A stretch of 64,000 nucleotides of DNA, from positions 72,335 to 136,334 of the IMG/VR virus record IMGVR_UViG_3300045988_120820. One strand, written 5' to 3'. Position numbers and translations under genes: made by a program. The notes below the pieces were generated by a model. That model worked only from the letters and a program-made list of their open reading frames with translations. It made no database searches and was not told where the DNA came from. Of this stretch, positions 1 to 64,000 are shown one piece after another; within the stretch, counting starts at the first letter, position 1; every line of letters begins with the position of its first letter. This DNA comes from a virus.

Positions 1-153
1 TAATGAAATAGTCATACATTCTACTATCATTCCATTTATGTTATTGTAAATATAATCGTCACCTAATGTAACTGAACTTGAATTATCTCCAACTGTAGTT
101 GTTCCTAATGATTGCCATGCCCCATCAACCTTGCCTAATATTGATAAATTCAT
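1..153 (-). CDS. hypothetical protein, N-terminal part only (gene runs off left edge)
   Basis: ATG at 153..151 preceded by GGAGG (revcomp of 161..165). Open for 51 codons to the window edge (MNLSILGKVDGAWQ...). No TM segment. Confidence 0.45.
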   Translation of the reverse strand, partial: MNLSILGKVDGAWQSLGTTTVGDNSSSVTLGDDYIYNNINGMIVECMTISL

Positions 154-164
154 TAAATCACCTC

Positions 165-1934
165 CTAAAATCCATTTTTGTGATTAGCTCTTACATATGT
201 TGGATAATCGAAATAGCAAGTATCGTAATCTAAATCTCCATTGTGTCCTGGAAGTCTTTTAGTAGCTGACATTTGCCATAACTTAACCTCGGTTCTAGTC
301 CAAGTACAAGCTGAACTCCATTGAGCTACCCATATGTGGTCAGTATATTTTATATTACTCCAATTCACATAACTTGTTGCCCATGAGTTATTAGTGTAAA
401 TTCCTGCCATATAACCTGCATCATTTATTATTTGACAGAAAGTATTCATACAATTAGTTAACACTGTTTTTCCTGGATTACCCATTTTATCAACTAAGTC
501 ATTTTCTTGGTCAAAGAACACTGGGAATTCAAATGTTTGAGAATATTTATTTAATTGTTGAACCACCCAATTCGCTTCTATTTTAACCTTTTCAACTGTA
601 TTTGCATATGAGAAGAAATAAACACCTACAGGGATTTTATTTTCAACACACAATTTTAAATATTCTTCAAATTTTGGGTCTATTATAGGTTGTCCACCTT
701 TTCTGCTACCATAACCAATTCTTAATATCACAAAATTTATACTACCATTTTCTTTTAAAGTTTTTAAATCTATTGTACCTTGCCATCTTGATATATCTAT
801 TCCATAACAAGGCACTGTGAATCCTGTACTACCTCCTACTTCTCCTGTTCCTCCTGCATCAACTGTTATCGTAGATATACTTACATATGAACTACTAGCA
901 TTTATATATCCTATACTATTATTATAGCTTACTTTAACCCATGAAGTATTTGTATAAGTTTCAAGTATTGGTAGTGTATATCCCTTAGGTACTGCTCCTA
1001 ATACACTATATTTTACACCCATTCCACTTCTAACATTTAAAGCATTACAAATTACTTTTGCAACTTTAGTAGTAGAAGATAATAATAATCCCACATACGC
1101 TTTACCTGTATTTTCTCCTATTGCAGTAGCAGTAGGTTGGTCTTTACAGTTTATAGCGAATACGGGAAGACTGTGTGAAGAACTTAATCCTAAAGCATCA
1201 TTACTTATTGTTCCTGTTATTTGGAATACCTTACCGTCTATATCCTTTCCAGTGTCTGCAAATTTAACATATTGTCCAACATATCTTTGGTCAGTAGTTA
1301 AACATACATTTTTATCTGGATATTTATCACTTGTAAATTCTGAATCTATATAATAACCCATTATAGTTGAGTCTAAAGTTAAATTAGACACCCATACAGT
1401 TTTATCTTCAGCGGGTGGCTTTACAGGTGTTGGATTACTTGGGACATCTTTTCCATCATCGTCATCATCTTTAGGTTCTTCATAAATTCTTATCCATAAT
1501 TTATATTTTGGGTCATTAGGAATATCACTACCAATATATATTTCTTCTTCTGTAAAATGTTCAAACATATATTTAAATATATCATTAAGAGAATCAAATT
1601 TAGTTCCTTCAACTAAACCCTCTTTGTAACTACATAATTCTTTTCTCATAGTTTCAATTAATTCGTCTTTAGTCATATCATTGTTATCTAATAAAGCTCC
1701 TATACCTTTTACTTCATACGCAACTTTAATTTCCGTATCCAACTCTTCAAAAGAGGAAACTATCAAGCATTCTTTTTCTTCGTCATATTCTGGTTCTACT
1801 CCGTTTATTTTTTTAAACCCATATTTTTTCATTAGGTCTTCATTTGTATTAAAGTTAGTTATTAAATTCCCTTCTGAAGTTTTATAATTCATAGGAGCAT
1901 ATACTAATTGATTATTTATAATTTTTCCGTACAT
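165..1934 (-). CDS. GH25 muramidase-domain protein with SH3b-like domain and long N-terminal region (endolysin or virion-associated lysin)
   Basis: C-terminal GIDISRWQG...FVILRIGYG...VGVYFFSYA... is the GH25 lysozyme pattern. ALNVRSGMGVKYSVLGAVPKGYTL...WVKVSYNNSIGYINASSSYV is SH3b-like. A D-rich/PxP linker follows residue ~155. Confidence 0.85.
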   Translation of the reverse strand: MYGKIINNQLVYAPMNYKTSEGNLITNFNTNEDLMKKYGFKKINGVEPEYDEEKECLIVSSFEELDTEIKVAYEVKGIGALLDNNDMTKDELIETMRKELCSYKEGLVEGTKFDSLNDIFKYMFEHFTEEEIYIGSDIPNDPKYKLWIRIYEEPKDDDDDGKDVPSNPTPVKPPAEDKTVWVSNLTLDSTIMGYYIDSEFTSDKYPDKNVCLTTDQRYVGQYVKFADTGKDIDGKVFQITGTISNDALGLSSSHSLPVFAINCKDQPTATAIGENTGKAYVGLLLSSTTKVAKVICNALNVRSGMGVKYSVLGAVPKGYTLPILETYTNTSWVKVSYNNSIGYINASSSYVSISTITVDAGGTGEVGGSTGFTVPCYGIDISRWQGTIDLKTLKENGSINFVILRIGYGSRKGGQPIIDPKFEEYLKLCVENKIPVGVYFFSYANTVEKVKIEANWVVQQLNKYSQTFEFPVFFDQENDLVDKMGNPGKTVLTNCMNTFCQIINDAGYMAGIYTNNSWATSYVNWSNIKYTDHIWVAQWSSACTWTRTEVKLWQMSATKRLPGHNGDLDYDTCYFDYPTYVRANHKNGF

Positions 1935-1961
1935 ATAATACCTCCTTTATTAATTATTAAA

Positions 1962-3308
1962 TTATTTTAGATTTTTTTCAATCAATGGTATATAAAAAGT
2001 GTTATATCCTAATTCATTTGGATGTGTTCCATCTGAATTATTTGTGTATGTGTTTTTATGTTCTGAAATATATGTATTTAAACCACCACAGTCATATACA
2101 TCTATAATTGGTATAGACCATCTTTTACATAATACTTTGGCTCTTTTACTATAAGTATTCTGTAATTCTGTATCCCTAGAACTCATTTTATGAACACAAA
2201 CATAGAATACTGGCACACCTTTCCAATAAGTTTTTAATCTATAACAAATTTCTTCAAAAGCACCAGAAAATGTATTTGTATTTTTTGTTTGGCTATATCC
2301 ATCAGATATTTCACCTAAATCTTTCACAGCGCCATTATTAATATCATTTGTAAATCCATCAAATAATATATAATCTGCTGTTTTTTTATCATTTTTTGCT
2401 TTTTCAATTTGAGTTAATATATCGTTTGTAGAAGTTGTTATTGTAGCACCACCCACAGCATAATCATAACAAATCATATCATTCTTCTTAGCTAATAATT
2501 CGGCATATCCAATACCGTTATTGCCATCTCCAGCACCTATGCTATCACCAAAATTTAAAATAGTCTTACCTTTTAATATGTTATTTAATAAATATATTTC
2601 ATTTTTTACTTCTTCTTTTAAGCTTTCATTTAATTTTAATTTATCTATTATTATTTTATTTTCTTCGTATTCCATTTTTTCATCACCAAAATATAACATT
2701 GAATTATCCGCAAGATTCTTTTCAAAAGAGACTCTGATATATGCTACTTCTTTATTTCCATTATAAGTTATTGACTCTTTTGTAAAATTTGTATTATCAT
2801 AATAATAATCTGTTAATACATTATAAGAATTATCATAAAAACACGCAGTTCTTATAGCTCTTCTTGTCATATTTGTATTCTGTGTTGGGTTATCCATCCT
2901 AGATAGGTTTATTTTATCACCTTTGCTAAACGGTATATATGTAGTCGTTACATAATTTCCATTTTTTATTTCCCCATTAGAATATACATATCCACCAACT
3001 AATTCATCAATATTTAATATATTATTTCCATATTTGGCAAAATTAGTTTTGTATGGAGTTACTTGTTCATCTACTATATTTTCACTTAATATAGTATTTT
3101 TTCCCACTACTGCTACACTTCCACCAGTTATTGCCTCTTTTATATCTTGCCCCATATTAGCCATAGTGAATACCTCATTTTTATCAGCTTTATTATTTAA
3201 ATTTTCTCTTAATGTCTTACTATCTTTACACAATACATTGTCATCAGTAGACCAAAATGAAATGACATTTCCATTCTCATCACCATATTTATTCTTCATA
3301 TACTTCAT
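1962..3308 (-). CDS. tail-fibre-like protein with C-terminal SGNH/GDSL hydrolase domain
   Basis: ILNFGDSIGAGDG (block I GDS) and DGTHPNELGY (block V DxxH). The N-terminus FWSTDDNVLCKDSKTLRENL recurs in other fibre-like ORFs here. Confidence 0.75.
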   Translation of the reverse strand: MKYMKNKYGDENGNVISFWSTDDNVLCKDSKTLRENLNNKADKNEVFTMANMGQDIKEAITGGSVAVVGKNTILSENIVDEQVTPYKTNFAKYGNNILNIDELVGGYVYSNGEIKNGNYVTTTYIPFSKGDKINLSRMDNPTQNTNMTRRAIRTACFYDNSYNVLTDYYYDNTNFTKESITYNGNKEVAYIRVSFEKNLADNSMLYFGDEKMEYEENKIIIDKLKLNESLKEEVKNEIYLLNNILKGKTILNFGDSIGAGDGNNGIGYAELLAKKNDMICYDYAVGGATITTSTNDILTQIEKAKNDKKTADYILFDGFTNDINNGAVKDLGEISDGYSQTKNTNTFSGAFEEICYRLKTYWKGVPVFYVCVHKMSSRDTELQNTYSKRAKVLCKRWSIPIIDVYDCGGLNTYISEHKNTYTNNSDGTHPNELGYNTFYIPLIEKNLK

Positions 3309-3322
3309 TGCTTCATACCTCC

Positions 3323-4564
3323 CTAATTTATATAACTCTCTTCAGAAGAAATTTTATTAAAAGGAATTTTTGTAATAGTTCCTGTTACCCCTCCTGATGT
3401 GTCTTCCTTAACTATTGGTACATTTTCATCATGTATTAAAGTATCTCCATACCAAATTTCATTTAAATAACTTAATTTTATTTGACATAATACATCTTTT
3501 TTTAATATCGGTTGCGTTCTCCATGATATACTCGGAAATATTAAAATTAAGTTATCCACTGTTGGTCTAATAAATAAATTCAATTCCATAAATTCATCCA
3601 CATCTGGTAATACGATAGTCGATAATGTTTCTGTTTTTAAATATTGATATTTATCTCCGGTTAAATTTAATTTATCTTCATCATCGGCGATAACTACATT
3701 TAAATAATCTACTATTTGTTCTTTTTTATTTTTTATTTTATTAAATTTATATAGTTTGAAATAATCTTCATTAAAACAACATAAACCGTATGTATAAGTA
3801 TCTGTATTACTTGTTATATATGCATAATTTCTATTACCATCTAAATATATTATTTCAGTACTAGAATTAAAATCTTTTGCCCAACCTTTTAATATATAAG
3901 AACTTTTACTTAATTCTGATATTATTATAGGTGTATCTTCTGTACCTTTTTTAATTGTATAGCCTTTACTTTCTTCTAATTCTATTAATTTTGTCTTATG
4001 CTGTAATATCTCATCTTTAATTTCGCTAGTTGCTTGTTCTAATTTGTTCAATTTAGAATCGGTAATTACATCTCCAGATATCCAAATAGTTCTATTATAA
4101 GACCCGTCGTCATTGAAAGTTTTTAATTCTTTTCCATATTTAGCAACTTTTGTGTTGTCTATTGCTGTTCCATCAACTGTTCCATAAGATAAATCGTCAT
4201 CGTCCACTTCACATTCTTCAACTGACATTATAAAATAAGGTAATTTTATTCTTCCACCTTTATCGTCATAAATTCTAATATGAACATGATAATTTCCTAT
4301 TTCATCAATTTGATTCATTATTTCATTATTAATTGTAAATAATATTTTATTATCTATAATAGGTACTATATCTGATTTTATTTGTTTTTTTAAAGGACTA
4401 ACTAATACTATATCAGATAATAAATAATTAGAACTTAAATCTAAATAATCAGTATCCATCAATTTGAAATATATATCTATACCTTTATCGTGTTGAAATA
4501 TTGATAGCTGACGATTTAAAATACTCTTTTGTTTATTAATAATTATCGAATATTCTTTTTTCAT
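3323..4564 (-). CDS. BppU-like baseplate upper / receptor-binding scaffold protein
   Basis: N-terminal ~120 aa pattern (LSIFQHDKGIDIYFKL...GNYHVHIRIYDDKGGRIKLPYFIMSVEE) resembles the BppU N-domain. Paralogous N-terminus in 25972..27141. Confidence 0.55.
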   Translation of the reverse strand: MKKEYSIIINKQKSILNRQLSIFQHDKGIDIYFKLMDTDYLDLSSNYLLSDIVLVSPLKKQIKSDIVPIIDNKILFTINNEIMNQIDEIGNYHVHIRIYDDKGGRIKLPYFIMSVEECEVDDDDLSYGTVDGTAIDNTKVAKYGKELKTFNDDGSYNRTIWISGDVITDSKLNKLEQATSEIKDEILQHKTKLIELEESKGYTIKKGTEDTPIIISELSKSSYILKGWAKDFNSSTEIIYLDGNRNYAYITSNTDTYTYGLCCFNEDYFKLYKFNKIKNKKEQIVDYLNVVIADDEDKLNLTGDKYQYLKTETLSTIVLPDVDEFMELNLFIRPTVDNLILIFPSISWRTQPILKKDVLCQIKLSYLNEIWYGDTLIHDENVPIVKEDTSGGVTGTITKIPFNKISSEESYIN

Positions 4565-4578
4565 CTATTTGCTCCTTT

Positions 4579-6105
4579 CTAAACATTTGTATTATTTTCA
4601 AGAGCATCTAATCTTGATTCTATGTTAGATAATCTTGAATTTATATTTCCTATTTTAGAATTTAAATCATTGACTTGATTTTGAACTTCTAAGATTTTAT
4701 CATTTAATCTTTTTTCAATTTGTTGTAAATTAACTTCACTCGTTGCTGAATTAATTAAGTTTATACAGTTTAACATTTGTGAGTTCAATTTATTTCTAGC
4801 TTCCCTATATAATGCTAATCTTATAGTGAATCTTTTTCTTTCATCTTTATTAAAAATTAAATCTTTCATATCTACTTTTATTGAATTAATAAAATCTGTG
4901 TGTTTTGCTTTAAAATCATCAAAATATTCTTTTAATAATTGTTTATTATTATCGCCTAACTTCTCATTATTATAGTAAGATTGATAACTAGCTTCTATTT
5001 TAGAAACGTAATTAACCATTCCATTTGCTAAAGCGTCCAACGAATTATATTGTGCTACCGTTAATTTCCCATCCACGTTTAACAATGAATTAATTATAGG
5101 TAACATGTCATTTGAGTACTTTTGATTTGCATCAAAATATCCTTGAATAGTTTGTTGTTCTTTAGCGAAAGAATTAATCAATGAAGCTTGTAATTCACTC
5201 ATATTACTAGATAAATCATCTATTCTAGCATTTGTATTATAAACTTCATCTGATATAGTACTTGAAGCCCCTAATGTTTTTTCGCCTTCTGAACCTATAG
5301 ACAATATTGTACTACATGAATCTTTAAAAGAAGATAATGTTATCAATATCGTAGTTATATTAGATGTTATGGAAGAAATATCTGCTAATGTTATATTTTC
5401 TCTATCATCCTCTGTGACGATTTTAATTTCTACAATTAAATCAGCCAGCATTTTTTGCAAAGATAGTTGATATTCTAAAAAAGATGTTGTGTCTACATCA
5501 TTAGAATTTTCTGCCATCATATCAATTAAAGCATCACTATATCCTAGCATTTCTTCAAATTTATTATTGATTGTATCTAACCTATAATTGACATCTGCTT
5601 TTTCTGCTGAATTAAATGTCTCATCGGAAAGTCTATCGGTTAATGTGGTTTTTAAATCTATCATTAAAGAATTGGAATTTATTATTGCTGTATTTAATAA
5701 TTCTTTAATTTGTTCAAATGATAAGTTTTCTTGATATTCTTTTGATAAACTTTCTATATTATCTTGAGTGATTTCAAGTTGTTTTTTATAAAATTTATTG
5801 TTTTCAGTGACTCCTTTTAATTTCTCTGCTATCGACTTTTTATTATATCCATCAAATAACATTTCCAATGTATCTGTTGTAGTTGTAACACTAACACCCT
5901 CTATATTTTTAATTATAAATATCAAGTCTTCTTTGTCATCTAATTTATTATTTGAACTTACTAAATCAGAAGTTTCTATCTTCCAATAGATATACTTGTC
6001 TTTTGTATATATATTATTTATAGGAAATATTTGTTCATTATATTTAATGGATAAATCCTTTATGTAAATGTATCCTTGAGTTGGTGCGTTATTAATTATT
6101 GCCAT
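4579..6105 (-). CDS. coiled-coil tail fibre/structural protein
   Basis: Long heptad-rich sequence in the tail module. The likely start is the ATG at 6105, 8 nt after AGGAGG (the track's GVG start at 6114 abuts the SD). Confidence 0.45.
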   Translation of the reverse strand: MAIINNAPTQGYIYIKDLSIKYNEQIFPINNIYTKDKYIYWKIETSDLVSSNNKLDDKEDLIFIIKNIEGVSVTTTTDTLEMLFDGYNKKSIAEKLKGVTENNKFYKKQLEITQDNIESLSKEYQENLSFEQIKELLNTAIINSNSLMIDLKTTLTDRLSDETFNSAEKADVNYRLDTINNKFEEMLGYSDALIDMMAENSNDVDTTSFLEYQLSLQKMLADLIVEIKIVTEDDRENITLADISSITSNITTILITLSSFKDSCSTILSIGSEGEKTLGASSTISDEVYNTNARIDDLSSNMSELQASLINSFAKEQQTIQGYFDANQKYSNDMLPIINSLLNVDGKLTVAQYNSLDALANGMVNYVSKIEASYQSYYNNEKLGDNNKQLLKEYFDDFKAKHTDFINSIKVDMKDLIFNKDERKRFTIRLALYREARNKLNSQMLNCINLINSATSEVNLQQIEKRLNDKILEVQNQVNDLNSKIGNINSRLSNIESRLDALENNTNV

Positions 6106-6120
6106 GCATTTCACCTCCTA

Positions 6121-6151
6121 CATAAAAATAACACCTATAAAATATAGGTGT
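6121..6151 (-). terminator. rho-independent terminator after the free-standing endonuclease gene
   Basis: Stem ACACCTATA/TATAGGTGT, followed on the - strand by TATTTTTAT. Confidence 0.65.
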
Positions 6152-6165
6152 TTATACTAAATTTA

Positions 6166-7395
6166 TTAATTATTTTTAATCTGTAATGTTTCTAATAAAA
6201 TTTCTTCTATATTATCTATATCATAATACCAAATTTCTAATAAATTAATATTACGTTCTTTTGCATATTCCTTTTTTCTACGGTCATGTTCTAATTGACG
6301 TTCAAATTTTTCTTTAGTTTGCCAACCCTCTTGCCATTTTTCATGTTGAATTCCTTGACATTCTATTAATAGATTATAATCTGGTAAATAAAAATCGTAA
6401 GATAAATTACCACCTTTTAATCCAATTAAACCATTATATTCTACTTGAATATTATAGTTTATATTATATTTTTCTAAAATATCTTTAGTTTTTATTTCTA
6501 ACTGTGAAGAATTGCACTCTTTACACACTACACCTGTATCTACTTTATTTAAATTTAATAAACTTCTTTCAAATTCTTGTCCGCATTTTTCACAAATAAA
6601 TTTATATTTTTTGTTACTCATAGGTGAAACTTCAAAAGGTGATTTTTTATTATTTTTACTCCAATATTTAGCTTTTTCGGGATATAAACTACCAAAGCTG
6701 TCTTTCGGATGTACTTTATGATTACTACAATATGAACATCTACAACCATTGTAAAATTTACTTGGAATGGTTTTATACCCACCATAATCATTATGATAAT
6801 CTTTTTCTTGACACAATATCCAAATATCTCTCGCATTATTTTTACTTATTTTAAATGGATTTAAAGTATTTTTGCTACTCCAATATTTCTCTACAGCATC
6901 TTCTCCATAAGTATTTATTAAATATTGTCCAAAACTGTCTTTAGGATGAACTTTTTTACTAGAGCAATAAGGACATCTTGCTTCTTCTGTGAAATGAGCA
7001 GGTGTTATAAAATAACTTCCATGATAATCTTTCTTATCACATTTAATAACCACCTTTTCTTTATAATATTTATTTATTAAATAAGGATTGACTGTATTTT
7101 TCTCCCAATCCCAATATTTATTTAAAGGTTCTTGTAATTCTTGTTGAATATAATAAGCAAAAGAATTTTCATAAGTATTACAGCAGTTAGTACATTTACA
7201 CTTATGTTTTCCTACAAAACCTCCCAATCGTACATCATATTCTTTACCACAATATGGACATTTTACTCTAATATAACTTAAATTTTTAGAATATTTACCG
7301 TCGATAGTAATTTCTCCGCAATGATAACTCCCAATATAAATATATCCATCACCACGATTTTCAACTTTTTCTTTATGCTCTTCATTATAATACAT
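6166..7395 (-). CDS. free-standing homing-endonuclease-like protein: repeated treble-clef zinc ribbons plus C-terminal Vsr/PD-(D/E)XK-like nuclease fold
   Basis: Repeated CPYC...C..C and W.W.KN...P motifs (DUF4379-like). C-terminal YDFYLPDYNLLIECQGIQHE...ERQLEHDRRK resembles DUF559/Vsr-type nucleases. Paralog at 39236..40249. Has its own SD and terminator. Confidence 0.6.
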   Translation of the reverse strand: MYYNEEHKEKVENRGDGYIYIGSYHCGEITIDGKYSKNLSYIRVKCPYCGKEYDVRLGGFVGKHKCKCTNCCNTYENSFAYYIQQELQEPLNKYWDWEKNTVNPYLINKYYKEKVVIKCDKKDYHGSYFITPAHFTEEARCPYCSSKKVHPKDSFGQYLINTYGEDAVEKYWSSKNTLNPFKISKNNARDIWILCQEKDYHNDYGGYKTIPSKFYNGCRCSYCSNHKVHPKDSFGSLYPEKAKYWSKNNKKSPFEVSPMSNKKYKFICEKCGQEFERSLLNLNKVDTGVVCKECNSSQLEIKTKDILEKYNINYNIQVEYNGLIGLKGGNLSYDFYLPDYNLLIECQGIQHEKWQEGWQTKEKFERQLEHDRRKKEYAKERNINLLEIWYYDIDNIEEILLETLQIKNN

Positions 7396-7478
7396 AATAT
7401 CTCCCCTTTATTAATTATTTTTGTTTCCCTTTTTATTCTTTCCAATTGCAACTTAAATTAAACCTTTTGAGAAATTGA

Positions 7479-10400
7479 TTATTTATTCCAGATTTGATTT
7501 ATCCATGAATTTTCAAAAAATGTTTTATCATCTTCTTTGAATTTCCAGAAATTAATCAAAGTTCCACCATATTTCATATAACTTGTAAATCTTGTTTTAT
7601 ACTGACTTATTTTACCATAATAATTCATAGCCCAATTATAAGATTGAGTATAACTCCATGCTAAAGATTTATTTCCGTATTCAACAATATAAGCATCCAC
7701 TCGTAAAGGATTTGTCATTTTTGAACTTACATCAGAATAAGATTTTCCCAAAAATAAATCGAAATCTGTTCCACCGACACCTGTGTCACAAACAGTTACA
7801 ATACCATCTTTATTGCCCCATTTTCCTTTTAAGAAAGGGATATAAATCTTACTACCATATGGTAAATTGTATGAACCGACACTTTTTGCGACTTCTAATG
7901 GTAAACCAGAACCTCCTGTTGTATATTTTGCTGAATAATATCCAGTCATACAACAATTAGTTAATTTAGCTACATAATTTACTCCATCTATTGTTCCATT
8001 TTCATAGAATACATTTGGATGTTCAGAGTCTGAAACATTTGTATTTGTATTTCCATTAGAACTGTTTTTATCAGCTTCAGCAACTTGAGGTAATCTAAAG
8101 AATATCCATTGATTTTTATCAAAAGTTCTTTTTCCTTTTCTTATACCACTTGAGTAACCAGATGCCTCATACATTTCATAATCTGAATATCCGTAAATCA
8201 TAACATGATGTGTCCTACAAGTGAATACATTATTTCTATTAAAACTTACTCCATCATTAACACAAAGAACAATATCTCCTGGTTTTGCATCTTTCAATCC
8301 CTCTTCTTTATATAACCAATATTCAGCTCCTAGTTGTTTTAATTTCTGTTGTAAAGTTCCTGCTCCACATGACAATCCTTTTAAATCGGGTATACCTGCG
8401 TAATCATAACAACATCCTGTATAACTAGAACAATCCCATCCATATGTTTGATTTAACACTACCCATGATGGCTGGGAATATGTCACGCCACCAACCGTTT
8501 CATAACGTCCTTTAATTGTATTTGGATTCCTGTAATCTACAGTTCTATAATATTGACTGTAATTTGCTTGATGATTAACACACATTCTAACTATTTCTTC
8601 AGCTTTTTCCATAATTTTTTGTCTTATGAAATTTACTCCATTTGTCTCATTATCTTCATCATCTGGAGGAATAAATGTGCCAACATTATTTTTGATTTGA
8701 TATTTAATATTATTTAATAACATTTTACATCCTACTACATTTAAGTCTAATCCATTATAAGTATAATGTGAGGCTAATACTTCATTTTCCACCATTCCAC
8801 CTTGAACTGTTATAGATTTTAACCCTAATTCATTTGCGATTTTTTGTAACATATTATTATAATTTTTAATTTGACTATTTAATTGTTCATAGTTATAATC
8901 TACAGTTGCATAATTTATACCGACAGGTAATTCATTTGCTACAAATATATATTTTCCTGTGTATTTAGTTTTTATAGAATTTAACAATGTCTTTATTTTA
9001 CTTATGTCACATAGAGAGTCATTGTTTAATCCTAACATAACAACGATAGCTTTTGGGTCTGATGGATAAGTTGTAATATCAAAATCTTCAACAATATTTC
9101 CAAAATACGTCATTTTTGGGGCTAAGTTATACTCTTGTAGATTTTGAATTCTTTTTGTTCCTATAATTAATACTTCATCTAAATCATCTATATTTATTTC
9201 TGCCTCTTTACCACTAACCGTAACAGTACAAGATGCTTTTATTTTAGTATTTTTATTTGATATAGCTGTTATAGTGCATTTTCCTTGACCTACACCTGTT
9301 ATTAATCCCTCATTTGATACTTTGGCTATATTACCATCAGAACTAATATATGTTATTGATTGATTTGCATTAGTAGGGATTACTGTAGGCAATAAATAAA
9401 CTGATTCATGTTTATCTATTTCTAATGAATTTGTATTCAATCTAATGCCCGTAACGTTAACATTACTACTATCTCCCATATCAACTTCTACGACTACTTT
9501 ACAAGTATCTGTTTTATTACCATCTTCTGTTATTACAGTTATTATACAAGCTCCATATCCATTTCCTACTATTACACCATCACTTACACTTGCAATGTTT
9601 TCATCACTACTAATCCATATTACATTTTTATTTTTAGCTGTATCTGGTAGTATTGTCGCCTTTAAAATATATTCTTCATTTAAATTTATATTTAAAGTAT
9701 GCTGACTTAAATCCACACTTGAAACACTGTCAACGTAAGCTTTATTAGGGGAAAAATCTAAGTCTAAATCCATACCAGTCATTAATGTACTATTAACTTT
9801 ATTGTATTTTTGTTTATTCCATAACCATTTATTAACTGATACAATTTTTTTTGTTTCTTTTGATTTTTTTAATAAATCAGCAATTACTCTAGTATCTTCT
9901 TTATTAGTTTTTTTATTTGAGAAGGTTAAACTTAATTTATTATCTTCGTAATTCATAGCCCAACCTGTAAAGAAAACTAATTCTTCTTTATCTCTTTCTT
10001 TATCGTAAGTAGATATAACGTCTCCTAAACCTAATTGAATTTCTGGACTTAATCTAATTTTGTCACCTAGCAATCTATTCACAAAATTTGCAGAATCTAT
10101 CGAGAATTCTACTGTAGGTTTACATTTAGATTCTAAAATATGTTTTCCTGTTTTTATTAATTCGTTAGCATCTACAAAACTATCATCTGAATATGTATCA
10201 TAATAAATGTAATCTTTTAATTCACTTAATAAATTTTCATTGAATAATAAATTACCTGCGTCGTCTTCTGACGTTTCTCTTCTACATAATTTATTTAATC
10301 TATTAATTTTAATATCTAATTCTTTTAATTCTTTTTCTATTTTATATATTTGACTTGAAACAGATTGCAATTCTAAATTAGATACATCTAATTCACTTTT

Positions 10401-11447
10401 TATATCGTCTAATAAATAATATTCTTCTTCAGTTTCCATATCCGTATAACCGTCTATTATATTTTGTAATTGATTACATTTAGTCATAAGTATATTCTCT
10501 GAAGAATCCAATGTAGACAATTCTGAATTTTTTTGTGCTTTTAAACTTACATATTCTTTCCATTTTTTCATTCTTTTAGGTGTTAATACTTCAAATAGTT
10601 TTAAAGCTCTAATTAATTCTTTGCTCATATCTTCGTTTTCTATAAAGTATGAATAATTTTCAATATAATTTAATCCTGTTGGATTTGCTTCTTCTACTAT
10701 ACACTCTTCTTCATTGCCTTCAAGGATTAATCTAGTTACAATGTCAGAAGAATTAAAAGTTTTTTCCAATGATTTTAAATAATTATCTTTATTTAGAACT
10801 AATTTTAAATCATTTCCAAATCCGTCAATATCGTATAGATTTATTAATTTATTTTTTCTATCAAATATAGGAACACAACAAAATTGTTCTGCAATAGTTT
10901 CAGTTATAAATGAATAAAAGGAAGTATTTGTTTCCTCTTGCATACGCATTTTAGGTTCTCCATTATCCATGTATCTAACTGAATCGTCTATATGACCTAA
11001 TCTCCAACCCGTTTGTTGATATAAATATTCATCAAAAGAATAAACATATGTATCTTCGTCTTTATCTTTTAACATAAGTCCACAATCTGATAAAGCTATT
11101 GTATTCTTTTCTAATTTCTTTTCCAATCCATAAGCTGTAATTGTTTTCGTATGATTTGATTGATTTTCATTTATTTCTTTAATTACAAAATACTCACCAT
11201 CAACGCATATTAATCTTTCTGCTATAACTTCATCATATACATAATAATTTACCATTTTCTTTGAAAAATTATCTCTATATCTCAAAGGTATTGTAAAAGT
11301 TATCGTGTCTACTTCATCGATATTTCTACTTTCTTCTGTTAAATAAAATATAGGTATTTCTGCAATAACGTCTCCGTTTAATTTTGTCAATGTAATCTCT
11401 TGTATTGGTTTTAATTCCTTAATAATTATATCGTTCATATTTATCAC
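7479..11447 (-). CDS. tail-associated lysin / distal tail (Tal-like) protein with Big_2 repeats, SGNH-like region, NlpC/P60-like and 3D-like domains
   Basis: 1322 aa directly after Dit. Two Ig-like Big_2 repeats (VIWISSDENIASVSDG...; ITYISSDGNIAKVSNEG...). Cys-containing NlpC/P60-like stretch (GWDCSSYTGCCYDYAG). C-terminal YGSKIYIP...VCDTGVGG..FDLF is 3D/lytic-transglycosylase-like. Confidence 0.75.
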   Translation of the reverse strand: MINMNDIIIKELKPIQEITLTKLNGDVIAEIPIFYLTEESRNIDEVDTITFTIPLRYRDNFSKKMVNYYVYDEVIAERLICVDGEYFVIKEINENQSNHTKTITAYGLEKKLEKNTIALSDCGLMLKDKDEDTYVYSFDEYLYQQTGWRLGHIDDSVRYMDNGEPKMRMQEETNTSFYSFITETIAEQFCCVPIFDRKNKLINLYDIDGFGNDLKLVLNKDNYLKSLEKTFNSSDIVTRLILEGNEEECIVEEANPTGLNYIENYSYFIENEDMSKELIRALKLFEVLTPKRMKKWKEYVSLKAQKNSELSTLDSSENILMTKCNQLQNIIDGYTDMETEEEYYLLDDIKSELDVSNLELQSVSSQIYKIEKELKELDIKINRLNKLCRRETSEDDAGNLLFNENLLSELKDYIYYDTYSDDSFVDANELIKTGKHILESKCKPTVEFSIDSANFVNRLLGDKIRLSPEIQLGLGDVISTYDKERDKEELVFFTGWAMNYEDNKLSLTFSNKKTNKEDTRVIADLLKKSKETKKIVSVNKWLWNKQKYNKVNSTLMTGMDLDLDFSPNKAYVDSVSSVDLSQHTLNINLNEEYILKATILPDTAKNKNVIWISSDENIASVSDGVIVGNGYGACIITVITEDGNKTDTCKVVVEVDMGDSSNVNVTGIRLNTNSLEIDKHESVYLLPTVIPTNANQSITYISSDGNIAKVSNEGLITGVGQGKCTITAISNKNTKIKASCTVTVSGKEAEINIDDLDEVLIIGTKRIQNLQEYNLAPKMTYFGNIVEDFDITTYPSDPKAIVVMLGLNNDSLCDISKIKTLLNSIKTKYTGKYIFVANELPVGINYATVDYNYEQLNSQIKNYNNMLQKIANELGLKSITVQGGMVENEVLASHYTYNGLDLNVVGCKMLLNNIKYQIKNNVGTFIPPDDEDNETNGVNFIRQKIMEKAEEIVRMCVNHQANYSQYYRTVDYRNPNTIKGRYETVGGVTYSQPSWVVLNQTYGWDCSSYTGCCYDYAGIPDLKGLSCGAGTLQQKLKQLGAEYWLYKEEGLKDAKPGDIVLCVNDGVSFNRNNVFTCRTHHVMIYGYSDYEMYEASGYSSGIRKGKRTFDKNQWIFFRLPQVAEADKNSSNGNTNTNVSDSEHPNVFYENGTIDGVNYVAKLTNCCMTGYYSAKYTTGGSGLPLEVAKSVGSYNLPYGSKIYIPFLKGKWGNKDGIVTVCDTGVGGTDFDLFLGKSYSDVSSKMTNPLRVDAYIVEYGNKSLAWSYTQSYNWAMNYYGKISQYKTRFTSYMKYGGTLINFWKFKEDDKTFFENSWINQIWNK

Positions 11448-12188
11448 CTATATTACTTCTGGGAAACTACAATAAATAATTATATTGCATTCTCCTTCAA
11501 CAATTAATTGGTTATCTCCTTGTTTTAAATTAATCCATTTTCTATTACAATCTGATATGGGATAATATCGCTTATCGGATTTAACCAAACACATTTTATT
11601 GTCTATTTTAATAGTTTCCTCTTCAAGTAAATTATTTATTACAAAATTGTTTATTCTTACTATTTGATTTCTTTTACAATTACTTTCAATTACAATTACA
11701 GGTTCACAATTTAAATCTCCACTATTATGTATATCTATTAATTCTTTACCTTTTACTTCTTTTTCTATAATTACTTTTTTATATGCATATTGGCTTAAAG
11801 GTTTAAATGTGACTTCTATACAACCTTTAGGTTCACCGTATGTAAATTTTTTTTGTATTTTCGTACATTTTAAATAATACACATAATTTAAGTTGTCATA
11901 AGAAATAAATTCCTCAAAGTTATCACTTATTAACCATTTTTTAATCTCTCTAAAATTTTCACTAGTCCATATTAAAGGCACTCCGTCTTTTTCTAAATAT
12001 AATTGCAATATTATATCTTCGGGTTCTTCTTCTTTTTCATTATATAAATCTAAATTATCTTCTTTTTCTAATGTTTTATTATATGGAACTCCAAAATCAT
12101 TTAGAACATCATTATCAGTGGTTAATATACTTAAAAATTTATCTTTAGATTGTTTTCCTTTCCAAATAAAATATTGACTTTTAAACAA
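11448..12188 (-). CDS. distal tail protein (Dit-like)
   Basis: 246 aa between the tape measure and Tal, abutting Tal. The call is positional. Confidence 0.55.
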   Translation of the reverse strand: MFKSQYFIWKGKQSKDKFLSILTTDNDVLNDFGVPYNKTLEKEDNLDLYNEKEEEPEDIILQLYLEKDGVPLIWTSENFREIKKWLISDNFEEFISYDNLNYVYYLKCTKIQKKFTYGEPKGCIEVTFKPLSQYAYKKVIIEKEVKGKELIDIHNSGDLNCEPVIVIESNCKRNQIVRINNFVINNLLEEETIKIDNKMCLVKSDKRYYPISDCNRKWINLKQGDNQLIVEGECNIIIYCSFPEVI

Positions 12189-12231
12189 TTACATCACCCT
12201 CCTTATAATAGAGGGCTAATATATTAACCCT

Positions 12232-15200
12232 CTATAATGATTTATTAACAATATCTTTTAAAGTTTTATTAATCATTTCTTGCATGTCATCAAGAACATT
12301 TTCATCAACACTTCCTTCAACATTAATATTGATATCACCCACATTTAATGTTTTAGAAGTTGTATCTTTATTCATACCTTCTTTATAATTTACATTTCCT
12401 AATTGTTTGAATCCAAGTTCTTTAAATATATCTTTATAGTCTTTTAAATAATCCAAAGCTACTTCAAGATTATCACACAATTCTGTTTTAATTGAATCAC
12501 CTAATATTCCTACTGCGTCTCCACTTGTTTCTGCAAAGTCAATCAATTTATCTTGTAAATTGGTAATATTACCATTTAAATCAGTAAAAGTATTAGTCAT
12601 CATCGCATCTTTAACCATTTGTGCTATTTTTTGTGGAGTATAAGTGTCATCTATATTTTGTGTCATATCTTCTTTCTTTTTATCTAAAGCGTCTAATTGT
12701 TCTTGGAACATATTATCGATGTCTTCATCAACCTTATTTTGAACTGTTTCATCTAATTTATCTTGAGCTTCTTTTAAATCGTCTAATAATTCTTTCAACT
12801 TAGATTTACCACTCATAGAATTATCTCGTTTTGCTAATTCTATTTTTTTATTAATAGTGTCAATTTCGTCTTGTTGTTCTTTTAAATTTTTTGCATAATC
12901 ATCTTCATCACGTTGTTTTTTATAATCATCTCTTCTTTTTTCTATTAATTCTTTTTCTTTGTCATATTGTTTTTCTATAGCGTCTTTACGTTTATCTATT
13001 TCATCTTTTATTACATCTGTGATTTTATCTTCTATGTCTTTCACTTTATTAAGTTTATCTTTTTGTAAATCTACTATGTTTTTTTGTAAATCAGCATAAT
13101 TTTTTTCTGCGTCAGCTAAATCGTCATTTATTAAAGAAGTATATTCTTCTAATAAATCATTAACCTTTTCCAAATCTTCACTGTTTTGAAAACTGTTTAA
13201 TACTTCGTCTATATTGCTTACATTTCCTTCTACATCAAATGTGAAACCATATTTAGATAAACTTTCTTGATATGTAGGAATCTTATTTTTCATATTAGTC
13301 ATTAAATCCATTTGTTTAGATAGTTGTTCATTCATAAGTTTTAATTTTTCTTCTGTCAATTTAATTGTATCTACTCCATTTGAATTTTCTAGTTTAACAT
13401 CTATTATATCAATTTTATTTCCTAGTATATCGAATTGATTTTTTAATTGAGTTATGGCGTTGCTAAATTTATACAATTTATCTTCTCTAGTTAGTTTTTC
13501 AATTTCGTCATTATTTTCTTTAATTGTATTTTTCATTTCTTGCCATTGTTCTTCACAACTAAATATATCACTTTGTTGTATATCATAATATTTATTAGCT
13601 AAGTTTGTAAGTTTATCCAATTCTTCTTTATATTTACTAGCTTTATCGCTTGCTGTATTATTTGAAGAACCACTAGAAGAGCTACTTTTAGAAGATTTAT
13701 CGGCTACATCTTGAAGTCGTTTATATTCTTTTTGCATAGCCAATAATTTTTCTTCATAGTTAGTCATATTCCCATCTTCATTAAATTTGAATCCTTCTTT
13801 TTGAAGTTTTTGTTGAAGTGTTTCTCTTTCAGAAATTAAATCGTCATAATATTCTTTTTGAAGTTTAGCCTGTTCTTCTAATAATTTATTTTTTTGTTTA
13901 AGATATTTAATTTTTTCAGTACCTACTGCTTTTTCCATTTGTTTATCTAATAATGAAGTTTTCTTAGTTACTGTTTCAATTCTATATTGCAACTCTTTAA
14001 ATAATTCAACAGAGTACTCAATCATATCTAATACATTTTGATATTCAAGGCTTATAGGAGTTAAAGCTGTTTCTATATCACCTATACTATTAAAATCTCT
14101 CGTAGCATAAGTACTTATTCCACCAGAACTATCTGAAGTAGAATTTGTTGTGCTTATATCATTTGCAGTTACTACAGGTTGTGAAGTCACCATTGGTGTA
14201 GCACTCAATTGCTCTACAGAATAAGGATTATCTTCTATATTAGAAAATTCACCTATAGAATCTCCCCACATTACTGATTTTCCCTTTCCACTATGAGGAA
14301 CTTTTGATTTACCTTTTTCTGTATAGCTTAACGTAGCCATTATTGATATACTTCGTGGTATTTCGTTTATTTTTTGTTTTAAACTATCTAATTTATTTGA
14401 TATATCGGCACTATTACTAATTATTTTAATATATTTCTCTGGAATTTTTAATCCTTGAAGTGCATAAAGTTGCTGTAATGCTTGAAAAGCCATTACGGTA
14501 ACATCTACAACTTTATTTTTTAATTGTATAGCATCTACAGTTCCAAGTTCATCTAATGCATTAGATAATGCTACTCCAACTTCAATTTGTTTTTCTGCTG
14601 GTAGTTGCCCTATTAAGTCCATTACGGTTGCTATGTCACCTTGAGCTAAAGCTTTATCTATTTTTACTTTTATGTCTTTTTCATCTTTTTCATTTAATAG
14701 ACTATCTATTTCAGCCTTAGCAGTTTTTATTGTATCTTCACCTAAAACATTTATATGACAACTTGTTACTGCTTCTGGATGGTCAAATACCCATTGAATC
14801 ATGTCTTCATAAGATTTCAATTCAGATAAATCTTGAATGTTATTTTTAAAAAATGTTTCAATGTTTTTATCTTTACCTCTTAAATTATCCATTAATTTGG
14901 CATAATTTTCAACTTGGTCGGTATTTTCTATATTCGCTCTTAAAGTTTTTACTATTTCATCTTTTCCGTCAAATTGTTTAAAACTCGCAAAAGCGTCATC
15001 TATTTTCTTTTTATCGTCATCAGATACAGCATATTCTCCTGTAACAAACAGTTTACCTACATCTATTTTACCTTTTCCAAATTGTTTATCTACAAGATTT
15101 TGAACGTCTTGAATTAAATTATTTCTAGTTTCTTCATCATCTTCTACATAAATTTGAGATAATTTAGCTGTTAATTCCATATCGTCTAAAGAAAATTCAT

Positions 15201-16194
15201 TGTCGTCCATCAATCGATTAACCAAATCTTTTACTTTGTCTGGTAAATTACTATCTTCTAAAGTGGCTTTAACTTCTTTGATGTTGTAAACCATTTTTCC
15301 GTCTTTTTCTACTGTATCAAGACCACTTAAATCTTGAAGAAAATTATTGTAAGCGTCCCATGTTGCCATTAAATCTTTAGTTTCTTTATCTGTCATGTTT
15401 ATGTTTTTACCAAAAGAACGTAAATAAGCATCCATAGCATTTTGAGCCATTTTAGCACTTTCTGGTAACTCTACCATACTTCTAGCTACATCTTCATTTA
15501 CTCCCCATAATTTGGCTAAAGAAGGGATTAATTTTTCAATTCCTTGTTCATAAGCAGTAATGTCACTTGTGTCTGCGTATGCTTGTTGTAAATCATACAA
15601 TTTTCTTATTGATTTATCTATTGTTCCAGAATCAAACATTTTTTTCATATTCGATTCAAATAAACTTTGTTGTCCACTTGTTAATTGAGAAAAATCTAAT
15701 CCATTTACAACTTCTATCATTTCAGATTGAACGTCACTTTTTAATTTACTGAAACCATCACCTATAGACAAAGAGTTTACTATACTTTTATTAATTTTTT
15801 GAGATTCGGCACTTATTTTTGCTTCAGCATCTACAACTGCCTCTTTAGCACTAGCATACGTATCACTTAATTTAGCAAGCCTTTCTGAATAATCTTCTAG
15901 CCATGCTGAATCACCTGTTTGAACAAATGTGTTATTAAGTTCATCTTTCTTTTTTCTGATGTTTTCTATTTGTCTATTATATTCCTTAATTGCTTGTTTA
16001 TTGAAAGCCCCATCTTTACCAGCAAATCCTTGTCCTTCATTCATTTTGTCTGTAGCATTTCTTTGTTGGTCTTTATATTCTTGATTCAGAGCCTCTTGTT
16101 GTTTCTTGATTAATTTATCATATTTTGCAATTAATTTATCAATATCTCCACCCATCGATAAAATCGGGTTATTATCTTTATCATACAATATCTT
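12232..16194 (-). CDS. tape measure exon 5
   Basis: ORF 12232..16197 has only a TTG 'start' inside intron-like sequence and no SD. Coiled-coil rich. Frame joins ...EDIVLG|KILYDKDNNP. Confidence 0.8.
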   Translation of the reverse strand, partial: KILYDKDNNPILSMGGDIDKLIAKYDKLIKKQQEALNQEYKDQQRNATDKMNEGQGFAGKDGAFNKQAIKEYNRQIENIRKKKDELNNTFVQTGDSAWLEDYSERLAKLSDTYASAKEAVVDAEAKISAESQKINKSIVNSLSIGDGFSKLKSDVQSEMIEVVNGLDFSQLTSGQQSLFESNMKKMFDSGTIDKSIRKLYDLQQAYADTSDITAYEQGIEKLIPSLAKLWGVNEDVARSMVELPESAKMAQNAMDAYLRSFGKNINMTDKETKDLMATWDAYNNFLQDLSGLDTVEKDGKMVYNIKEVKATLEDSNLPDKVKDLVNRLMDDNEFSLDDMELTAKLSQIYVEDDEETRNNLIQDVQNLVDKQFGKGKIDVGKLFVTGEYAVSDDDKKKIDDAFASFKQFDGKDEIVKTLRANIENTDQVENYAKLMDNLRGKDKNIETFFKNNIQDLSELKSYEDMIQWVFDHPEAVTSCHINVLGEDTIKTAKAEIDSLLNEKDEKDIKVKIDKALAQGDIATVMDLIGQLPAEKQIEVGVALSNALDELGTVDAIQLKNKVVDVTVMAFQALQQLYALQGLKIPEKYIKIISNSADISNKLDSLKQKINEIPRSISIMATLSYTEKGKSKVPHSGKGKSVMWGDSIGEFSNIEDNPYSVEQLSATPMVTSQPVVTANDISTTNSTSDSSGGISTYATRDFNSIGDIETALTPISLEYQNVLDMIEYSVELFKELQYRIETVTKKTSLLDKQMEKAVGTEKIKYLKQKNKLLEEQAKLQKEYYDDLISERETLQQKLQKEGFKFNEDGNMTNYEEKLLAMQKEYKRLQDVADKSSKSSSSSGSSNNTASDKASKYKEELDKLTNLANKYYDIQQSDIFSCEEQWQEMKNTIKENNDEIEKLTREDKLYKFSNAITQLKNQFDILGNKIDIIDVKLENSNGVDTIKLTEEKLKLMNEQLSKQMDLMTNMKNKIPTYQESLSKYGFTFDVEGNVSNIDEVLNSFQNSEDLEKVNDLLEEYTSLINDDLADAEKNYADLQKNIVDLQKDKLNKVKDIEDKITDVIKDEIDKRKDAIEKQYDKEKELIEKRRDDYKKQRDEDDYAKNLKEQQDEIDTINKKIELAKRDNSMSGKSKLKELLDDLKEAQDKLDETVQNKVDEDIDNMFQEQLDALDKKKEDMTQNIDDTYTPQKIAQMVKDAMMTNTFTDLNGNITNLQDKLIDFAETSGDAVGILGDSIKTELCDNLEVALDYLKDYKDIFKELGFKQLGNVNYKEGMNKDTTSKTLNVGDININVEGSVDENVLDDMQEMINKTLKDIVNKSL

Positions 16195-19100
16195 CAATTA
16201 GGTTCGCTACTTCCTAATCAGTTCTCTTATGAACTTCTCTATGTTTCCATAGAAGTTGAGACTATATCTTTACCTTTATTAAAGGCACATACCACTTCCA
16301 CTCGCTTGAGTGTACGAGCATTTGCTCTAGTCGTTGAAGTTTACTTTTATTAATTGCTTAAATTATATTTTTTTGAAAATTCAATACTATTTTTTAATCT
16401 ATTAGGTTTATATTTCATATCAAATTTATAATAAAATTCTTTTGGTATATATTTTAAATAAGGTCTGACTACATCAAAAAATTTTCTAAAATTTGTAGCG
16501 TTAAAATACAATCTATAATATGTTCTATTCTTATATCCTTTGATTCCAGATTTATCAGTATGTATTTTTAAATCTATATCAAACCTTCTCTTAAACATGT
16601 CTTTAATTCTTACATTATCTTTATAACTGAAGCCTTGAGTATTTAGATACCCAAATCTTTTAGCATAATTATTTTTAAACGAAACATGCCAGTTTCCATC
16701 ATCTAAAAACCAAAGTAATAAACCAAAAGAATTTATATTGTTTAAAACTGTGTCTGATAAATATTTTTTACCATTTAATAATGTATTCTTTTTAAATTCT
16801 TCTTTATTAGGAATTTTTATTCTAACATTAGAATAAATATAAATACCAAATGTTGTATTTTTTTCATAATCATATTTAGAATGAGTGTCTATTCCTAAAG
16901 AACTAAACGTATATTCTAACCATTCAACATAAAATCTTTGTTTATTGGTATGGACACAACGAATATACTCTCCATTGATATCACCATCCCCTAACATCAA
17001 TCCATATAAACTATTTATTATTTCTTTCTCATTTTTAATCATGTGAATACTCACTCCTTTTTTTATTTTCGCAATTAACTTAAAGTCTTACCTGCTGATT
17101 GCCCAATCCTTAAACTTTTTAAAACCATCACGCTCATCATTACTGATTACGTTGTGGTATTAAGGCTCTAAGGGGTTTCCAGCAATTCAATATGTTTTCT
17201 AATAATAATTTCTTATTATAGGGGCTATTTATTAACCCAAGACAATATCTTCACCACAAATATCAATTATTTGTTGTTGTAACTCTTTAAATCTTTCTTG
17301 TTGTGCAGAAGTTTTATCTACTGTATCGTATAATTTTTTATATTCATCTCTAATATTGGATAAATTTGTTTTTGCTTTTGTTGAGCTAGTTACTTTATTA
17401 TTTAAATTGGTTATATTTTCTGCATTTTTTTCTAAAGCGTCATTAAGTTTATTAGCCTCGTCTGTAAAATGTTGAATAACTTTACCTATTCCCCATGATA
17501 CGAGCATACCTATACCCATATTTATAACGCCCATAGCTAAATTCATAGCTCCTAAAGCTACTTTTGTTCCTAATGCTTTAGCCTCTACACCTGCTAAAGC
17601 ACTTCTAACTGCTGTTAATCCAGAGGCAAATACTCCAGATGATTGACGAGCCTCTTTAAATGAAGTACCTATCCCTTTTATTACATTCCAAGATTTTCCA
17701 AGATAACTAGCTTGAAATCCTTCTTTTATTGTTGCAAAGAATCCTGGATTAGCAGTCCCAACCATCGTAGCACTAGATGCTTGTCGTGTTGCAGTGGCTT
17801 GTCCTTCTAGTGCAGTAGTTGTACTCAAAGCTTCGGCTTTTAATCTTCTTTCTTGATTAATTAATGCTTCAAATCCACCACTTTGATTAAATTTTATTGA
17901 TTCAAAAATACCAGAAATTGCCCCTGCTATTACGGGTAATCCTACACCCATGTCATCTATATACTTAACAAATTTATCTAACATGTCTAAAGCACTTATA
18001 CCAATGTCTAAAAATCCTTTTGCCGTATTTCCACTTACAGCTGTATTGACTATACTTCTCCATTTTTCTTGGAGTAATGTAAGTTTCCCTTGCACGGAGT
18101 CTATATATCTTGCATTCGTTATCTTCACATAAATTCGCTACATTTACGCAGTTCTCTTATGAACTTCCTATACTTTCATATAGAGTCGAGACTATTTCTT
18201 CACCTTCAGCATTATCTGTTAAGGGCAAAGTATTTCCACTATCAATAGCTTATAGTGTACGGTTTCACAACCTAGTCGTTGAAAGTTTAATCTAATTTAT
18301 TAATTATTTTTTAAATCTTTTAAATGATTTTTAATTATATTAGATTAATACTTGCATGAACACCCATTGTTTAAGATTACTTAGGATTTAACCATATAAT
18401 CATCCTTACGTTTTTTCTACTTTCGTACCTTCACGTTTATTGTTACCAATTACGTTGTGGTGTAAGGCTTTAGGGATTACCTGCTTTTAACTTTGTGTCC
18501 TACGCACATTTCTGTACGTACGGAGAATGTTGTTTCTCTTTCATTGAACTTCCGAAAGTGTCGCCATTTTCGTACTCTTTCATAAATTTTTCTGCTTGAC
18601 TCCAGTTACTCATTATTGCTGTGAAAACGTTCAGTTGGTTTTTCGGTTTGTTATCGTAAAGGCTTTTTATCCTCTACTTCTTATAGTTTCCTATAAGCCC
18701 AGCATACATTTTCACCCTCGTTTAACGTTAGGTATTGATGGTTGCAAACCCATCTCAAGTATTACTATATAATACTGTGGAGGAGGCTCGTGATAGGATT
18801 ATTGCTAACAATATCGCTCACCTATTATGCGTTACGGATGTTCTCTGTTAAGACACCCTCGGTATTACCATATCCGTTAAGGACTTAGGCTCTCTTACCA
18901 CCTTAATCTTTCGATTTAGTTGACCGATACACCCCTCTAATCTACATGATATTTCTACCATGAGTGGCATAATATTTAATTAATAGTTTATATTTTTTAA
19001 ATTTTCTTTCTAAATATATATTTGAATTTTTATAAATATAATCACAAAAAGTTAATACATCTTCTTTTTTATTAGTTACTAATCTAAAGATATCATTGGA

Positions 19101-22100
19101 TTTACAATTCGTTTTGTAAATTCTCCCCAATGGAATATTTGTATTCAAACATATACCTTCTAGGATATTTTTAGTTCCTAATATTTCTATACTTTGATGT
19201 TTTTCAGTACAAACAATACAACCATCTCCATCTAAATACCCTCTTATAAAATGAGGTGTTAATTCTTTAGGAACTTGTTCTTCTGTTGGAAAAGTTAATG
19301 TCAATGATTTTCTAGGAGTACATCCTAATTTAATTAAATCTTGCTTCATTTTTTTATTTTTAAAAGATACTCTACATCTAAAATCATCTACAATTAATTT
19401 TCCCTCAAACCCTATAAAATCTTTGAATTTTTGAAGATGCTCTTTATCTGATAATTGTAAAGAAAGTTCTATATCATTTCTTTTACCACTTGAAATACTT
19501 CCATCGGCATATAAAAATCCTAACCAATAAGCTTTTTCTTCAGAGTCTATTTTCTCAAATATATCATCGTTTATCTTCTTTTTATGTGGCATAATATTAA
19601 CTTTTATACCTTGGTTTTTTAAATAAGAAGAAAATCTACTTCTTGAAATTTTTAATTCTTTACTGATTCTAGCTGTAGATACTCCTTCTAAATACATTTT
19701 TAAACCCAAATTATATTTTTCTAAAGTTTCCTCCATCATAATATTCACCCCCTTTTTATTCTTTCCTTTATTAATTATTTTTAAACCTTTTAAACTATTA
19801 ATTTATATACCTGCAATCGCTTCAGCTACAGAAGATTTACTTTTTTTATCTAATTTATCCCACATTCCTGCTATATCGCCCATGATGTCATAGAAATCTC
19901 TAACTTGGCCATTTGAATCGTGCATATCAATTCCAGTTATTTTTTCTATGGCCATTGCTGTTTTATTCATTGAAATACTCGAATTGTTATTAACGTTAAG
20001 TTTTTTATCTTAACCTCTGGAAGTTTCCTTCATTTTCATCGATTGGTCATTTCCAATCCAGTCTGGCGTACATATTCCATCTCATATAAGACAGTCGGAG
20101 ACTCTTGGAGGAATTATATTCTATTTAAATAGTTTCATCCTCTACGCTCTACATTATTGAATAAGTTTTAATTTATTCAATTAACTCGGTATTAACTTAT
20201 CTTTATTAATTATTTTTAAGACTTAGTCTTTCTTACCATATGTATTACTACATATATGACCGAATTTCCCCGAACCGGCAATATTATTTACCGTCTTTAG
20301 CACTTGTTTTCCAACCTGCCATATTTTGCATGATTGTTTTTAAACCATTACCTAATTTACTTGCATTTTGTAATGGTTCTTGCCCTGCAATTATAATAGC
20401 AACCAACTCTTGCATACTAACACCTAATGTTTTCGCAACAGAAGATGAACGCATCATTGCTTCAGATACGTCTTTACCTGTAACAGCATAGTTGTTGTTT
20501 GCATAGTTGACCATATCCATCATTTGCATCATTTTGGTAGTTTCTTTGGTGTTACCTTTGACTTTCATTGTGACTTTATCTAATGAGTTTGCAACACCAC
20601 CATAAGATGCTAATGTTGATTTCAAGTATTTATCTGCATCTGCTTGGCTTGTATCTATAACGTTGGCAAACATAGATGCATTTTTAGCATATTGTAAAGC
20701 TTTACTAACATTATGGAAACCAGATTGTAATGCCTCGGCAGTGGAATCAATTATATCAATACTACTTCTGGCAACCTCTTGACCTGCCTCACTTGCTTTT
20801 TGAGTTAACCAATCTAATTGCTTGGCTGTTCCTGTAAAGGTGTCTGGTGCAACTTTTAATAATTTTTTAATAGCCGTATCTGTATCAATAATAGTACTAG
20901 GAATTGAAGATATACCTTGAGTGATAAGTCTACCAATCATATTTGGTATTGAATACATTGATAACATAGAGGCTAAATTACTGAAAAATCCAGACGTTTT
21001 CTTGGTTGCATTTCCTAATATATTCATTGCTTGAGTTGCACTTCTAGCACCATTAGCAACTCCGTTTATACCATTTCCGTTAATATTAGATAGACTACTA
21101 GAAAAAGTACTTACGTCTTTAGTCAGTGCTTTTAACTCTGCGTCTCTATCTTTTAAATTACTTATACTAGCTATAGTTTGTAGTCTTTGTTTAAATTCTT
21201 CTACCTTAGATGATGAAGCTCCTAATTCTTGACATCTTCTTGTTAAGTTTGTTAAATCTTGAGATACTTTATTAAAATCTGCATCAAATTTTACATTAGC
21301 TCTTTTAGTAGAAATTTCACTTTCAAATTGTTTATATTTATTTTCACATTGTGCTATTTTATCTTTTAAACCATCAAATTCAGCTTTAGCACCTTCTGTA
21401 TTAGGGTCTATATTTCGTAATTTTGATTGATATTGTTCTATTTGAGTTATTAGTTCTTGTATTCCAGATGTATTAGCAAATTTACTCGTTCCTAATTCAG
21501 CAAGTTTAGCTTTAAGAGATTCTAACTTAGCAACAGATGTATTTATCTTATCGGTGAATGTAATTGAACCATTCAATCCTTTTAATGACACCGACACATT
21601 ACTAATCTCTGCATTTAAATTATGTATTTGTTCATATGCCTTGTCAGATTTTAATATTTGACTTAAATCAGCACCTTTAACATTATTGATTTTATTTTGA
21701 AGTTCTTGAAGTTGTCCCATCTGTGAACTTGTTAAGTTTTTATTTTTGAACATATTATTAATTTGTTCAGAGGTATTATTAGCCTTTTGTTGAATTTTAT
21801 CAAATGAACTTATTAAATCTCTACTTATATCTATATTAGATTTATTTTTTAAGTTGTCCATTTTTTGTGCAGTAGATTGCATCTCACTGTTAATTTTTGA
21901 TAACTTAGATTCTAACTCGTTATAAGCTTGAGTATTTATAGTTTTAGACATTTGTTTTTGAAGTGATTCTGATTGTTTTTGTAAAACTTTATATTTAGCT
22001 ATAGTATTATCTAATTCTTTATTACCTGTAGAAGTCTTAGTAGAACCACTGCCAAATAAATTTTTTTGCACGTCTTTACTTAAAGAATTTATTTCTTTTA

Positions 22101-22320
22101 AAGTGTTTTGTATTTGTTTAAGATTGTTTAATTGGTCATCTTTAAGTTTAAAGGCATTGTTTAGTACTTTTTGAAGTTCTTCCATTTGAGCTTTCATTTT
22201 AGTAGTATCAAATTTTAGATTAACTTCTTTTTTCTCTAGCTTTTCCTTCAACTTAGCAACTTCTTGCTCTGCACCACTTCCATCTACAGAAGTTTTTAAC
22301 CTAATAGTTAAATCTGCCAT
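12232..22320 (-). CDS. tape measure protein, split gene (5 exons, ~2390 aa after removal of 4 intervening sequences)
   Basis: The TP901-type TMP core continues across ORF fragments and two hand-translated mini-exons. The downstream fragments lack an SD/ATG. The intervening segments are structured and GC-enriched. Confidence 0.85.
16195..17234 (-). mobile_element. group I-like intron D (family alpha) carrying a LAGLIDADG ORF
   Basis: An in-frame TAA follows GGT at the proposed 5' splice site. GCCC 9 nt inside can pair with exon GGGU (P1-like). GACTA...TAGTC (P7-like) pairing. GAAA-capped hairpin at 16232..16257. The 3' end ...CCTAATTG is aligned with intron C. Confidence 0.85.
16350..17042 (-). 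CDS. LAGLIDADG homing endonuclease (double motif), intron-encoded
   Basis: LYGLMLGDGDI and LLLWFLDDGNW motifs. ATG at 17042 follows AAGGAG. Confidence 0.9.
   Translation of the reverse strand: MIKNEKEIINSLYGLMLGDGDINGEYIRCVHTNKQRFYVEWLEYTFSSLGIDTHSKYDYEKNTTFGIYIYSNVRIKIPNKEEFKKNTLLNGKKYLSDTVLNNINSFGLLLWFLDDGNWHVSFKNNYAKRFGYLNTQGFSYKDNVRIKDMFKRRFDIDLKIHTDKSGIKGYKNRTYYRLYFNATNFRKFFDVVRPYLKYIPKEFYYKFDMKYKPNRLKNSIEFSKKYNLSN
17235..18125 (-). CDS. tape measure exon 4
   Basis: KITNARYIDSVQGKLTLLQEKW... matches the conserved ...Y.DS.QGK... segment of TP901-type TMPs. Followed by a Gly/Ala-rich hydrophobic stretch. Confidence 0.8.
18126..18533 (-). mobile_element. group I-like intron C (family alpha), ORF-less; 5' boundary uncertain (18534-18558)
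   Basis: Alignable along its length with the capsid-gene intron (35037..35415) and with the halves of intron D. GAAA hairpin at 18162..18188. Contains the junction motif at 18297..18307, where intron D carries its ORF. Confidence 0.75.
18534..18653 (-). CDS. tape measure mini-exon 3 (hand-translated)
   Basis: KNQLNVFTAIMSNWSQAEKFMKEYENGDTFGSS... continues ...AEAIAG from exon 2. This is the typical AIAGK.Q.NV..A.MSN TMP core. Confidence 0.7.
18654..19808 (-). mobile_element. group I-like intron B (family beta) carrying an HTH-LAGLIDADG ORF
   Basis: The 3' ~290 nt is alignable with the terL intron, including GATAAAAAGCC...GATAACAAAYCG at the 3' end. Hairpin with GAAA loop at 18690..18707. Confidence 0.8.
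18942..19739 (-). CDS. LAGLIDADG homing endonuclease with N-terminal HTH, intron-encoded
   Basis: WLGFLYADGSI and RGYLDGDGCI motifs. N-terminal TARISKELKISRSRFSSYLK is HTH-like. ATG at 19739 follows GGGGGTG. Confidence 0.9.
   Translation of the reverse strand: MMEETLEKYNLGLKMYLEGVSTARISKELKISRSRFSSYLKNQGIKVNIMPHKKKINDDIFEKIDSEEKAYWLGFLYADGSISSGKRNDIELSLQLSDKEHLQKFKDFIGFEGKLIVDDFRCRVSFKNKKMKQDLIKLGCTPRKSLTLTFPTEEQVPKELTPHFIRGYLDGDGCIVCTEKHQSIEILGTKNILEGICLNTNIPLGRIYKTNCKSNDIFRLVTNKKEDVLTFCDYIYKNSNIYLERKFKKYKLLIKYYATHGRNIM
19809..19975 (-). CDS. tape measure mini-exon 2 (hand-translated; 5' end approximate)
   Basis: ...NKTAMAIEKITGIDMHDSNGQVRDFYDIMGDIAGMWDKLDKKSKSSVAEAIAG matches the TP901 core region. 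Confidence 0.7.
19976..20289 (-). mobile_element. putative ORF-less intron A in the tape measure gene (family unclear)
   Basis: Separates two in-order TMP core pieces. GCCG 10 nt inside can pair with exon end GACGGU. Contains AGAGTCTC and the junction motif (20203..20213). Structure less clear than in the others. Confidence 0.55.
20290..22320 (-). CDS. tape measure exon 1
   Basis: ATG at 22320 with SD. MADLTIRLK... coiled coil, then ...LGNGLKTIMQNMAG... typical of the TMP core. Confidence 0.85.
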
Positions 22321-22341
22321 ATATTATCCTCACCTACCTTT

Positions 22342-22785
22342 CTATATAACATCCAATCCTTGCCCAATCAAATATCGTTTTAATTCTTCTGGTATTTGTT
22401 GAGCTATTTTAACTTGTGAATCTGGTATAATCGTTGTTGGAGGATAATAAGCAACCGTAGAATCACTTTTAAAACTCCAAACTTTACCTGCTTCCCAACC
22501 TATAATTGGAAAGAAATGTTCTCCCGTTTTTACACTTGTCCAATCCCCATTATCTTGAAATTCTACTACAGCACAATTCATATCAATACTTGATATCTGT
22601 GCTATTTCTCCCATTTGCCCTGTACGTTCATATACAGATGGTTCATGGTCGGCATATATTTGTTCATTTACTTCTTGTTGCATTATATCTACCATTTTAT
22701 TCGCCATAGGTGTCATAGCCGTAGAAACAACGGATTTAATATAATTGACTGCACTTTCAATATCATTTACAACCAAATTAATCAC
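22342..22785 (-). CDS. tail assembly chaperone, downstream frame (possible frameshift extension)
   Basis: Lies immediately upstream of the TMP. Overlaps the previous ORF by 8 nt at an A6G run. Only a GTG with no spaced SD. Confidence 0.4.
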   Translation of the reverse strand: MINLVVNDIESAVNYIKSVVSTAMTPMANKMVDIMQQEVNEQIYADHEPSVYERTGQMGEIAQISSIDMNCAVVEFQDNGDWTSVKTGEHFFPIIGWEAGKVWSFKSDSTVAYYPPTTIIPDSQVKIAQQIPEELKRYLIGQGLDVI

Positions 22786-23242
22786 CTTTTTTCATTTCTT
22801 TTATTTCCTCTTCTAATTTCTCACATTGTTTATTTAATATTTCTAATTTTTCGGCTTCTAATAATATTCTTTTACTTAAAGTTAACGAAGTCATATTTGC
22901 TAATAGGTTTTGTTTTTCTAACATGGCTTCTATAACAATTTCACTTACTATTTCATCTACATCTTGTGCAATAAACATTAATTCTTTTTTACCTTTATTT
23001 ATTGATTCTATTAAATCTTCGTCTAATTCTAAATCCGTAGCTAATTCAAATGCTTCTTTATATATAAGTTCCATTAATGCTTTTTCTTCTAATCCTTGTT
23101 CTAGTCCTTTAGATATTTTTTCTTTTAATTCGTTTCTATTCTTACCAAATATATTATAAACTAAAACAGTTTCTATTTCGTCATTTACTTCCACGTCATA
23201 TGAACTTCTAATCATATCTAATGTTAAATCACTTAATTTCAT
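22778..23242 (-). CDS. tail assembly chaperone (gpG-like, positional)
   Basis: Acidic 154-aa protein two genes upstream of the TMP. SD and junction motif lie upstream (23260..23270). Confidence 0.45.
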   Translation of the reverse strand: MKLSDLTLDMIRSSYDVEVNDEIETVLVYNIFGKNRNELKEKISKGLEQGLEEKALMELIYKEAFELATDLELDEDLIESINKGKKELMFIAQDVDEIVSEIVIEAMLEKQNLLANMTSLTLSKRILLEAEKLEILNKQCEKLEEEIKEMKKGD

Positions 23243-23375
23243 TTCTTAATCTCCCTTCTTTATTAATTATTTTAATACATCTTCTCCTATTTCACACATT
23301 ATACAAATAGTAATTAGAGTTATAACACAACTGGCTTTGTGTACGATTATATTATATGATTATTTTAAATTTATA

Positions 23376-23401
23376 TTCACAATATTTTTAAATTGCGAAC
23401 T
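23376..23401. repeat. imperfect inverted repeat TTCACAAT-N8-ATTGCGAA within a 21-nt repeat (copy 1)
   Basis: AATATTTTTAAATTGCGAACT at 23381..23401 is identical to 27290..27310. Confidence 0.8.
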
Positions 23402-23419
23402 TAATGGATATTAAACGAA

Positions 23420-23548
23420 CTATTCAACTATTAATTCTTCACATCCGCTTTCTATTAATATTTGTTTAACTTGCTCCTTTAACTTTGTAGGTACTTTTTT
23501 ATAAGTTAATTTACCTTGTATTATTCTATAAGCTAAAAATTCAGCCAT
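23420..23548 (-). CDS. small XkdX/CD1375-like protein (42 aa, below track cutoff)
   Basis: Hand-translated: MAEFLAYRIIQGKLTYKKVPTKLKEQVKQILIESGCEELIVE. ATG lies 1 nt after the upstream stop. This is the typical position after fibre genes. Confidence 0.55.
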   Translation of the reverse strand: MAEFLAYRIIQGKLTYKKVPTKLKEQVKQILIESGCEELIVE

Positions 23549-23549
23549 A

Positions 23550-23735
23550 TTATTCACCTCCTTCTAAAGTTAACATAATCAAATCTTGTATTGCCTGTGC
23601 TTGTCTTTCTTGTTCTTCTTGCATTAAATCAAGTTGAGATTTAGGCTGTTCAATTGTATTTTCCTGAAGTTCTTTAAAAAAAATCAATTCTTCTGTTGTC
23701 ATTTCACGTATTATACCATTTTCATATATTTTCAT
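23550..23735 (-). CDS. small acidic protein (XkdW-position), unknown function
   Basis: The ATG at 23735 (MKIYENG...) follows GGTGG. The track's TTG start is less likely. Confidence 0.5.
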   Translation of the reverse strand: MKIYENGIIREMTTEELIFFKELQENTIEQPKSQLDLMQEEQERQAQAIQDLIMLTLEGGE

Positions 23736-23743
23736 TTTACCAC

Positions 23744-24391
23744 CTATCTTCCATAAACCCAAAATTCTAAATTATTAATAGCAGTATTAAAAACTAAAAA
23801 TAATTTATCTACTTTTTTTACATTACAAGACCCAGGTTTCCAAACATTTGAAACCAAATCACTACCAAAGCTTACATTTAAAACATATGTGGATGCATTA
23901 CCCATATATCTTGTAGCATGAACTGTATCAGCACCAATTGTTATATTATATCTTATATATTTTTCTCTTGTCGTATCACCAAAACTATTATCTGACATTA
24001 ACATATCACTATTATCAGTCAAAGTACCCCTCAATAATTTAAATGTTTTCTTTTCACTTAATTTTGGTACTTTAAAAAATACCATAACTTCATTATATAA
24101 AAAAGAGTTGCCTTTATCATTTTGAGTTAATGACACAGTAGTTACATCTGCTGACAACACGTCATGTTTAACTAACTCCCAATCTTGTAATGTAAAACGA
24201 TTATTTAAAACATTTAATTGAGAATTTATATTGGTTATATTTCCAGTTATATCAGTTATTTTATCATTCATATTTGATATATTTTTTCTTAAATAATTTC
24301 CATCTTCACATAATACATTATTATCTGTACTAAAAAAAGATATATTTTTTTTTGATTGTTTATCTCTAAACATTTTTTTTAAAAAGTCCAT
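23744..24391 (-). CDS. short tail-fibre-like protein
   Basis: The N-terminus FFSTDNNVLCEDGNYLRKNI is shared with 1962..3308. Confidence 0.5.
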   Translation of the reverse strand: MDFLKKMFRDKQSKKNISFFSTDNNVLCEDGNYLRKNISNMNDKITDITGNITNINSQLNVLNNRFTLQDWELVKHDVLSADVTTVSLTQNDKGNSFLYNEVMVFFKVPKLSEKKTFKLLRGTLTDNSDMLMSDNSFGDTTREKYIRYNITIGADTVHATRYMGNASTYVLNVSFGSDLVSNVWKPGSCNVKKVDKLFLVFNTAINNLEFWVYGR

Positions 24392-24395
24392 TTTA

Positions 24396-25988
24396 TCACA
24401 TCCATTTTTTATTTAATAAATTTTTATAATTTGTAATAAATATCTCAGCATTAGTTTTTTCTTCACCATCGTTTGCATGATAATGAGTAACAGGTTTATC
24501 ATTATTATTATTAACTTTATTTATTGTAGAATTGATACTAGCTATATTGCATCTTACACCATTAATATTTATTGAATTTATATATGAATTTATAATTGTA
24601 GGGAAATGTATATTATTATGAAAAACAGCAGATTGCAATATACAATTTACACCAGTCCATCCTTGAACGCCATGATATATTGAATTTCCTAAAATGAAAG
24701 AATTAGATATCACGCTATTAATGCAACTATTCCATGCATCTTCCATATCTAATGACCAATCATATTTCCATCCATTATTTGGTTGAATTATTTTATTTAT
24801 ATGTAAATCTTGATTCCCACCAACTACATTAACAATCCCCGTTGCTGAAGAAATACAATTTATATTTTCTATGATACAATCTTTGTTCAAATTGCAAGGA
24901 AATATTCTCATAATACATACATCATCTCTAGGCTGTTTATTTTTAGGTTCTTTTTCTTGATAAATGCCTAGCTTATAATATGTAGCGTTTATAGGATATT
25001 GATACTCTCTATAGTATTGACAATCTTCTAATAATTCTATAAAATTACCTTCTGCGTCATAAAAAGCAATATTATACAATCTGACGTTTGTTGGAATCCA
25101 TGCATTAGAACATCCTACAACAAAAGTATTATTATCACATATAGGTAATTCAGAATATTCATTCATACACCAACATTTATTATTTGCAATTAACTTTCCT
25201 GTTATTTTATCTATGTATCCATTATAATTATTTTTATCAGACCATCTACCATGTGCTATTGTAGGTTTTATTGTTACATAATCCATATCAGAATAAATAA
25301 GAAAATTAAAACCGCATACATTTTTAAATTGTATATTTTTAATTATAGAATTTTCAGCATTTGCTAATTCGACAGTAAAACAATTATCACTATATTCATC
25401 TTTTTTACCATACATATCGTTTGAACCGTAAATTTTTACGTTAATTAAACCACTATAATCAGAATCTATTTTAAATCCTTTGTAATGAATGGGCGTTTTT
25501 ATAGTTGTTCCATCTTCTTCATATTCAACTTGTTCTGCGTGAGATATATTTATTGTTGAAAAATTAAAATCAATTATAGTTCCTTTTGGAATTGGATAAC
25601 TCTCATTAGTCAATTCAAAATTATAAATATCTTTTGGAATTGAAATATAAGAATCTTCTCCACATTGAGTAACAAATGATTTAAAATCTTCCCATGATGT
25701 TGGTGTATATTCATAATATTCTCTATTAATATTATTAAAAGGATTTTTTATAGCTTTTATAGTCTTACTATCTGTATTACCATATTGGTCTATACAATTT
25801 ATAGTGAAATTACCTTCATCTTTAATATAAATTGTATCATGAATAAGCACAACATTTTCATCATTACAAGTATACTTACACCAATATTGCAAAGGAGTAT
25901 AGAATCTAGGATATGCTATTATTTTATACCATCTACCAACAATCATCTTATCAGCACAACAAATCTTACACTTATTTTGTATCGTCAT
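24396..25988 (-). CDS. beta-helix (depolymerase-like) tailspike protein, paralog of 27309..28946
   Basis: Repetitive N/I/G-rich turns. Shares the segment YNIAFYDAEGNFIELLEDCQYYREY with YNIYFYDENKTFISKLKNCIQHEFY. Confidence 0.55.
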   Translation of the reverse strand: MTIQNKCKICCADKMIVGRWYKIIAYPRFYTPLQYWCKYTCNDENVVLIHDTIYIKDEGNFTINCIDQYGNTDSKTIKAIKNPFNNINREYYEYTPTSWEDFKSFVTQCGEDSYISIPKDIYNFELTNESYPIPKGTIIDFNFSTINISHAEQVEYEEDGTTIKTPIHYKGFKIDSDYSGLINVKIYGSNDMYGKKDEYSDNCFTVELANAENSIIKNIQFKNVCGFNFLIYSDMDYVTIKPTIAHGRWSDKNNYNGYIDKITGKLIANNKCWCMNEYSELPICDNNTFVVGCSNAWIPTNVRLYNIAFYDAEGNFIELLEDCQYYREYQYPINATYYKLGIYQEKEPKNKQPRDDVCIMRIFPCNLNKDCIIENINCISSATGIVNVVGGNQDLHINKIIQPNNGWKYDWSLDMEDAWNSCINSVISNSFILGNSIYHGVQGWTGVNCILQSAVFHNNIHFPTIINSYINSININGVRCNIASINSTINKVNNNNDKPVTHYHANDGEEKTNAEIFITNYKNLLNKKWM

Positions 25989-27141
25989 AATTAATCACTC
26001 CACTTTGAGAAAGATTGCATATTCCATTTTGATAATTACGTTCTGTTATATCTATATTTCCTTCGTCATAAGCTATTATATTTCCCTCTTCATCATATGC
26101 TAATGGTGAACCGCACCCTTTTGTTCCTTGTAATAAAGCTGTCGCATTTACAGTTTCATTTATAGTACACTCTTCTGAACTAACCTCTTCAAATATATTA
26201 TCTCCACTACTTGAAGATGTAGGTAAATCAGTTCCTTCATCTAATTTAGTTCCATCTGCTTTTGCTAAATATATTTTATTTCCTTCAATAATAGTTTTTT
26301 TCGCAATCTCTTTAAGTTGCGAATTAACCTCATTTATTGCAGGTATTATTTTTTTATTTGTAGTAGTTAATGTATCATGTGAAATATCATCTATGCCATT
26401 AAATGAAACATCATCTTTATCAAGTTCAATTTGATTCTCTTGTACTTCCTTTATTTTATTATTTACCTCATTTATCCCACCAGTAATTGTTTTTTCGTCG
26501 GTATTTAAAAATTCATCATTTTTCTTTTGATAATTCGTTAAATCTACAGTTCCTCCACCGATTCCAGAATTAACATCTTCTCTTAATTGATTTATCGCAC
26601 CTACTATAGTTTTGTTATCGCCAACTAAATTTTCATCTCGTTTCATCTGAATTTCATTTTTACTTATTCCATCAGTTATTTCTTTAACATCTTTTATTAA
26701 TTTTTCTAATATAGGGAGGTTTTTATCATTTTTTATTTTTTTATTTAACTTAGCAGTAATATTTGGTCTAACTACATAATCAAATTCTTCAGATGTAAAA
26801 CATTTTAATTCATTTTCTATTGTTCCAGAAACTCTTATTTCACATTCATAAGTTCCAATTATATCAAAATAATCTGTAGTTAAATCAACTTGATATAATA
26901 AATCTTCTTTAGATATTAATGTTGCGTCTAAAGGTTTGAATTCATCTGTCTCTGGTTTTAATACTGCAAGTTTAACTATTAAATCATCTGGTATGGTTTT
27001 ATCTTCATCAGTACAAATTAATTTTATAAAAATATTACATATATTTAAATCTGTATTATAGAAAAATATAGTTTTATCGGATTTAACTTTTGTATTTTTT
27101 AAATCTACGGTAATTAAATAATCTTTATCTATATTAATCAT
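25972..27141 (-). CDS. BppU-like receptor-binding scaffold protein (second copy)
   Basis: N-terminal domain pattern as in 3323..4564. Central coiled/GG.INE repeats. Confidence 0.55.
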   Translation of the reverse strand: MINIDKDYLITVDLKNTKVKSDKTIFFYNTDLNICNIFIKLICTDEDKTIPDDLIVKLAVLKPETDEFKPLDATLISKEDLLYQVDLTTDYFDIIGTYECEIRVSGTIENELKCFTSEEFDYVVRPNITAKLNKKIKNDKNLPILEKLIKDVKEITDGISKNEIQMKRDENLVGDNKTIVGAINQLREDVNSGIGGGTVDLTNYQKKNDEFLNTDEKTITGGINEVNNKIKEVQENQIELDKDDVSFNGIDDISHDTLTTTNKKIIPAINEVNSQLKEIAKKTIIEGNKIYLAKADGTKLDEGTDLPTSSSSGDNIFEEVSSEECTINETVNATALLQGTKGCGSPLAYDEEGNIIAYDEGNIDITERNYQNGICNLSQSGVINYDDTK

Positions 27142-27159
27142 TTAATCATCCTCCTTTTT

Positions 27160-27192
27160 GTATATTTTAAAAGGGTTATATAACATAACCCT
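27160..27192 (-). terminator. hairpin, terminator-like
   Basis: AGGGTTAT/ATAACCCT stem followed by TTTAAAATAT on the - strand. Confidence 0.45.
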
Positions 27193-27284
27193 CTAATTTA
27201 CATTTTTCTTTCTATATAAGTGTAAGCGATATGTATTTTTAGAAACATACATTACTATTTATTGTGTGTATTAATGTGTGAGTG

Positions 27285-27310
27285 TTCGTAATATTTTTAA
27301 ATTGCGAACT
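27285..27310. repeat. imperfect inverted repeat TTCGTAAT-N8-ATTGCGAA within a 21-nt repeat (copy 2)
   Basis: Identical 21-mer to 23381..23401. Overlaps the stop codon of 27309..28946. Confidence 0.8.
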
Positions 27311-28946
27311 AAATTTCTATATTACTAAAATTCCAAATGGTATTATCTCCATATGTTGTTCCTATGTTAAAAGGTATTCCTTTAATATAACTGTTATATG
27401 CTACAACTGCATCAGTTTTTGCACTAAACCCAAGTTTAACAAGATTTGAATCATTTGAAGTCCAATTATTTTTAAATATTCTATAGTTCTCGCTATTAAC
27501 TCTAAAATCTAAAATTGTATCTCGAAATTCATTATTATGTAATACTATATTTCTACTATTTACTGATATAACAAAACTAACCCCATCATTATTATTAATA
27601 AATCTTGAATTTCTAACGATATGTCCATGCATATAATGAGAATTATCTTCCCAATCTATTTGAGCCGAAGGGTCGTAATAACCACAATTTATGAAATCGC
27701 AATCATCAATTAAAACATTTGTTCCACCTTGTGGTGAAAGACCAGTAGACATAGCTTCTTTAAATTTACATTTTTTAAAAGTAATATTTTTTAATTCTTC
27801 AATTGCTAAAATATGAACAACTCCACCAAAATCGGGGTCTGCTTCCGTAGGAAGATAGTCTTGATAAAAATCTATTTTACAATAAGCAGAACCAGAAGGT
27901 CTTTCATAAAATTCATGTTGTATGCAATTTTTTAATTTGCTAATAAAAGTTTTGTTTTCATCATAAAAATAAATATTGTATATTCTACTTGTGACATATG
28001 GATATCCTAAACCTCCTTGAACATTCCCGACACTAAATTTTAAAGTAATATCTTTAATTTTATTAAGGGAGTCTAAAGATAAAAAATCTTTTGTTCTAAA
28101 TCTTGTTGAAATATCTTTATTTTCACCAAAATCATTTATTCCACCAATTTCTATATTATTCAATTTTAATGAAACTATGGTTTCTCTATGTTGTCTTTGC
28201 ATTAATCCAACATTAAATCCAGGAGCATAATTAAATTCACAATTTTCAATAAGTATATTATCACCACCACAAATATCTAAAGTTTCTTCTGCTTCAATAT
28301 GATAATTTTTATCCGTCATATAGTTTTCCCCATAAAACTTACCATTTAAGATTGTTAAATTTTTAGTACAATAAATTTTAAACATATGATATGCGTATTT
28401 ATTTCCAGGATTTACATGATTGTAATTTTTAATATCAATTGTTTTTCTTAATTCTAATTGTATTATAGAATTATTCCAATCAACTATCATATTACTTGGA
28501 TATTCTATAGTACCTACATCTCCTTGAACATTATATGTTCCAGTAGGGAATATTATTTTATTATAATTATTTTCTGATGCATATTTAAAAAGATTGATAA
28601 TACTTTGTGTGTTAGTTGTACCACTATCCTTTGCGCCAGTATTGTCTAATCCATATGTTTCTAAGTCTACATTTAATATTTTTAAATCATCAGAATTTAT
28701 ATTAGAACGTTCTATTACTTTTACTTCCATTTGTTTTGAAATATTTTGTCCTACATATTTTACAGTTATAATAGCAGTTCCAATATTATTGGCACGAAGT
28801 ACTCCAAATTGACATGATATAACAGAATTATTAGATGATGTTATAGAAACACTATTATTATCACCCCTCATATCCCATCTAAAAGGATGTTCTGATTCGT
28901 CTTGCAATCCTATTGCCCATAAAACATATTCATCACCAATATACAT
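27309..28946 (-). CDS. tailspike/depolymerase-like protein: N-terminal Big_2-like plus pectate-lyase-type beta-helix
   Basis: YGLDNTGAKDSGTTNTQSIINLFKYASENNYNKIIFPTGTY is typical of the pectate_lyase_3 N-cap. Repetitive beta-helix turns. Confidence 0.65.
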   Translation of the reverse strand: MYIGDEYVLWAIGLQDESEHPFRWDMRGDNNSVSITSSNNSVISCQFGVLRANNIGTAIITVKYVGQNISKQMEVKVIERSNINSDDLKILNVDLETYGLDNTGAKDSGTTNTQSIINLFKYASENNYNKIIFPTGTYNVQGDVGTIEYPSNMIVDWNNSIIQLELRKTIDIKNYNHVNPGNKYAYHMFKIYCTKNLTILNGKFYGENYMTDKNYHIEAEETLDICGGDNILIENCEFNYAPGFNVGLMQRQHRETIVSLKLNNIEIGGINDFGENKDISTRFRTKDFLSLDSLNKIKDITLKFSVGNVQGGLGYPYVTSRIYNIYFYDENKTFISKLKNCIQHEFYERPSGSAYCKIDFYQDYLPTEADPDFGGVVHILAIEELKNITFKKCKFKEAMSTGLSPQGGTNVLIDDCDFINCGYYDPSAQIDWEDNSHYMHGHIVRNSRFINNNDGVSFVISVNSRNIVLHNNEFRDTILDFRVNSENYRIFKNNWTSNDSNLVKLGFSAKTDAVVAYNSYIKGIPFNIGTTYGDNTIWNFSNIEI

Positions 28947-29014
28947 TTGAGATATAGGGTTAACTATTACTATTTCATTAATATTTCTATTCTGTTTTTT
29001 TGCTAATTCTGCTT

Positions 29015-30832
29015 TCAGAGATATGCCTCATCTGTACTAGAAATTTCTTTACCTACCACTACAGGAATAGTTTTAGTAAAATTCTTTGCAACAAGATTAA
29101 CCGTAGAAGTGCCGTCTTTTAATGCAGTAATACTATTATCCTTATTAATTTTTATTATATCGTCAGTATTTGGTTTTTTTAAAGACACACTATCTGAATA
29201 ATTTATTACCGGTGATGTAGAATATGGTATAGAATATGTTTCACCAATGCCCATATTCAATGTATTTATTGAATTTACACTTTCCACATCTAATGCTTCA
29301 AATATCACATCAGTAGTATAATTATTATTTCCATCAACAACTTTTATTGTTACAGTAAATTCTTTATCAGATAATCTTGTTACATTTCCTAAACTATCTA
29401 TTGTGGCATTATTTTTATCGCAGATAAATTCAATGTCATAAAATGATTTATCTTTTAAAGGAGTGGTAACAGGATGTAATGTTGTTATACTATTAACGGC
29501 ACTATTATATGATTTTATTTCAGTTGTAGACGTATCTCCACAATACAAGTTACCATCTACTTTCAAGTTTTTTACCCCTGTAACACTATTGTTACAATAA
29601 GGAGATAAAACATATTTATTATTATTGATAACTACATAACCATTTATAACATCTTTATATAATGGTTGAATGTTATATACCCATTTATAATTTGATGCTT
29701 TTATAAATCCTAATCTAATGAATTTTGTATTATTTCTTAATGTCATATAAGTCTTATCTCCAGTCCAAGGTGCATATATTATTCCACCTCTTTGACCATA
29801 AATTTCACCTATCTTAACTTTATTTTCGTCGTAACACACTATATTTAAAACAAGACCATAATAATTAGCACTAATTATTATTTCATTAGTATCAACCTCG
29901 ATGTATTCTTCGCTATAACATCCTGTTGACCAAGTATTGCCATAGTCGCCACTACTCATTACCGTATTGTGACCTCTTACCATAGTCAATGTCTCTTCTT
30001 TATTTATAATAGTTTCAGGTATTTTTTCACCTTTAACAGTTATTATTATATCACCAGTAACCTTGTCTATTGAAACAGTTCTTGATTCTTTACTATATGC
30101 TATATCAGTTATATTTATTCCTCCCATTGTAATAGACAACGAAGTTGGTTCATATTCCAAAATAGGTTCTAATTTAGCTACATACTTAGTATTTGGGTCG
30201 ATAGAAGTTTTCTTATTATCATTGGTATAATTAGTTAAATTGTTTATTATAGAATAACTTGTAGGCTGAACAATTTCTGTACATTTTACAGTTATAACTA
30301 AATCACCTGTAACACTAGATATATTAATATTACCATTATTATAAACAGTATTGGTGATGTCTGTACCACCCATAGTAATAATAACACTATTAATAGAATA
30401 TCCTTCATTAGCAGTAATAGTTGCAGTATAAGATTGATTCTCCTCTATTTCAGTTGCATTATTATTATTAATTGCATTAGATAATGTATTTGTTATAGTA
30501 TATTTTATTACAGTAGGTGTAGTAGAACCTAATGGTATTTCTGCTATTACTTTATTTCCGCATTTTATTTTGTAAGAATTAGTAGTTTGTTCTGTACTAA
30601 ATAAGTTCGCAATATCTTTAAATTGTGCATCAATTTTACTTGATGACCAAGTCTTATCAGTGCTGGTATTCACATCATCTATAGAAACACCGCCACCTGT
30701 TTCTATCTTGGTTTCTAATTCATTAAATTTAGTGGTAGCAGACTTCCCATTTTTATCTACAACTAAATCTGGTGAAGTGTAAGGGTAAGAATAGCCGTCA
30801 TTCCCGTCTCTCACTTTCATTTTATCGCTCAT
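29015..30832 (-). CDS. tail fibre protein with tandem Ig-like repeats and C-terminal Big_2-like domain
   Basis: Two ~85-aa repeats (...ITMGGTDITNTVY...VTGDLVITVK / ...ITMGGINITDIAY...VTGDIIITVK). Fibre-type N-terminus YTSPDLVVDKNGKS. Confidence 0.6.
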   Translation of the reverse strand: MSDKMKVRDGNDGYSYPYTSPDLVVDKNGKSATTKFNELETKIETGGGVSIDDVNTSTDKTWSSSKIDAQFKDIANLFSTEQTTNSYKIKCGNKVIAEIPLGSTTPTVIKYTITNTLSNAINNNNATEIEENQSYTATITANEGYSINSVIITMGGTDITNTVYNNGNINISSVTGDLVITVKCTEIVQPTSYSIINNLTNYTNDNKKTSIDPNTKYVAKLEPILEYEPTSLSITMGGINITDIAYSKESRTVSIDKVTGDIIITVKGEKIPETIINKEETLTMVRGHNTVMSSGDYGNTWSTGCYSEEYIEVDTNEIIISANYYGLVLNIVCYDENKVKIGEIYGQRGGIIYAPWTGDKTYMTLRNNTKFIRLGFIKASNYKWVYNIQPLYKDVINGYVVINNNKYVLSPYCNNSVTGVKNLKVDGNLYCGDTSTTEIKSYNSAVNSITTLHPVTTPLKDKSFYDIEFICDKNNATIDSLGNVTRLSDKEFTVTIKVVDGNNNYTTDVIFEALDVESVNSINTLNMGIGETYSIPYSTSPVINYSDSVSLKKPNTDDIIKINKDNSITALKDGTSTVNLVAKNFTKTIPVVVGKEISSTDEAYL

Positions 30833-30930
30833 TTAATCATCCTCCATTTCTATATTTTGTAAGAGCAATAATTTGCCCCCATATAATTTATATACTTTTG
30901 TAAAATCATTAATTCAAATATTCTTACAAA

Positions 30931-30969
30931 AGCATATAAAAAAATATGGGGACATTTCTGCCCCCATAA
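30931..30969 (-). terminator. rho-independent terminator after the putative major tail gene
   Basis: ATGGGGGCAGAAATGTCCCCAT followed by ATTTTTTT on the - strand. Confidence 0.75.
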
Positions 30970-30991
30970 GTTAAAATTTATTAATTATTTT

Positions 30992-31501
30992 TTATATATC
31001 TGTTTTATCTTCTTCAAATGTCATAAAATCTCCATTTGTATCAGTACCTACATCAAAAGTTACAGAATAAGTTTGTAAATCTAATGAACTTGTACCAAAA
31101 TCTTCAGTTATTTGTGGAGTACAGTTAGGTATTGTTGCATTTAATATTTTTCTTGTACCGTCTGGGAATTTTAATTTCATTTTTCCTGTATAAGTATAAG
31201 TAGTAGATGGAGAATCACCTATATGTATTTTACCTTCTGCATCTTTTGTAGCTCCTAAAGTAACTAAGAACATATCGAAATTCATAACTTCCATTTCTGC
31301 TGTGAAAGTCATAGCTTTATTTGCTTTTAATGTTATTTTATTTTTACCATCAGCTCTAGCATTTAAAGTATCTTCTGATTGACCTAAATTAAATGCATTT
31401 ACATAATCTAATGCTACGTCTTTATCTGCTCCAGTTTCACCATTTGGATGAAGTTTCCCTTGCATAGCACCTTCTATTACGAATAAAGTTTCTTGTGCCA
31501 T
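30992..31501 (-). CDS. putative major tail protein
   Basis: 169 aa, strong SD, followed by a strong terminator (a highly expressed unit). Beta-rich sequence. Call is by position and size only. Confidence 0.5.
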   Translation of the reverse strand: MAQETLFVIEGAMQGKLHPNGETGADKDVALDYVNAFNLGQSEDTLNARADGKNKITLKANKAMTFTAEMEVMNFDMFLVTLGATKDAEGKIHIGDSPSTTYTYTGKMKLKFPDGTRKILNATIPNCTPQITEDFGTSSLDLQTYSVTFDVGTDTNGDFMTFEEDKTDI

Positions 31502-31529
31502 TTCACATTACCTCCGTTTTATTAATTAT

Positions 31530-32270
31530 TTATTCATCCCTCATTAGTCTTGTACCCATATACCAAGGAGGAATTTCTTTACCTTTATATGCTCCCGCAA
31601 TAGCAAGTTTCCAAGCCAACTCGCAATCTTCCATTGCTTTCATTGATTTATAAGTGTCTTGTAATTGCCAAGCAGTCCAATTTTTTATTTCTTCATACGT
31701 AGTTTTTCTTGTATGTATCACTTGTCTTACTATTTCTTCAAAATATATAGCATTTTTTTTCATTTGTTTTTCTTTGTATTCTTTTTCATACTTTTCAAAC
31801 AATGCTATATCTTCAGCTGAACCTTCAATCTTTTGTTTAATTTCTTTTTTAGGTTCATCATAATACATTATTTCTAAAACAATTTTAGACAATATATTAA
31901 AATTACTATCGTCTATAAAAGATTCAATATTATCTTGAGATTTAATAAATATACTATATCCTTTATCTCCACAATTTTTTAACTTTATATCTTTTGTATC
32001 ATATAAAATCATAAGATACAATATTAAATCTACTAATAAAGATTTATTCTTTTGAGATAAGGTATAATATATATTAAAAGGCATTTCCACTTCTTCAAAA
32101 GCACCATTATTATTCCAATATCGAACCATGTAAAAAGGTTTTATAAACTCTATGCTATCCACCACCTCTATAAAGGTTTGAATCTTGGGCTGTTTAATAA
32201 TGCCTAAATTAAATTCTCTTAAATCAATATCTTTACCAGATAATAATTCTTTAGTGAATTTACATTTCAT
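31530..32270 (-). CDS. hypothetical neck/tail-module protein
   Basis: ORF with SD, overlapping its neighbour. No motif recognised. Confidence 0.5.
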   Translation of the reverse strand: MKCKFTKELLSGKDIDLREFNLGIIKQPKIQTFIEVVDSIEFIKPFYMVRYWNNNGAFEEVEMPFNIYYTLSQKNKSLLVDLILYLMILYDTKDIKLKNCGDKGYSIFIKSQDNIESFIDDSNFNILSKIVLEIMYYDEPKKEIKQKIEGSAEDIALFEKYEKEYKEKQMKKNAIYFEEIVRQVIHTRKTTYEEIKNWTAWQLQDTYKSMKAMEDCELAWKLAIAGAYKGKEIPPWYMGTRLMRDE

Positions 32271-32787
32271 TGAAATATCTCACTGTGACACTTGTTATAT
32301 AAGTGTTATAATCAATTGGTATTGAATAGTTTTGAGATGTAGTTCCTATAATTGGTTTTCCAATAGCTTCCAACCTTTCATCTTCTCTAAGAATTTCATT
32401 TATTCTTTTGTAAATGATAATGTCTCTTGACCCATTTAATGTATTGGAGCAACTATTGTGACAAACTACACCTATATCTAATCTAAAAGAACTTATAAAT
32501 GAAGAAGTTTTACCATTATTTAAAGAAGCTGGTTCATCTTTATACATATTTAAAAATATATAACAATCGGATTCAAATATAGCGTCAAAGAGTTTATTAA
32601 CTCTACGGTCTATAAATATTTTTTTATCATTAAGGTTTTTTATAGGCTCTTTTACTTTAGGTAAAGATAAAATATCATCTTCGGTAGTGTTTGTATAATA
32701 CAACATTTTATTAATTGTATCATCAAGCATTAAAAGAGTTCCCACTTTATTTATATATCTATCGGGAAATGTTATTAACTTACCCAT
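32260..32787 (-). CDS. hypothetical neck/tail-completion-position protein
   Basis: Position between the connector and the tail tube gene. Confidence 0.45.
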   Translation of the reverse strand: MGKLITFPDRYINKVGTLLMLDDTINKMLYYTNTTEDDILSLPKVKEPIKNLNDKKIFIDRRVNKLFDAIFESDCYIFLNMYKDEPASLNNGKTSSFISSFRLDIGVVCHNSCSNTLNGSRDIIIYKRINEILREDERLEAIGKPIIGTTSQNYSIPIDYNTYITSVTVRYFNEM

Positions 32788-32788
32788 T

Positions 32789-33784
32789 TTAAGACGCCCC
32801 CAATCCTCTTATTGTTATATTTTTAATATCTATAGTTTCACCATTTTTATTTTTTGCTATTAAAGTAATAACCTCTCCAATAATATCAAAATCTAAATCT
32901 ACAGATATAGTACATTCTTTATTGTTTGTATTAGTAATTTTACAAAAACCATAATCAAAGTCTAATTCAAAATTTACTTCTTCGTCATATTGGATTTTAT
33001 AAATTAAATCTTCACCTATATGTATTTTATCGTTTCCTTCTATCTTTCCGTATTTAACAGACGAATCATAAAAAGGATTGTAAGCAACTAAATTATCGTT
33101 ATCATCTTCCACTAATTGAGTAGTTTCAAGTAATAACCATTTGATTAATCCATCACCAGGAGTTTCTCTTCTAGTATACTCAAAATCATTTTTATGAGTT
33201 ATTTTATAAGCTTGTCTATCTTTTCCCATAAGTCTTGCACCGACGTTCAAACTAGAAGTTATCGGATTAGAACCTACTAAAACAGTTCTTTTTGCATCTA
33301 GGTTAGAAATATATTTATAATCGTGAATACCTTTAGAATACATCGTTAAGTTTGTGATATTAACTGGTGTTCTATAAATCTCACCTTTGTATCCAATATT
33401 GAACCATTCATTACATCGTTTTAATGTATACTTTTTATGAGTCATTGTACTTATTACTTCTTCAAATTCTAATATGTAATATGATTTATTCCAATATATA
33501 TAGCTACCTACATCTACAGGACATTCTAATCTACAAACTAAATATTTTTCATCAAATGCTGTTTTATCATTATCAGCCACATCTTTTATAACCATTCTTT
33601 CATATGAATTAGTTTCTTTATTTATTAATTCATCTGGTCTTGTATATTGGATTTCATAAGCACTTCGAGCCTCTTTAGTTAAGTAAAACTCAAAGTCGTT
33701 AATCATATCATTTCTTTCTTTTTCCTCTATTGTATTAAAATCTTTTAGATTTCTTTTTCTATATTTTTCAAAGTAATTACTCAT
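32789..33784 (-). CDS. hypothetical head-tail module protein
   Basis: 331-aa ORF, translationally coupled on both sides. Confidence 0.45.
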   Translation of the reverse strand: MSNYFEKYRKRNLKDFNTIEEKERNDMINDFEFYLTKEARSAYEIQYTRPDELINKETNSYERMVIKDVADNDKTAFDEKYLVCRLECPVDVGSYIYWNKSYYILEFEEVISTMTHKKYTLKRCNEWFNIGYKGEIYRTPVNITNLTMYSKGIHDYKYISNLDAKRTVLVGSNPITSSLNVGARLMGKDRQAYKITHKNDFEYTRRETPGDGLIKWLLLETTQLVEDDNDNLVAYNPFYDSSVKYGKIEGNDKIHIGEDLIYKIQYDEEVNFELDFDYGFCKITNTNNKECTISVDLDFDIIGEVITLIAKNKNGETIDIKNITIRGLGAS

Positions 33785-34187
33785 TTATGTCAACTCCTCT
33801 TGTGGCATAACCTATTCTTAACTTTCTCAATTCTTTAACATACATTTCTCTAGTTTTTAAAAGGTTATTTAATAAGGTTGCAGGTGACTTAATAGAATAC
33901 TCACTATCTGTTATATGAATAGTTAAAGCGTCTCTATTAAGTATTTTTGTATCCACAAAAGGAATCAACATACCTTTAGCTAATATTTGTTTTTCTTTCC
34001 AATTTAATTTAGATTTAAAATAGCCGTCCTCTATAGTTAAATCCTGTTTGCATTGTTCAAAATTAGATATTGAAACATATAAGTAGGATTCTAATAAATC
34101 TTCAAGGACGGATTCATCTATTTCTAATAAATCATCTTTACCTAAATGTTTTAGAAACAAATCATAAATTTCTGTAACAGGTGTCAT
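33777..34187 (-). CDS. head-tail connector (gp6-like) protein
   Basis: Small helical protein downstream of the capsid gene. Size and position are typical. Confidence 0.45.
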   Translation of the reverse strand: MTPVTEIYDLFLKHLGKDDLLEIDESVLEDLLESYLYVSISNFEQCKQDLTIEDGYFKSKLNWKEKQILAKGMLIPFVDTKILNRDALTIHITDSEYSIKSPATLLNNLLKTREMYVKELRKLRIGYATRGVDINE

Positions 34188-34197
34188 TTAATCACCT

Positions 34198-34818
34198 CTA
34201 ATCAATATCTAGTAATTGTTCTCTACCTAGTAAATCACATAATATTTTTTCTTTTCTTCTTGATAACTCGAAATCAGTTTCTTCTGATTTAGTCATCATT
34301 ATCGCTTTACAAGCTAGATTTCTTAGGAATGACTCTTTTCTATTTTGAATTTTTCTTTCAAATCTATCATCTGGAAGATTTAATAATTCTTCAGCTTTAG
34401 CAGTTAATTGATTTTCTTCGCTATTATAAATAGAAGCTATACCAACATAATCTACAACATTATCTATTGTGTATTCATCTGATAATACGTCTGTTACAAT
34501 TATCATATAATCTTTAAAAAAAGATTTACATTTATTTGCAACTTCCCATAATTCTGCTAAAGATATTTCAGTATATTCGTTTGGAAGTAAATCAAAATAT
34601 ACTTCTTCATTCTTATTCATATAAATAACACTCATAAAAGACATATTACAAATCTGAACATATATTTCATCTTGATTCTTTTTTAATTCCATATTAATTT
34701 GTCTTTTAGTTTTTTTCTTTTCTATTTTTTCTTCTACCTTTTCCATAACATCTTTAGTTACTTCATTGGCAGTTTTCGCTTTAGTTGATTTAGTAGTAGC
34801 TTTTTTTACTTTTTCCAT
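34198..34818 (-). CDS. hypothetical protein with basic K/T-rich N-terminus
   Basis: ORF with SD, directly after the capsid terminator. Confidence 0.5.
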   Translation of the reverse strand: MEKVKKATTKSTKAKTANEVTKDVMEKVEEKIEKKKTKRQINMELKKNQDEIYVQICNMSFMSVIYMNKNEEVYFDLLPNEYTEISLAELWEVANKCKSFFKDYMIIVTDVLSDEYTIDNVVDYVGIASIYNSEENQLTAKAEELLNLPDDRFERKIQNRKESFLRNLACKAIMMTKSEETDFELSRRKEKILCDLLGREQLLDID

Positions 34819-34835
34819 TTTGTTTATTCTCCCTT

Positions 34836-34871
34836 CTAAATTAAATAAAGCACTACCAACAAAGTAGTGCT
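34836..34871 (-). terminator. rho-independent terminator after the major capsid gene
   Basis: AGCACTAC/GTAGTGCT stem followed by TTATTTAATTT on the - strand. Confidence 0.7.
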
Positions 34872-34895
34872 ATGTTAATTATTAATTATTTTTGA

Positions 34896-36306
34896 TTAGT
34901 TTTGTATTTTTATTATAGCGTAAGTAGAAGCTATAGCTACACCTAAATGTACCATACGGTTCATTTCCATTTCGATTTGATAATCTTTTCTAGCTCCAGT
35001 AGTATCTTCGTTTAATTCTACATCGCCTAATCTTCGCATAAGGTCGTTATTCTTATACCGTTCTCTAAGGAACTGCTCATGCTTTCACATGAGAGGAGAC
35101 TATTTCTTCACCCTATATTTATAGGGGCAACCCACTTCCACCCACTTGGGTGTACGAACTTGCGTTCTAGTCGTTGGAGTTTTTCCTCGTTATATTATAA
35201 ATTTATTTATAACAGGGGAACTTACCTGCATGAACAGGGATTGTAATGAATTTAATCATTTAGTGTTTAGGATTTAACCATGCACCATCTCTACGTTTTT
35301 TCTACTTTCGTGCCGTTACGTTTTAGTTTTCACTATCCGCTTTGGTGTAGAGCTTTACCCATTACCTGCAATTCAAGTTGTGTCCTATACCGATTGCTCG
35401 ATATACGAGGCGTTAAGCTACGTTTAGCTCGTTACCTTCATATCCTAATTTTACAATTGACTCACCGGCTGGTAGTAAAATTAAGTATTTATCTTCTATA
35501 TCAAATTTACCTACTTCTTTATCATAATAGTTTGGTAATGGAACTAATGGAGTACCTTCAAACACTCTAGTATAACCATAATTCCTTCTATCATCTTTTT
35601 CTGCGTCAGATAAGAAAGTAGCATCAGTTTTTACATGAGCTAATGCTGATTTAGTACCTAATATTTGTACTTCTGCACCTGTATAGTCAGAAACTTTAGC
35701 TATCATTTCTCTTAATGTTTCTGCTAAAGCAGTATCTGGAGTAGCCTTGCATAAATTTGGATTTCCGGCAGTATCATAAGCCCCATATAAAGTTTTAGTT
35801 ACTAAAGTACATATTTTTTTATCAAAAGATTTAGAAACTCTTTCTACGAATAATGTCCAATCTATAGCACCTTTTAAGAAATCGAACATTTCTGCATAGA
35901 TTTTGATACCTAGTCTAAAACCTTTAGTATCAACTTTTCTATCAAAAATTCTTTGTCTATGAACAGTCTTGACACCAGTAGCCATTAAACTAACTTTAAA
36001 TAATTCATCATTTTGTACTAAATATTCTTTTTTATCACCTAAGTCGAATGTTTCAACATCAACTAAATCTCCATAAGATTCCATAGTTATTTCATTATGT
36101 GTTACTGTTATTAATTCTTCTAATAATTCAAATACAATAGTACCATTTCTATCTAACCATCTTTTATATTTAGATTTCTTTTCTGGTAATGGTTCTACTT
36201 TTTCAAATATCATATTTCTGATTATATCAGATGCTTCTTTTTTAGAATAATTACATACTCCATTATGTAAATCTACTATCATTTGTCTAACATCGTTATC
36301 TATCAT
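34896..36306 (-). CDS. major capsid protein, split gene (exon 1 35416..36306, exon 2 34896..35036)
   Basis: The 297-aa ORF ends ...GYEGNELNVA*. A hand-translated 46-aa continuation (RRLGDVELNEDTTGARKDYQIEMEMNRMVHLGVAIASTYAIIKIQN) lies beyond a structured 379-nt insert and has no SD of its own. Confidence 0.7.
35037..35415 (-). mobile_element. group I-like intron (family alpha), ORF-less, in the major capsid gene
   Basis: Alignable with TMP introns C and D. GAAA-capped hairpin at ~35074..35097 with compensatory changes. The 3' end ...CCTTATG is aligned with ...CCTAATTG of D. The 5' site could instead lie after GGT at 35434. Confidence 0.75.
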
Positions 36307-36345
36307 TATTTATAACCTCCTAATTTTATTAATTGTTTTTTGATT

Positions 36346-36855
36346 TTAATAGAATAATATTTTAACCATATCTCTACCTTGTACTGTAAGTACTTCTACA
36401 ACTTCACCAACTATTCTTTTAGCTCCTGTTTCACCAACACCTGGAGCAGTGTATTTTTTAAGATTATGTGAACTAGCTTTAACAGTTAATTGGTCTCCTA
36501 CGGCAACAGTTTCGTCTATAAGTGTTTTTTCTATAGTGACAACCATTCCTTTATGTAAAAAATAACCTCTCACAGGGTTTCCTGCTTCTGTATCTGGATA
36601 ATCTCCATGATTCCACATATCTCTTTTATCATATCTATGACCGTCAGATGCTACCATAGCTAATATTTTATTAGCGTCATCTTCTAAATCAGTTACTTCA
36701 TAACATTCACCTTCTGCCCCTATATCAGATACTTTAGCTAAAGTATTATCAGCAAGTCCTTTTACTAATACTACTTCTCCATTTTTTAATGCTTCATCTT
36801 CGCATATTATTGATTTGGCAAAATTATCTTCTACATAATTTAATATTTGTATCAT
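36346..36855 (-). CDS. hypothetical head-module protein
   Basis: 169-aa ORF between the scaffold and capsid genes. Confidence 0.5.
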   Translation of the reverse strand: MIQILNYVEDNFAKSIICEDEALKNGEVVLVKGLADNTLAKVSDIGAEGECYEVTDLEDDANKILAMVASDGHRYDKRDMWNHGDYPDTEAGNPVRGYFLHKGMVVTIEKTLIDETVAVGDQLTVKASSHNLKKYTAPGVGETGAKRIVGEVVEVLTVQGRDMVKILFY

Positions 36856-36880
36856 TATTTATACCTCCTAATTTTGTTAA

Positions 36881-38134
36881 TTATTTTTTGTTTTTCCATT
36901 TTTCCAATCTACCACCGTAAGGTGCATTAGAATCTGTAAATTCTTCATTTGGATTTATTATACCTACTGAATTAGTTTTTCCATTTTTAGGTTTACTAAA
37001 TGATTGAGTTTCTCTAACTTGATTAGCCCACATTATAGCTAATTTTCCTTCATATTCTTCTTTAGATATTTCATGTTTTAATGCTTTATCTTGAAGTGCT
37101 TTAGCATCTTCTGTATCTAAAGAATATTTTTCAGTTATAGAATCAATTTCTAATTTAAATTGTTTAGCATCGCTATCAGCTTTAAATTGTTTTAATTCTT
37201 CATAATCACTCATGCTTTCTAATTGAGCTTTTAATTCTTCGTATTCAATTTTTAATTGGTCAAAAGCAGTTTTTAATTGTGTATATTTTTCATCTTCTGT
37301 GTTATCTTCAACAGAATGATTTTCCTTATCTTTATCTTCTTTCTTTTCTTCAGAATCATCTTGAGAACATTCTTCTTTTTGTTCTTCTTCATCCGGAGTG
37401 AAATCTTCTTGTTGAGTTCCCTCTTGATTTTCAAACTCTTCAGTTTCTTGAACTTCTTGATTTTCAAACTCTTTATCCATTGTTTCACCTCCCTTTTCTA
37501 AAGAATAAATTTTCTTCATTTCTTCTAATTCAGTTTTAACATCTCCACAAGTGAACAGAGATAAGTTAGCTCCTGCCATAGCAGGTTGAACACCTACACC
37601 AAGCATTGTTATACCTAAAAAAGTAAAATCAGTTATTTCAAAGAATCCATCTTCTCTAAAGCTGAAATCGTCAACATTTATTTCCATAGATACTTCTAAT
37701 GCACCATCGTTAGAATCTAATACATCAAGTAATTGTTGGGAATACTCCCTCCATATTAATGCTGTGCAAGATAAATATTTCTTACCGTCTTTTTCTACTT
37801 GTGTAATTATAGTATCTTCTGGAACGAATCCATAAGCTTTTTCAAGATATATTAACTGATAATCGTAACCATCTGGAGTATCAGTAGCCTCCACTTTAGT
37901 ATCATGTCCACCTAAAACCCATTCGTCATCTTCATTTTTATAAACATGAGCTAATAAGGGTATACCTCTAATACTTTTTTCAGCACATTTCATTTGTGTT
38001 TCTGAATCAAACCAAGAACCATTTAAATTATCTTGGTCGTGACATACAAGTATTCTACATCCTACAAATCTACTATCACTTGAAGATTTAAAAACTTCCA
38101 TTTCACTATATAATTTTAAATGTTTATTTCCCAA
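36881..38134 (-). CDS. putative prohead protease-scaffold fusion protein
   Basis: The N-terminal ~200 aa has a prohead-protease-like pattern (...IRGIPLLAHVY...LEVSMEI...). An acidic linker and a coiled-coil C-terminus are typical of scaffolds. Confidence 0.4.
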   Translation of the reverse strand: MGNKHLKLYSEMEVFKSSSDSRFVGCRILVCHDQDNLNGSWFDSETQMKCAEKSIRGIPLLAHVYKNEDDEWVLGGHDTKVEATDTPDGYDYQLIYLEKAYGFVPEDTIITQVEKDGKKYLSCTALIWREYSQQLLDVLDSNDGALEVSMEINVDDFSFREDGFFEITDFTFLGITMLGVGVQPAMAGANLSLFTCGDVKTELEEMKKIYSLEKGGETMDKEFENQEVQETEEFENQEGTQQEDFTPDEEEQKEECSQDDSEEKKEDKDKENHSVEDNTEDEKYTQLKTAFDQLKIEYEELKAQLESMSDYEELKQFKADSDAKQFKLEIDSITEKYSLDTEDAKALQDKALKHEISKEEYEGKLAIMWANQVRETQSFSKPKNGKTNSVGIINPNEEFTDSNAPYGGRLEKWKNKK

Positions 38135-38158
38135 TTCTAATTCACACCCCCTTTCTTC

Positions 38159-38344
38159 TTAGAAAAATAATTTATTAGAAAACATGAATTTTCTTTTATC
38201 TTCATTACTGAATTTAACTTTAGTACTATTAAGAAAAATATAAACAGTTTTATTGTCTATAATACCTTCAGATAAAAACACTAATCCTCGATTTAAAAGT
38301 TCATGTTTATCTTCTTCATTAAATGCATATATGAATTTATTCAT
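38159..38344 (-). CDS. small protein, DUF5659-like pattern
   Basis: 61 aa. Its start overlaps the S8 stop (ATGAATAA). Loosely similar to 40332..40508 and to the N-terminus of 46530..46811. Confidence 0.5.
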   Translation of the reverse strand: MNKFIYAFNEEDKHELLNRGLVFLSEGIIDNKTVYIFLNSTKVKFSNEDKRKFMFSNKLFF

Positions 38345-39236
38345 AATGTATCACTCCATTACCTTGGAATCTAAAATCTAAATTTAAATCCCTACAATGT
38401 TTTATTAATTCAGCATATAACTCCATTTCACTAGGATTTCTACCTCTTTTAAATTTAAATTTTTGTTTTAATAAAGCTAAAAATCCCGCAACATGAGGTG
38501 ATGCTTGACTTGTACCACTAGCAGTGGCAAATTTATTATTTAAATAACAACCCCTTATATTGTAACCTGGAGCTACCAAATCTATTTCATCATTTGAATT
38601 AGAGAATTTTGTTATTTTATCATCTATACTTATTGCTCCTATTGCTATTGAATTATTTAAATATGCTGGGTAAGATATTTCATTAGTATTAAACTTACCA
38701 TCTCCACTGTTACCACTACTAACACAACATAAGATATCATTATCTATTGCTAATTCAATTAATTTATCTAATTCTTTATCATAAACATTTGTACCTAAAC
38801 TCATATTAATTATATCTACTTTTTCTTCTATCATATATTTAATACCATTAGTTATACATTCCATATCACCATTACCTTTTTTATTAAGTACTTTTCCAAC
38901 TACTAATTTAGCATTAGGTGCTACACCATAAATGCCTAAATGTTCGCCGTCAGGTTTTGCACATATTATAGAAGAAACATGAGTTCCATGCCCATTTAAA
39001 TCCTCAAAATTATCAGAATTACCTTCGGAAGTGAAATTTTTCCCTTTTAAAATATTATCTTTTAAACAATAATGAGAAGTACTTATTCCTGTGTCTAATA
39101 CACCTATCACTATATCTTCTCCTTTATATCCTTCATTCCATAAATTTTCAGTTCCAATATGTTTAATATTATCGGGAATTAAATCTGGAAGATTGTCGCT
39201 TATAGATTCTATTTTATAGTCTGCAATTTTAAACAT
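38337..39236 (-). CDS. subtilisin-like serine protease (peptidase S8)
   Basis: Catalytic triad motifs VIGVLDTGI (D), HGTHVSS (H), SGTSQASPHVAG (S). Confidence 0.85.
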   Translation of the reverse strand: MFKIADYKIESISDNLPDLIPDNIKHIGTENLWNEGYKGEDIVIGVLDTGISTSHYCLKDNILKGKNFTSEGNSDNFEDLNGHGTHVSSIICAKPDGEHLGIYGVAPNAKLVVGKVLNKKGNGDMECITNGIKYMIEEKVDIINMSLGTNVYDKELDKLIELAIDNDILCCVSSGNSGDGKFNTNEISYPAYLNNSIAIGAISIDDKITKFSNSNDEIDLVAPGYNIRGCYLNNKFATASGTSQASPHVAGFLALLKQKFKFKRGRNPSEMELYAELIKHCRDLNLDFRFQGNGVIHYE

Positions 39237-40249
39237 TATATCACCTCCTTATTTATTTTATTTAATTCTTTAATTAATATCTCTTCAATATTATCTATAT
39301 CATAATACCAAATCTCTAATAATCTAATATTATTTTCTTTAGCATAATTTCTTTTTCTTTTATCGTGTTCAAGTTGTCTTTCAAAATCTTCCTTAGTTAT
39401 CCAAGTTTTTTGCCATGATTCATGTTGCTCACCTTGACATTCTATAAGTAAGTTGTAATTTGGTAGATAAAAATCATAAGATAAATTGCCGTTTCCTAAT
39501 CCTAATAATCCTTCATATTTTATTTGTGTCTTATAGTCTATATTATATTTTTCTAATATATTCTTAGTTTTTATTTCTAATTGAGAAGAATTACATTCTC
39601 TACAAAACACACCTCTATCAACTTGATTTAAATTTGCTAAATTCCTTTCAAATTCACCACCACATTCTTGACATATAAATTTATACTTGTTACCACTTCT
39701 AGGGGTTACTTCAAATGGTGATTTTTTATTATTAGGAGACCAATATTTAGCCTTATCTGGATATAAACTTCCAAAACTATCTTTTGGATGAATTTTTCCT
39801 ACTTTTTTAGAACAATAAGGACATCTTTTTCCTTCTAAAAAATGAGCAGGAGTTGTAATATAATTGCCATGATAATATTTTTCATTACATATTAAAATAA
39901 TCTTTTCGTGACTTCTACGAGTTATACAATAAGGATTTATACCTCTTTTTTCGTTTTCCTCAAAATCCCAATAATCTTCTAATTTTTCATTTAATTCTTC
40001 TTCAATATAATATGCGAAACTATTATCGTAAGTATGACAACAACTAGAGCATTTACTTCCACGATTAAAATGATTAAATATAACGTCATATTCTCTTTTA
40101 CAATAAGGACATTTAACTCTAATATATACATTATTATTTTTCTTATTTTTATCATCTATAGTCACTTCATTTTTATGATAACTTCCTATATAGACATAAC
40201 CATCTCTACGATTTTCAACTTTTTCTTTGTGTTTTTCATTAAAATACAT
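39236..40249 (-). CDS. free-standing homing-endonuclease-like protein (zinc ribbons plus Vsr/PD-(D/E)XK-like C-terminus), paralog of 6166..7395
   Basis: Near-identical N-terminus (MYFNEKHKEKVENRRDGYVYIGSYH) and C-terminus (NLSYDFYLPNYNLLIECQGEQHE...LEIWYYDIDNIEEIL). Its stop overlaps the S8 start. Confidence 0.6.
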   Translation of the reverse strand: MYFNEKHKEKVENRRDGYVYIGSYHKNEVTIDDKNKKNNNVYIRVKCPYCKREYDVIFNHFNRGSKCSSCCHTYDNSFAYYIEEELNEKLEDYWDFEENEKRGINPYCITRRSHEKIILICNEKYYHGNYITTPAHFLEGKRCPYCSKKVGKIHPKDSFGSLYPDKAKYWSPNNKKSPFEVTPRSGNKYKFICQECGGEFERNLANLNQVDRGVFCRECNSSQLEIKTKNILEKYNIDYKTQIKYEGLLGLGNGNLSYDFYLPNYNLLIECQGEQHESWQKTWITKEDFERQLEHDKRKRNYAKENNIRLLEIWYYDIDNIEEILIKELNKINKEVI

Positions 40250-40290
40250 ATATATTCCTCCTCAATATTTTATTAATTACTATATTATTG

Positions 40291-40323
40291 TATTAACATT
40301 TCTATATTATAAATCACCTATGA
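40291..40323 (-). promoter_or_regulatory. class-2 promoter-like element, copy E
   Basis: - strand: CATAGGTGATTT-N11-ATGTTAATAC (TGnTAATAC is an extended -10). Lies 40 nt upstream of the 39236..40249 start. Confidence 0.55.
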
Positions 40324-40331
40324 TTTATTAA

Positions 40332-40508
40332 TTATTTTTTATTCCATTTATTTAATGCTAAGTCTAAATCTCTATTTCTCATAAATACCCAAAATGTTTT
40401 ATGATTATTAGGATTTAAACCACAAACATAATATTTAAGTCCTTCATTTATTAAAAATTTCTTTTGTTTAGCGTCATAACATATATATAATGGATTTTTA
40501 TAATTCAT
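40332..40508 (-). CDS. small protein (58 aa, below track cutoff), DUF5659-like pattern
   Basis: Hand-translated: MNYKNPLYICYDAKQKKFLINEGLKYYVCGLNPNNHKTFWVFMRNRDLDLALNKWNKK. GGAGGAAG SD. The stop lies inside the junction motif. Confidence 0.55.
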   Translation of the reverse strand: MNYKNPLYICYDAKQKKFLINEGLKYYVCGLNPNNHKTFWVFMRNRDLDLALNKWNKK

Positions 40509-40525
40509 ATTTCTTCCTCCTTATT

Positions 40526-42004
40526 TTAATAATCTCCAGCATTATCCGCTTCTGGCGCTCTATTCGGGTCACCAGACTCCTCTGATGCACTCGGTCTACC
40601 ACCTGTATTTTCAATATCTGCTCCCGACATTGTATGCGAATTAGCTAACGGACTCATAAGAGTTCCAAAATCTAATATACTTTCTATTTGAAGTATATTT
40701 AACGCTTCTAATGGTGAATATCCACATATTCCTAAATGTTCTAGCTTGCTTGTCCACGTTGTTAATCTATTGCAACTAGATTGAATTTTTTCCTCTTTAT
40801 TAAATTTGGTTGTATCACAGAAATATAATTGAAAATTTTTTAATGATGAATTTTTACTAAAAACATAATTTAACCATATTTTGATTCTATCTAATAAATT
40901 CAATGGTACTAAACTATCTACAATTGTCCCATAGATTACAGATTGAGTGCTACTTCTATTATCTCCGTTAAATAAATTGCTATCTATACCTGCTGTATCA
41001 TATACATTATTAGTTAAATTGTTTATTTCTTCATAATCAGAAACTTTATTGGTTTGTAATGAAACGGAATCTATTTTATAAGGAGAACTCACCACCCCTA
41101 TTCCGTCTCTAACATTTCTAACTAATGCTCTATGATAAAACATTGCCGTTTCTGGCTCTATGCTTAATTCACCATCATCATCTGTAGGTAGCAATTGATG
41201 AATTAATTTAAAGTTATTAGCTTCAATATTTTCCATACTAGCGTCAGCTAAATCTTTTATTCTACTTAAATCTAAAAGCAACCCAGAATAATATGGAATA
41301 CCTTTACTTTCTATTACTTCTGGAAGAAAAGCTATTGCATTTTCAAGTGGTAATTTGTAATAGTTATCTACGAAATTTTCATCATTCTTTAAATTACCTG
41401 CTTTATAATCGGCATATAAATTTTGAATATCTGTTGGGTAATATCCTAATTGTTTAGTATTAATACCACTAAGTTTTATACTATAACCCAACATAAAAGA
41501 TTCAGTATAAGTGACTTTACATAAATCTTCGGGTAAAGAAACAAATGTAATACTATCGCTTGTTTCCTGTTTATATAAATATATTTCTCCTTTTCTAAAT
41601 TCACTTTCTAAAACCCAAGGACAAAAAGTTTTTAGATTATATTTTTCTAATTCTAAACACGCTTTTCTATAAGATTTAAAAAAGTTATCCTGTCCTTTAG
41701 TTATAAATTTACTAGCATCTAATGGAACTAAATAATGGTCGTAAGTTAACAAATTCGATTTATAATTTATTATTTCTTTTAAATTACCATTAATTACTCT
41801 CATAAGTTCGGCTTGCTGTTGTAGTGTAGAAACATTAGAATAAGGATTTTCTAAAGCACTAGCTATAGTGTCAGTATCCACCTTGCTTCTTTTCCTATTA
41901 CTAGATATTTTGTCTATGTTACTTATATCAACCATCGAAGCTTGTTGTGCAAAACTTAAATTTTTCTTTTTATTATCTTTCTCTTCGCTCAAACATCTCA
42001 CCAC
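40526..42004 (-). CDS. portal protein
   Basis: 492 aa immediately downstream of terL. Acidic C-terminal tail. Size and position are typical. Confidence 0.7.
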   Translation of the reverse strand: MVRCLSEEKDNKKKNLSFAQQASMVDISNIDKISSNRKRSKVDTDTIASALENPYSNVSTLQQQAELMRVINGNLKEIINYKSNLLTYDHYLVPLDASKFITKGQDNFFKSYRKACLELEKYNLKTFCPWVLESEFRKGEIYLYKQETSDSITFVSLPEDLCKVTYTESFMLGYSIKLSGINTKQLGYYPTDIQNLYADYKAGNLKNDENFVDNYYKLPLENAIAFLPEVIESKGIPYYSGLLLDLSRIKDLADASMENIEANNFKLIHQLLPTDDDGELSIEPETAMFYHRALVRNVRDGIGVVSSPYKIDSVSLQTNKVSDYEEINNLTNNVYDTAGIDSNLFNGDNRSSTQSVIYGTIVDSLVPLNLLDRIKIWLNYVFSKNSSLKNFQLYFCDTTKFNKEEKIQSSCNRLTTWTSKLEHLGICGYSPLEALNILQIESILDFGTLMSPLANSHTMSGADIENTGGRPSASEESGDPNRAPEADNAGDY

Positions 42005-42007
42005 CTT

Positions 42008-44108
42008 TTAATTAGCTAAGAAAATATGTCTTTTTCTCTTGTTTCTATTTTTCTTTCTTATATCTTTTTCTATTAATTCAGCTAAATAATTACCATAAGT
42101 AATAGAAGAATATCTATCTTTACGATTTCTTCCTTTTTCTTTAAGAACTATATCACCATTTCCCATAGTTTCATAATCTAAGTTTATTGATTCAAATATA
42201 AAATTAGATGTTTGAATAAATGGTGCTATTTTATTAGCATGGTATTCAGCGTCTTGATGATATTTTAAGTCTTTACTAAAGTCTCCTCTTTTTTCATTTT
42301 CTTCTATTAATAATCTTATTTTTTTACTACCAAAAGCATTTTTAAGATATACTGCACAATCATTATTTATTTTTTGATTCCCTTTAATTACATATATACA
42401 ATTTATACCATTTTTTAAAGGTTGAAAATCTTTTGATTGTGTACTCATATCATAAATGCCAAAAGGTTCGTAATGTTCATCAATATTTTCGTCATAAGAT
42501 GATTTTTCCATCTCTTGTATTACTGCTATACCTAAACCACCACCATCTATAATGATTTTATCAGCTTTAAATTCTGTATATAATCTCTTAATTCTAGTGG
42601 CTTGTTTTTCAAATTTCATACCATTATGTGATTCCATATAAACAACTTCTCTAATAATATTATTTCCACTAGGAAGTAATCTCCATAAAGTAAAAATAGA
42701 GTTATCATTTTTATTTGATTTGTTAGCTTTTGCTGTGGCTACATCGACCGAAATTATTCTTATTTCGTCTTTCTTTTTAGGCATTTGTCTTAATTTCTTT
42801 TTCTTCTCTTCCGGATTTCTATAGTCGTCATCTGTTAATGGATAATAACAATTCTTTAAAACTCTAGCATTTAACATATCAGATGTATTAAAGAAGCAAT
42901 CACCACTTTGTCCATGCCATATAGCACCATATTCCATATTAAATACAAATTCGCCCATGTCCTCTTTATCTTCTTCAATCTTATCTTTTAATACAAGTTT
43001 ATGGTCTAAAGAAGCTAAATAAGGAATAGCACATGCAAATGATTTTCCACCCTCAAACATTCTATTTAGTATAGTCATAAACTTTTCATAACTCCAATGA
43101 ACTTTCATCCATGCAGAACTTAGATATATCTCCATATTAGCTTCTAATGGATAATCTGCATATTCGGGTTTTTCTAAAAATGGAGGTTTTCTTGGATTTG
43201 TTAAGAATTGTTTTAAAACTGAATTTATTATATCTAATTTGATAAGCCTAAATTCGTCTGCAACCAATACGTTACCTCTCAACGATTTGTTATCCTATAG
43301 GCTTTTTATCCCATAGTTCTTACATTTTACCATCATGTAAGTCCAGCATACATTTTCACCTTCAGCATTATCTGTTAAGGGGAGGAGGCTCGTGAGAAAA
43401 TTATTGCTCTCATATTATCGCTCATTTCTTATGCGTTACAAACAGTATTAGATATTACTGCTCTCGGTATTGTCCCTTGTGAATTGGAGGATTCTCTTTT
43501 AATTTTATACAAATTCAAAATGAAGATTTCCTGTGCTTTTTCTTCTCTTAATATAAAATTATTATTCATTTTATGAACCGATACACCCCTCTAATTATCT
43601 AAAAAATTTCTCTTTTAGACGGCTATACTTTTTAACCTCTCGCTCCATCATTAGAAGCTATAGCTGTTATTACAGAACCATTTTTAAAAATACATTTAAC
43701 ATTATCCTTATTATTTTGAACTTTTTTAATTTCTTTTGCTAACGCAGGGTAATCCCTGCGTAAATCTTCAATCTTTTCGGTTATAATTAATCCTGCTTGG
43801 TCTTTATTACCAGATGCAACTACTATCTTTGAACCCGGATATAATATTGCTCTACAACATACAAATATCGCGGTTATAAAACTTTTTCCCAAACCCCTCG
43901 ATGCAATCCAGCACACACTTGTACATATATTCATCATGTAAAGCAATACTTGTTGAAACCAATACAAATTAATTCCTAACCAATCCATACAAAATCTATG
44001 TGGATTTTTTCTAAAATATTCAGTCCATATTTTTACACCATCTAATAAGTTTTCATATGAATCCTTTTTTAAGTTTTTTCTTTGTTTACATTTTAATTTA
44101 TTTTCCAT
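42008..44108 (-). CDS. terL: terminase large subunit, split gene (exon 1 43635..44108, exon 2 42008..43282)
   Basis: Exon 1 has Walker A SRGLGKSF and ends ...SNDGARG*. Exon 2 starts (L)RGNVLVADEF (Walker B region) with no SD and continues into the nuclease half. The likely start is the ATG at 44108 (MENKLKC). Confidence 0.8.
43283..43634 (-). mobile_element. group I-like intron (family beta), ORF-less, in terL
   Basis: An in-frame TAA follows GGT. GCCGUCU 11 nt inside can pair with exon AGAGGU. Long alignable blocks with TMP intron B. Confidence 0.75.
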
Positions 44109-44943
44109 ATCCACGCTCATCCTCCTCTGTATAAGGAGTTGAATCATTGTTCATTAACTTCTTAATAGGGTTTAAGAAGTAACGATTTAACCACCATTTG
44201 ATTCTATCAACATCATCATATTCTGGATGAACATCTGGGATAGGTTCATTTTTTTCTATTTTAGCAATTAATGTCCCATAACTTAAGTTATCGTCTTCAC
44301 CATATTTACTCATCTTAGACGGTAAAACATTTAATTCTTCCATACGTTTGGAAATTTGATTAGTTAAGTTTTCAAATGCTTTTTGGTCATTCTTGACTAT
44401 AGCTCTTTCTCTTAGAACCTCTAACATACATATTGTTTTAATTAAATTAACTTCTTGAATGGCTTTAGATGGGTAATTATCTGTGTATTGTTCATATTTT
44501 CTTTGGAGTAATTCATACTCATCATCTTGAAATCCCTTACCCCAAAAGTTAACAACCTCACTTGAAGTAACTGTTTCCCCAGTAATAATATTAGTTACAC
44601 CATCATAAGTAAGTATATTATCTAAAGATGTTAATCCTTTAAATGCTTTGTCTCTATTGATTATTCTAGTATAATTACCTAAAAAATTATTACCATATTT
44701 TTCAACACATTTTAAATACGTTTCTTCATCATAATACATATCTAAAACCATACATAAATGTATGAAAGCTAACCTATGGTCGTTATTATAATTCTTTAAC
44801 AACTTTTTAAAATACTTGTCAACTACTTCCTTACTCATAGGTAATTTCTTATCATGTTCATAAAGCATTGATTGTGTAGAGTAGAAATCTCTAACGGTGG
44901 GTTTAAATTTACCTGTAGCTGAACATTGTTTTGTGTCTGCCAT
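44098..44943 (-). CDS. putative terminase small subunit
   Basis: 281 aa directly upstream of terL, overlapping it. First gene after three terminators. The call is positional. Confidence 0.5.
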   Translation of the reverse strand: MADTKQCSATGKFKPTVRDFYSTQSMLYEHDKKLPMSKEVVDKYFKKLLKNYNNDHRLAFIHLCMVLDMYYDEETYLKCVEKYGNNFLGNYTRIINRDKAFKGLTSLDNILTYDGVTNIITGETVTSSEVVNFWGKGFQDDEYELLQRKYEQYTDNYPSKAIQEVNLIKTICMLEVLRERAIVKNDQKAFENLTNQISKRMEELNVLPSKMSKYGEDDNLSYGTLIAKIEKNEPIPDVHPEYDDVDRIKWWLNRYFLNPIKKLMNNDSTPYTEEDERGYGK

Positions 44944-44960
44944 TTTATCACTCTCCTTTT

Positions 44961-45012
44961 AAAAATGAAAAAAAATGGTTACGACTAATGGAAGGAGTTT
45001 TTAGCCGTAACC
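44961..45012 (-). terminator. rho-independent terminator T3 just upstream of the terS SD
   Basis: GGTTACG...CGTAACC stem followed by ATTTTTTTTCATTTTT on the - strand. Confidence 0.7.
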
Positions 45013-45027
45013 TAAAGGGGAGAAATT

Positions 45028-45062
45028 ATTTTTTGAGCCTTATTTTAAAGACTCAAAAAATA
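45028..45062. terminator. bidirectional hairpin T2
   Basis: TTTTTGAG...CTCAAAAA, flanked by T/A runs on both sides. Confidence 0.55.
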
Positions 45063-45090
45063 CTGATATAATTATCAATATCATTTCAAT

Positions 45091-45125
45091 CCTTAAAATA
45101 AAAATACCACTCTTATTTGAGTGGC
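45091..45125 (-). terminator. rho-independent terminator T1 after the phosphoesterase gene
   Basis: CCACTC/GAGTGG stem followed by TATTTTTATTTT on the - strand. Confidence 0.7.
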
Positions 45126-45133
45126 TTAATTAA

Positions 45134-46261
45134 TTATTCAACTTTCATTACGTAACTTGCAACTACTCCATCTTCATCAAGTATTAATAATGTTTGAGAA
45201 GGTTTGTTATATAATTTTTTCTTCATAGCATAATCATCTGTTGAAATTAAACTACCATTTATATATATATTTGTATTATATTGTGAAAACATTTTAGGTT
45301 GATGATAATGTCCTAATAAAATTAAATCTATGTTTTCACCACCTATAACCATAGATAATTCTTCACTTACTTTATTTAAATTAACTTGGTCGCCATGACA
45401 TGAAACAACTGTATTTCCTTTTACATTCATTACAGATAGTTCACCATTATTTATCGAATCTAAAAATACAACATTAGATAAATTTGATGTTCTCATTTTA
45501 ATCATTTCATTTAATAACATAGAATAATTGTTACTATTACTTCTATCATCTTTCATCATTTCTACTGCTTCATGGTTACCATTGTTTTGAGTTACAGTTA
45601 AATAAAAATAATTTGATAATTTTTCTATTACCTGTGATATTATTTCACTAACACTTACTATTTGTTTTACCAAAGATTCTTGATTAGATAATTTAATACT
45701 ATTATGTAATTCACCAGATATTAAATCTCCGTTCAATACTAAATGTAATTTATCTATGTTATTATCAATACAATGTTCTATTGTTTTATTAATTATTTTA
45801 TCTAACCTTTTTATAGCTATATCTTTATTATATTTATTTATTGAATTTTCTACAGTCATAGAAATATGTAAATCGCTTAATATCAAAATTCCGTCTTTCC
45901 CACTAGAATCTTCTTTTGGAACATAGCGATTCAACAATGGATTTCTTGAATTTAAATTATTAATTTCTTCACTTATTAAATTCATTACATTTTCCATCCT
46001 AGATAACCCTCTTAATTGTCTATTCACTTCTGTCCTTAAATCAGTTAACTTTATTTTTTCCTTTTTTATTTCAGCTAATGTTTTGCTATCTACATCATTT
46101 TCATCTATAGTTTCAGAATATAATTTAAATCCATATGCTAATTTTCTTAAATGGTCGTCTGAATAATCTGTTTCATATTTTCTATTTATATCTTCCCATG
46201 ACATATCATTTAATTTATTAAGTTTATTTAAACAATCCTGTATTAATCCCTTTTTATTCAT
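45134..46261 (-). CDS. calcineurin-like metallophosphoesterase with N-terminal helical domain
   Basis: Motifs LSDLH, NGDL, NGNHE, CHGD, GHYH in canonical order. The ATG at 46261 follows GGAGGG. Confidence 0.75.
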   Translation of the reverse strand: MNKKGLIQDCLNKLNKLNDMSWEDINRKYETDYSDDHLRKLAYGFKLYSETIDENDVDSKTLAEIKKEKIKLTDLRTEVNRQLRGLSRMENVMNLISEEINNLNSRNPLLNRYVPKEDSSGKDGILILSDLHISMTVENSINKYNKDIAIKRLDKIINKTIEHCIDNNIDKLHLVLNGDLISGELHNSIKLSNQESLVKQIVSVSEIISQVIEKLSNYFYLTVTQNNGNHEAVEMMKDDRSNSNNYSMLLNEMIKMRTSNLSNVVFLDSINNGELSVMNVKGNTVVSCHGDQVNLNKVSEELSMVIGGENIDLILLGHYHQPKMFSQYNTNIYINGSLISTDDYAMKKKLYNKPSQTLLILDEDGVVASYVMKVE

Positions 46262-46276
46262 AATTCCCTCCAAATA

Positions 46277-46311
46277 AACAAAAAAATAATTGGGAGGTTT
46301 TTATGCCTCCC
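46277..46311 (-). terminator. rho-independent terminator
   Basis: GGGAGG/CCTCCC stem followed by AATTATTTTTTTG on the - strand. Confidence 0.7.
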
Positions 46312-46319
46312 TTATTTAA

Positions 46320-46511
46320 TTATCTTTCATTTACATTCTCTATCTTAATTTTAACTTTATCTTCTCCAATAAAATTATTAAATAAATCTTCCAAAGAAAA
46401 AGTTTCTAAACTATAACCATCTTTATCTAATTCTTCAACAACAATGCCGTTATCAGTTTCTTTAACCTTTGATATTTTTATTTCTAATGTTTTTCCTTCT
46501 TTAAAAATCAT
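46320..46511 (-). CDS. hypothetical small protein
   Basis: 63-aa ORF with SD and junction motif upstream. Confidence 0.5.
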   Translation of the reverse strand: MIFKEGKTLEIKISKVKETDNGIVVEELDKDGYSLETFSLEDLFNNFIGEDKVKIKIENVNER

Positions 46512-46529
46512 ATAATCATTCTCCCTTTA

Positions 46530-46811
46530 TTAATTATTATGAATTAATTGTTCAAGTATATATTCTAATGACGATTTTATCTCTTCAAAATTATAAGAAC
46601 GACATATGTCTGTTTTAAATATTCTACCACGTACACCTGTAGGATACATTCTATAAGCCAATACACTCTTATCATTTACCATATATGTTATTATTCTATT
46701 ACAATCATAACATACCATTTCATATGTTAATGTATCATTATTTAATTTAAATCCCAACTCTTTTAATTTATTGTCTATATCTTCATTGAAAATATAATAT
46801 TTATTAAACAT
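46530..46811 (-). CDS. hypothetical small protein
   Basis: 93-aa ORF with SD and junction motif upstream. Confidence 0.5.
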   Translation of the reverse strand: MFNKYYIFNEDIDNKLKELGFKLNNDTLTYEMVCYDCNRIITYMVNDKSVLAYRMYPTGVRGRIFKTDICRSYNFEEIKSSLEYILEQLIHNN

Positions 46812-46833
46812 TAAATTCTCCTCCCTTTATTAA

Positions 46834-47139
46834 TTATTCACCTTGTATTCTTTTAGCAACAGACTTTTTAAGTCTAACCTTAACAACTTCTTTATCTTCA
46901 GTTTTAAAAGGTGTTTCTTTTCCTTCTTTAGTTTTCATCACACCTTCTCTACCTTTTTTAACTTTCTTATCTACTAAGAACATTCCTAGAGAAACAGATT
47001 CATCAACATCTATTTGTTCATATACAGAAGCTACAACATCTTCTAATGCTTTTAACACCTCTCTAGCTTCTGCCTGTGATACTTTTAGACCTCTTTCTTC
47101 TAAAGCTCCTTGTAGTTCTTTTATTACGTTTATTTCCAT
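46834..47139 (-). CDS. HU/IHF-like DNA-binding protein
   Basis: About 100 aa. N-terminal helical KELQGALEERGLKVSQAEAREVLKALEDVV, then a basic beta-arm (KKGREGVMKTKEGKETPFK), as in the HU family. Confidence 0.5.
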   Translation of the reverse strand: MEINVIKELQGALEERGLKVSQAEAREVLKALEDVVASVYEQIDVDESVSLGMFLVDKKVKKGREGVMKTKEGKETPFKTEDKEVVKVRLKKSVAKRIQGE

Positions 47140-47276
47140 AAAACATACCCCCTTATAAATTATAAAATATTAATAAAAATAACAAATATTATAGGCTTTT
47201 TAGCCTTACATAATATATATTATAAATACTAGGAAAAAAAGGTAATATTTTGCAATACGTTTAAAATATATTATTT

Positions 47277-48461
47277 TTATCGGCATTTTTTACACATAGG
47301 CATTAGTCCTTGTTTACCATTTTTATTAAATTTATTTGTTAATTTAATCTCACCACAAGCATTACATTTCTTATACTCTCCTTTTCTTATATTTAAATAG
47401 TATATATCTTCTATTTTTTCTTCATATACCATTGTAATTTTTTTAATTATAGTATTCAACATACTTTCGACACTTTTTCTATCTTTACCCAATTCCTTAG
47501 CTATATTTTTAATTGTCATACCATTTTTCCACATATGTAATAATTCTTCCTGTTTATCGGTTAATTCTACTTCTTTTAATACAGTTTCTAAATCTTGAAA
47601 CATACATCCTAAATCGCTTTGAAAGTCATATACTTCAGACTCTTTATATAATTGTAATAAAGCTTTAATGTGAGTAGGGTCTAATTCATCAAATTCATTC
47701 CAATCAGCTTGACCATTATCTTTAAGTGGTGCTTTAAAATTTATAGGTCTTATTAATTCTATTTTAGTTTGAACCATATCGTTTTTTAATTTACCAATAT
47801 GGTTCATTAAAAATGTTTTAGCTTGTTTATTTGTTTTTATTTTTTTATAACCTTTATTCTGCATATATTCAACAAATTCATTCAGCCTATCTTCTTTAAT
47901 ATAAGCCGACAATCTATCTATTTCTTTTTTATATTCTCTAAGTTCTAGACATCTCTTTAAATCATCACTTGTTACGACTTCGTCTTTAGATTTTTTATAA
48001 TTATCTTTTCTCCTCAATATAATTATTTCATCATTAATTGTATTTTCACCGTATCTATTAATACATTTTTTTTCTTTAATTAATGCATTTTTAAAATCTT
48101 CTTCATTATTATAAATTTTAATATTTTCTTTTTTATTTTTATTAGGGTCAGCCCAAAAAATATAGTTGGCTAACATTTCTAATGTTTTAGCAATATTACT
48201 GTCAGTATAAAGTTCGGTCTCGTTATTAGGTGTTAAATCAATATAACTTGTCTTATTGGGTCTTTGTTCAAATACTTCATTCCAAAATTCATCATTGCTA
48301 AATTCGACTCCGTTTTCATCTTTTGCTACATTCAATAAATCATATATATATTGTATTCTACCCTCTAAGTCATCTATAGTAGTATCTAATTTTGTATAAT
48401 CATAAATATTTTTACCGTCTATTTTGCTGAAAAATCTGTTAAAATATATTCTATTTCCCAT
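47277..48461 (-). CDS. putative transcription regulator with sigma-70 region-4-like HTH and C-terminal zinc ribbon
   Basis: LTDKQEELLHMWKNGMTIKNIAKELGKDRKSVESMLNTIIKKI resembles sigma region 4/LuxR-type HTH. C-terminal CNACGE...CKKC. Confidence 0.5.
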   Translation of the reverse strand: MGNRIYFNRFFSKIDGKNIYDYTKLDTTIDDLEGRIQYIYDLLNVAKDENGVEFSNDEFWNEVFEQRPNKTSYIDLTPNNETELYTDSNIAKTLEMLANYIFWADPNKNKKENIKIYNNEEDFKNALIKEKKCINRYGENTINDEIIILRRKDNYKKSKDEVVTSDDLKRCLELREYKKEIDRLSAYIKEDRLNEFVEYMQNKGYKKIKTNKQAKTFLMNHIGKLKNDMVQTKIELIRPINFKAPLKDNGQADWNEFDELDPTHIKALLQLYKESEVYDFQSDLGCMFQDLETVLKEVELTDKQEELLHMWKNGMTIKNIAKELGKDRKSVESMLNTIIKKITMVYEEKIEDIYYLNIRKGEYKKCNACGEIKLTNKFNKNGKQGLMPMCKKCR

Positions 48462-48483
48462 TTTATATCATCTCCCTTATTTA

Positions 48484-49263
48484 TTAATCGTCTATTTCAA
48501 TTATATAATTGTATAACGCATTATATAATTTTTGTGGTATTTGATTTCTATAATAATCAGCTACCACCTTAATATTTTTCTCTTTATAATACTTGTAAAC
48601 TTGAAATGCCTTTTCTTGACTATTATAATAACCTAGATGTTCTTTTTTTGATTCGCCTGTTCCCATATTAATCATACGACAATGTACTTGATATTTACCG
48701 TTTTCAAGAGGACTTGTCCCTATAACTGAATCACCTCTTGATTTATCACATTTAACAAATAAAATATTAATTTTTTCTGGTACAAACATACAAGCTTCTG
48801 GACTATACATCTTGTTTTTCTTAACCAATATATCCTTGTCGAGACATATTCTCTCTCCTTTAATTTCATAATAGTTATCATAATACCACTTTGCAAAATT
48901 TTGAAAATTATGCCATTCATCACATACAATACAACCTTTATAAGTCGGATATTTTTCTTGATATTTTTCATCATAACATCTTCTTAACATATCGTGCCAT
49001 ATTTGATAACATTTGGTAATTTTACCATTTTCTTTTGTTTTATATTTTCCTTCGCCTAAATAACCTATTCGAAATATACTTTTGTCATATGGTGATTTTA
49101 TTTTACCTTTTTTAAAATCACCATATTGTGCTCCTTTAGTAGTATAATCATGTTTCGGAAAATATACATCTATATTATGACACCCTCTGTATTCAATAAT
49201 AATCATCTCATTACCAAAATTATTAATATTTTTCTCTCCTATCCTATCAATTTTCTTCGCCAT
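48484..49263 (-). CDS. AP2-like DNA-binding / homing-endonuclease-associated family protein (putative)
   Basis: IGYLGEGKY...YQIWHDMLRRCY...CDEWHNFQNFAKWY pattern and C-terminal GYYNSQEKAFQVYKYY (AP2-like). No catalytic motif recognised. Confidence 0.35.
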   Translation of the reverse strand: MAKKIDRIGEKNINNFGNEMIIIEYRGCHNIDVYFPKHDYTTKGAQYGDFKKGKIKSPYDKSIFRIGYLGEGKYKTKENGKITKCYQIWHDMLRRCYDEKYQEKYPTYKGCIVCDEWHNFQNFAKWYYDNYYEIKGERICLDKDILVKKNKMYSPEACMFVPEKINILFVKCDKSRGDSVIGTSPLENGKYQVHCRMINMGTGESKKEHLGYYNSQEKAFQVYKYYKEKNIKVVADYYRNQIPQKLYNALYNYIIEIDD

Positions 49264-49291
49264 ATTCTCTATCTCCCTTTATTAATTATTT

Positions 49292-49450
49292 TTACTTCGC
49301 ATAATTATTTATTTCATCAATTTTATATTCTATCCTTTCTAGTGAGAAAAACAATCTTTGTATACATTCCTTACTCTTGCCTTTTTTAATTGCTTGTTTA
49401 ATTTTCTCCTCTATTTTTATACTCCTGTCAATATTGGCTACTCTATTCAC
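49292..49450 (-). CDS. small coiled-coil protein (52 aa, hand-found)
   Basis: GTG at 49450, 10 nt after GGAGGTG. MNRVANIDRSIKIEEKIKQAIKKGKSKECIQRLFFSLERIEYKIDEINNYAK. Confidence 0.35.
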   Translation of the reverse strand: MNRVANIDRSIKIEEKIKQAIKKGKSKECIQRLFFSLERIEYKIDEINNYAK

Positions 49451-49451
49451 T

Positions 49452-49694
49452 TCATATCACCTCCAATTCATTTATTTTAAATACAAGCGATTCATACATA
49501 CTATCTAAAATACACTTATCATCTTCCATTGTTGTTATTGCCCAATCTTCATATTTAAATTGTCCTTTTATTTGTTTCTTTGCATATTCTTTCATTTTAT
49601 CTCTAGCTGTATTTTTATCTTTACAAACACATTTAATATCTTTCTGAACTCCTTCTTCGCTATAATATATTTCTGTGACAATATACACTTTCAT
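49452..49694 (-). CDS. hypothetical small protein
   Basis: The ATG at 49694 (MKVYIVTEIYY...) follows GGGGGTG. Confidence 0.5.
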   Translation of the reverse strand: MKVYIVTEIYYSEEGVQKDIKCVCKDKNTARDKMKEYAKKQIKGQFKYEDWAITTMEDDKCILDSMYESLVFKINELEVI

Positions 49695-49833
49695 GTTTAC
49701 ACCCCCTAAATTCAATTTTAAGCAATCCTATCTCTTTATTGAATAACTAATCCTATTTTCAATTAAAAGTTTTTAGAAAAGCTCTCATTAGATATTTTAG
49801 CTATATCTTGTTTAACCACTCCTTATATTACTA

Positions 49834-49866
49834 TATTAACATTACTGTGCAATAAATTACCTATGA
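49834..49866 (-). promoter_or_regulatory. class-2 promoter-like element, copy A
   Basis: - strand: CATAGGTAATTT-N11-ATGTTAATAT. Confidence 0.55.
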
Positions 49867-49915
49867 ATTTAAATTATTATTAATCTTTCGTATTTATGAA
49901 TGAAATGAATAAATT

Positions 49916-49960
49916 AAGAAAGAAGAGGAAAGAGTTTAATCGGTTTTGAATTAAACTCTT
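49916..49960 (-). terminator. rho-independent terminator
   Basis: 11-bp stem AAGAGTTTAAT/ATTAAACTCTT followed by TCCTCTTCTTTCTT on the - strand. Confidence 0.6.
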
Positions 49961-50240
49961 GACGAATAATTACAATTCTTTATCCCCTAGTCGTTCATAA
50001 TAATTAAAAACCAAATTATTACTCACTCCTTCCCCTTATCTCAATAATGGGAATTATTTTATTAATTATTTTTAATACTCTCTTATCTTATTCTTCTAAC
50101 CATTTTAAGAATAAATTTCTATCATCACTTTCTAAATAATCACTCAATCTTATCACTCCTACATCTTAGTTTCTAGTGTAATATTAATATATAACTAACT
50201 TAGGTTTAATATAGTTTTTTTATATTATTTCTCATTTTAG

Positions 50241-50292
50241 TACTGCACAAAATCTTGACCCACAGCTTATTTTACTGCACAAAATCTTGACC
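50241..50292. repeat. two perfect 20-nt direct repeats TACTGCACAAAATCTTGACC
   Basis: Copies at 50241..50260 and 50273..50292. The second overlaps the stop of 50292..51194. Confidence 0.85.
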
Positions 50293-51194
50293 TATGGTTT
50301 AATGACCAGTTGTTTACAAACATCTTTCATACATTGTATTTTATTACCTGCAAATAGAACTAATGGGTTAATCACAAAATAAGTTCTAAACTCTTTACCA
50401 TATTCAAAGGTATGTGCTCCAAATAAGTAATAATCATTACCTTGATAATTTATAGTAAAATTTAATAATGATTTCTTAAAAGCACTTATTGATTGCTTGT
50501 TATTTGCTGGAATATCTAGTAATTTCATAATGTCTCTTATTTCAGCTTTTTCATCATTAATTAAAATATGATTTGTATCAAAATCAACATAAGGTAATAG
50601 TTGTAAAACATATCCTAACTGTTTATGTTGTCTTGATGTGCAATGTTCATACAAATATCTAGTTGTATCTATGTAAAGTCTTATATAGTTATCTTTATTA
50701 TCCTTTATCTTACCTTTTGAAATATATTTTTCATTTATATAAAAAGCACCATCTTTTTCAGTTATTAATTCTTTAGATTTCATTTCTTTGATAAAATTAT
50801 AATAAGCCCTTTCACTTAGTTTCATCAATTTCATTATATCTTTGTTATTCATAGGTTTTATTTTTCCTTTTTCTTTTTTGACTAACATATTGCCATCTTT
50901 ATAGTTATAGCTTATATATGTAGCTAAATAAAGGAATCTACTTACATCTGCTGGATTCAGATTTAATTTATTATATAACAATTCATCTTTGACATAGAAT
51001 ACATGAACATATCCACCTAGAGTTTCAGCCATCTCACCCATAACATCCTTCTTTTGTAAATAATCTTTTTGTCCATCAGATAAGTCTTTTCTAGTTTGCA
51101 TTTCGATACTTTCACCCTTTTTAATAAAGACATTAGCTAATTCTTCACCTGTATCAACATTAATTGCTACAACTCTTTCGTATTTATTTTCCAT
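50292..51194 (-). CDS. winged-helix-like DNA-binding protein (replication or regulatory; unknown)
   Basis: LSERAYYNFIKEMKSKELITEKDGAFYINEKY looks wHTH-like. Direct repeats lie immediately downstream. Confidence 0.4.
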   Translation of the reverse strand: MENKYERVVAINVDTGEELANVFIKKGESIEMQTRKDLSDGQKDYLQKKDVMGEMAETLGGYVHVFYVKDELLYNKLNLNPADVSRFLYLATYISYNYKDGNMLVKKEKGKIKPMNNKDIMKLMKLSERAYYNFIKEMKSKELITEKDGAFYINEKYISKGKIKDNKDNYIRLYIDTTRYLYEHCTSRQHKQLGYVLQLLPYVDFDTNHILINDEKAEIRDIMKLLDIPANNKQSISAFKKSLLNFTINYQGNDYYLFGAHTFEYGKEFRTYFVINPLVLFAGNKIQCMKDVCKQLVIKP

Positions 51195-51221
51195 ATCATC
51201 ACCTCCTTTCTTATATTATTA

Positions 51222-51254
51222 TATTAACATTAGTTATTTAAAAATTACTTATGA
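51222..51254 (-). promoter_or_regulatory. class-2 promoter-like element, copy D
   Basis: - strand: CATAAGTAATTT-N11-ATGTTAATAT, 28 nt upstream of the 51194 start. Confidence 0.5.
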
Positions 51255-51475
51255 TTTTTATCTTTTCTCTTTTTAATTATAGCATCGTGAATTACTACCA
51301 TTAATAGTAATGTAATCATAGGGAGAAACATAATTCCTGTTAATGTTATTATGAAAGCCACCTCTCCAAATGCTTCACCAACTATAACTGAATATTTTAA
51401 AGCTTTAAATAATACAAATGCAGTTATCACAGCTCCTGATAATGTTGCACTATTTTTACCAGCATATCTCCACAT
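51245..51475 (-). CDS. small membrane protein (2 TM, basic C-terminus; holin-like topology)
   Basis: Two hydrophobic segments and a KKRKDKNHK tail. Confidence 0.5.
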   Translation of the reverse strand: MWRYAGKNSATLSGAVITAFVLFKALKYSVIVGEAFGEVAFIITLTGIMFLPMITLLLMVVIHDAIIKKRKDKNHK

Positions 51476-51510
51476 AATATCAACTCCTTTTTATTTATTT
51501 CTTATTTATG

Positions 51511-51543
51511 TATTAACATAACTGTATAAAAAATTACCTATGA
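51511..51543 (-). promoter_or_regulatory. class-2 promoter-like element, copy B
   Basis: - strand: CATAGGTAATTT-N11-ATGTTAATAC, 36 nt upstream of the 51475 start. Confidence 0.55.
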
Positions 51544-51646
51544 ATTACAAAAAATATGTTTGTCCTCCAAGATTTTTATTAAGTTTCTTTGACACCATTA
51601 CAAAAACACTCCGAATATATGTATTATTTTATAATTATATTTATAT

Positions 51647-51679
51647 AATTAACAACTAATAATGAAAAATTACCTATGA
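51647..51679 (-). promoter_or_regulatory. class-2 promoter-like element, copy C (degenerate box 2)
   Basis: - strand: CATAGGTAATTT-N12-TGTTAATT. Confidence 0.4.
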
Positions 51680-51793
51680 ATTATATTATTTAATATATAT
51701 AGTATTTAATTTAGTATTTAATAGTATTTAAGAAAGCTACTTCTATTGATATTCCTTGTATTCATCATATTATATATGAGTTTTAAAGGTTTT

Positions 51794-51968
51794 AATATGT
51801 GTTTTTAAGGGATATATATGTTAAATTAAGTATCATTTCGTTTATAAATATGTGTTTTTAAGGGCATTTTTATCTCCTTAATTACTCATAATAATTTAAA
51901 TATGTTAAAATAAGGGACTATTAATATGAGATATTAAGGGTTATAATATAACTATGAGAAATTAAGGA
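51794..51968 (+). repeat. iteron array upstream of rep (5 copies of AATATG-N7-TAAGGG)
   Basis: Copies at 51794..51811 and 51847..51864 are identical (AATATGTGTTTTTAAGGG). Degenerate copies at 51899, 51923 and 51951. The last overlaps the rep SD. Confidence 0.75.
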
Positions 51969-51977
51969 GGTTTTAAT

Positions 51978-52934
51978 ATGAGTAAAAATCAAATACTTAT
52001 GAAGAATAACACAATAGTTAGTGCTAGATATAACATATCTCTCATGCATAATAATATATTTATTTTCATATTGTATAAACTTCAGAAGGCTAAGTCTGGC
52101 AATGCATATTGCTATATAAGCAAACAAGAATTTCAAAATCTTATTTCAAATAAAACACAGAAAACAGTTCCAGGTATTAAAAAAGTATTAGATAATATGC
52201 TAGATGAAAAAATATATTTTAGAGAAGATGGTGAGTGGAGCTGTAAATATAGTATTATAGCTGGGTATGAATATAATAAAAAAGAAGATTTATTTAAAAT
52301 AGTTGTCATTGATAAAGTTTATCATCTTCTTATGAATTACAAAGCTTATACACCTATTAATATGAAAATATTTTTAACTTTAAAATCAATATATAGCCAA
52401 AGATTATATGACCTTCTTAGATTATGGAGTAATACAAAAGAAAATATAACATATGAACTAGACGAATTAAAAGATTTATTAATGTTAAACAACAAATATA
52501 ATTTGTATGCTGATTTTAAAAGAAATGTTCTTCAACGAGCTAAAAAGGAATTAAATAATACTGGAATGTTTGAATTATCATATACTGAAAATAAAAAAGG
52601 ACGAAGTGTAAAATCTATAACATTTCATGTAAAAGATTTAGATAAAAGAGTATATTTTAAAAAGAAACAAACTGAACAAATTTCACCATTGTCATACATT
52701 CCTAATAAGAGTTTAATATCAAATAATTGTATGTCGTCTCTTCAAAAAGATTTTGAGTTAATAGATTTCACGTATGAAGATATGAAACAGTCTTTTATTG
52801 AATCAGTCAATATAACATTATCTAAATTTAATGTAGATAAAATAGATTATAATGTATATCCTTACTTTAAAGCTGTGTTAAATAATAAAATTAAGTATTA
52901 TACTGACTTATTTATAAAGACAAGTATTTTTTAA
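51978..52934 (+). CDS. plasmid-type replication initiator (Rep_3/RepB family)
   Basis: N-terminal NTIVSARYNISLMHNNIFIFILYKLQ... and Y.QRLYDLLRLW motifs are typical of iteron-binding Rep_3 initiators. Iterons lie upstream. Confidence 0.75.
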   Translation: MSKNQILMKNNTIVSARYNISLMHNNIFIFILYKLQKAKSGNAYCYISKQEFQNLISNKTQKTVPGIKKVLDNMLDEKIYFREDGEWSCKYSIIAGYEYNKKEDLFKIVVIDKVYHLLMNYKAYTPINMKIFLTLKSIYSQRLYDLLRLWSNTKENITYELDELKDLLMLNNKYNLYADFKRNVLQRAKKELNNTGMFELSYTENKKGRSVKSITFHVKDLDKRVYFKKKQTEQISPLSYIPNKSLISNNCMSSLQKDFELIDFTYEDMKQSFIESVNITLSKFNVDKIDYNVYPYFKAVLNNKIKYYTDLFIKTSIF

Positions 52935-52942
52935 TTAATCTA

Positions 52943-52971
52943 TTGACAAAATATATTTTCCATGTTATCAT
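52943..52971 (+). promoter_or_regulatory. sigma-A-type promoter downstream of rep
   Basis: TTGACA, 17-nt spacer, TGtTATCAT. Confidence 0.5.
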
Positions 52972-53056
52972 GATATAGTACATTCTCATAAGAATTGCAA
53001 ATATCGCATATAACTTTAATTAAATTATTATATTTTATTTCCAAAATGTAATAATC

Positions 53057-53082
53057 AGCCCTTTTTAGGGCTTTTTCTTTTG
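53057..53082 (+). terminator. rho-independent terminator
   Basis: AGCCC-TTTTTA-GGGCT followed by TTTTCTTTTG. Confidence 0.7.
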
Positions 53083-53167
53083 TTTTTTATAAAAATAAGC
53101 AATTTTTCTTAATTTTTTAATGTTTTTTATGCATTTTTACTCATTTTTTTGCTAAAAATTTAGCATT

Positions 53168-53362
53168 TTATTCGTATTTTTTCTTAATAATTTCACCAAA
53201 TTTAGGAGGTTTTATTAAAATTTTCTCAAGTATTGACCTATCTTTATAAATTTCCATTGATGTTTCTAACTCCTCTAACGTATCTTCTTTAATTAATCCA
53301 CCAATTATTTCCATTCTATCTCTTGATTCCATCTTCCATTCTACTTCCCAAAGCTCTCTCAT
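53168..53362 (-). CDS. hypothetical small protein
   Basis: 64-aa ORF, last gene of the FtsK-like operon. Confidence 0.45.
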   Translation of the reverse strand: MRELWEVEWKMESRDRMEIIGGLIKEDTLEELETSMEIYKDRSILEKILIKPPKFGEIIKKKYE

Positions 53363-53374
53363 ACCATTAACCTC

Positions 53375-53557
53375 CTAAAATAATTTTTTAATTATTCTAT
53401 ATCCATATTCATATGAAGGATTTTTACTACATTTTTCTTTTAATTTATTTATTTCTTCTTCTATTTCTTTTTTATTTTTTGTTTCAATTTTATTCACATA
53501 AATATTTTCATATAAATCATCTCTATCTTCTATAGATTCATATAATGTATACTTCAT
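53375..53557 (-). CDS. hypothetical small protein
   Basis: 60-aa ORF. Its start overlaps the stop of the FtsK-like gene. Confidence 0.45.
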   Translation of the reverse strand: MKYTLYESIEDRDDLYENIYVNKIETKNKKEIEEEINKLKEKCSKNPSYEYGYRIIKKLF

Positions 53558-54687
53558 TATTTTACCTCCTCTTTCTTTTTACTATATTTTTCACTTATTT
53601 TTAATACAGTTTCTCTATCAATATAAAATGTCTGTATTTCTGTCCCATATTCTTCACAATCAAACACTCTCATATTTCCAGCTCCTCTTAATAAATGTAA
53701 ATATCCATAGTTAATTATCATATTAGACCTAATTTCATCTTTACATTTACCACCTATAACGATATTTATATTCTGTTTAGTTATATTAGGTAATATATCT
53801 TTAGAAGGTAATTGGGTAGTTAGTATTAGAAACACCCCTGCTCCTGCACCTCTACTAGCTATTAAAGCTAACATATTGTGAAAATCTTTATTCTTCATAT
53901 AAGAAGATAACTCCTCTATAACTATAAATCTAATAGGCATTTTTTTAAACTTTCTATATTGCCATATATCAGTACAATTTCTATAAGTAAACTGTTCATA
54001 TCTTTTATCTATATCTTGTATAGCATCAAATAATATATCTTCAGCTTCATCTCTATTTTCTGTATAATGAATTACATTTTTACAGTTTCTAAATTCAAAT
54101 AAATCTACTCTCTTTTCATTGATTAAATCTAACACAACGTCACATTTTCTTTTCATAACTAATTGAGATATAATAACTCTTAAACAATTAGATTTACCAC
54201 ATCTAGTAGCTCCTGCTAAATACATATGTGCATTAGAAGGCTCACTAAAATCAATATATCTAATACTACAATCTTCTAAATTAATTCCAATAGGTATTTT
54301 ATATCCTTTAGCTTTATGTTTTTCTAAATCAAAGTCAGCACACACTATCTCTTCCTTTTTAATTCTTAATTGAATATAATATCCATTCTTTTTAAAACTA
54401 ACATCTTCCTTTTCTTTATTTAATAAATGACAAAACTTATTCTTATTATTATTAAAATCGTCTATAGTCATCCCTGTAGGTATTATAAATTCATATATTT
54501 TATAGTTTTCGTCTTCCCATTTATTTCTTAACTTAGGTATATCTCCAGAAGCATTCTTCATATTGATATTATTAAAGAAATCAGTAAAATCAATATGTTT
54601 AATATTAAATATATCTAAAACTGATTTACATAATAATGTTATTGTATCCCAAATAGTATTTGTTAAAGGTTCTATTACATTACTCAT
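53557..54687 (-). CDS. FtsK/SpoIIIE-family DNA translocase-like ATPase
   Basis: Walker A GATRCGKSN, Walker B RFIVIEEL, RGAGAGVFLILTTQLPS signature. Confidence 0.75.
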   Translation of the reverse strand: MSNVIEPLTNTIWDTITLLCKSVLDIFNIKHIDFTDFFNNINMKNASGDIPKLRNKWEDENYKIYEFIIPTGMTIDDFNNNKNKFCHLLNKEKEDVSFKKNGYYIQLRIKKEEIVCADFDLEKHKAKGYKIPIGINLEDCSIRYIDFSEPSNAHMYLAGATRCGKSNCLRVIISQLVMKRKCDVVLDLINEKRVDLFEFRNCKNVIHYTENRDEAEDILFDAIQDIDKRYEQFTYRNCTDIWQYRKFKKMPIRFIVIEELSSYMKNKDFHNMLALIASRGAGAGVFLILTTQLPSKDILPNITKQNINIVIGGKCKDEIRSNMIINYGYLHLLRGAGNMRVFDCEEYGTEIQTFYIDRETVLKISEKYSKKKEEVK

Positions 54688-54805
54688 ATTATCATCTCCT
54701 TTTACTTAACTATATGCAAGTGTGTAGTAAATGTTTCCTAAATATTAAAAAAATATTTTAGTAACATTATTTAAATATATACATATACTATATTGAGGTG
54801 ATAAT

Positions 54806-55399
54806 ATGACGGAAAGAGATTTGAATGTATTAAACTTTATTAATTTAGTTACTATGTGTAGAACAGAACATATAAGAAACTTATTCTTTGCAGGATTAAC
54901 TAATACCACTTGGGATAGAAGAGCTAATAAATTAGTAGAATATAAGCAATTAAAACGCTTTAGAAGTGGAATATACAATAGAGAATATATTTATTATATT
55001 GAAAATAAACCTAACGAGAGATTACTTAGGCATGATATGTATATAACTGAATTAATATATAATTTATTATTACTAGGTGTAGAAATAATAAACGTAGATA
55101 GAAATGTTCAATTAGGTAATGTTATAGCAGATGGTTATATTATAATTAGATATAAAAAAGACAATACTATAATAAGGAAAGGTTTATTAATAGAAGTTCA
55201 ATTGCATGGTAGATTATCAGATTGTATAGATAAATATACAGATATTAATCCTATTAAAGAATATGTGATTGAACAAGGTATGCAAACTATTCCCTCTCTA
55301 CTTATTATAAGCGACTTACAGGGCAAGATTAGAAATAAAATTCTTAAAACTATGTGTGTAAACTGTAACTTAGAGTGTTTAGACAAGTGTATATTATAA
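54806..55399 (+). CDS. replication-relaxation family protein
   Basis: N-terminal wHTH-like LNVLNFINLVTMCRTEHIRNLFF and overall size match the pattern of that family. Confidence 0.55.
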   Translation: MTERDLNVLNFINLVTMCRTEHIRNLFFAGLTNTTWDRRANKLVEYKQLKRFRSGIYNREYIYYIENKPNERLLRHDMYITELIYNLLLLGVEIINVDRNVQLGNVIADGYIIIRYKKDNTIIRKGLLIEVQLHGRLSDCIDKYTDINPIKEYVIEQGMQTIPSLLIISDLQGKIRNKILKTMCVNCNLECLDKCIL

Positions 55400-55408
55400 T
55401 GTAAAATT

Positions 55409-55453
55409 GAGTGTGTGATACAGCTATTGCTTGTACTACACACTCTTTTATTT
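55409..55453 (+). terminator. rho-independent terminator
   Basis: GAGTGTGT...ACACACTC stem followed by TTTTATTT. Confidence 0.75.
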
Positions 55454-55467
55454 GGTATTTCAATGGT

Positions 55468-55497
55468 TTGACAAGGTAAAACTAATGGGTTTATATA
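55468..55497 (+). promoter_or_regulatory. sigma-A-type promoter reading into the ORF-free region
   Basis: TTGACA, 17-18 nt spacer, T(T)ATATA. Confidence 0.5.
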
Positions 55498-55795
55498 GAT
55501 GAATTAACATGAAATGGCGGTATATTATATCTGATTAAACCCGTATTTTCCCATTTATTTCCAATATATTAAATATACTATTAAATTCCCATTAAATCAA
55601 GTATTAATTTATAAACGTAAAATAACATATTTATAATATCATTTCCCGAGAGTAAGTACAATACGGTAATATCTAATTTTAATACTTTAAATTAGATAAA
55701 AATAAAGTATAATAAAAACTCATTTATTTCCTAGTATTCTTAATTTGTAAACATGTTGATGTTATAAAGATAGGAGTTTATAGAAATGGTTAAAA

Positions 55796-55900
55796 ATGTA
55801 ATTCGGTATTTTTTATGGCATGTAGTTGGTAAACTACTACACAGAATAAAATTTTTGTCAAGCCCTTCCGAATATGATACCACTCCCTAGATGTTGATAT
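55796..55900 (+). CDS. candidate 34-aa peptide (low confidence)
   Basis: AGGAG 9 nt upstream of the ATG. MVKNVIRYFLWHVVGKLLHRIKFLSSPSEYDTTP. Confidence 0.25.
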
Positions 55901-55944
55901 TTCAACATTTCTTGCCCTTTGAAAAAAAATTCCTTTGCCAAAAA

Positions 55945-55986
55945 GTACGATTAAGTATTAATTAATCGTACATTCTTAATTTTTTA
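55945..55986 (+). terminator. 10-bp hairpin plus T-run (terminator-like)
   Basis: GTACGATTAA...TTAATCGTAC followed by ATTCTTAATTTTTT. Confidence 0.45.
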
Positions 55987-55992
55987 AAGTGG

Positions 55993-56021
55993 TTGACTTG
56001 TCTAGGTGACGTGCTTATAAA
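55993..56021 (+). promoter_or_regulatory. sigma-A-type promoter firing into the DnaA boxes
   Basis: TTGACT, 17-nt spacer, TATAAA. Confidence 0.5.
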
Positions 56022-56036
56022 CACTATATCACATAG

Positions 56037-56067
56037 TTATCCACAGGTATTTTGCTATTTATCCACA
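56037..56067 (+). promoter_or_regulatory. two perfect DnaA boxes TTATCCACA, 22 nt apart
   Basis: 56037..56045 and 56059..56067, both followed by GG. Confidence 0.8.
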
Positions 56068-56159
56068 GGCTATTAATATATATAAATATATATACGAAAG
56101 CAAGTATTACTAATACTTACAACTACATTTCCGACTACATCTCAAGCTAACAACCTATA

Positions 56160-57400
56160 AGTCTATATAATCTAGTAATATCAACGCTTTCATACACTCA
56201 TACACTTTTTTTCTTAATCTAAGTTATCCACAAGTAAAATTTTTCTAATTTTTCCATTTTACATTTTCCCAGGTATCCCGTTTCACCTAATAATCTAAAG
56301 TAATTTATCTATTTTCCTTTATTTTCCTAAAGTGTTTACCTATAATTGTTTCACAGTTTACCTATATTAACCGATACCATATAACCGTTGCAACTACTAC
56401 ATCCTATACCTATACTGGGTATATTGTAAAGCGTGAAACCGTTGCAATTGCTACATTCTTCTACTTATTCTATTTGTGTATACCTATGCAGTGTATTCAA
56501 TCCTAGTTATATCAACACTTCTACTGTTTTCCTGTATATTTTTCTAAGTCCTGTAATGCTTGATAATGCTAGATAGTTAATAAATATACCTATGATAATA
56601 AAGATAATAAAGCATAATGTTAATTTACATTAATTAATTAAATCGCTCTCTTCTATTCTCTTTACTATATAAACTATGTATATATTTTGTCGAACTACTC
56701 TAAATCTAGTAATACCAACAACTATAGTATCTTATAGTAACTTTAAAATATAAAACTACTTCTATATTATTCCTAATTAAATAAAGTTAATACTTGATTT
56801 ACTTTACTATTTAAAAGGGACTCTATTATTTTACTTTAATTATTTAAGTTAGATATATTAATTGAATACTAACTTTAATTATTAAACTTTAAAATCAAAT
56901 TTTAAATCACTTATTCCATAAAAATAAATTTATACGATAAAATACTTTTTTGTGACTTTACTAAAATAAATAAATTGTACTATTCACTTTAAAATAATTT
57001 GTGACCCTATTTTTTACTATCAATAAATAAAGTATTCGACACTATAGACTTTATTTATGTAAAGTATTTGACATTAATTTATACCATATAAATTATTTTT
57101 TATGCAATTATTATCTTTTATGATACAATTATATTTTAATATATAAATTATTTTTTATGTAAAGAATTAATTATTTAGAGGGCGTAAACTTAAATAAATA
57201 AAGCGACCCTATTTTTCACTATCATTAATTAAAGTAAAACTTGTCGAACGCTTTAATAATTGACTGTGGAATCTATCTTTTACTTTAAAAATTAAAGTAT
57301 TTACCTATAAAAATTAATTTATATATAAATTTTTATTTTTATTATAGTTACCTAAAATATAGCTCAACCTGTTGATATTACTAACTTGTAGCGTTTTTGG
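56160..57400. repeat. mosaic of several short repeat families (origin/centromere-like)
   Basis: CTAGTAATATCAAC-like at ~56169, 56500 and 56702, inverted at 57366. AACCGTTGCAAYTRCTACAT at 56384 and 56446. GTTTACCTATA twice at 56334..56366. Five ~32-nt units, GAC(C/T)CTAT...TTTTACT...TAAAGTA, at ~56815, 56950, 57000, 57203 and 57271. Confidence 0.7.
56224..56232 (+). promoter_or_regulatory. third perfect DnaA box TTATCCACA
   Basis: Exact 9-mer, same orientation. Confidence 0.8.
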
Positions 57401-57431
57401 TTATCATTTTCTATCTATATATTTTTTTAGA

Positions 57432-57462
57432 AAAAAAATAAATTAAAAAAATTTAAAAAAAT
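57432..57462 (+). promoter_or_regulatory. phased A-tracts upstream of the first early promoter
   Basis: Three A7-8 runs about 11-12 nt apart. Confidence 0.5.
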
Positions 57463-57464
57463 GT

Positions 57465-57494
57465 TTGACAAGTTGAATAGAGGTGTGTTACTAT
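57465..57494 (+). promoter_or_regulatory. early promoter P1
   Basis: TTGACA, 18-nt spacer, TGtTACTAT. Confidence 0.6.
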
Positions 57495-57546
57495 ATAAAC
57501 ATAATAAACAACAAAAATAATTAATAAAAAAATTAATAAAAAGTTG

Positions 57547-57575
57547 TTGACAAAATAAACAACAAGTGATAACAT
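57547..57575 (+). promoter_or_regulatory. early promoter P2
   Basis: TTGACA, 17-nt spacer, TGaTAACAT. Confidence 0.6.
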
Positions 57576-57693
57576 TATAATATAAGTATTAGACAAGGGA
57601 GAACGCCCAATAGTTCATTAAGTAACAAAATATAATTCATGGGATTAGCTACTCACTAGCTAAAAATAATTAATAAAAATCCAAAAAAAGTAT

Positions 57694-57723
57694 TTGACAA
57701 AAGAATATAACTTGTACTACAAT
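57694..57723 (+). promoter_or_regulatory. early promoter P3
   Basis: TTGACA, 18-nt spacer, TACAAT. Confidence 0.55.
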
Positions 57724-57850
57724 TGAATTAATAATCAATCGACAACCTTGTATAACATAAGTAATAAAATCAAATCTAAAAAAACTTAAATGTTTTGATA
57801 TCCTCTATCAAGTGTTTAAGGAAATAATTAATAAAAAGGAGATAAGAAAA

Positions 57851-58207
57851 ATGTTAAAATTAACAGTAAAAAAAGAATTAGAAAACGGAAATTATCTAGT
57901 AAACTTTAATCTTGACGGTGAAGACTTAGGGAATAGAGAAGTAACATACGAATGGATAAGAGCCGACATAATAACTGGGAATAGAGAAGTAACATACGAA
58001 TTTGAAACAGACGTTAAATTCGACCATATAGAAGTTGACGAAGAAGACGGCGAAGGATTTGTATATATAATAACAACATTAGCTACAGAAGAAGGAATAA
58101 TGGTATTAAACGAAGAACAAAAAGTATACAAAAATTATAAAAGAGCATTAACACAAGGGCAAAAGCTAGCACAACAAATGGATACTATATTAATAGTAAT
58201 CAACTAG
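57851..58207 (+). CDS. hypothetical early protein with internal 16-codon duplication
   Basis: The ATG at 57851 follows AAGGAG. GNREVTYE occurs twice. Confidence 0.55.
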   Translation: MLKLTVKKELENGNYLVNFNLDGEDLGNREVTYEWIRADIITGNREVTYEFETDVKFDHIEVDEEDGEGFVYIITTLATEEGIMVLNEEQKVYKNYKRALTQGQKLAQQMDTILIVIN

Positions 58208-58251
58208 TTAGCATAATAAAAAAAATAATTAATAAATAGGGGGAGTAAAAA

Positions 58252-58695
58252 ATGTTGAAAGGTGAAATAAAAAAGGGAACAATAAGAAAAACAGAAGGAC
58301 AAGAAAAGAAATACGTGAAACAGTTCAAGAGTGACGACCTTCAAAAATGTATCATAGCAATAAATAATATGATGCATCAACGTATATACGCATCAAGTCA
58401 CTTGAGAAAAAAATCAACAGTATCATATAATATGAGAGCAATTTGTGAAATGTTGAAATATGGAGAATTTGACGTCATAGAATACAATTACACTAGAGGA
58501 CAAGGAAGAATATTAGTGGAAAGTTGGAGTACGTTTCCAGTAGAAATTGATGATAAAATGACACAATGTACAATGAAGGTTGTCGTTGAACCAAAAACAC
58601 AAAAAATTATAACAGTATGGTATAATAGCGTTGACGACACTCATACAAGTTTAAATATGAAAAGATATAACAAGGACTTAGAAATTGTGTTCTAG
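58252..58695 (+). CDS. hypothetical early protein; C-terminal half weakly DUF4258-like
   Basis: ...GEFDVIEYNYTRGQGRILVES...KVVVEPKTQKIITVWYNS pattern. Confidence 0.4.
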   Translation: MLKGEIKKGTIRKTEGQEKKYVKQFKSDDLQKCIIAINNMMHQRIYASSHLRKKSTVSYNMRAICEMLKYGEFDVIEYNYTRGQGRILVESWSTFPVEIDDKMTQCTMKVVVEPKTQKIITVWYNSVDDTHTSLNMKRYNKDLEIVF

Positions 58696-58748
58696 TCCTT
58701 CCAGCTCAATGCTATTATTTATGATAATGAAAACAATTAATAAAATTG

Positions 58749-58777
58749 TTGACAAATATTAAATGATAGTATATAAT
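58749..58777 (+). promoter_or_regulatory. early promoter P4
   Basis: TTGACA, 17 nt (…AAATGATAGTA), TATAAT. Confidence 0.7.
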
Positions 58778-58812
58778 ATCGATATAAAATAAATTGATAG
58801 GAGTGATGAGTT

Positions 58813-58959
58813 ATGAAGAAAGTATATTATAGCTTATATTTAGTAACAGAAGAAAGCGAAGAATTTTTAGCAAAAGTAAAGTCAAAAGGTCTTGCAATAA
58901 GAACTAAAATGTTATATAACAAAATATATGAAGGCAAAGGAAAAATAATTATTAAATAG
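58813..58959 (+). CDS. small early protein (48 aa, hand-found)
   Basis: AGGAG SD. MKKVYYSLYLVTEESEEFLAKVKSKGLAIRTKMLYNKIYEGKGKIIIK. Confidence 0.5.
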   Translation: MKKVYYSLYLVTEESEEFLAKVKSKGLAIRTKMLYNKIYEGKGKIIIK

Positions 58960-59031
58960 AGGATTTTAAGCCCTCTAGCTCAAGCTATCGAATGATAGCA
59001 AATTGTATTAATAAAAAGGAGATATAAGATT

Positions 59032-59196
59032 ATGAAAAATAAAATGTTATTTGTATTAGTGTTAGTATTAGGAATTGTTATATTTAAAAATCAAATATCC
59101 ATAGCATTGATGTATGCAGTTGACTGTATAGGTTATGCATTCAACATTAATGTGGTTGATATTATTGATTTGCTTAATACAATATACTATTTATAG
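59032..59196 (+). CDS. small membrane/secreted early protein (54 aa, hand-found)
   Basis: AAGGAG SD. MKNKMLFVLVLVLGIVIF... hydrophobic N-terminus. Confidence 0.5.
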   Translation: MKNKMLFVLVLVLGIVIFKNQISIALMYAVDCIGYAFNINVVDIIDLLNTIYYL

Positions 59197-59245
59197 TATT
59201 AAGTAATGATGGCAAAAATAATTAATAAATTTTTTAAAATAATTA

Positions 59246-59274
59246 TTGACAACATCTAAATGATAGCATATAAT
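59246..59274 (+). promoter_or_regulatory. early promoter P5
   Basis: TTGACA, 17 nt (…AAATGATAGCA), TATAAT. Confidence 0.7.
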
Positions 59275-59309
59275 ATTAAGTATAATAAATGAAAAGGAGA
59301 AATGATATT

Positions 59310-59657
59310 ATGAAAAATTTAAGAAATGAATTATTAGAAATGAGTGCTAAAGAAACTGGTATAAAATTATTTGTTATAAATGACTTATTAAGTCTAGAAA
59401 ATGATAGTGAAATAAAAGATTATATGAACGATGTTTTATGTTACGGTTGCCAAAGTGGAATTGTTACAAGTTTAATATATACAAGTGATACTAAAAACTT
59501 TATTAAAAAATACCTTGAAGAATGCTTAGAAATATTAGATGAGTTTATCCAACAAATAGGAAAACCAGCATTTATAATAGATAGCAACAGTATAGCCTGG
59601 TTAGCATATGAAGAAACATTGAGAAATTTAGTTGTAGAATTAGATTTAGATATATAG
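59310..59657 (+). CDS. hypothetical early protein
   Basis: The ATG at 59310 follows AAGGAG (the track start at 59289 precedes the SD). Confidence 0.55.
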   Translation: MKNLRNELLEMSAKETGIKLFVINDLLSLENDSEIKDYMNDVLCYGCQSGIVTSLIYTSDTKNFIKKYLEECLEILDEFIQQIGKPAFIIDSNSIAWLAYEETLRNLVVELDLDI

Positions 59658-59718
59658 AGGGTAAAATCCCTCTAGCTCAATACTATTAAAATGATAACAA
59701 AAATAATTAATAAAATTA

Positions 59719-59747
59719 TTGACAAGTTGTAAATGATAGTATATAAT
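59719..59747 (+). promoter_or_regulatory. early promoter P6
   Basis: TTGACA, 17 nt (…AAATGATAGTA), TATAAT. Confidence 0.7.
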
Positions 59748-59782
59748 ATTAAATATAGAATAAATAAAGGGGAGTCGATAAT

Positions 59783-60280
59783 ATGAAATATTTTGAAAGT
59801 TGTAAGAGTAAAGAAGACGCAAAAAAATTATATAAAAAATTAGCTTTCCAATATCATCCCGATAAAGGCGGGGATGTTGAAATAATGAAAGCCATCAATA
59901 ATGAATTTGATGACTTTATGAAGAACTTTAGAGAAGAAAAAAAAGATAGTAAAAAAGAATATGAATTTACGGCAACTACATACAGAAAACTTATAGAACA
60001 ATTAATAAAATTTGACGATATAACCATTGATGTAGTAGGCTGTTTTATATGGATAACTGGCAACACTTATCCAATAAAAGAAGAATTAAAACAATTAGGA
60101 TTTAGATTTAGTAAAAATAAAAAATCATGGTATATTGCGCCAGAAGAATATATGAAAAATAGAGTCAATTATAAGAAAAAATACAGTATGAATGAAATAA
60201 AAAATAAATATGGATGTACTTCTATAAAATCAAAAGGAGGATACAAGAAGGAAAAAGATAATATAATAATGATAGGATAA
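59783..60280 (+). CDS. J-domain (DnaJ-like) protein
   Basis: AKKLYKKLAFQYHPDKGGD contains the HPD motif and helix II/III pattern. Confidence 0.8.
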   Translation: MKYFESCKSKEDAKKLYKKLAFQYHPDKGGDVEIMKAINNEFDDFMKNFREEKKDSKKEYEFTATTYRKLIEQLIKFDDITIDVVGCFIWITGNTYPIKEELKQLGFRFSKNKKSWYIAPEEYMKNRVNYKKKYSMNEIKNKYGCTSIKSKGGYKKEKDNIIMIG

Positions 60281-60355
60281 ATAATTAATAATACTGCTTA
60301 TAAGAACATAAGCAGTATAGCTCAAAATGATTATATAAATTATTAATAAAAACTA

Positions 60356-60385
60356 TTGACAAAAGATAGTAAAATGTGATATTAT
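60356..60385 (+). promoter_or_regulatory. early promoter P7
   Basis: TTGACA, 18-nt spacer, TGaTATTAT. Confidence 0.6.
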
Positions 60386-60426
60386 ATAATCATGATAAAA
60401 ATAATTAATAAATAGGAGTGGTAAAT

Positions 60427-60657
60427 ATGAAATTACAAAAATTTGACGGAAGAATAATTAAATTGAATGATAGTACAGAAACTTATGAATGGACTTCTGG
60501 AGAACAAGAGTATCAATTGGTATATGACAATGAAGGAGATTTATTAGGGGTGAATATAGAAGGTATAGAACAGAATATACTAGATGATATAGTAGACAGA
60601 CCATACTCTTATGACTTCCCTTCTACATTAGATGAATATAACAAGGGTTTATTTTAA
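60427..60657 (+). CDS. hypothetical early protein
   Basis: The ATG at 60427 follows AGGAGTGG. Confidence 0.55.
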   Translation: MKLQKFDGRIIKLNDSTETYEWTSGEQEYQLVYDNEGDLLGVNIEGIEQNILDDIVDRPYSYDFPSTLDEYNKGLF

Positions 60658-60737
60658 GCCCTTTGCTCAAAAGCTATCAGAATGATAGTGAATAATATTA
60701 ATATAAAGTAAATTATATTAAAATAGGAGTGGTAAAT

Positions 60738-61286
60738 ATGAATAAAAAAACATTATGGACTATATTAGGTATAACAAGTAATGCTATATTTCTAATAGGA
60801 TTATTATTAATAATAGTATCATTTAAATATGATACTTATAAAGAATATGCATATACAGAAACGACTAGCATAAACATACAAAAAGATGACAAAATAACAG
60901 CTAATGAACGTCCTCTTGATGATAGTCAAGAGCATGACAATAGAGTTAATAAAGATAATAAAGATTATGCTACTAATAACACTAGTGATTATGTTATAAA
61001 AACAACTACAAAAAAATCTACATACAATAATAATAGCAAAAACAATAGTAATGATAATAAAAATTATAGTAACACTAATACTAATAATAGTAATAATAAG
61101 AATGATAGCAATAATAGTAATACTAATAATACTAATAATAGTAATACTAATAATAGTAATAACAATAATAACTATACAGTTGAATATACAAATACCAGTT
61201 ATTGCGGATTTTGTGGAAAATGCTTGAATAACAACGATGGTATTTGTCAAGACTGTAGAGAAATAAGAAGTAAATTAGGAGAATAA
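60738..61286 (+). CDS. membrane-anchored Asn/Ser-rich protein with C-terminal zinc ribbon
   Basis: N-terminal TM (LWTILGITSNAIFLIGLLLIIV), a long N/S/K low-complexity tract, and CGFCGKC...CQDC. Confidence 0.55.
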   Translation: MNKKTLWTILGITSNAIFLIGLLLIIVSFKYDTYKEYAYTETTSINIQKDDKITANERPLDDSQEHDNRVNKDNKDYATNNTSDYVIKTTTKKSTYNNNSKNNSNDNKNYSNTNTNNSNNKNDSNNSNTNNTNNSNTNNSNNNNNYTVEYTNTSYCGFCGKCLNNNDGICQDCREIRSKLGE

Positions 61287-61349
61287 TTTTTCTCCTTTGC
61301 TCAATGCTATCCAATGATAGTAAATAATATTAATTAGGAGTGATAAATT

Positions 61350-61598
61350 ATGAATAAGATAATAAAATGTTTAGAAGAAAATAATATAAAATATACAAAA
61401 GCAGTAAATAATAAATTATTAGTAGTCAAAATAGGTAATTATACTATAGAAATTTTAAAAGATGGTAAATTTTTTATAGCACAAAAATATAAATATGGTG
61501 AAAAATGTAGCCCAGAAATAAAGAAGGACTTGAACTATACATTAAGATTAATTAAACACGAAATAAGAAGAAATAATGGAGAATATAGTAGAATATAA
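61350..61598 (+). CDS. hypothetical early protein
   Basis: AGGAGTG SD. 82 aa. Confidence 0.55.
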   Translation: MNKIIKCLEENNIKYTKAVNNKLLVVKIGNYTIEILKDGKFFIAQKYKYGEKCSPEIKKDLNYTLRLIKHEIRRNNGEYSRI

Positions 61599-61613
61599 AA
61601 GGAAGGTGATATT

Positions 61614-61910
61614 ATGCAAATAATAATAAATCATATTGATAGAGTTAGAAAATATGTAAAAAATGATAGTAAAAATAGAATGATGATAGCTATTGATTAT
61701 AACGAAGAAAATAATAATTGGGAACGCTATCAAATATATTATAATAGAAATATGGAATTTTCCGAACCGTTTAACTATAAAGTATTACATACTTTAGAAC
61801 AAGTAAGAGAAGAAATGGACGATATAAGGGAATTTTTTGGTGAAATAGATTATATATGTTACTTTGATAAGAATAATGAATATAAAGAAATAAATATAAA
61901 ACAAAAATAA
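61614..61910 (+). CDS. hypothetical early protein
   Basis: GGAAGGTG SD. The stop lies inside the junction motif. Confidence 0.55.
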   Translation: MQIIINHIDRVRKYVKNDSKNRMMIAIDYNEENNNWERYQIYYNRNMEFSEPFNYKVLHTLEQVREEMDDIREFFGEIDYICYFDKNNEYKEINIKQK

Positions 61911-61922
61911 TTAATAAAGTTG

Positions 61923-61952
61923 TTGACAAAAGATAATAAAATATGATATTAT
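61923..61952 (+). promoter_or_regulatory. early promoter P8
   Basis: TTGACA, 18-nt spacer, TGaTATTAT. Followed by a 9-bp hairpin at ~61968..61994. Confidence 0.55.
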
Positions 61953-62026
61953 ATAAATATAAAAGGTTTACTGGTTTATCCTTAAAACCAGTAATAAAAA
62001 TAATTAATAAAATTATTAAAAAGCTC

Positions 62027-62056
62027 TTGACAAATTTATTTTTAGTATGATATAAT
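62027..62056 (+). promoter_or_regulatory. early promoter P9
   Basis: TTGACA, 18-nt spacer, TGaTATAAT. Its upstream 40 nt is repeated exactly at 63961..64000. Confidence 0.65.
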
Positions 62057-62090
62057 TAATATATAAGATAAATAAAGGGGAGTTGATAGT

Positions 62091-62330
62091 ATGAAATATA
62101 TAGAATTAACTGGTTATATATTAGAATGTAAAGCTGAATATATTGAATCGATAAGAAAATATTTAGATGACAAAGGATTCGATGGATATTATAATGTATA
62201 TGATTATTCTGAAGAGTCATTAAGAATCGTAGGCAGTATACCATGCGACAATAAAGAAAAATGTATTGACGAGTTTATAGACTTTTTAGAAAATAATAAT
62301 ATGTGCTTTATAGGTGTGTTTGGGGAGTAA
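62091..62330 (+). CDS. hypothetical early protein
   Basis: GGGGAG SD. 79 aa. Confidence 0.55.
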   Translation: MKYIELTGYILECKAEYIESIRKYLDDKGFDGYYNVYDYSEESLRIVGSIPCDNKEKCIDEFIDFLENNNMCFIGVFGE

Positions 62331-62386
62331 TTCCCCTTTAGTTCACCTTCAAATGATGAGGGAATATATTAATTAGGAGTGATAAT

Positions 62387-62614
62387 ATGCTAAATAAATG
62401 TTTAATAGCTGTAAAATCTAAAAACGAATGGAAAAATAATACATTTAATAATCCTTTAGGGGGATATTTATATTTAGGAAGTTTTAAAAATGATTTAAAA
62501 GATTTTATATTAAATGGTAATGTATCCTCTAAATCATGGACACAAATTCCACAAGATTATATTTTAGATAATACTGCTAGACAAAATTTTATATATTACA
62601 TTAAATGGGCATAA
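62387..62614 (+). CDS. hypothetical early protein
   Basis: AGGAGTG SD. 75 aa. Confidence 0.55.
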   Translation: MLNKCLIAVKSKNEWKNNTFNNPLGGYLYLGSFKNDLKDFILNGNVSSKSWTQIPQDYILDNTARQNFIYYIKWA

Positions 62615-62717
62615 ATGATACCAAAAATAATTAATAATACTGTCTATATTTTTATAGGTGGTATTGCTCAATACTGCAAGAATGATAGTAAATAATATTA
62701 AAGGGGATGAATATATT

Positions 62718-63512
62718 ATGAATGAATTACAAAAGACAAATAAGGATGATATAAGAATATCATCAAGAGAAGTGGCTGAAATGATGGGAATAGAACATAA
62801 AAATTTAATAAGAAAAATAGATAGTATCAACAAGGATTTTGACAGCGCAAAATTGAGCTACCAAAAATATTGGACGAAAAGCACTTTTAAGAATAGGGGC
62901 AAAACATATAGAGAATATCAAATTACAAAATTAGGTTGTGAATTTCTAGCACATAAAAGCACTGGAACAAAAGGTAATTTATTTACTGCTAGATATATGG
63001 ATAGATTTCAAATGATGGAAGAATATATTAATAATCAAATACCACAATTGTCACTAGAAGACCAAGCCGTATTAAATATAATAAATGCAAATGATAAACT
63101 TGATAAAGCGTTAGCTATAAAGGATTATAAAGATATCATAGAAAAGCCTTTAATTGAAGAGATAGACGAATTAAAAGAACTTAATAATAAATTTAAAGTT
63201 TTCATATCTAAAGATGGATTAATAGATGTTGATACATTCAGTAAAGTTTTAGCTATTAAAGAATTGGGAAGAAATAATATGTACAAGTGGTTTAGAAATA
63301 ACAAATACTTAATGAAGAATAACCGTCCTTATCAACATTATATAAATCAAGAATTATTCAAATTAAAAAACATAGGATATAAAACAAATTATATAGGAGA
63401 ACAAATACCTCTATTTAAAACATACATAACTAAAAAAGGATTAGGATACTTTTTAAATAAGTTCGTTGAAGACGGTTATATAACTTTTACAAATGATACC
63501 AAAAATAATTAA
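62718..63512 (+). CDS. Rha-family regulatory protein fused to KilAC/ANT antirepressor-type C-terminal domain
   Basis: ISSREVAEMMGIEHKNLIRKID (Rha N-domain) and ...FSKVLAIKELGRNNMYKWFRNNKYLMKNNRPYQHYINQELFKLK (KilAC-like). The ATG at 62718 follows AGGGGATG. Confidence 0.75.
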   Translation: MNELQKTNKDDIRISSREVAEMMGIEHKNLIRKIDSINKDFDSAKLSYQKYWTKSTFKNRGKTYREYQITKLGCEFLAHKSTGTKGNLFTARYMDRFQMMEEYINNQIPQLSLEDQAVLNIINANDKLDKALAIKDYKDIIEKPLIEEIDELKELNNKFKVFISKDGLIDVDTFSKVLAIKELGRNNMYKWFRNNKYLMKNNRPYQHYINQELFKLKNIGYKTNYIGEQIPLFKTYITKKGLGYFLNKFVEDGYITFTNDTKNN

Positions 63513-63524
63513 TAAATATTTATA

Positions 63525-63552
63525 GGCTGGAGTTTTATCCAGTCTTTTTTAT
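63525..63552 (+). terminator. rho-independent terminator
   Basis: GGCTGGA/TCCAGTC stem followed by TTTTTTATT. Confidence 0.75.
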
Positions 63553-63891
63553 TGCCTATAAAATGATAATGATTATCATTAACATTAAATATCAACTCCA
63601 GGAGCTTTTTTATAAAAACTCAATAAAAGCGACCTCTTAAATGCCATTCTAAGGCGTTTTAAAATGATTAAGGTATAAATACCTTGTGGACTATCGAATT
63701 CCTTTATAATGGATTATACAGTATATTTTATATTTTTATATATAATTGATAATGCTTTTCATTTATATATTTATTCTCAATTGGAAATGATACTAAAATA
63801 TATTAAATTATAAAATGATAATAATAATCATAACTATAAAAATTAATTTATATATAAAATAATATATTTTTAAAAAAGTTTATATTTATTA

Positions 63892-63920
63892 TTGATTTTT
63901 AAAATTAAATATGATACTAT
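63892..63920 (+). promoter_or_regulatory. promoter candidate
   Basis: TTGATT, 17-nt spacer, TGaTACTAT. Confidence 0.45.
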
Positions 63921-63990
63921 ATAACTATAGTAATGAATAAAAAGTTTTAAAAAGATTATAAAAATAATTAATAAAATTATTAAAAAGCTC

Positions 63991-64000
63991 TTGACAAATT
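63991..64000 (+). promoter_or_regulatory. -35 box of a duplicate of promoter P9 (cut by the window edge)
   Basis: 63961..64000 is identical to 61995..62034. Confidence 0.6.

What the first reader, a model, noticed from the sequence alone, without database searches (positions are those of the whole stretch)
1947..63974. Strand-co-oriented 11-15-nt junction motif AAAATAATTAATAAA present about 30 times, directly 5' of SD sequences or -35 boxes
I count 13 perfect copies of the core ATAATTAATAA on the + strand, all in the rightward early arm (57.5-64 kb). I count 16 perfect copies on the - strand, all in the leftward arm (0-51 kb). There are at least 7 one-mismatch variants, and I saw no copy in the opposite orientation to local transcription.
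- By my rough estimate, chance expectation for an A/T 11-mer in DNA this AT-rich is only a few copies over both strands.
- In the late arm the motif abuts the SD (AAAATAATTAATAAAGGAGG-N-ATG, e.g. 1947, 7408, 23260, 31519, 46527, 46827, 49279). It often supplies the stop codon of the upstream gene.
- In the early arm it sits either just before an SD (57824, 58225, 60401) or 3-10 nt upstream of a TTGACA box (57517, 59703, 61907, 62000, 63964).
- It also marks the ORF-insertion loops of the introns (18297, 19768, 20203).
- This resembles the start-associated sequences of cluster K mycobacteriophages, or the boundary sequences proposed to mediate module exchange.

Possible roles are a translation-initiation enhancer, an RNA-processing site, an UP element, a multi-frame stop 'insulator', or a recombination hotspot.
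Basis: seen in the sequence. Interest (0 to 1): 0.75.

Follow-up and report, generated by a model that had tools for sequence, protein, structure and literature searches.

The report
Genome-wide repressor-site-like motif in SPβ-like phage
A 15-base A/T-rich "punctuation" sequence sits in front of about a third of the genes in this uncultured SPβ-like gut phage, always pointing the way the genes are read. It is most likely the docking site of the phage's master repressor, multiplied roughly ten-fold compared with the one phage (Bacillus SPβ) where such a site has been tested.

Summary
The core ATAATTAATAA occurs 30 times (17 on −, 13 on +) against 2.2 expected, and all 30 copies are co-oriented with local genes. 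Twenty-eight are intergenic.

The window is an uncultured, ~27% GC, ~135-kb SPβ-like phage-plasmid. The motif starts the intergenic region, often overlapping the upstream stop codon. It then abuts whatever comes next: an SD (0–4 nt), a TTGACA box (about 5 or about 16 nt), a second promoter-like class, or a terminator.

Bacillus SPβ has the same architecture. Its SPBRE element abuts SDs or lies 7 nt upstream of −35 boxes, co-oriented, and is the experimentally shown operator of the master repressor MrpR/YopR.

- Relatives of the window phage encode remote MrpR homologues (hhalign 98%; precomputed Pfam MrpR_C_cat).
- Lineages with diverged MrpR-like proteins carry different but related amplified motifs in the same positions.
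- A C. difficile relative lacks the motif altogether.

Best reading (about 0.55): an SPBRE-type operator, hugely amplified and extended into the late structural operons, resembling mycobacteriophage stoperators. Binding is untested, and no MrpR-like gene lies inside the window. Mosaic junctions and homing-endonuclease insertions coincide with the motif.

The parts
1946..1960 (-). Motif copy TTAATAATTAATAAA. It abuts the SD of the endolysin gene (165-1934).
6089..6099 (-). Exact core inside coding sequence, at the N-terminus of tail protein 4579-6105 (MAIINN). Probably incidental, or fixed as coding sequence.
   Evidence: same coding context in relatives
6162..6176 (-). Motif copy overlapping the stop codon of the free-standing HNH homing-endonuclease gene (6166-7395). 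A terminator hairpin follows it.
7407..7421 (-). Motif copy abutting the SD of the same HNH gene, so the endonuclease gene is flanked by the motif on both sides.
18296..18310 (-). Motif copy inside the intervening sequence of the split tape-measure gene.
   Evidence: no Rfam intron hit
19767..19781 (-). Motif copy upstream of the SD of ORF 18942-19748, which lies within the tape-measure intervening sequence.
20202..20216 (-). Motif copy 70 nt after the stop of the tape-measure N-terminal ORF (20284-22320).
23259..23273 (-). Motif copy abutting the SD of gene 22778-23242.
30977..30991 (-). Motif copy directly after the stop of 30992-31501. An intrinsic terminator follows it.
31518..31532 (-). 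Motif copy TAAATAATTAATAAA. It overlaps the stop of 31530-32270 and abuts the SD of 30992-31501.
34878..34892 (-). Motif copy AAAATAATTAATAAT, followed by a terminator-like hairpin, upstream of 34198-34818.
36325..36339 (-). One-mismatch variant AAAACAATTAATAAA upstream of the SD of 35413-36306.
36873..36887 (-). One-mismatch variant AAAATAATTAACAAA. It overlaps the stop of 36881-38134 and lies upstream of the SD of 36346-36855.
40269..40283 (-). Two-mismatch variant ATAGTAATTAATAAA upstream of the SD of the HNH gene 39236-40249.
40324..40338 (-). Motif copy overlapping the stop of 40332-40508. The CATAGGTGAT…TGTTAATA promoter-like element follows 1 nt later.
45785..45799 (-). Exact 15-mer inside the exonuclease ORF (45134-46273), conserved as coding sequence in relatives.
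46526..46540 (-). Motif copy ATAATAATTAATAAA. It overlaps the stop of 46530-46811 and abuts the SD of 46320-46511.
46826..46840 (-). Motif copy TGAATAATTAATAAA. It overlaps the stop of the HU-like gene (46834-47139) and abuts the next SD. This is a mosaic junction: the downstream gene differs between relatives.
48477..48488 (-). Partial motif copy ATTAATAAATAA at the 3' end of the inserted HNH gene (48484-49263), abutting the SD of the sigma-like gene.
49278..49292 (-). Motif copy abutting the SD of HNH gene 48484-49263. In relatives the same motif abuts the SD of the sigma-like gene directly.
50058..50072 (-). Motif copy in the 576-nt gap upstream of 49452-49715, followed by a hairpin.
57514..57528 (+). 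First early-arm copy, downstream of promoter-like 57465-57494. A degenerate second copy (57526-57540) follows, then TTGACA at 57547.
57663..57677 (+). Motif copy 16 nt upstream of TTGACA (57694), with the A-tract AAAAAAAGT in between.
57821..57835 (+). Motif copy GAAATAATTAATAAA abutting the SD of 57851-58207.
58222..58236 (+). Motif copy abutting the SD of 58252-58695.
58730..58744 (+). One-mismatch variant AAAACAATTAATAAA, 4 nt upstream of the consensus promoter at 58749-58777.
59215..59229 (+). Motif copy 16 nt upstream of the consensus promoter at 59246-59274.
59700..59714 (+). Motif copy 4-5 nt upstream of the consensus promoter at 59719-59747.
60278..60292 (+). Motif copy TAAATAATTAATAAT at the stop of 59783-60280, followed by a 12-bp hairpin.
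60398..60412 (+). Motif copy in the 5' UTR. It lies 12 nt after the -10 of promoter 60356-60385 and abuts the SD of 60427-60657.
61904..61918 (+). Motif copy overlapping the stop of 61614-61910, 4-5 nt upstream of TTGACA (61923).
61997..62011 (+). Motif copy 15-16 nt upstream of the consensus promoter at 62027-62056.
62624..62638 (+). Motif copy AAAATAATTAATAAT after the stop of 62387-62614, followed by a hairpin and then the SD of the Ant-like gene.
63502..63516 (+). Motif copy overlapping the stop of the Ant/Rha-like gene (62658-63512), followed by the intrinsic terminator 63524-63545.
63961..63975 (+). Motif copy 15-16 nt upstream of a TTGACA box at the right edge of the window.

Best explanation
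The motif is a DNA-level operator. It is the counterpart, in this clostridial-type SPβ-like phage-plasmid lineage, of the SPBRE element of Bacillus phage SPβ, and it is probably bound by the lineage's MrpR/YopR-like master repressor, a catalytically dead protein with a tyrosine-recombinase fold.

**Proposed mechanism (inferred, not shown)**
- The repressor binds the asymmetric 11-15-bp site in one orientation.
- At early promoters the site lies just upstream of the -35 box, or at or after +1. Occupancy there would block or modulate initiation.
- Between cistrons the site abuts the SD. Occupancy there would act as a polar roadblock to RNA polymerase coming from upstream, as L5 stoperators do.
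- The outcome would be silencing of the roughly 135-kb episome gene by gene during lysogeny.

**Shown here**
- The motif is extremely over-represented, and every copy points with the local genes.
- Its positions follow clear rules.
- SPβ has the same architecture.
- Relatives encode MrpR homologues.
- The motif sequence changes between lineages in step with divergence of the MrpR-like protein.

**Inferred**
- That this particular protein binds this motif.
- That binding represses.

A likely by-product is that about a hundred identical co-oriented 15-20-bp junctions (motif plus SD) serve as preferred points of gene exchange and homing-endonuclease gene insertion.
For: **1. The element is discrete and sharply defined.** There are 30 exact copies against 2.2 expected, all co-oriented with the genes. 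One-mismatch forms are near chance. This pattern suggests a specific reader rather than a compositional preference.

**2. The phage is SPβ-like.**
- Gene order is sigma-like, HU-like, YonG-like, terminase, portal on the left, and a rightward early arm with an Ant-like gene.
- YonG_N and YonD_N Pfam families occur in relatives.
- The YonG homologue hits SPBc2, phi3T and phiCD211.

**3. SPβ has a tested precedent.** Its repeated element SPBRE is the ChAP-seq, EMSA and reporter-verified site of the master repressor MrpR (PMC10516654).

**4. SPBRE has the same anatomy as the motif.** I located the SPBRE copies in SPBc2.
- All are co-oriented with the downstream gene.
- yopM and yopV: SPBRE, 2 nt, SD.
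- aimR and yonX: SPBRE, 7 nt, -35 box.
- yonX as a whole: SPBRE, promoter, SPBRE, SD, ATG.
- In the motif family (306 context-distinct instances), the core is followed by an SD after 0-4 nt in 136 of the 147 SD-class instances, and by TTGACA after 4-6 nt (35) or 13-19 nt (18). Locus L129 has motif, promoter, motif, SD.

**5. Relatives encode MrpR homologues of 290-300 aa.**
- A custom HMM gives E from 1e-11 to 1e-8.
- hhalign gives probability 98.1% and E 6e-14 over 219 columns.
- All database homologues carry precomputed PF22823 MrpR_C_cat and sit on 131-141-kb contigs.
- A motif copy lies about 100 nt upstream of each MrpR-like gene.
- L259 has 26 exact cores in 20.9 kb, all on the + strand.

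**6. The motif varies between lineages while keeping the same positions**.
- MrpR-like at about 50-60% identity: same core.
- About 37% (L262): AATAAATATAAAATTAATAAA.
- About 40% (L264): GTAYAAAATAAATAAA.
- L129: TATATAATTAATAA.
- SPβ: CAAATACAAAWAATATGTAT.
- C. difficile phage pCD1602_4: only 4 chance-level copies of the core.

**7. Some copies point to a DNA-level role.** They lie between an intrinsic terminator and the next promoter, where little transcript is expected. The gap to the -35 box has two peaks about one helical turn apart.

**8. The motif is not a host-wide feature.** 120 genome loci that matched the motif plus SD each hold a single sporadic copy.
Against: - No binding or expression data exist for this lineage.
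- No MrpR-like gene lies inside the window. Its presence in this genome is inferred from synteny with L256-L259 and from close mosaic relatives.
- My own Pfam and NCBIfam scans of the L020 protein found no MrpR family, so the homology is remote at 19% identity.
- Apart from the shared AAATAAT, the motif does not resemble SPBRE in sequence.
- The copy number is about ten times that of SPβ. The motif also extends between late structural genes, where SPβ has none: 0 credible SPBRE copies in 6-56 kb of SPBc2.
- The very tight abutment to the SD (0-4 nt) would also fit a translation- or RNA-level role.
- Covariation with MrpR-like divergence is confounded with overall genome divergence, so any co-evolving reader would show the same pattern.
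- pCD1602_4 has an MrpR-like gene, but I could not find an amplified element in it.
Confidence: 0.55

Rival explanations
1. The motif is a cis-acting expression enhancer read by host machinery. On DNA it would act as an UP element, with A-tracts contacting the alpha-CTD of RNA polymerase upstream of the -35 box. On RNA it would be an unstructured A/U-rich leader whose 3' AAA extends SD pairing (AAAGGAGG against the 16S 3' end). No phage-encoded reader would be needed.
For: - With a 5-nt gap, the motif's AATAAA falls at about -46 to -41, where the proximal UP subsite lies.
- With a gap of about 16 nt, a canonical AAAAAARNR tract fills the proximal site and the motif takes the distal one.
- About half of all copies abut an SD within 0-4 nt.
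- In L129 the core begins at the predicted +1 of three promoters, which would give a motif-plus-SD leader.
- The UP-element consensus and the 16S tail sequence are taken from general knowledge, not tested here.
Against: - Host-read enhancers are normally degenerate. Here the element is nearly all-or-none: 30 exact copies, with one-mismatch forms at chance.
- The motif changes as a block between phage lineages and is absent from the related C. difficile phage.
- It is not enriched in the bacterial genome loci sampled.
- It also sits directly in front of terminators and at the 3' ends of ORFs, where neither kind of enhancement applies.
Confidence: 0.12
2. The motif acts on RNA. It would be a recognition site in the polycistronic transcripts for a phage-encoded RNA-binding protein or endoribonuclease. 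Cleavage or binding just 5' of the SD would set the stability or translation of each cistron. A candidate is the beta-CASP/RMMBL nuclease encoded by relatives.
For: - Co-orientation with transcription is strict.
- The motif is always on the sense strand immediately 5' of the SD.
- Relatives encode a 628-aa beta-CASP plus RMMBL ('RNA specificity') protein. Homologues occur in at least three family genomes, and none was found in the C. difficile phage by tblastn.
Against: - The gap to the -35 box is constrained and two-peaked, which an RNA site would not require.
- Some copies sit between a terminator and the next promoter, again not needed for an RNA role.
- The SPβ precedent is DNA binding.
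- Nothing links the beta-CASP protein to the motif, and such proteins can equally be DNases.
- Stop codons of upstream genes often lie inside the motif, so cleavage within it would produce non-stop mRNAs.
Confidence: 0.1
3. The motif is primarily a recombination linker or cassette junction. Identical co-oriented 15-20-bp sequences at gene boundaries would be kept because they allow in-register exchange of genes between co-infecting relatives and insertion of mobile ORFs. The exchange could be helped by a recombinase.
For: - Two clean mosaic junctions fall exactly at the motif plus SD: upstream of the sigma-like gene, and downstream of the HU-like gene.
- An HNH homing-endonuclease gene is inserted between the motif and the sigma-like gene, leaving a partial motif copy at its 3' end.
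- HNH genes are flanked by the motif on both sides and typically end '…ITD* AAAATAATTAATAA'.
- 11 of 39 intergenic homology breakpoints lie within 8 nt of a motif, against 9% expected (p about 5e-4).
- A Xer-like tyrosine recombinase gene lies next to the MrpR-like gene in several lineages.
Against: - The breakpoint enrichment is only about 3-fold. It is also expected for any element that sits exactly at gene boundaries, because selection keeps junctions there.
- 15 bp is short for homologous recombination.
- The site is asymmetric, without the inverted arms that tyrosine recombinases use.
- The box I arginine appears to be replaced in the MrpR-like proteins (read from the alignment, not tested further).
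- A linker role does not explain the fixed spacing to -35 boxes, or why SPβ's equivalent element is a repressor site.
Confidence: 0.08
4. The motif is a phage-specific promoter, in the manner of the T4 late promoter TATAAATA or T7-type promoters. It would be recognised by host polymerase carrying the phage sigma-like factor (47277-48461) or one of the small early-arm sigma proteins. Its ATAAT/TATAAT would serve as the -10 element, with transcription starting at the A/G just before the SD.
For: - The motif contains a -10-like AATAAT, and in L129 a perfect TATAAT.
- The phage encodes a sigma-like protein at the position that yonO holds in SPβ.
- No conserved -35 element lies upstream of the motif, which resembles T4 late promoters.
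Against: - Transcripts would begin at or inside the SD, leaving essentially no leader.
- Several copies are followed within 5-12 nt by intrinsic terminators.
- Motif density is highest in the early arm, which already has consensus sigma-A promoters.
- The gap in front of the first late gene, the HU-like gene at 47140-47276, has no copy.
- A separate two-box promoter-like class, CATAGGTAAT-N14-TGTTAATA, is a better candidate for phage-directed transcription.
Confidence: 0.04

Closest known systems
SPBRE (SPβ repeated element), the operator of the master repressor MrpR/YopR of Bacillus subtilis phage SPβ (PMC10516654)
   Same: - Same phage superfamily, judged by synteny and YonG/YonD homologues.
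- A 15-20-bp A/T-rich asymmetric element in intergenic regions, co-oriented with the downstream gene.
- Sits either 2 nt upstream of an SD or 7 nt upstream of a -35 box, and in places on both sides of one promoter.
- Relatives of the window phage encode remote homologues of the SPBRE-binding protein.
- A copy lies upstream of the repressor gene or its operon.
   Different: - The sequence is different; only AAATAAT is shared.
- SPβ has about 10 sites, all at early or regulatory promoters, and none in 50 kb of its late and lysogeny-conversion arm.
- Here there are 30 exact copies in 64 kb, including 17 in the late arm, and 21-26 per 15-21 kb of early arm, which is roughly one per gene.
- Binding has not been tested in this lineage.
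- The MrpR-like protein is only about 19% identical to MrpR.
Stoperators of cluster A mycobacteriophages (L5 gp71 and the TipsytheTRex repressor; PMC9283540)
   Same: - More than 20 asymmetric 13-15-bp sites spread over both arms of the genome.
- Sites lie in short intergenic spaces, often overlapping start or stop codons.
- Orientation correlates strictly with transcription direction.
- The site sequence differs between lineages that have different repressors.
- Density is similar, about 0.5 per kb over the window.
   Different: - The host phylum and phage family are unrelated.
- The L5-type repressor (an HTH plus a 'stoperator domain') is not homologous to MrpR-like proteins.
- No HTH repressor was found in the window.
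- The motif here is purely A/T.
- A block to elongation has not been tested.
Start-associated sequences (SAS) of cluster K mycobacteriophages
   Same: A conserved short motif repeated in front of many genes, close to the translation start and co-oriented with the genes.
   Different: - SAS include the SD-like GGAG and are tied to start codons.
- This motif ends before the SD.
- It also precedes -35 boxes, a second promoter class and terminators.
- It often overlaps the upstream stop codon.
PeSL cassettes (early promoter plus stem-loop) of T4-type phages, and the 'boundary/linker sequences' of lambdoid phages (general knowledge)
   Same: Repeated regulatory sequences at gene boundaries that coincide with mosaic junctions and flank small, variable early genes.
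   Different: - PeSLs are about 60-70-bp units made of a promoter and a hairpin.
- Here the repeated unit is only 15 bp, and the promoters, SDs and hairpins next to it are not themselves repeats.
UP elements of bacterial sigma-70/sigma-A promoters (general knowledge)
   Same: A/T-rich sequence at about -40 to -60, with the AAA at about -43 to -41 when the gap is 5 nt. It also occurs in a distal position one helical turn further upstream.
   Different: - UP elements are degenerate and occur only at promoters.
- Only about a fifth of the copies are at promoters.
- The motif is lineage-specific and nearly invariant.

Membership tests
SPBRE/MrpR operator system (SPβ-like phages) | The phage belongs to the SPβ-like group. 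| tested here: met
   - The YonG homologue hits SPBc2, phi3T and phiCD211.
- YonG_N, YonD_N, YopX and YonV_C Pfam families occur in relatives.
- Gene order matches the yonO-yonN…yonG-yonF-yonE region of SPBc2.
SPBRE/MrpR operator system (SPβ-like phages) | A 15-20-bp repeated element in intergenic or promoter regions, co-oriented with the downstream gene, abutting an SD or lying a few nt upstream of a -35 box. | tested here: met
   SPBc2 copies were mapped. Motif spacing statistics are, and examples are.
SPBRE/MrpR operator system (SPβ-like phages) | An MrpR (YopR)-family protein is encoded by the same genome. | tested here: inconclusive
   - Not present in the 64-kb window.
- Present in mosaic relatives that carry the motif: L001, L015, L020, L022, L053, L259, L260 and L263.
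- Support for homology: HMM E from 1e-11 to 1e-8, hhalign 98.1%, and precomputed PF22823.
- My own Pfam and NCBIfam scans were negative.
- Near-identical genomes (L256-L258) were readable only about 10 kb past the window's right end, and no hit was found there.
SPBRE/MrpR operator system (SPβ-like phages) | The element is physically bound by the repressor and mediates repression. | not testable with these tools
   Needs EMSA, DAP-seq, ChAP-seq and reporter assays. The only indirect support is that the motif sequence changes along with MrpR-like divergence.
SPBRE/MrpR operator system (SPβ-like phages) | Sequence resembles the SPBRE consensus CAAATACAAAWAATATGTAT. | tested here: not met
   Only the heptamer AAATAAT is shared. 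Given the A/T richness, this is not evidence of common descent.
SPBRE/MrpR operator system (SPβ-like phages) | About 10 copies, confined to early or regulatory promoters. | tested here: not met
   - 30 exact copies in 64 kb, 17 of them in the late arm.
- 21-26 copies per 15-21 kb of early arm.
- SPBc2 has none in 6-56 kb.
Stoperators (cluster A mycobacteriophages) | More than 20 asymmetric 13-bp-class sites across the genome in short intergenic spaces, oriented with transcription. | tested here: met
   The definition is taken from PMC9283540.
Stoperators (cluster A mycobacteriophages) | A repressor of the L5 gp71 type (N-terminal HTH plus stoperator domain). | tested here: not met
   - No HTH or repressor family was found among the window proteins scanned.
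- The candidate reader is instead a protein with a tyrosine-recombinase fold.
- gp71 itself was not used as a query.
Stoperators (cluster A mycobacteriophages) | An orientation-dependent block of transcription elongation. | not testable with these tools
   Needs reporter or read-through assays.
Start-associated sequences (cluster K) | The motif includes the SD and is positioned 3-8 bp from start codons only. | tested here: not met
   The motif ends before the SD. About half of the copies precede promoters, terminators or other elements.
UP element | An A/T-rich element at -40 to -60 of sigma-A promoters. | tested here: inconclusive
   The position fits for 55 of 306 instances, with two spacing peaks at 4-6 and 13-19 nt. 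The remaining copies are not at promoters. Alpha-CTD contact cannot be tested here.
Three-frame translational stop 'insulator' | Stop codons in all three frames. | tested here: not met
   TAA occurs in two frames only. Upstream stops fall at -5, +1 and +5 relative to the core in 128 of 247 cases, and the third frame is open (also read directly from the sequence).

The most novel reading that the evidence does not exclude
The motif is not only an operator but also the junction of a phage gene-cassette system. Its roughly 100 identical, co-oriented copies would be sites where a protein with a tyrosine-recombinase fold catalyses or guides excision, insertion and exchange of single genes. The candidates are the MrpR-like protein, or the Xer-like recombinase encoded next to it in several lineages. 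The mobile genes would include the HNH homing-endonuclease ORFs that the motif flanks. This would be an integron-like shuffling mechanism inside a virus.
Probability: 0.07. Interest if true: 0.85.

Novelty: new variant of a known kind. Interest (0 to 1): 0.6.

Why it matters
**If the reading is right**
- A domesticated tyrosine-recombinase-type repressor would police an entire ~135-kb episomal prophage through about a hundred oriented sites, roughly one per early gene.
- That would be a Firmicute counterpart of mycobacteriophage stoperators, arrived at independently with an unrelated protein.
- The SPβ MrpR/SPBRE paradigm would extend from a handful of promoters to genome-wide silencing.

**What it offers in practice**
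- A simple sequence signature for recognising immunity groups among uncultured SPβ-like gut phages, because each lineage has its own motif variant.
- A set of directly testable protein-site pairs for studying how recombinase folds evolve new DNA specificities.

**Wider relevance**
- The coincidence of the motif with mosaic junctions and homing-endonuclease insertions is relevant to how modular exchange in phages is targeted to gene boundaries.

Tried and rejected
**Searches that found nothing useful**
1. Close relatives in the GenBank phage and PLSDB plasmid collections: none, apart from 90-bp hits to C. difficile phages.
2. Host identification through genome contigs: the sigma-like protein gave no confirmed relative. 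The motif-plus-SD pattern gave 120 loci, each with one sporadic copy and none forming a cluster. The host remains unknown.
3. Rfam, over the whole window and then at E ≤ 0.1 over 16-20.4 kb: no family, so the introns are not confirmed this way.
4. A literature search for the motif string: no relevant paper.
5. A search for a repressor or HTH protein among window proteins with Pfam and PHROGs: none.

**MrpR homology**
6. Direct tblastn of SPβ YopR against all loci gave no hit. The YopQ-like gene in relatives is followed by a Dcm methyltransferase, not by YopR. Only a family HMM and profile-profile comparison recovered the homologues.
7. Pfam and NCBIfam scans of the L020 MrpR-like protein were negative.

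**The C. difficile phage pCD1602_4**
8. The search for an equivalent amplified element failed. The top k-mers were coding tandem repeats, starts of paralogous genes, or -10 boxes followed by a leader.

**Hypotheses considered and set aside**
9. A fixed distance between an upstream -10 box and the motif (motif at +1): seen at three promoters of L129 but not as a general rule.
10. Late promoter: see the rival explanations.
11. Three-frame stop: the motif holds stops in only two frames.
12. Chi/KOPS-type polarity signals, suggested by the FtsK-like gene and by the motif's strand switching where the GC skew changes sign: such signals are not confined to intergenic DNA and have no fixed spacing to SDs or -35 boxes.
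13. An antisense RNA or rRNA partner: no complementary copy exists in the window.

Full report

Yes. ATAATTAATAA occurs 30 times in the window, against 2.23 ± 1.41 (maximum 6) in dinucleotide-preserving shuffles.
- Seventeen copies are on the − strand, all at or below 50.07 kb. Thirteen are on the + strand, all at or above 57.5 kb.
- These are the leftward and rightward gene arms that diverge from a non-coding region at 55.4-57.5 kb. All 30 copies therefore point with the local genes.
- The extended form AAAATAATTAATAAA gives 55 hits at up to 2 mismatches, against 13.9 expected.
- It is the most over-represented k-mer of the window: AATTAATAAA occurs 40 times in sense and once in antisense.
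- One-mismatch versions of the 11-mer are near chance, at 44 against about 38.5. The element is therefore almost all-or-none.
- Two copies (6089 and 45786) are inside ORFs and are conserved there as coding sequence. The rest are intergenic or overlap the last codons of the upstream ORF.

**2. What is the window?**

It is a ~27% GC siphovirus-type genome. No close relative exists in the GenBank phage or PLSDB plasmid collections.

Genes on the − strand include:
- an endolysin, tail proteins, and a tape-measure gene split by intervening sequences that hold LAGLIDADG and HNH ORFs;
- a portal gene, a split large-terminase gene, and an SbcD-like exonuclease;
- an HU-like protein and a 394-aa sigma-like protein;
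- several free-standing HNH homing-endonuclease genes.

A Rep3-type initiator gene, an FtsK-like gene and DnaA boxes lie in or next to the non-coding region. The + arm is a run of small genes with consensus TTGACA-17/18-TATAAT promoters and an Ant/Rha-like gene.

Homologues of the sigma-like protein fall into identity tiers of 91-98%, about 70%, about 48% (C. difficile phiCD211-like phages) and 35-40%. Most sit on 131-142-kb contigs.

The group is SPβ-like:
- YonG_N, YonD_N, YopX and YonV_C Pfam families occur in relatives.
- The YonG homologue hits SPBc2, phi3T and phiCD211.
- The gene order mirrors yonO-yonN…yonG-yonF-yonE of SPBc2, with the early arm diverging in the same way.

**3. Anatomy of the motif.**

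The motif opens the intergenic region. In 306 context-distinct instances from the window and related loci (near-identical genomes are not fully independent), 247 have an upstream ORF of at least 50 codons ending nearby.
- In 128 of those 247, the stop codon lies at −5, +1 or +5 relative to the core. These are the TAA triplets in or just before the motif.
- TAA is present in two frames only.

Downstream, the motif abuts whatever comes next:
- an SD, with a 0-4 nt gap in 136 of the 147 SD-class instances;
- a TTGACA box, with a gap of 4-6 nt (35 instances) or 13-19 nt (18), and none at 9-12 nt;
- a second promoter-like class, CATAGGTAAT-N14-TGTTAATA (14 instances);
- a terminator or other hairpin.

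In the distal promoter class, the proximal position is filled by an AAAAAARNR-type A-tract or by a degenerate motif copy.

In the − arm of the window, about 18 of 31 gaps of at least 17 nt hold the motif (up to 2 mismatches), and several more hold eroded copies. In the early arm of near-identical genomes there are 21-25 exact copies per 15-18 kb, roughly one per gene, all on the gene strand.

**4. Distribution among relatives.**

- *Relatives that have it.* The same motif is dense and co-oriented in the ~70% tier. It is present at orthologous junctions there.
- *A related C. difficile phage that lacks it.* It is absent from C. difficile phage pCD1602_4, which has 4 copies spread over both strands.
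- *Bacterial genomes.* In the 120 loci returned by the genome-contig scan it occurs only as single sporadic copies.
- *A distant relative with an altered flank.* A distant relative (L129; sigma-like protein 37-43% identical) keeps the 11-nt core but has a different 5' flank, TATATAATTAATAA. It shows the same contexts, including motif-promoter-motif-SD.

The element is therefore a lineage-specific invention that is conserved over deep divergence. It is not a general property of A/T-rich hosts.

**5. The key comparison: SPβ.**

SPβ has a repeated intergenic element, SPBRE. ChAP-seq, EMSA and lacZ fusions showed it to be the site of the master repressor MrpR (YopR), a protein with a tyrosine-recombinase fold and no recombinase activity. 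[quoted passage not shown]

I located the copies in SPBc2, with consensus CAAATACAAAWAATATGTAT.
- Every copy is co-oriented with the downstream gene.
- At yopM and yopV the element is followed after 2 nt by the SD.
- At aimR and yonX it lies 7 nt upstream of the −35 box.
- yonX as a whole reads SPBRE-promoter-SPBRE-SD-ATG.

This is the anatomy of the motif studied here. The differences:
- The sequences are unrelated beyond a shared AAATAAT.
- SPBc2 has 7 copies in 56-92 kb and none in 6-56 kb, the late arm. The window has 17 copies in its late arm.

**6. A candidate reader.**

- An HMM of the Bacillus MrpR family hits 290-300-aa ORFs in five motif-rich related loci (E from 1e-11 to 1e-8) and one ORF in the C. 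difficile phage.
- Profile-profile comparison gives 98.1% probability and E 6e-14 over 219 columns.
- The best PDB match is a 325-aa 'core-binding domain' protein, E 7e-5.
- All 37 full-length database homologues carry a precomputed PF22823 (MrpR_C_cat) hit and occur on 131-141-kb contigs.
- My own Pfam and NCBIfam scans did not detect the family, so the homology is remote.
- The gene lies in the early arm, after a Rha/Ant-like gene, with a motif copy about 100 nt upstream.
- It is not in the window. Synteny of L259 with L256-L258 (SprT-like genes, a Xer-like recombinase) suggests it lies some 15-20 kb beyond the right end.

**7. Covariation.**

Loci were ranked by the identity of their MrpR-like protein to the L022 protein used as query. 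The amplified, co-oriented motif changes with that divergence:

| MrpR-like identity to the L022 protein | Locus | Amplified motif | Copies |
|---|---|---|---|
| ~60% | L259 | same 15-mer as the window | 26 exact cores, all + |
| ~48% | L263 | same core, looser 5' flank | 14, all + |
| ~37% | L262 | AATAAATATAAAATTAATAAA | no exact core; AATTAATAAA ×17, all + |
| ~40% | L264 | GTAYAAAATAAATAAA | AAATAAATAA ×15, 2 in antisense |

In each lineage the variant abuts SDs or lies 5-8 or 17-18 nt upstream of TTGACA. A family of sites that changes as a block within each genome is what a co-evolving protein-site pair predicts, as with stoperators and immunity groups (PMC9283540). It is hard to reconcile with a host-read enhancer. 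The caveat is that divergence of the MrpR-like protein is confounded with overall genome divergence.

**8. Recombination signal.**

- *Mosaic junction upstream of the sigma-like gene.* Relatives have motif-SD-ATG there. The gene upstream of the motif is either a methyltransferase-like gene or an unrelated gene, and homology breaks exactly at the motif.
- *HNH insertion in the window.* In the window an HNH gene lies between the motif and the sigma-like gene, leaving a partial motif copy at its 3' end.
- *Mosaic junction downstream of the HU-like gene.* The motif plus SD is identical in all relatives, but two unrelated genes follow it.
- *Breakpoint statistics.* Of 39 intergenic homology breakpoints, 11 lie within 8 nt of a motif, against 9% expected (p about 5e-4).

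I read this as a consequence of many identical junctions, and of selection for breaks at gene boundaries, rather than as the primary function. It cannot be excluded as a function.

**9. Verdict.**

The best-supported explanation is an SPBRE-type operator for an MrpR-like master repressor. It is amplified about ten-fold and extended between cistrons of early and late operons, where it would act like a stoperator. My confidence is about 0.55.

| Status | Items |
|---|---|
| Shown | statistics, strand rule, positional rules, parallel with SPβ, homologue in relatives, lineage-specific variants |
| Inferred | binding by that protein, repression, roadblock action |

Rival explanations:

| Rival | Confidence |
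|---|---|
| Host-read UP/leader enhancer | 0.12 |
| RNA-level site (relatives encode a β-CASP/RMMBL nuclease) | 0.10 |
| Recombination linker as primary role | 0.08 |
| Phage-specific promoter | 0.04 |

The promoter rival is weak for three reasons:
- Several copies are followed within 5-12 nt by terminators.
- Density is highest in the early arm.
- The gap in front of the first late gene lacks a copy.

I rate the finding as a new variant of a known kind. It is worth bench work because the protein-site pairs are explicit and lineage-specific.

Noticed in passing
window 55450-57460 (with Rep3 gene 51978-52934 +, FtsK-like 53557-54687 −): A 2-kb stretch has no ORF of at least 50 aa. It holds three DnaA-box consensus sequences TTATCCACA (about 56036, 56060 and 56222) and several local direct repeats, for example ATATAAATTATTTTTTATG twice near 57085 and 57140. 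The two gene arms diverge here and the GC skew changes sign. It is probably a plasmid-type replication origin of an episomal prophage.
   Followed up: partly
window − strand, starting at 51678, 51542, 51253, 49865, 40322: A second, two-box promoter-like motif, (T)TCATAGGTAAT-N14-TGTTAATA, followed about 20-40 nt later by an SD. It recurs in relatives, often directly after the 15-mer. Relatives also encode two small Sigma70_r2 proteins (185 and 183 aa; L259:16093-16650 and 18124-18675) in the early arm. Either these or the 394-aa sigma-like protein may read this class.
   Followed up: partly
window 47277-48461 (−): A 394-aa protein assigned to the PHROG 'sigma factor' family, with only a weak region-4/LuxR-type HTH. 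It occupies the position that the single-subunit RNA polymerase gene yonO holds in SPβ, directly upstream of the HU-like (yonN-like) gene.
   Followed up: partly
window 12232-22320, 42008-44147, 34819-35412 (− strand): - The tape-measure gene is split: 20284-22320 and 12232-16197, with ORFs 16350-17054 (LAGLIDADG), 17232-18128, 18942-19748 and 19803-19970 in between.
- The large terminase is split: 43632-44147 and 42008-43282, with a 349-nt gap.
- A 594-nt structured-looking gap follows 35413-36306.
- The terminase gap and the 18129-18941 gap share TTAGAGGGGTGTATCGGT.

These are probably ORF-bearing and ORF-less introns, but Rfam reports nothing.
   Followed up: partly
window 48484-49263 (−) versus L119-L125: An HNH homing-endonuclease gene lies between the motif and the sigma-like gene in the window only. 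Relatives have the motif directly in front of the sigma-like gene. The window holds three free-standing HNH genes (6166-7395, 39236-40249, 48484-49263).
   Followed up: yes
window 57547-57665 and 61923-61999 (+): Two consensus-like promoters drive only about 70-90 nt of non-coding sequence before the next motif and promoter. Each stretch ends in a hairpin (TAGCTActcacTAGCTA; ACTGGTTTatccttAAAACCAGT) with no U-run. They may be small RNAs or decoy/tandem promoters.
   Followed up: no
L020:1150-1210; also L001, L015, L022, L053 upstream of the MrpR-like gene: A conserved inverted repeat, TAGTTGTC…GACAACTA, brackets the putative -10 region just upstream of the MrpR-like gene. It could be a separate (auto)regulatory operator or an RNA hairpin.
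   Followed up: no
L083:1585-3468, L252-L254: Family members encode a 628-aa protein with a zinc ribbon, a metallo-β-lactamase domain, a β-CASP domain and an RMMBL ('RNA specificity') domain. It is only 37-38% identical between members. No match was found in the C. difficile relative by tblastn.
   Followed up: partly
L262:8880-10888, L264:8418-10355, L263:8017-10879, L259:3806-4684: A Xer-like tyrosine recombinase gene (Pfam Phage_integrase) lies immediately or closely upstream of the MrpR-like gene in several lineages. This pairs an apparently intact recombinase with a degenerate one.
   Followed up: no
L130:1550-1700 and L131:7620-7760: In a motif-less relative, five or more tandem or inverted copies of TGAAAACACATTG sit just upstream of an actin-like (ALP_N/ParM-type) partition gene. 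This is probably a parC-like centromere.
   Followed up: no
window early arm, e.g. 59200-59214, 59686-59699, 62610-62623, 63488-63501: Several early-arm motif copies are preceded by a recurrent AATGATA(NN) sequence. The same heptamer also occurs inside the spacers of nearby promoters (…aaATGATAgcaTATAAT). I have no explanation for it.
   Followed up: no

What the first reader, a model, noticed from the sequence alone, without database searches (positions are those of the whole stretch)
12232..22320. Tape-measure gene broken into five exons by four group I-like introns, two carrying LAGLIDADG endonucleases
On the - strand, ORF 20284..22320 starts with a proper SD/ATG and ends ...TSAKDGK*.
- The conserved TP901-type TMP core then continues in two pieces the ORF track misses; I translated them by hand. 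About 19809..19975 reads ...NKTAMAIEKITGIDMHDSNGQVRDFYDIMGDIAGMWDKLDKKSKSSVAEAIAG. About 18534..18653 reads KNQLNVFTAIMSNWSQAEKFMKEYENGDTFGSS...
- The core goes on in ORF 17232..18128 (KITNARYIDSVQGKLTLLQEKW...) and ORF 12232..16197.
- None of the downstream pieces has an SD or ATG. The track 'starts' are GTG/TTG codons sitting in non-coding sequence.
- The four gaps (about 314, 1155, 408 and 1040 nt) are visibly GC-enriched against the AT-rich background. They contain conserved hairpins, and two encode double-motif LAGLIDADG proteins.
- At three 5' junctions the exon ends in GGU. A GCC(C/G) tract 9-11 nt inside the insert can pair with it, giving a P1-like helix with a U-G wobble.
- The joined protein would be about 2390 aa.
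- As far as I know, several introns in one phage gene is rare (Twort orf142 is the classic case), and I am not aware of a four-intron tape measure.
Basis: partly seen in the sequence, partly recalled or inferred. Interest (0 to 1): 0.85.

Follow-up and report, generated by a model that had tools for sequence, protein, structure and literature searches.

The report
Tape-measure gene with four self-splicing introns
A phage tail tape-measure gene is split into five pieces by four mobile group I introns, two of them carrying homing-endonuclease genes; this is a crowded example of something already known in phages, but one intron seems to break the usual rule for marking its 5' splice site.

Summary
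On the - strand, five exons (22320-20290, 19979-19809, 18643-18536, 18116-17235, 16185-12232) join into one 7146-nt ORF of 2381 aa.

A related viral contig (L009) matches this joined sequence end to end in a single alignment: 7146 of 7146 nt at 96% identity. Across 17 related contigs each insert is independently present or absent.

The inserts are group I introns of two families:
- **I3 and I4:** an ORF-less I4 allele scores 83 bits on Rfam RF00028. I3 is a paralogue.
- **I1 and I2:** these belong with the phage AR9 gyrA intron family, which RF00028 also misses.

In both families the core helices covary strongly. All four introns end in G. I1, I2 and I4 follow a U paired to G.

I2 carries a LAGLIDADG gene in its P1 loop, and I4 carries one in its P6 loop.

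Splicing itself is inferred; there is no RNA evidence.

Introns in tape-measure genes were described in 2008 (Bacillus cereus-group prophages), and phiCD211 has one annotated. Four in one gene is therefore a matter of degree.

The unexpected point is I3, and a sister intron at about 35.4 kb. Each follows a G paired to C rather than the canonical U·G wobble.

The parts
20290..22320 (-). Tape-measure exon 1 (677 codons). SD GGTGAGGA then ATG at 22320. Ends ...GAC GGT.
   Evidence: PF10145 profile positions 2-147
19980..20289 (-). Intron 1 (310 nt, no ORF). Family B group I intron (AR9 gyrA type). P1 is CGGU/GCCG with a U·G pair. Ends ...AATTCG.
   Evidence: Absent in 8 of 17 related contigs. Helix table. 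Covariation. Homologues. No RF00028 hit.
19809..19979 (-). Tape-measure exon 2 (57 codons)
   Evidence: PF10145 profile positions 144-201
18644..19808 (-). Intron 2 (1165 nt). Family B group I intron with the endonuclease ORF inserted in the P1 loop. The guide GCC lies at 18968..18966. Ends ...AAACCG.
   Evidence: Absent in L008-L011. ORF-less alleles of 337-362 nt occur in 10 contigs. Helices.
18942..19739 (-). LAGLIDADG homing-endonuclease gene of intron 2 (265 aa; RBS AAAGGGGGTG; N-terminal HTH). Its last codons overlap the guide sequence and P2.
   Evidence: PF14528 and PF13384. phrog_4645 'endonuclease' at 206 bits. Motifs YWLGFLYADGSI and IRGYLDGDGCI.
18536..18643 (-). Tape-measure exon 3 (36 codons). 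Ends ...AAA GAG.
18117..18535 (-). Intron 3 (419 nt, no ORF). Family A group I intron, paralogue of intron 4. Position -1 is G. The guide CAUUCUC (+7..+13) is complementary to the ligated junction GAG|AAUG. Ends ...ATAACG.
   Evidence: Absent in 7 contigs. Alignment. Covariation.
17235..18116 (-). Tape-measure exon 4 (294 codons). Ends ...TTG GGT.
16186..17234 (-). Intron 4 (1049 nt). Family A group I intron with the endonuclease ORF in the P6 loop. P1 is GGGU|UA/UAGCCC with a U·G pair. J8/7-P7 is AAGATATAGTC at 16270. Ends ...ATATTG.
   Evidence: The ORF-less allele L008:7269-7586 scores RF00028 83.0 bits, E 9e-22. Absent in L009 and L023. Covariation.
16350..17042 (-). LAGLIDADG homing-endonuclease gene of intron 4 (230 aa; RBS AAAGGAGTGA)
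   Evidence: PF03161 at 67 bits. Motifs LYGLMLGDGDI and LLLWFLDDGNW.
12232..16185 (-). Tape-measure exon 5 (1317 codons plus stop). Starts TAT GAT AAA.
20202..20216 (-). Copy of the phage's recurrent promoter-like 15-mer AAAATAATTAATAAA inside intron 1
19767..19781 (-). The same 15-mer inside intron 2, about 30 nt upstream of the endonuclease ATG
18296..18310 (-). The same 15-mer inside ORF-less intron 3. Probably left over from a lost endonuclease cassette.

Best explanation
The region is one tape-measure protein (TMP) gene of a roughly 135-kb siphophage distantly related to phiCD211. It has been invaded at four phase-0 sites by mobile group I introns.

**Inferred mechanism**
- After transcription each intron folds into the group I core: P1-P10, including the P3/P7 pseudoknot.
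- The intron uses a guanosine cofactor to cut after the exon nucleotide held in P1. It then joins the exons after its own 3'-terminal G.
- The result is a 7146-nt mRNA encoding a 2381-aa TP901-type tape measure.
- Introns 2 and 4 encode double-motif LAGLIDADG endonucleases. These presumably cut intron-less alleles in co-infecting phages, so that repair copies the intron in (homing).
- Introns 1 and 3 have lost their endonuclease genes.

**Shown here**
- Exon structure and exact borders.
- Presence/absence polymorphism of each intron.
- Group I fold with covariation.
- Endonuclease family of the two ORFs.

**Inferred only**
- Self-splicing.
- Endonuclease activity and target.
- Use of the intron-internal promoter-like motif to express the intron 2 endonuclease.
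For: **Exon structure**
- The joined exons form one ORF with a single terminal stop.
- L009 aligns to the joined sequence in one HSP, 7146/7146 nt at 96.0%.
- All four sites are polymorphic among 17 IMG/VR contigs. ORF-less and ORF-containing forms of I2 and I4 both occur.

**Protein domains across the junctions**
- PF10145: one 80-bit hit in the joined protein, against split hits of 53 and 30 bits in the pieces.
- TIGR01760: 78 bits, spanning junctions 1 to 3.
- The 208-aa joined core aligns in one piece to uninterrupted TMPs of phiCD211-like and Bacillus phages.

**Group I identity**
- RF00028 scores 83 bits over the full model on ORF-less I4.
- Family A 3' domain: 95.2% of cells paired. 19 of 34 pairs have compensatory changes. 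Covariation score 0.52 against 0.18 in shuffles (0 of 500 reach it) and at most 0.11 in slid controls.
- Family B 3' domain: 92.6% paired, 16 of 32 compensatory, score 0.45 against 0.18 (0 of 500).
- P3 and P7 covary and keep the group I order in 9 family B introns.

**Homology to accepted introns**
- Twort nrdE intron 2.
- AR9 gyrA, annotated as a three-part join.
- Enterococcus phage nrdF intron.

**Splice-site features**
- U at -1 paired to a guide G in I1, I2 and I4.
- A 3'-terminal G in all four.
- P10 pairings of 3-7 bp, read.
Against: - There is no RNA or protein evidence of splicing.
- RF00028 finds nothing in the window itself, even at E<=10. It also finds nothing in ORF-less I2. For I1 and I2, group I membership therefore rests on my own helix assignment plus homology to introns the model also misses.
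- Intron 3 lacks the U·G pair at its 5' splice site. That pair is described as critical (PMC4227781; PMC12355055).
- P10 is only 1 bp in the ORF-containing I2 of the window.
Confidence: 0.9

Rival explanations
1. Intron 3 does not splice in the standard way. Because it has no U·G pair at its 5' splice site, it might be inactive, need a protein helper, or use another junction. Phages carrying it would then make an altered or split tape measure.
For: - Position -1 is G in all 10 alleles.
- No assignment of the junction consistent with the intron-less allele gives a pyrimidine at -1 (and my enumeration from it).
- The Anabaena intron needs a pyrimidine at -1.
Against: - The ribozyme part of I3 is under structural selection. 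P2, P7.1, P9 and P9.2 show compensatory changes between alleles about 80% identical.
- The guide CAUUCUC is a perfect 7-nt complement of GAG|AAUG.
- L018 is an intron-less allele that reads exactly GAG|AAT.
- I3 occurs in 9 contigs of about 135 kb that look like complete phages.
- No start codon or SD precedes exon 4.
- A second family A intron at 35434..35026 shows the same anomaly, and its joined product matches phrog_4088 end to end.
Confidence: 0.2
2. The gene is really fragmented. The pieces are translated separately, and the inserts are free-standing endonuclease cassettes or junk rather than spliced introns.
For: - The ORF caller finds GTG/TTG 'starts' for the downstream pieces.
- RF00028 is silent on the window.
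Against: - Those 'starts' lie in intron sequence with no SD.
- Exons 2 and 3 are only 57 and 36 codons and split conserved domains.
- The inserts have covarying RNA structure.
- They are excised to the nucleotide in intron-less alleles.
- I1 and I3 carry no ORF at all.
Confidence: 0.03
3. The inserts are some other kind of intervening sequence, such as inteins or group II introns, or they are assembly chimeras.
For: LAGLIDADG endonucleases also occur in inteins.
Against: - All three frames of every insert contain stop codons, so none can be an intein.
- Rfam finds no group II intron, and there is no reverse-transcriptase ORF.
- Sizes of 310-419 nt without an ORF fit group I introns.
- The same inserts recur in many independent metagenome assemblies.
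Confidence: 0.01

Closest known systems
Group I introns TMP-IVS1, IVS2 and IVS3 in tape-measure genes of Bacillus cereus-group prophages (Tourasse & Kolstø 2008, PMC2504315)
   Same: - Group IA introns sit at several sites of a prophage TMP gene.
- They are polymorphic between related phages.
- Related introns have adapted to different sites through P1.
- Some have lost their endonuclease genes.
   Different: - That study reports three sites overall and, as described, at most two introns in one gene. Here there are four in one gene.
- The host clade differs: here low-GC relatives of phiCD211.
- Here two introns carry LAGLIDADG genes, and one has a non-U 5' splice site.
phiCD211 / phiCDIF1296T group of large C. 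difficile siphophages (LN681537, OR397124, CP069348, CP067347)
   Same: - Homologous TMP, about 35-41% identical in the core.
- phiCD211 has an annotated misc_RNA 'Intron_gpI' splitting its TMP.
- AR1086-1, pCD1602_4 and ES-S-0107-01 each have an unannotated TMP intron.
   Different: - As far as I looked, each has one intron, and at other positions.
- The AR1086-1 intron is 5 nt from the I2 site of the window, and the pCD1602_4 intron is 3 nt from it.
- I found no paper that discusses these introns.
Staphylococcus phage Twort introns (orf142 with three introns; nrdE with two)
   Same: - Several group I introns in one phage gene.
- The I4 core (P3-P6) is 79% identical to Twort nrdE intron 2.
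- The endonuclease gene sits in a peripheral loop.
   Different: - Twort nrdE-I2 carries an HNH endonuclease rather than LAGLIDADG.
- It has a canonical CACCU| 5' splice site.
I did not check it here.
Jumbo phage AR9/PBS1, BpSp and Yersinia phiR1-37 gyrA introns; C. perfringens vB_CpeS-1181 terminase intron
   Same: - Same RNA family as I1 and I2: 82-87% identity in the 3' domain, with the same P3, P7, P7.1, P8, P9 and P9.2 and compensatory changes.
- Also missed by RF00028.
   Different: - Different host genes.
- Some carry the ORF in other loops.
T4 td, nrdB and nrdD introns
   Same: - Group IA introns with an endonuclease ORF in a loop, which also carry their own promoter.
- Spread by homing.
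   Different: - T4 has one intron per gene.
- Its endonucleases are GIY-YIG or HNH.
- That T4 intron ORFs use internal late or middle promoters is established knowledge, not tested here.

Membership tests
Group I intron | Precise intervening sequence whose removal restores the host ORF | tested here: met
   The joined exons form one ORF. The intron-less allele L009 is colinear over 7146 nt. Each site has intron-minus alleles.
Group I intron | 3'-terminal G (omega-G) | tested here: met
   All four end in G at the only junction consistent with the intron-less alleles..TTCG..ACCG..AACG..ATTG.
Group I intron | P1 helix with the last exon nucleotide U wobble-paired to a guide G (introns 1, 2 and 4) | tested here: met
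   I1 is CGGU/GCCG, I2 is GGU/GCC and I4 is GGGU/GCCC. At site 2, intron-plus alleles have GGT where intron-less alleles have GGA.
Group I intron | P1 helix with U·G at the 5' splice site (intron 3) | tested here: not met
   The exon ends ..AAAGAG in all 10 alleles. The G at -1 pairs with C11 of the guide CAUUCUC, and no pyrimidine assignment is possible.
Group I intron | Conserved catalytic core (P3-P8, P3/P7 pseudoknot, J8/7, G-binding pair in P7), supported by covariation | tested here: met
   Family A: RF00028 full-length alignment; P7 GACUA/UAGUC is invariant, and P7.1, P7.2, P8, P9 and P9.2 covary; P3 is ACAUA/UAUGU in I4 and CAAAGU/ACUUUG in I3. Family B: P7 is GC[A/G]UA/UA[U/C]GC with 4 and 4 sequences of each type; P3 shows five different complementary pairs.
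Group I intron | Score at or above Rfam RF00028 gathering threshold (50 bits) | tested here: inconclusive
   Met by the ORF-less I4 allele L008 (83 bits). Not met by any copy in the window, nor by I1 or ORF-less I2 alone. In the control, the model gives T4 td only 40 bits and misses T4 nrdB and the AR9 gyrA introns.
Group I intron | Guanosine-dependent self-splicing | not testable with these tools
   Needs in vitro transcription and splicing, or RT-PCR.
LAGLIDADG homing endonuclease | LAGLIDADG domain with two motifs in a monomeric enzyme, encoded in a peripheral intron loop | tested here: met
   PF14528 at 33 bits (cut-off 22.5) and PF03161 at 67 bits (cut-off 25). Two motifs each are readable. 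The ORFs lie in the P1 loop (I2) and the P6 loop (I4): the ORF-less alleles delete 19798..18973 and about 17082..16387.
LAGLIDADG homing endonuclease | Cleaves the intron-less allele at or near the insertion site | not testable with these tools
   Candidate targets are the L009 sequences around GCAGGA|AAAAAC and TTGGGT|TATGAT.
TP901-type phage tail tape-measure protein | TIGR01760 / PF10145 core domain | tested here: met
   The joined protein gives TIGR01760 at 78 bits (cut-off 28.8), profile 6-336 of 349, and PF10145 at 80 bits, profile 2-201 of 201.
Intein (considered) | Insert is in frame with the host protein and has no stop codons | tested here: not met
   Stop codons occur in all frames of every insert.
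Group II intron (considered) | Domain V/VI RNA and a reverse-transcriptase ORF | tested here: not met
   No Rfam group II hit at E<=10. The ORFs are LAGLIDADG. The ORF-less forms are only 310-419 nt.

The most novel reading that the evidence does not exclude
Intron 3, and a sister family A intron at window 35434..35026, may be natural group I introns that splice after a purine.
- In both, the last exon nucleotide is G, Watson-Crick paired to a C of the guide sequence.
- This replaces the near-universal U·G wobble that normally marks the 5' splice site.
- In the sister intron a U·G wobble does exist, but one position downstream of the inferred cut.
- If both introns are active, 5' splice-site choice in this phage intron lineage does not depend on the wobble receptor. 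The continuous guide-to-ligated-exon pairing may set the site instead: 7 bp in I3 and 5 bp in the sister intron.
Probability: 0.5. Interest if true: 0.65.

Novelty: new member of a known kind. Interest (0 to 1): 0.5.

Why it matters
**Annotation.** Gene callers break this gene into bogus 'hypothetical proteins' with false GTG/TTG starts. Rfam's group I model misses five of the six introns in this window. Large phage genomes from metagenomes are probably full of unannotated introns of these two families.

**Intron dynamics.** Seventeen contigs carry many different combinations of the four introns. They include forms with and without the endonuclease gene, and one contig with no introns at all. 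This is a ready-made natural series for studying intron gain, endonuclease loss and co-conversion in an uncultured phage lineage.

**Ribozyme mechanism.** Two related introns with G at -1, alongside close canonical relatives (I4, AR1086-1, Twort nrdE-I2), give a simple way to ask whether the U·G wobble is really obligatory.

Tried and rejected
**Rfam**
- Gathering mode on the whole window gave nothing.
- E<=10 searches on 12000-22500, 18100-20300 and I1 alone gave no Intron_gpI hit.
- ORF-less I2 (L013) alone gave none.
- The control showed the model is insensitive to phage group IA introns, so these negatives were set aside.
I3 was therefore never searched on its own; its closest test was the 2.2-kb search.

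**Other searches**
- A genome-contig scan with the joined core found no relative.

**Papers**
- The Garneau et al. phiCD211 paper and the Landthaler et al. Twort nrdE paper are not held.
- Several hits for 'tape measure' plus 'group I intron' do not concern TMP introns.

**Discarded structure ideas**
- My first P7 for I1 (AGUCU/AGACU, then CCA(A)G/CUGG) is not kept in AR9 or BpSp.
- The P7 that covaries is GCGUA/UACGC.

**Alternative junctions for I3**
- I listed all combinations of a pyrimidine at -1 and a 3'-terminal G within about 15 nt that stay in frame.
- Each one adds or removes codons relative to the intron-less alleles, lacks a guide pairing, or would need the well-supported P2 strand as the guide.
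- All were rejected.

**First junction guess for the intron at about 35.4 kb**
- My first guess (exon ending GTAGCT) gave an immediate stop.
- It was corrected using intron-less alleles.

Full report

It also shows two ORFs inside the gaps, 18942..19748 and 16350..17054.

Exon 1 has a good ribosome-binding site and ATG. Pfam's PhageMin_Tail model is cut between exon 1 (profile positions 2-147) and exon 2 (144-201). Both gap ORFs are LAGLIDADG proteins.

The intron RNA segments are only mildly richer in GC (0.31-0.41). Exon 4 is just as rich, so composition is not diagnostic.

**2. Exact exon structure**

A provisional 208-aa join of the core aligns in one piece to uninterrupted tape-measure proteins of phiCD211-like Clostridioides phages and many Bacillus phages.

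A scan of IMG/VR with the same peptide returned 17 loci from phage contigs, most of them about 135 kb. They are 75-99% identical to the window at the DNA level.

BLAST of the window against these loci shows every insert present in some contigs and cleanly absent in others. One contig, L009 (IMGVR_UViG_3300045988_131721), lacks all four.

Aligning the junctions fixes the introns:

| Intron | Window coordinates | Length |
|---|---|---|
| I1 | 20289..19980 | 310 nt |
| I2 | 19808..18644 | 1165 nt |
| I3 | 18535..18117 | 419 nt |
| I4 | 17234..16186 | 1049 nt |

The five exons join into a 7146-nt ORF with a single terminal stop, encoding 2381 aa. All introns lie between codons. L009 aligns to this joined sequence in a single HSP, 1-7146, at 96.0% identity.

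In the joined protein, PF10145 becomes one full-length hit of 80 bits. TIGR01760 (tape_meas_TP901) spans junctions 1 to 3 at 78 bits.

The correct one is ...EDIVLG|YDKDNN....

**3. Population pattern**

| Site | Occupied in | Notes |
|---|---|---|
| 1 | 9 of 17 loci | |
| 2 | 13 of 17 | 10 without the ORF (337-362 nt); 3 carry the endonuclease ORF (L022 is cut off within it) |
| 3 | 9 of 16 | |
| 4 | 14 of 16 | mostly ORF-less (350-431 nt); two carry a different long insert |

Five contigs (L017, L019, L020, L021, L024) carry all four introns. L009 carries none.

At site 2 the intron-plus alleles read GGT at the exon end, where intron-less alleles read GGA. This fits co-conversion or selection for the U·G pair.

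**4. What the inserts are**

Rfam found no Intron_gpI in the window at any threshold. I ran a positive control:
- RF00028 gives the T4 td intron only 40 bits, below its own cut-off.
- It misses T4 nrdB, both AR9 gyrA introns and an Alicyclobacillus phage polymerase intron.

The negatives therefore say little.

On the ORF-less I4 allele alone (L008:7269-7586), RF00028 scores 83.0 bits, E 9e-22, over the full model. The alignment begins in the exon strand of P1. That allele is 92-94% identical to the corresponding RNA parts of the window's I4. In the window the LAGLIDADG ORF in the P6 loop breaks the model.

*Family A.* I3 is about 72% identical to I4 and shares its core. With the AR1086-1 TMP intron and a further intron in this window, they form family A.
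- On a MAFFT alignment of the 3' domain (13 sequences), the helices P7, P7.1, P7.2, P8, P9, P9.1 and P9.2 are 95.2% paired.
- 19 of 34 pairs show compensatory changes.
- The covariation score is 0.52, against 0.18 in shuffles (0 of 500 reach it) and at most 0.11 with slid partners.
- P3 also covaries: ACAUA/UAUGU in I4 and CAAAGU/ACUUUG in I3.
- The 5' core of I4 is 79% identical to Twort nrdE intron 2. That gene is annotated as a three-part join, and a paper held here cites it as an intron-containing gene.

*Family B.* I1 and I2 belong to a second family, which also includes:
- the gyrA introns of AR9/PBS1, BpSp and Yersinia phage phiR1-37;
- a C. perfringens phage terminase intron;
- the pCD1602_4 TMP intron;
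- another intron in this window.

My first guesses for P7 were not conserved in these homologues. The pairing that is conserved and covaries is GC[A/G]UA with UA[U/C]GC, four sequences of each type.

A script confirmed that in nine members the helices occur in the group I order: P1, (P2), P3, P4, P7, P7.1, P3', P8, P7', P9, P9.1, P9.2. P3 is different but complementary in each:

| Member | P3 pairing |
|---|---|
| I1 | UCGGGGA/UCUCCGA |
| I2 | GAGGGG/CUCCUC |
| AR9 | CUGGGG/CCCCAG |
| BpSp | UUGAGGU/ACCUCAA |
| CpeS-1181 | GAGCA/UGCUC |

Counting on a MAFFT alignment of the 3' domain (8 sequences) gives 92.6% paired and 16 of 32 pairs compensatory. The score is 0.45 against 0.18 in shuffles (0 of 500).

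The P7.1/P7.2-type insertions place both families in subgroup IA. I did not assign them further.

**5. Splice-site details**

- All four introns end in G.
- I1, I2 and I4 follow a U that pairs with a guide G: CGGU/GCCG, GGU/GCC and GGGU/GCCC.
- The nucleotides just 5' of the guide G can pair with the start of the next exon (P10). This is 6 bp in I1, 5 bp in ORF-less I2 and 3 bp in I4.
- In the window's I2 the endonuclease ORF sits in the P1 loop. The guide GCC therefore lies about 840 nt into the intron, at 18968..18966. The last codons of the ORF overlap the guide and P2.

I3 is different.
- The exon ends ...AAAGAG in all ten alleles.
- Intron-less alleles read GAA|AAT, or GAG|AAT in L018.
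- The only assignment that leaves a 3'-terminal G puts G at -1.
- The guide CAUUCUC (+7 to +13) is a perfect complement of the ligated GAG|AAUG. The splice-site pair is therefore G-C, with no wobble.

Published work calls the U·G pair 'critical and highly conserved' (PMC4227781). In the Anabaena intron a pyrimidine is required at -1, and swapping T-G to G-T abolishes activity (PMC12355055).

While checking this I found that the other family A intron in the window (35434..35026) shows the same thing.
- Intron-less alleles read GAAGGTGATG.
- Intron alleles read GAAGG|TAAC...AA(T/G)G|(C/T)GATG.
- The terminal G has the same spacing from GAAGAU as in I3, I4 and AR1086-1. The Gly codon is therefore split GG|N, and -1 is G.
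- One allele (L033) has a compensatory exon/guide change.
- The product joined this way matches phrog_4088 end to end.

The canonical relatives are I4, AR1086-1 (GCGAU|) and Twort nrdE-I2 (CACCU|). I cannot explain the two exceptions and flag them for experiment.

**6. Mechanism**

*Shown:* the borders, the fold, the polymorphism and the endonuclease families.

*Inferred from established knowledge of group I introns and homing:*
- the late transcript self-splices four times to give the 2381-aa tape measure;
- the LAGLIDADG enzymes cut intron-less alleles during mixed infection;
- endonuclease genes then decay, leaving ORF-less introns such as I1, I3 and most alleles of I2 and I4.

The 15-mer AAAATAATTAATAAA occurs 31 times in the window against 1.3 expected. 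It is always on the coding strand and mostly just upstream of ORFs.
- Copies lie in I1, in I2 (about 30 nt before the endonuclease ATG) and in I3.
- This looks like the phage's own promoter driving, or once driving, the intron ORFs, as in T4. It is untested.

**7. Comparison and novelty**

- Tourasse and Kolstø (2008) described group I introns at three sites in TMP genes of B. cereus-group prophages. They noted the same themes of site adaptation through P1 and of endonuclease loss.
- phiCD211's GenBank record already annotates an Intron_gpI between its 'minor tail protein' and 'tape measure' ORFs.
- AR1086-1, pCD1602_4, ES-S-0107-01 and Lactococcus phage AM8 also have split TMPs.
- Three different introns insert within 5 nt of each other at the AEAIAG|KN motif, in different phages.

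A four-intron TMP is therefore the crowded end of a known phenomenon, and it is not unique even in public data. I rate it a new member of a known kind, of moderate interest. The interest comes mainly from the non-canonical 5' splice sites and from the unusually complete natural series of intron-plus and intron-minus alleles.

Noticed in passing
window 43283..43634 (- strand): A fifth group I intron (352 nt, family B). The exon ends GAGAGGT, the guide is GCC and the intron ends AAATCG. It splits the terminase large subunit. The joined 595-aa protein hits Terminase_6N, TerL_ATPase and Terminase_6C across the junction.
   Followed up: partly
window 35026..35434 (- strand): A sixth group I intron (409 nt, family A; AAGAAATAGTC at 35108). 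It splits a 333-aa gene in the head region that matches phrog_4088 end to end once joined. Like intron 3 it has G, not U, at -1, and a U·G wobble one position downstream of the inferred cut. Intron-less alleles are in L039-L042. Other alleles carry an insert of about 900 nt.
   Followed up: partly
window, 31 sites, e.g. 6162, 7407, 23259, 30977, 40324, 49278 (-) and 57514..63961 (+): The 15-mer AAAATAATTAATAAA occurs 31 times (up to 1 mismatch) against 1.3 expected. It is always on the coding strand and usually just upstream of an ORF. It is probably a phage-specific promoter. The strand switch between about 50 kb and 57.5 kb marks divergent transcription units.
   Followed up: partly
L001 6298..6590, L030 about 1139..1406, L003 5713..5978, L002 5636..5929: GenBank phiCD211-like phages each carry a TMP intron at a different site. 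AR1086-1 (family A) is at AEAI|SGKN and pCD1602_4 (family B) at AAA|GK. phiCD211 (annotated Intron_gpI) is about 10 aa upstream of site 1, and ES-S-0107-01 is further upstream. All but phiCD211's are unannotated.
   Followed up: partly
L025 (Lactococcus phage AM8, KY554773) 6043..7299: The tape-measure gene of this 949-group lactococcal phage is annotated as two 'tail tape measure protein' CDSs separated by a 'zinc-ribbon-containing protein'. A family A intron core lies at the first break, so this is probably another unannotated TMP intron.
   Followed up: no
L009 / L041 (IMGVR_UViG_3300045988_131721): This one contig lacks all four TMP introns and also the intron at 35.4 kb. It is a natural intron-free reference genome for the lineage.
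   Followed up: no
L004, L005, L007 (control loci): Rfam RF00028 scores T4 td below its own gathering threshold (40.3 against 50). It misses T4 nrdB, both AR9 gyrA introns and the Alicyclobacillus MMB025 polymerase intron. Rfam-based intron annotation of phage genomes is therefore very incomplete.
   Followed up: yes

What the first reader, a model, noticed from the sequence alone, without database searches (positions are those of the whole stretch)
16195..43634. At least two intron families with compensatory stem changes, plus a 27-nt hairpin shared between families
Family alpha comprises TMP introns C and D and the capsid intron.
- They share ...AACGACTAG... and ...ATAGTCTC... (P7-like pairing GACTA/TAGTC).
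- This is followed by a GAAA-capped hairpin whose stem differs but stays paired. On the - strand: D has CTTCTCTATG-GAAA-CATAGAGAAG (16232..16257), C has CTATAT-GAAA-GTATAG (18162..18188), and capsid has CTCATGT-GAAA-GCATGAG (about 35074..35097).

Family beta comprises TMP intron B and the terL intron.
- They share GGTGAAAATGTATGCTGGRCTTA.
- A hairpin follows: CTTATAG-GAAA-CTATAAG in B (18690..18707) versus CTTACAT...ATGTAAG in terL (43329..43351).
- They then share GATAAAAAGCC...GATAACAAAYCG.

Such covariation argues for selection on RNA structure. In addition, an identical 27-mer, TTCACCTTCAGCATTATCTGTTAAGGG (+ strand), occurs in alpha intron C (18199..18225) and in the beta terL intron (43365..43391). 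This suggests exchange of a peripheral hairpin between unrelated introns in one genome. The ORF-less introns carry the junction motif where their relatives carry the endonuclease ORF, consistent with ORF loss.
Basis: seen in the sequence. Interest (0 to 1): 0.75.

Follow-up and report, generated by a model that had tools for sequence, protein, structure and literature searches.

The report
Six phage group I introns
Six self-splicing group I introns of two already known phage types interrupt the tail tape-measure, a head-region structural gene and the large terminase gene of a phage, and the 27-base stretch two of them share is a widely conserved core hairpin, not evidence of a swap inside this genome.

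Summary
The sequence features are real; a few coordinates are about 10 nt off. All six inserts are precise introns. Close relatives in IMG/VR carry uninterrupted alleles at every site, and removing the inserts restores a 2381-aa tape measure and collinear terminase and structural proteins.

- **Alpha (C, D, capsid-gene intron):** classical phage IA2 architecture.
- **Beta (B, terL):** a second widespread phage class that I read as IA1-like.
- **Covariation:** 92.6% and 97.0% of cells pair in structure-neutral alignments of 34 and 40 diverse homologues, against 28-46% when partners are slid.
- **The 27-mer:** it is P8 plus the start of J8/7, a core element. Its 22-nt hairpin is exact in 57 loci and 22 intron contexts of both classes.
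- **Independent assortment:** in relatives the two introns that carry the hairpin occur one without the other, so exchange within this genome is not needed.
- **ORF loss or gain:** directly visible for B, D, capsid and terL.
- **The "junction motif":** a genome-wide intergenic signal.

Side finding: introns C and capsid have G, not U, before the 5' splice site. Verdict: a new member of a known kind, of moderate interest.

The parts
19980..20289 (-). TMP intron A, 310 nt, ORF-less, beta class. Exon ends GGU|. Intron ends UUCG|.
   Evidence: Intron-less alleles give the bounds. Beta 3'-domain model scores 76.8 bits, E 1.2e-14, and A was not in the seed.
18644..19808 (-). TMP intron B, 1165 nt, beta class. 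The endonuclease cassette sits in the P1-P2 region.
   Evidence: Bounds. Model score 105.0 bits, not in the seed. ORF-less versions of about 340-362 nt occur in relatives.
18942..19748 (-). Intron B ORF, 268 aa: LAGLIDADG homing endonuclease with an N-terminal HTH.
   Evidence: Pfam LAGLIDADG_3, E 7.4e-8.
18117..18535 (-). TMP intron C, 419 nt, ORF-less, alpha (IA2) class. Exon ends GAG|, so G is at -1. Intron ends AACG|.
   Evidence: Bounds. RF00028 gives 31.5 bits. Alpha model gives 98.2 bits.
16186..17234 (-). TMP intron D, 1049 nt, alpha (IA2) class. Exon ends GGGU|. Intron ends AUUG|. The ORF lies in the P6 loop region.
   Evidence: Bounds. Alpha model gives 124.9 bits. ORF-less versions of about 350-360 nt occur in relatives.
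16350..17054 (-). Intron D ORF, 234 aa: LAGLIDADG homing endonuclease.
   Evidence: Pfam LAGLIDADG_2, E 2.5e-18.
35026..35434 (-). Intron in the structural ('capsid') gene, 409 nt, ORF-less, alpha (IA2) class. Exon ends GAAGG|, so G is at -1. Intron ends UAGG|.
   Evidence: RF00028 gives 48.7 bits, E 3.5e-11, over the full model. Bounds. Alpha model gives 129.2 bits.
43283..43634 (-). terL intron, 352 nt, ORF-less, beta class. Exon ends GGU|. Intron ends AUCG|.
   Evidence: Bounds. Beta model gives 106.7 bits. No Rfam match at all.
18199..18225 (-). 27-mer, copy 1: P8 hairpin CCUUAACAGAUAAUGCUGAAGG, one preceding C and UGAA of J8/7, in intron C.
43355..43381 (-). 27-mer, copy 2: the same P8 plus J8/7 start, in the terL intron.
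18868..18889 (-). Canonical 11-nt tetraloop-receptor motif (CCUAAG...UAUGG) in the P5/P6 region of intron B. B also has a GAAA loop on P9.
   Evidence: Read directly in the sequence. The role is inferred.
18297..18310 (-). Copy of the genome-wide motif AAAATAATTAATAA inside intron C, about 17 nt before J6/7-P7.
   Evidence: Relatives' intron endonuclease ORFs end at the same position.
19768..19781 (-). Copy of the motif directly upstream of the ribosome-binding site of the intron B endonuclease.
20203..20216 (-). Copy of the motif inside ORF-less intron A, in the P5 peripheral region.

Best explanation
The window carries six self-splicing group I introns in late structural and packaging genes of a roughly 135-kb phage with low G+C. 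Four are in the tape-measure gene, one in a head-region structural gene, and one in the large terminase gene.

**The two classes**
- C, D and the capsid-gene intron are classical phage IA2 ribozymes. They have P7 GACUA/UAGUC, two hairpins P7.1 and P7.2, and P9, P9.1 and P9.2.
- A, B and terL belong to a second widespread phage class.
- That class has P7 GCRUA/UAYGC, one extended P7.1 hairpin followed by CAMGAG, and a P9.1 hairpin with the invariant loop GAUAAAAAGC.
- Its tail reads GAUAACA...G. I read the class as IA1-like.

- Each intron folds in the transcript.
- It pairs its guide sequence with both exon ends (P1 and P10).
- It is removed by the two guanosine-dependent transesterifications, which restores the reading frame.
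- B and D encode LAGLIDADG endonucleases that would spread the introns by homing.
- The other four introns are ORF-less derivatives or relatives.

**The shared 27-mer**
- It is the P8 helix plus the start of J8/7.
- It is one discrete P8 variant whose every base is conserved and which recurs in many intron lineages.
- The most likely reason is that it makes a sequence-specific tertiary contact. My candidate partner is an AGAAAU loop on P2.
For: **Precise inserts**
- Intron-less alleles exist at all six sites in relatives that are 87-98% identical.
- One contig lacks all of the introns.
- The spliced TMP is 2381 aa with no stop.
- PF10145, Terminase_6N and phrog_4088 each match in one stretch across the junctions.

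**Splice-site features**
- All six introns end in G.
- The guide sequences are complementary to the ligated exons: CAUUCUC to GAG|AAUG in C, CGCCU to AGG|CG in capsid, and AUAGCCC to GGGU|UAU in D.

**Fold**
- RF00028 matches the capsid intron over the full model at 48.7 bits.
- Alpha 3' domain: 92.6% of cells paired against 35-39% when slid, and 29 of 37 pairs show double changes.
- Beta 3' domain: 97.0% against 28-46%, 22 of 28 pairs with double changes, and P7 itself switches A-U to G-C.
- Beta P3/P3': longest helix averages 5.26 for true partners against 3.58 +/- 0.15 for permuted partners.

**Links to known introns**
- The alpha domain hits 588 phage records, including the T4 nrdB gene and the Staphylococcus lysK gene; I take these to be their introns from my own knowledge.
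- The beta domain hits the split terminase region of a B. cereus 03BB108 plasmid, which matches the published term-IVS2 (PMC2504315).

**Endonucleases and P8**
- LAGLIDADG domains are found in both ORFs.
- The P8 22-mer is exact in 57 loci and 22 contexts.
- An AGAAAU-loop hairpin lies upstream in 11 of 19 module clusters against 31 of 132 controls, p = 0.004.
Against: - No intron reaches Rfam's gathering score, and A and terL have no Rfam match at all.
- C and the capsid intron lack the U.G wobble at the 5' splice site, which the literature calls completely conserved (PMC11835236).
- Splicing was not observed.
- The IA1 label for beta rests on my reading of P7.1/P7.1a. It was not compared with a reference IA1 model.
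- The 5' halves of the beta introns were only partly tested (P3; P4-P6 read by eye).
- The proposed L2-P8 contact is a statistical association with redundant sampling. D has an AGAAAU loop without the module.
- The 'capsid' function of the host gene is not established, because phrog_4088 has no assigned function.
Confidence: 0.9

Rival explanations
1. The identical 27-mer results from recent recombination or gene conversion between intron C and the terL intron within this phage genome.
For: - The exact 22-mer is rare in family samples collected without regard to P8: 0 of 113 beta and 0 of 119 GACUA-P7 sequences. Two copies in one genome is therefore not trivial.
- P8 is otherwise very variable within both families.
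Against: - The same 22-mer is exact in 22 distinct intron contexts in 54 viral contigs, a C. difficile chromosome and an archaeal MAG.
- Relatives carry C with the module but have no terL intron (contig ...125645). Others carry the terL intron with the module but have no C (contig ...134731).
- The identity ends exactly at the P8 and J8/7 boundaries.
- The module stays exact while its flanks diverge (L050 against the window).
Confidence: 0.07
2. The P8 hairpin is a module that spreads horizontally between intron lineages by recombination across phages. It is not retained or selected independently in each lineage.
For: - Its distribution is patchy in both classes.
- It also turns up at other structural positions: P7.1a in L299, L331 and L334, and upstream of P7 in L006.
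- Mosaic introns exist that combine the alpha P7 with beta periphery.
Against: - Graded variants with compensatory changes exist, such as UCUU...AAGA, CCCU...GAGGG and CAA/UUG in place of CAG/CUG. These look like ordinary divergence under structural selection.
- No recombination breakpoints were tested.
Confidence: 0.3
3. Some of the inserts, especially C and the capsid-gene intron with G at -1, are degenerate or need a protein or other helper. The host genes would then be expressed inefficiently or not at all from this genome.
For: - The canonical U.G pair is absent at the 5' splice site of both.
- Both are ORF-less.
Against: - Both interrupt essential structural genes.
- Both are conserved in several relatives, with compensatory changes in P2 and P8.
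- Their guide sequences match the ligated exons perfectly.
- Their cores score as high as D's.
Confidence: 0.1

Closest known systems
Subgroup IA2 phage group I introns (T4 nrdB/td, Staphylococcus Twort and kayvirus lysK introns, B. cereus prophage TMP-IVS1/2, the intron part of C. difficile IStron CdISt1)
   Same: - Alpha introns C, D and capsid have P7 GACUA/UAGUC, two hairpins P7.1 and P7.2, and an extended P9 with P9.1 and P9.2 followed by a GAAxA tail.
- They show DNA-level similarity at the T4 nrdB and lysK genes.
- D's 5' junction CUUGGGU|UAAU resembles that of T4 td, from my own recollection.
- Two alpha-type copies in a C. difficile chromosome, which I read as the CdISt1 IStron, carry the identical P8 22-mer.
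   Different: - They sit in a tape-measure gene and a head-region structural gene of an unrelated phage of about 135 kb.
- Two of the three have G rather than U at -1.
Group I introns in tape-measure, terminase and tail-tube genes of B. cereus-group prophages (Tourasse and Kolsto 2008, PMC2504315)
   Same: - Several IA1 and IA2 introns occur in one TMP gene, plus a terminase intron.
- Intron-plus and intron-minus alleles exist.
- Related introns are adapted to different sites through P1.
- ORF-less and endonuclease-bearing forms both occur.
- The beta domain matches the 03BB108 terminase intron region.
   Different: - There are four introns in one TMP gene here, against up to three sites there.
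- The host phage lineage is different.
- LAGLIDADG endonucleases are present in two of the introns.
GNRA tetraloop-receptor contacts in group I introns (for example L2-P8 and L9-P5 in the Azoarcus and Twort ribozymes; from my own knowledge)
   Same: - The P8 module has a CCUUAAC/GAAGG internal asymmetry that recalls the 11-nt receptor CCUAAG/UAUGG.
- It co-occurs with AGAAAU-loop hairpins at the P2 position.
- Intron B carries a canonical 11-nt receptor and a GAAA L9.
   Different: - The module is not the canonical receptor sequence.
- Its terminal loop is conserved as well.
- The contact is inferred, not shown.

Membership tests
Group I intron | Precise intervening sequence whose removal restores a collinear host gene | tested here: met
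   - Intron-less alleles exist at all six sites.
- The spliced TMP is 2381 aa without a stop.
- Single-stretch profile matches cross the junctions.
Group I intron | 3'-terminal guanosine (omega G) | tested here: met
   - All six introns end in G.
- That G is conserved while neighbouring bases vary in relatives.
Group I intron | U at the end of the 5' exon, forming a U.G wobble with the guide sequence in P1 | tested here: not met
   - Met for A, B, D and terL.
- Not met for C (GAG|) or for the capsid intron (GAAGG|), where G(-1) pairs with C of the guide sequence.
- No alternative junction gives both U(-1) and a 3'-terminal G.
Group I intron | Conserved core P3-P8 and P7 supported by comparative analysis | tested here: met
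   - Alpha: 92.6% of cells paired against 35-39% when slid.
- Beta: 97.0% against 28-46%.
- Beta P3/P3' beats permuted partners.
- P4-P6 was read by eye only for beta and taken from the Rfam alignment for alpha.
Group I intron | Match to Rfam RF00028 at its gathering score | tested here: not met
   - Capsid 48.7 bits and C 31.5 bits, against a threshold of 50.
- A and terL give no match even at E <= 10.
- I read this as a limit of the model for IA introns.
Group I intron | Guanosine-dependent self-splicing | not testable with these tools
   Needs in vitro transcription and splicing assays, or RNA from infected cells.
Subgroup IA2 (alpha: C, D, capsid) | Two hairpins P7.1 and P7.2 between P7 and P3', and an extended P9 with P9.1 and P9.2 (definition as in PMC4227781) | tested here: met
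   - All four helices are supported by compensatory changes.
- Model scores are 98-129 bits.
- There is DNA similarity at the T4 nrdB and lysK genes.
Subgroup IA1 (beta: A, B, terL) | P7.1/P7.1a arrangement instead of P7.1/P7.2 (from my own knowledge of the Michel-Westhof scheme) | tested here: inconclusive
   - A single extended hairpin after P7 is supported: 5 pairs, all covarying.
- No reference IA1 model or sequence was available for comparison.
- Published relatives are described only as IA1 or IA2 (PMC2504315).
LAGLIDADG homing endonuclease (ORFs in B and D) | LAGLIDADG domain(s) encoded inside an intron; site-specific cleavage of the intron-less allele | tested here: met
   - Domains: PF14528, E 7.4e-8, and PF03161, E 2.5e-18.
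- Cleavage was not tested.
- Empty, ORF-less and ORF-bearing alleles at the same sites are consistent with homing and ORF loss.
11-nt GAAA tetraloop receptor (for the P8 module) | CCUAAG / UAUGG motif | tested here: not met
   - The module reads CCUUAAC.../...GAAGG, which is similar but not the canonical motif.
- The canonical motif is present elsewhere, in intron B at 18868..18889.

The most novel reading that the evidence does not exclude
- The invariant 22-nt P8 hairpin, together with an AGAAAU loop on P2, is a self-contained tertiary-contact cassette.
- It has been passed repeatedly between otherwise different phage group I intron lineages, and even into other helices.
- Separately, two of these introns are natural group I ribozymes that splice accurately with a G-C pair instead of the 'universal' U.G wobble at the 5' splice site.
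Probability: 0.2. Interest if true: 0.6.

Novelty: new member of a known kind. Interest (0 to 1): 0.4.

Why it matters
**For annotation**
- Four introns split one tape-measure gene into five ORFs, and two more split a structural gene and terL.
- Standard tools miss them. Rfam reports nothing at its threshold, and the beta class is invisible to RF00028 although it occurs in more than 120 viral contigs.
- Such genes will be mis-called as fragments in metagenomic phage genomes.

**For intron biology**
- The set of close relatives gives a natural population series: every site empty, ORF-less or endonuclease-bearing.
- That series suits the study of homing, ORF decay and site switching.

**Two points that could matter more if confirmed**
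- A fully conserved P8 module is shared across intron classes.

Tried and rejected
- **Rfam scans.** The whole window at gathering score gave nothing. A 5.5-kb scan at E <= 10 also gave nothing. Only short stretches revealed the alpha introns.
- **3' splice site after GAAG in alpha introns.** I rejected my first guess because relatives have an in-frame stop in the following 6 nt. The intron-less alleles also join 6 nt further on.
- **U(-1) junction for the capsid intron.** This is the 1-nt shift. It would make the last intron base C or U in relatives, lengthen the tail by one relative to C and D, and break the match between the guide sequence and the ligated exons.
- **U(-1) junction for C at ACAU|.** The GUG it would pair with belongs to P2, which covaries in L086 and L087.
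- **Motif AAAATAATTAATAA as a simple promoter.** In several copies it lies only 1-15 nt from the ribosome-binding site. In others it sits just upstream of sigma-70-like promoters or just before terminator-like hairpins. I leave it as an intergenic signal of unknown role.
- **Named motif for the P8 internal loop.** I considered the UAA/GAN motif and the 11-nt receptor, and neither fits cleanly.
- **Close relative among deposited phages.** The megablast search found only short intron-core matches.
Full report
**1. Are the inserts introns?**

All genes of interest lie on the - strand. I searched IMG/VR with the terminase, tape-measure and structural proteins. This returned 16-18 loci per query from phage contigs of about 125-140 kb, and most are 87-98% identical to the window.

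At every one of the six sites some relatives carry an uninterrupted gene. Aligning them gives exact bounds:

| Intron | Coordinates | Length | 5' and 3' junctions |
|---|---|---|---|
| A | 19980..20289 | 310 nt | GGU\| ... UUCG\| |
| B | 18644..19808 | 1165 nt | GGU\| ... ACCG\| |
| C | 18117..18535 | 419 nt | GAG\| ... AACG\| |
| D | 16186..17234 | 1049 nt | GGGU\| ... AUUG\| |
| capsid gene | 35026..35434 | 409 nt | GAAGG\| ... UAGG\| |
| terL | 43283..43634 | 352 nt | GGU\| ... AUCG\| |

- Removing the four TMP inserts gives one 2381-aa reading frame with no stop.
- PF10145 matches in a single stretch across the A and B junctions. Terminase_6N does the same across the terL junction.
- The spliced structural protein matches phrog_4088 end to end. 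That family has no assigned function, so "capsid" remains a label and is not a finding.

**2. What kind of introns?**

*Rfam.*
- Rfam finds nothing at its gathering score.
- When only the insert is given, RF00028 matches the capsid-gene intron over the whole model at 48.7 bits, E 3.5e-11 (threshold 50).
- It matches C at 31.5 bits.
- A and terL give no match at all.

I therefore tested the structures directly on homologues gathered from IMG/VR with short core patterns. Both scans stopped at the limit of 120 contigs.

*Alpha.* I used a MAFFT alignment that was not fitted to any structure. It held 34 diverse 3' domains, including C, D and capsid.
- The helices P7, P7.1 (GNRA loop), P7.2, P8, P9, P9.1 and P9.2 pair in 92.6% of cells. 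When the 3' partners are slid, 35-39% pair.
- 29 of 37 pairs show changes on both sides.
- The covariation score is 0.688, against at most 0.148 for the slid controls.
- Two hairpins in domain 7 plus P9.1 and P9.2 are the published hallmark of IA2 (PMC4227781).
- The alpha 3' domain has DNA-level matches in 588 phage records, including the T4 nrdB gene and the Staphylococcus lysK gene.

*Beta.* I aligned 40 diverse 3' domains, including terL.
- The helices are P7 (GCRUA/UAYGC), a 5-bp P7.1, P8, P9 and a P9.1 hairpin that closes the invariant loop GAUAAAAAGC.
- They pair in 97.0% of cells, against 28-46% when slid.
- 22 of 28 pairs show double changes, and the score is 0.642 against at most 0.18.
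- P7 itself switches A-U to G-C in 14 of 40 sequences.
- The long-range P3/P3' pairing is also supported. The longest helix averages 5.26 for true partners and 3.58 +/- 0.15 for permuted partners.

*Models run on the window.*
- The beta model scores terL at 106.7 bits, B at 105.0 and A at 76.8. B and A were not in the seed.
- The alpha introns reach only 19-21 bits with that model, and nothing else in the window scores.
- The alpha model finds only C, D and capsid.
- The window therefore holds three alpha and three beta-class introns. The unassigned intron A is a divergent beta member with a branched P9.

*Naming and relatedness.*
- I read beta as IA1-like because of its single extended P7.1 hairpin. 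I could not compare it with a reference IA1 model.
- Its 3' domain matches the split terminase region of B. cereus 03BB108 plasmid pBFI_4. That is the published term-IVS2.
- The two classes are not unrelated. In the collection, 32 sequences combine the alpha P7 with beta-type periphery.

**3. Splice-site pairing**

The guide sequences are complementary to the ligated exons.
- A: GCCG pairs with CGGU, and AAUAUU pairs with the 3' exon AGUAUU.
- D: AUAGCCC pairs with GGGU|UAU, with the usual U.G.
- C: CAUUCUC is the exact reverse complement of GAG|AAUG.
- Capsid: CGCCU is the reverse complement of AGG|CG.

In C and capsid the base before the 5' splice site is therefore G paired with C, not U paired with G.

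I could not find an alternative.
- C has no U nearby. The only U-ending option needs a GUG that belongs to P2, and P2 covaries between the window and L086/L087.
- For capsid, the 1-nt shift that would give U(-1) makes the last intron base C or U in relatives. It also lengthens the tail relative to C and D.
- A sister intron at a second capsid site starts with the same UAACG after a normal U.

The literature treats this U.G pair as completely conserved (PMC11835236, PMC4227781). This is worth an experiment, but it was not the finding I was given.

**4. The 27-mer**

It is exact at 18199..18225 and 43355..43381. In both introns it is one C, the P8 hairpin CCUUAACAGAUAAUGCUGAAGG, and UGAA at the start of J8/7. 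This is core, not periphery.

*Distribution.*
- The 22-nt hairpin is exact in 54 viral contigs.
- In 185,579 species genomes it is exact only in one Woesearchaeota MAG contig and twice in a C. difficile chromosome. The C. difficile copies sit in an alpha-type intron that looks like the IStron CdISt1.
- These 57 loci fall into 22 distinct contexts: 24 loci are beta, 22 alpha, 8 other introns with a GACUA-type P7, and 3 others, among them a pair next to a tRNA-like 3' end.
- Near-copies also sit in the P7.1a position of other introns.
- The exact form is nevertheless rare in family samples taken without regard to P8: 0 of 113 and 0 of 119.
- Graded variants show compensatory changes. It is thus a discrete, strongly constrained P8 variant.

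*Why exchange inside this genome is unnecessary.*
- Contig ...125645 has intron C with the module and an uninterrupted terL.
- Contig ...134731 has the terL intron with the module and no intron C.
- The identity ends exactly at the element's edges.
- Whether the module spread between lineages by recombination on a longer timescale remains open.

*A functional lead.*
- A hairpin with an AGAAAU loop, placed like P2, lies within 450 nt upstream in 11 of 19 module-bearing clusters. Among controls it is 31 of 132 (odds ratio 4.5, p = 0.004).
- Such a hairpin is present in both window introns that carry the module. This fits an L2-P8 tertiary contact.
- It is not proof. D has such a loop with an ordinary P8.

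**5. ORFs, ORF loss and the "junction motif"**

- The ORFs in B and D are LAGLIDADG endonucleases.
- Insert lengths per contig show three states among close relatives:

| Site | Empty | ORF-less | Endonuclease-bearing |
|---|---|---|---|
| B | 0 | about 340-362 | about 1165-1172 |
| D | 0 | about 350-431 | 1049-1285 |
| capsid site | 0 | about 400-409 | about 1335-1373 |
| terL site 1 | 0 | 317-352 | about 1254 |

- A second terL site is empty in the window and occupied in five relatives.
- One contig (...131721) has none of the introns.
- ORF gain or loss is therefore observed directly.

The motif AAAATAATTAATAA occurs 23 times in the window, where 0.1 is expected. It always lies on the coding strand of the local genes.
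- It sits between genes, in one of three settings: just before ribosome-binding sites, just upstream of sigma-70-like promoters in the + strand block, or just before terminator-like hairpins.
- In B it heads the endonuclease cassette. ORF-less B alleles lack both the motif and the ORF.
- In relatives' capsid introns it lies just before the endonuclease gene or overlaps its stop, about 17 nt ahead of J6/7. Intron C has it at that same position.
- This fits ORF loss in C. The ORF-less capsid and terL introns of the window do not carry the motif.

**6. Comparison with what is known**

- Multiple IA1 and IA2 introns in prophage tape-measure genes have been described, along with introns in terminase and tail-tube genes, intron-plus and intron-minus alleles and adaptation of P1 to new sites (PMC2504315).
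- Heterogeneity of phage IA introns is also documented (PMC11878797).
- The finding is therefore a rich new example of a known phenomenon.
- What is less ordinary is the density (six introns in 27 kb, four in one gene), the blindness of RF00028 to the beta class, the invariant P8 module, and the two G(-1) junctions.

Noticed in passing
window 18535/18536 and 35434/35435 (- strand): Introns C and capsid have G, not U, as the last base of the 5' exon. It pairs with C of the guide sequence, so there is no U.G wobble at the cleavage site. The guide sequences match the ligated exons exactly, and no alternative junction keeps a 3'-terminal G.
   Followed up: partly
window, 23 copies: - strand 6163..50072, + strand 57514..63974: A 14-16 nt motif, AAAA(A)TAATTAATAA(A), lies between genes and always on the local coding strand (0.1 copies expected). 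It sits just before ribosome-binding sites, just upstream of TTGACA...TATAAT promoters in the + strand block, or just before terminator-like hairpins. Its role is unknown.
   Followed up: partly
window about 43115..43127 (terL); relatives L064, L067 (not resolved), L068, L069, L072: A second terL intron site is empty in the window. In relatives it is occupied by a beta-class, A-like intron, either about 409 nt long or about 1400 nt with an ORF. The exon sequence next to the site differs over about 11 nt between occupied and empty alleles, as expected for co-conversion.
   Followed up: partly
relatives L101-L105, capsid gene about 60 nt upstream of the window's site: A close relative of the window's capsid intron sits at a different site in the same gene, with a changed guide sequence and a normal U(-1). 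This is an example of site switching.
   Followed up: partly
L005 and L036 (IMG/VR contigs): The same P8 22-mer occurs in an intron-like sequence that is followed by what looks like the 3' half of a tRNA gene (GGTTCGATCCC...).
   Followed up: no
L340 and L341 (C. difficile OX246690.1, about 1.72 and 3.83 Mb): Two near-identical alpha-type introns carry the exact P8 22-mer. Their 3' tail (GTGAACGACAA...) looks like the junction to the IS part of the IStron CdISt1.
   Followed up: no
window 18868..18889 against 43319..43341: Intron B pairs a GAAA loop on P9 with a canonical 11-nt receptor (CCUAAG...UAUGG) in its P5/P6 region. Its relative, the terL intron, has neither: its L9 reads GAUGGUAAA. 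This suggests the loop and the receptor change together.
   Followed up: no
Rfam searches of window 19950..20320 and 43230..43690: The beta class occurs in more than 120 viral contigs and in plasmid-borne prophages of Bacillus and Clostridium. RF00028 does not detect it, even at E <= 10.
   Followed up: yes
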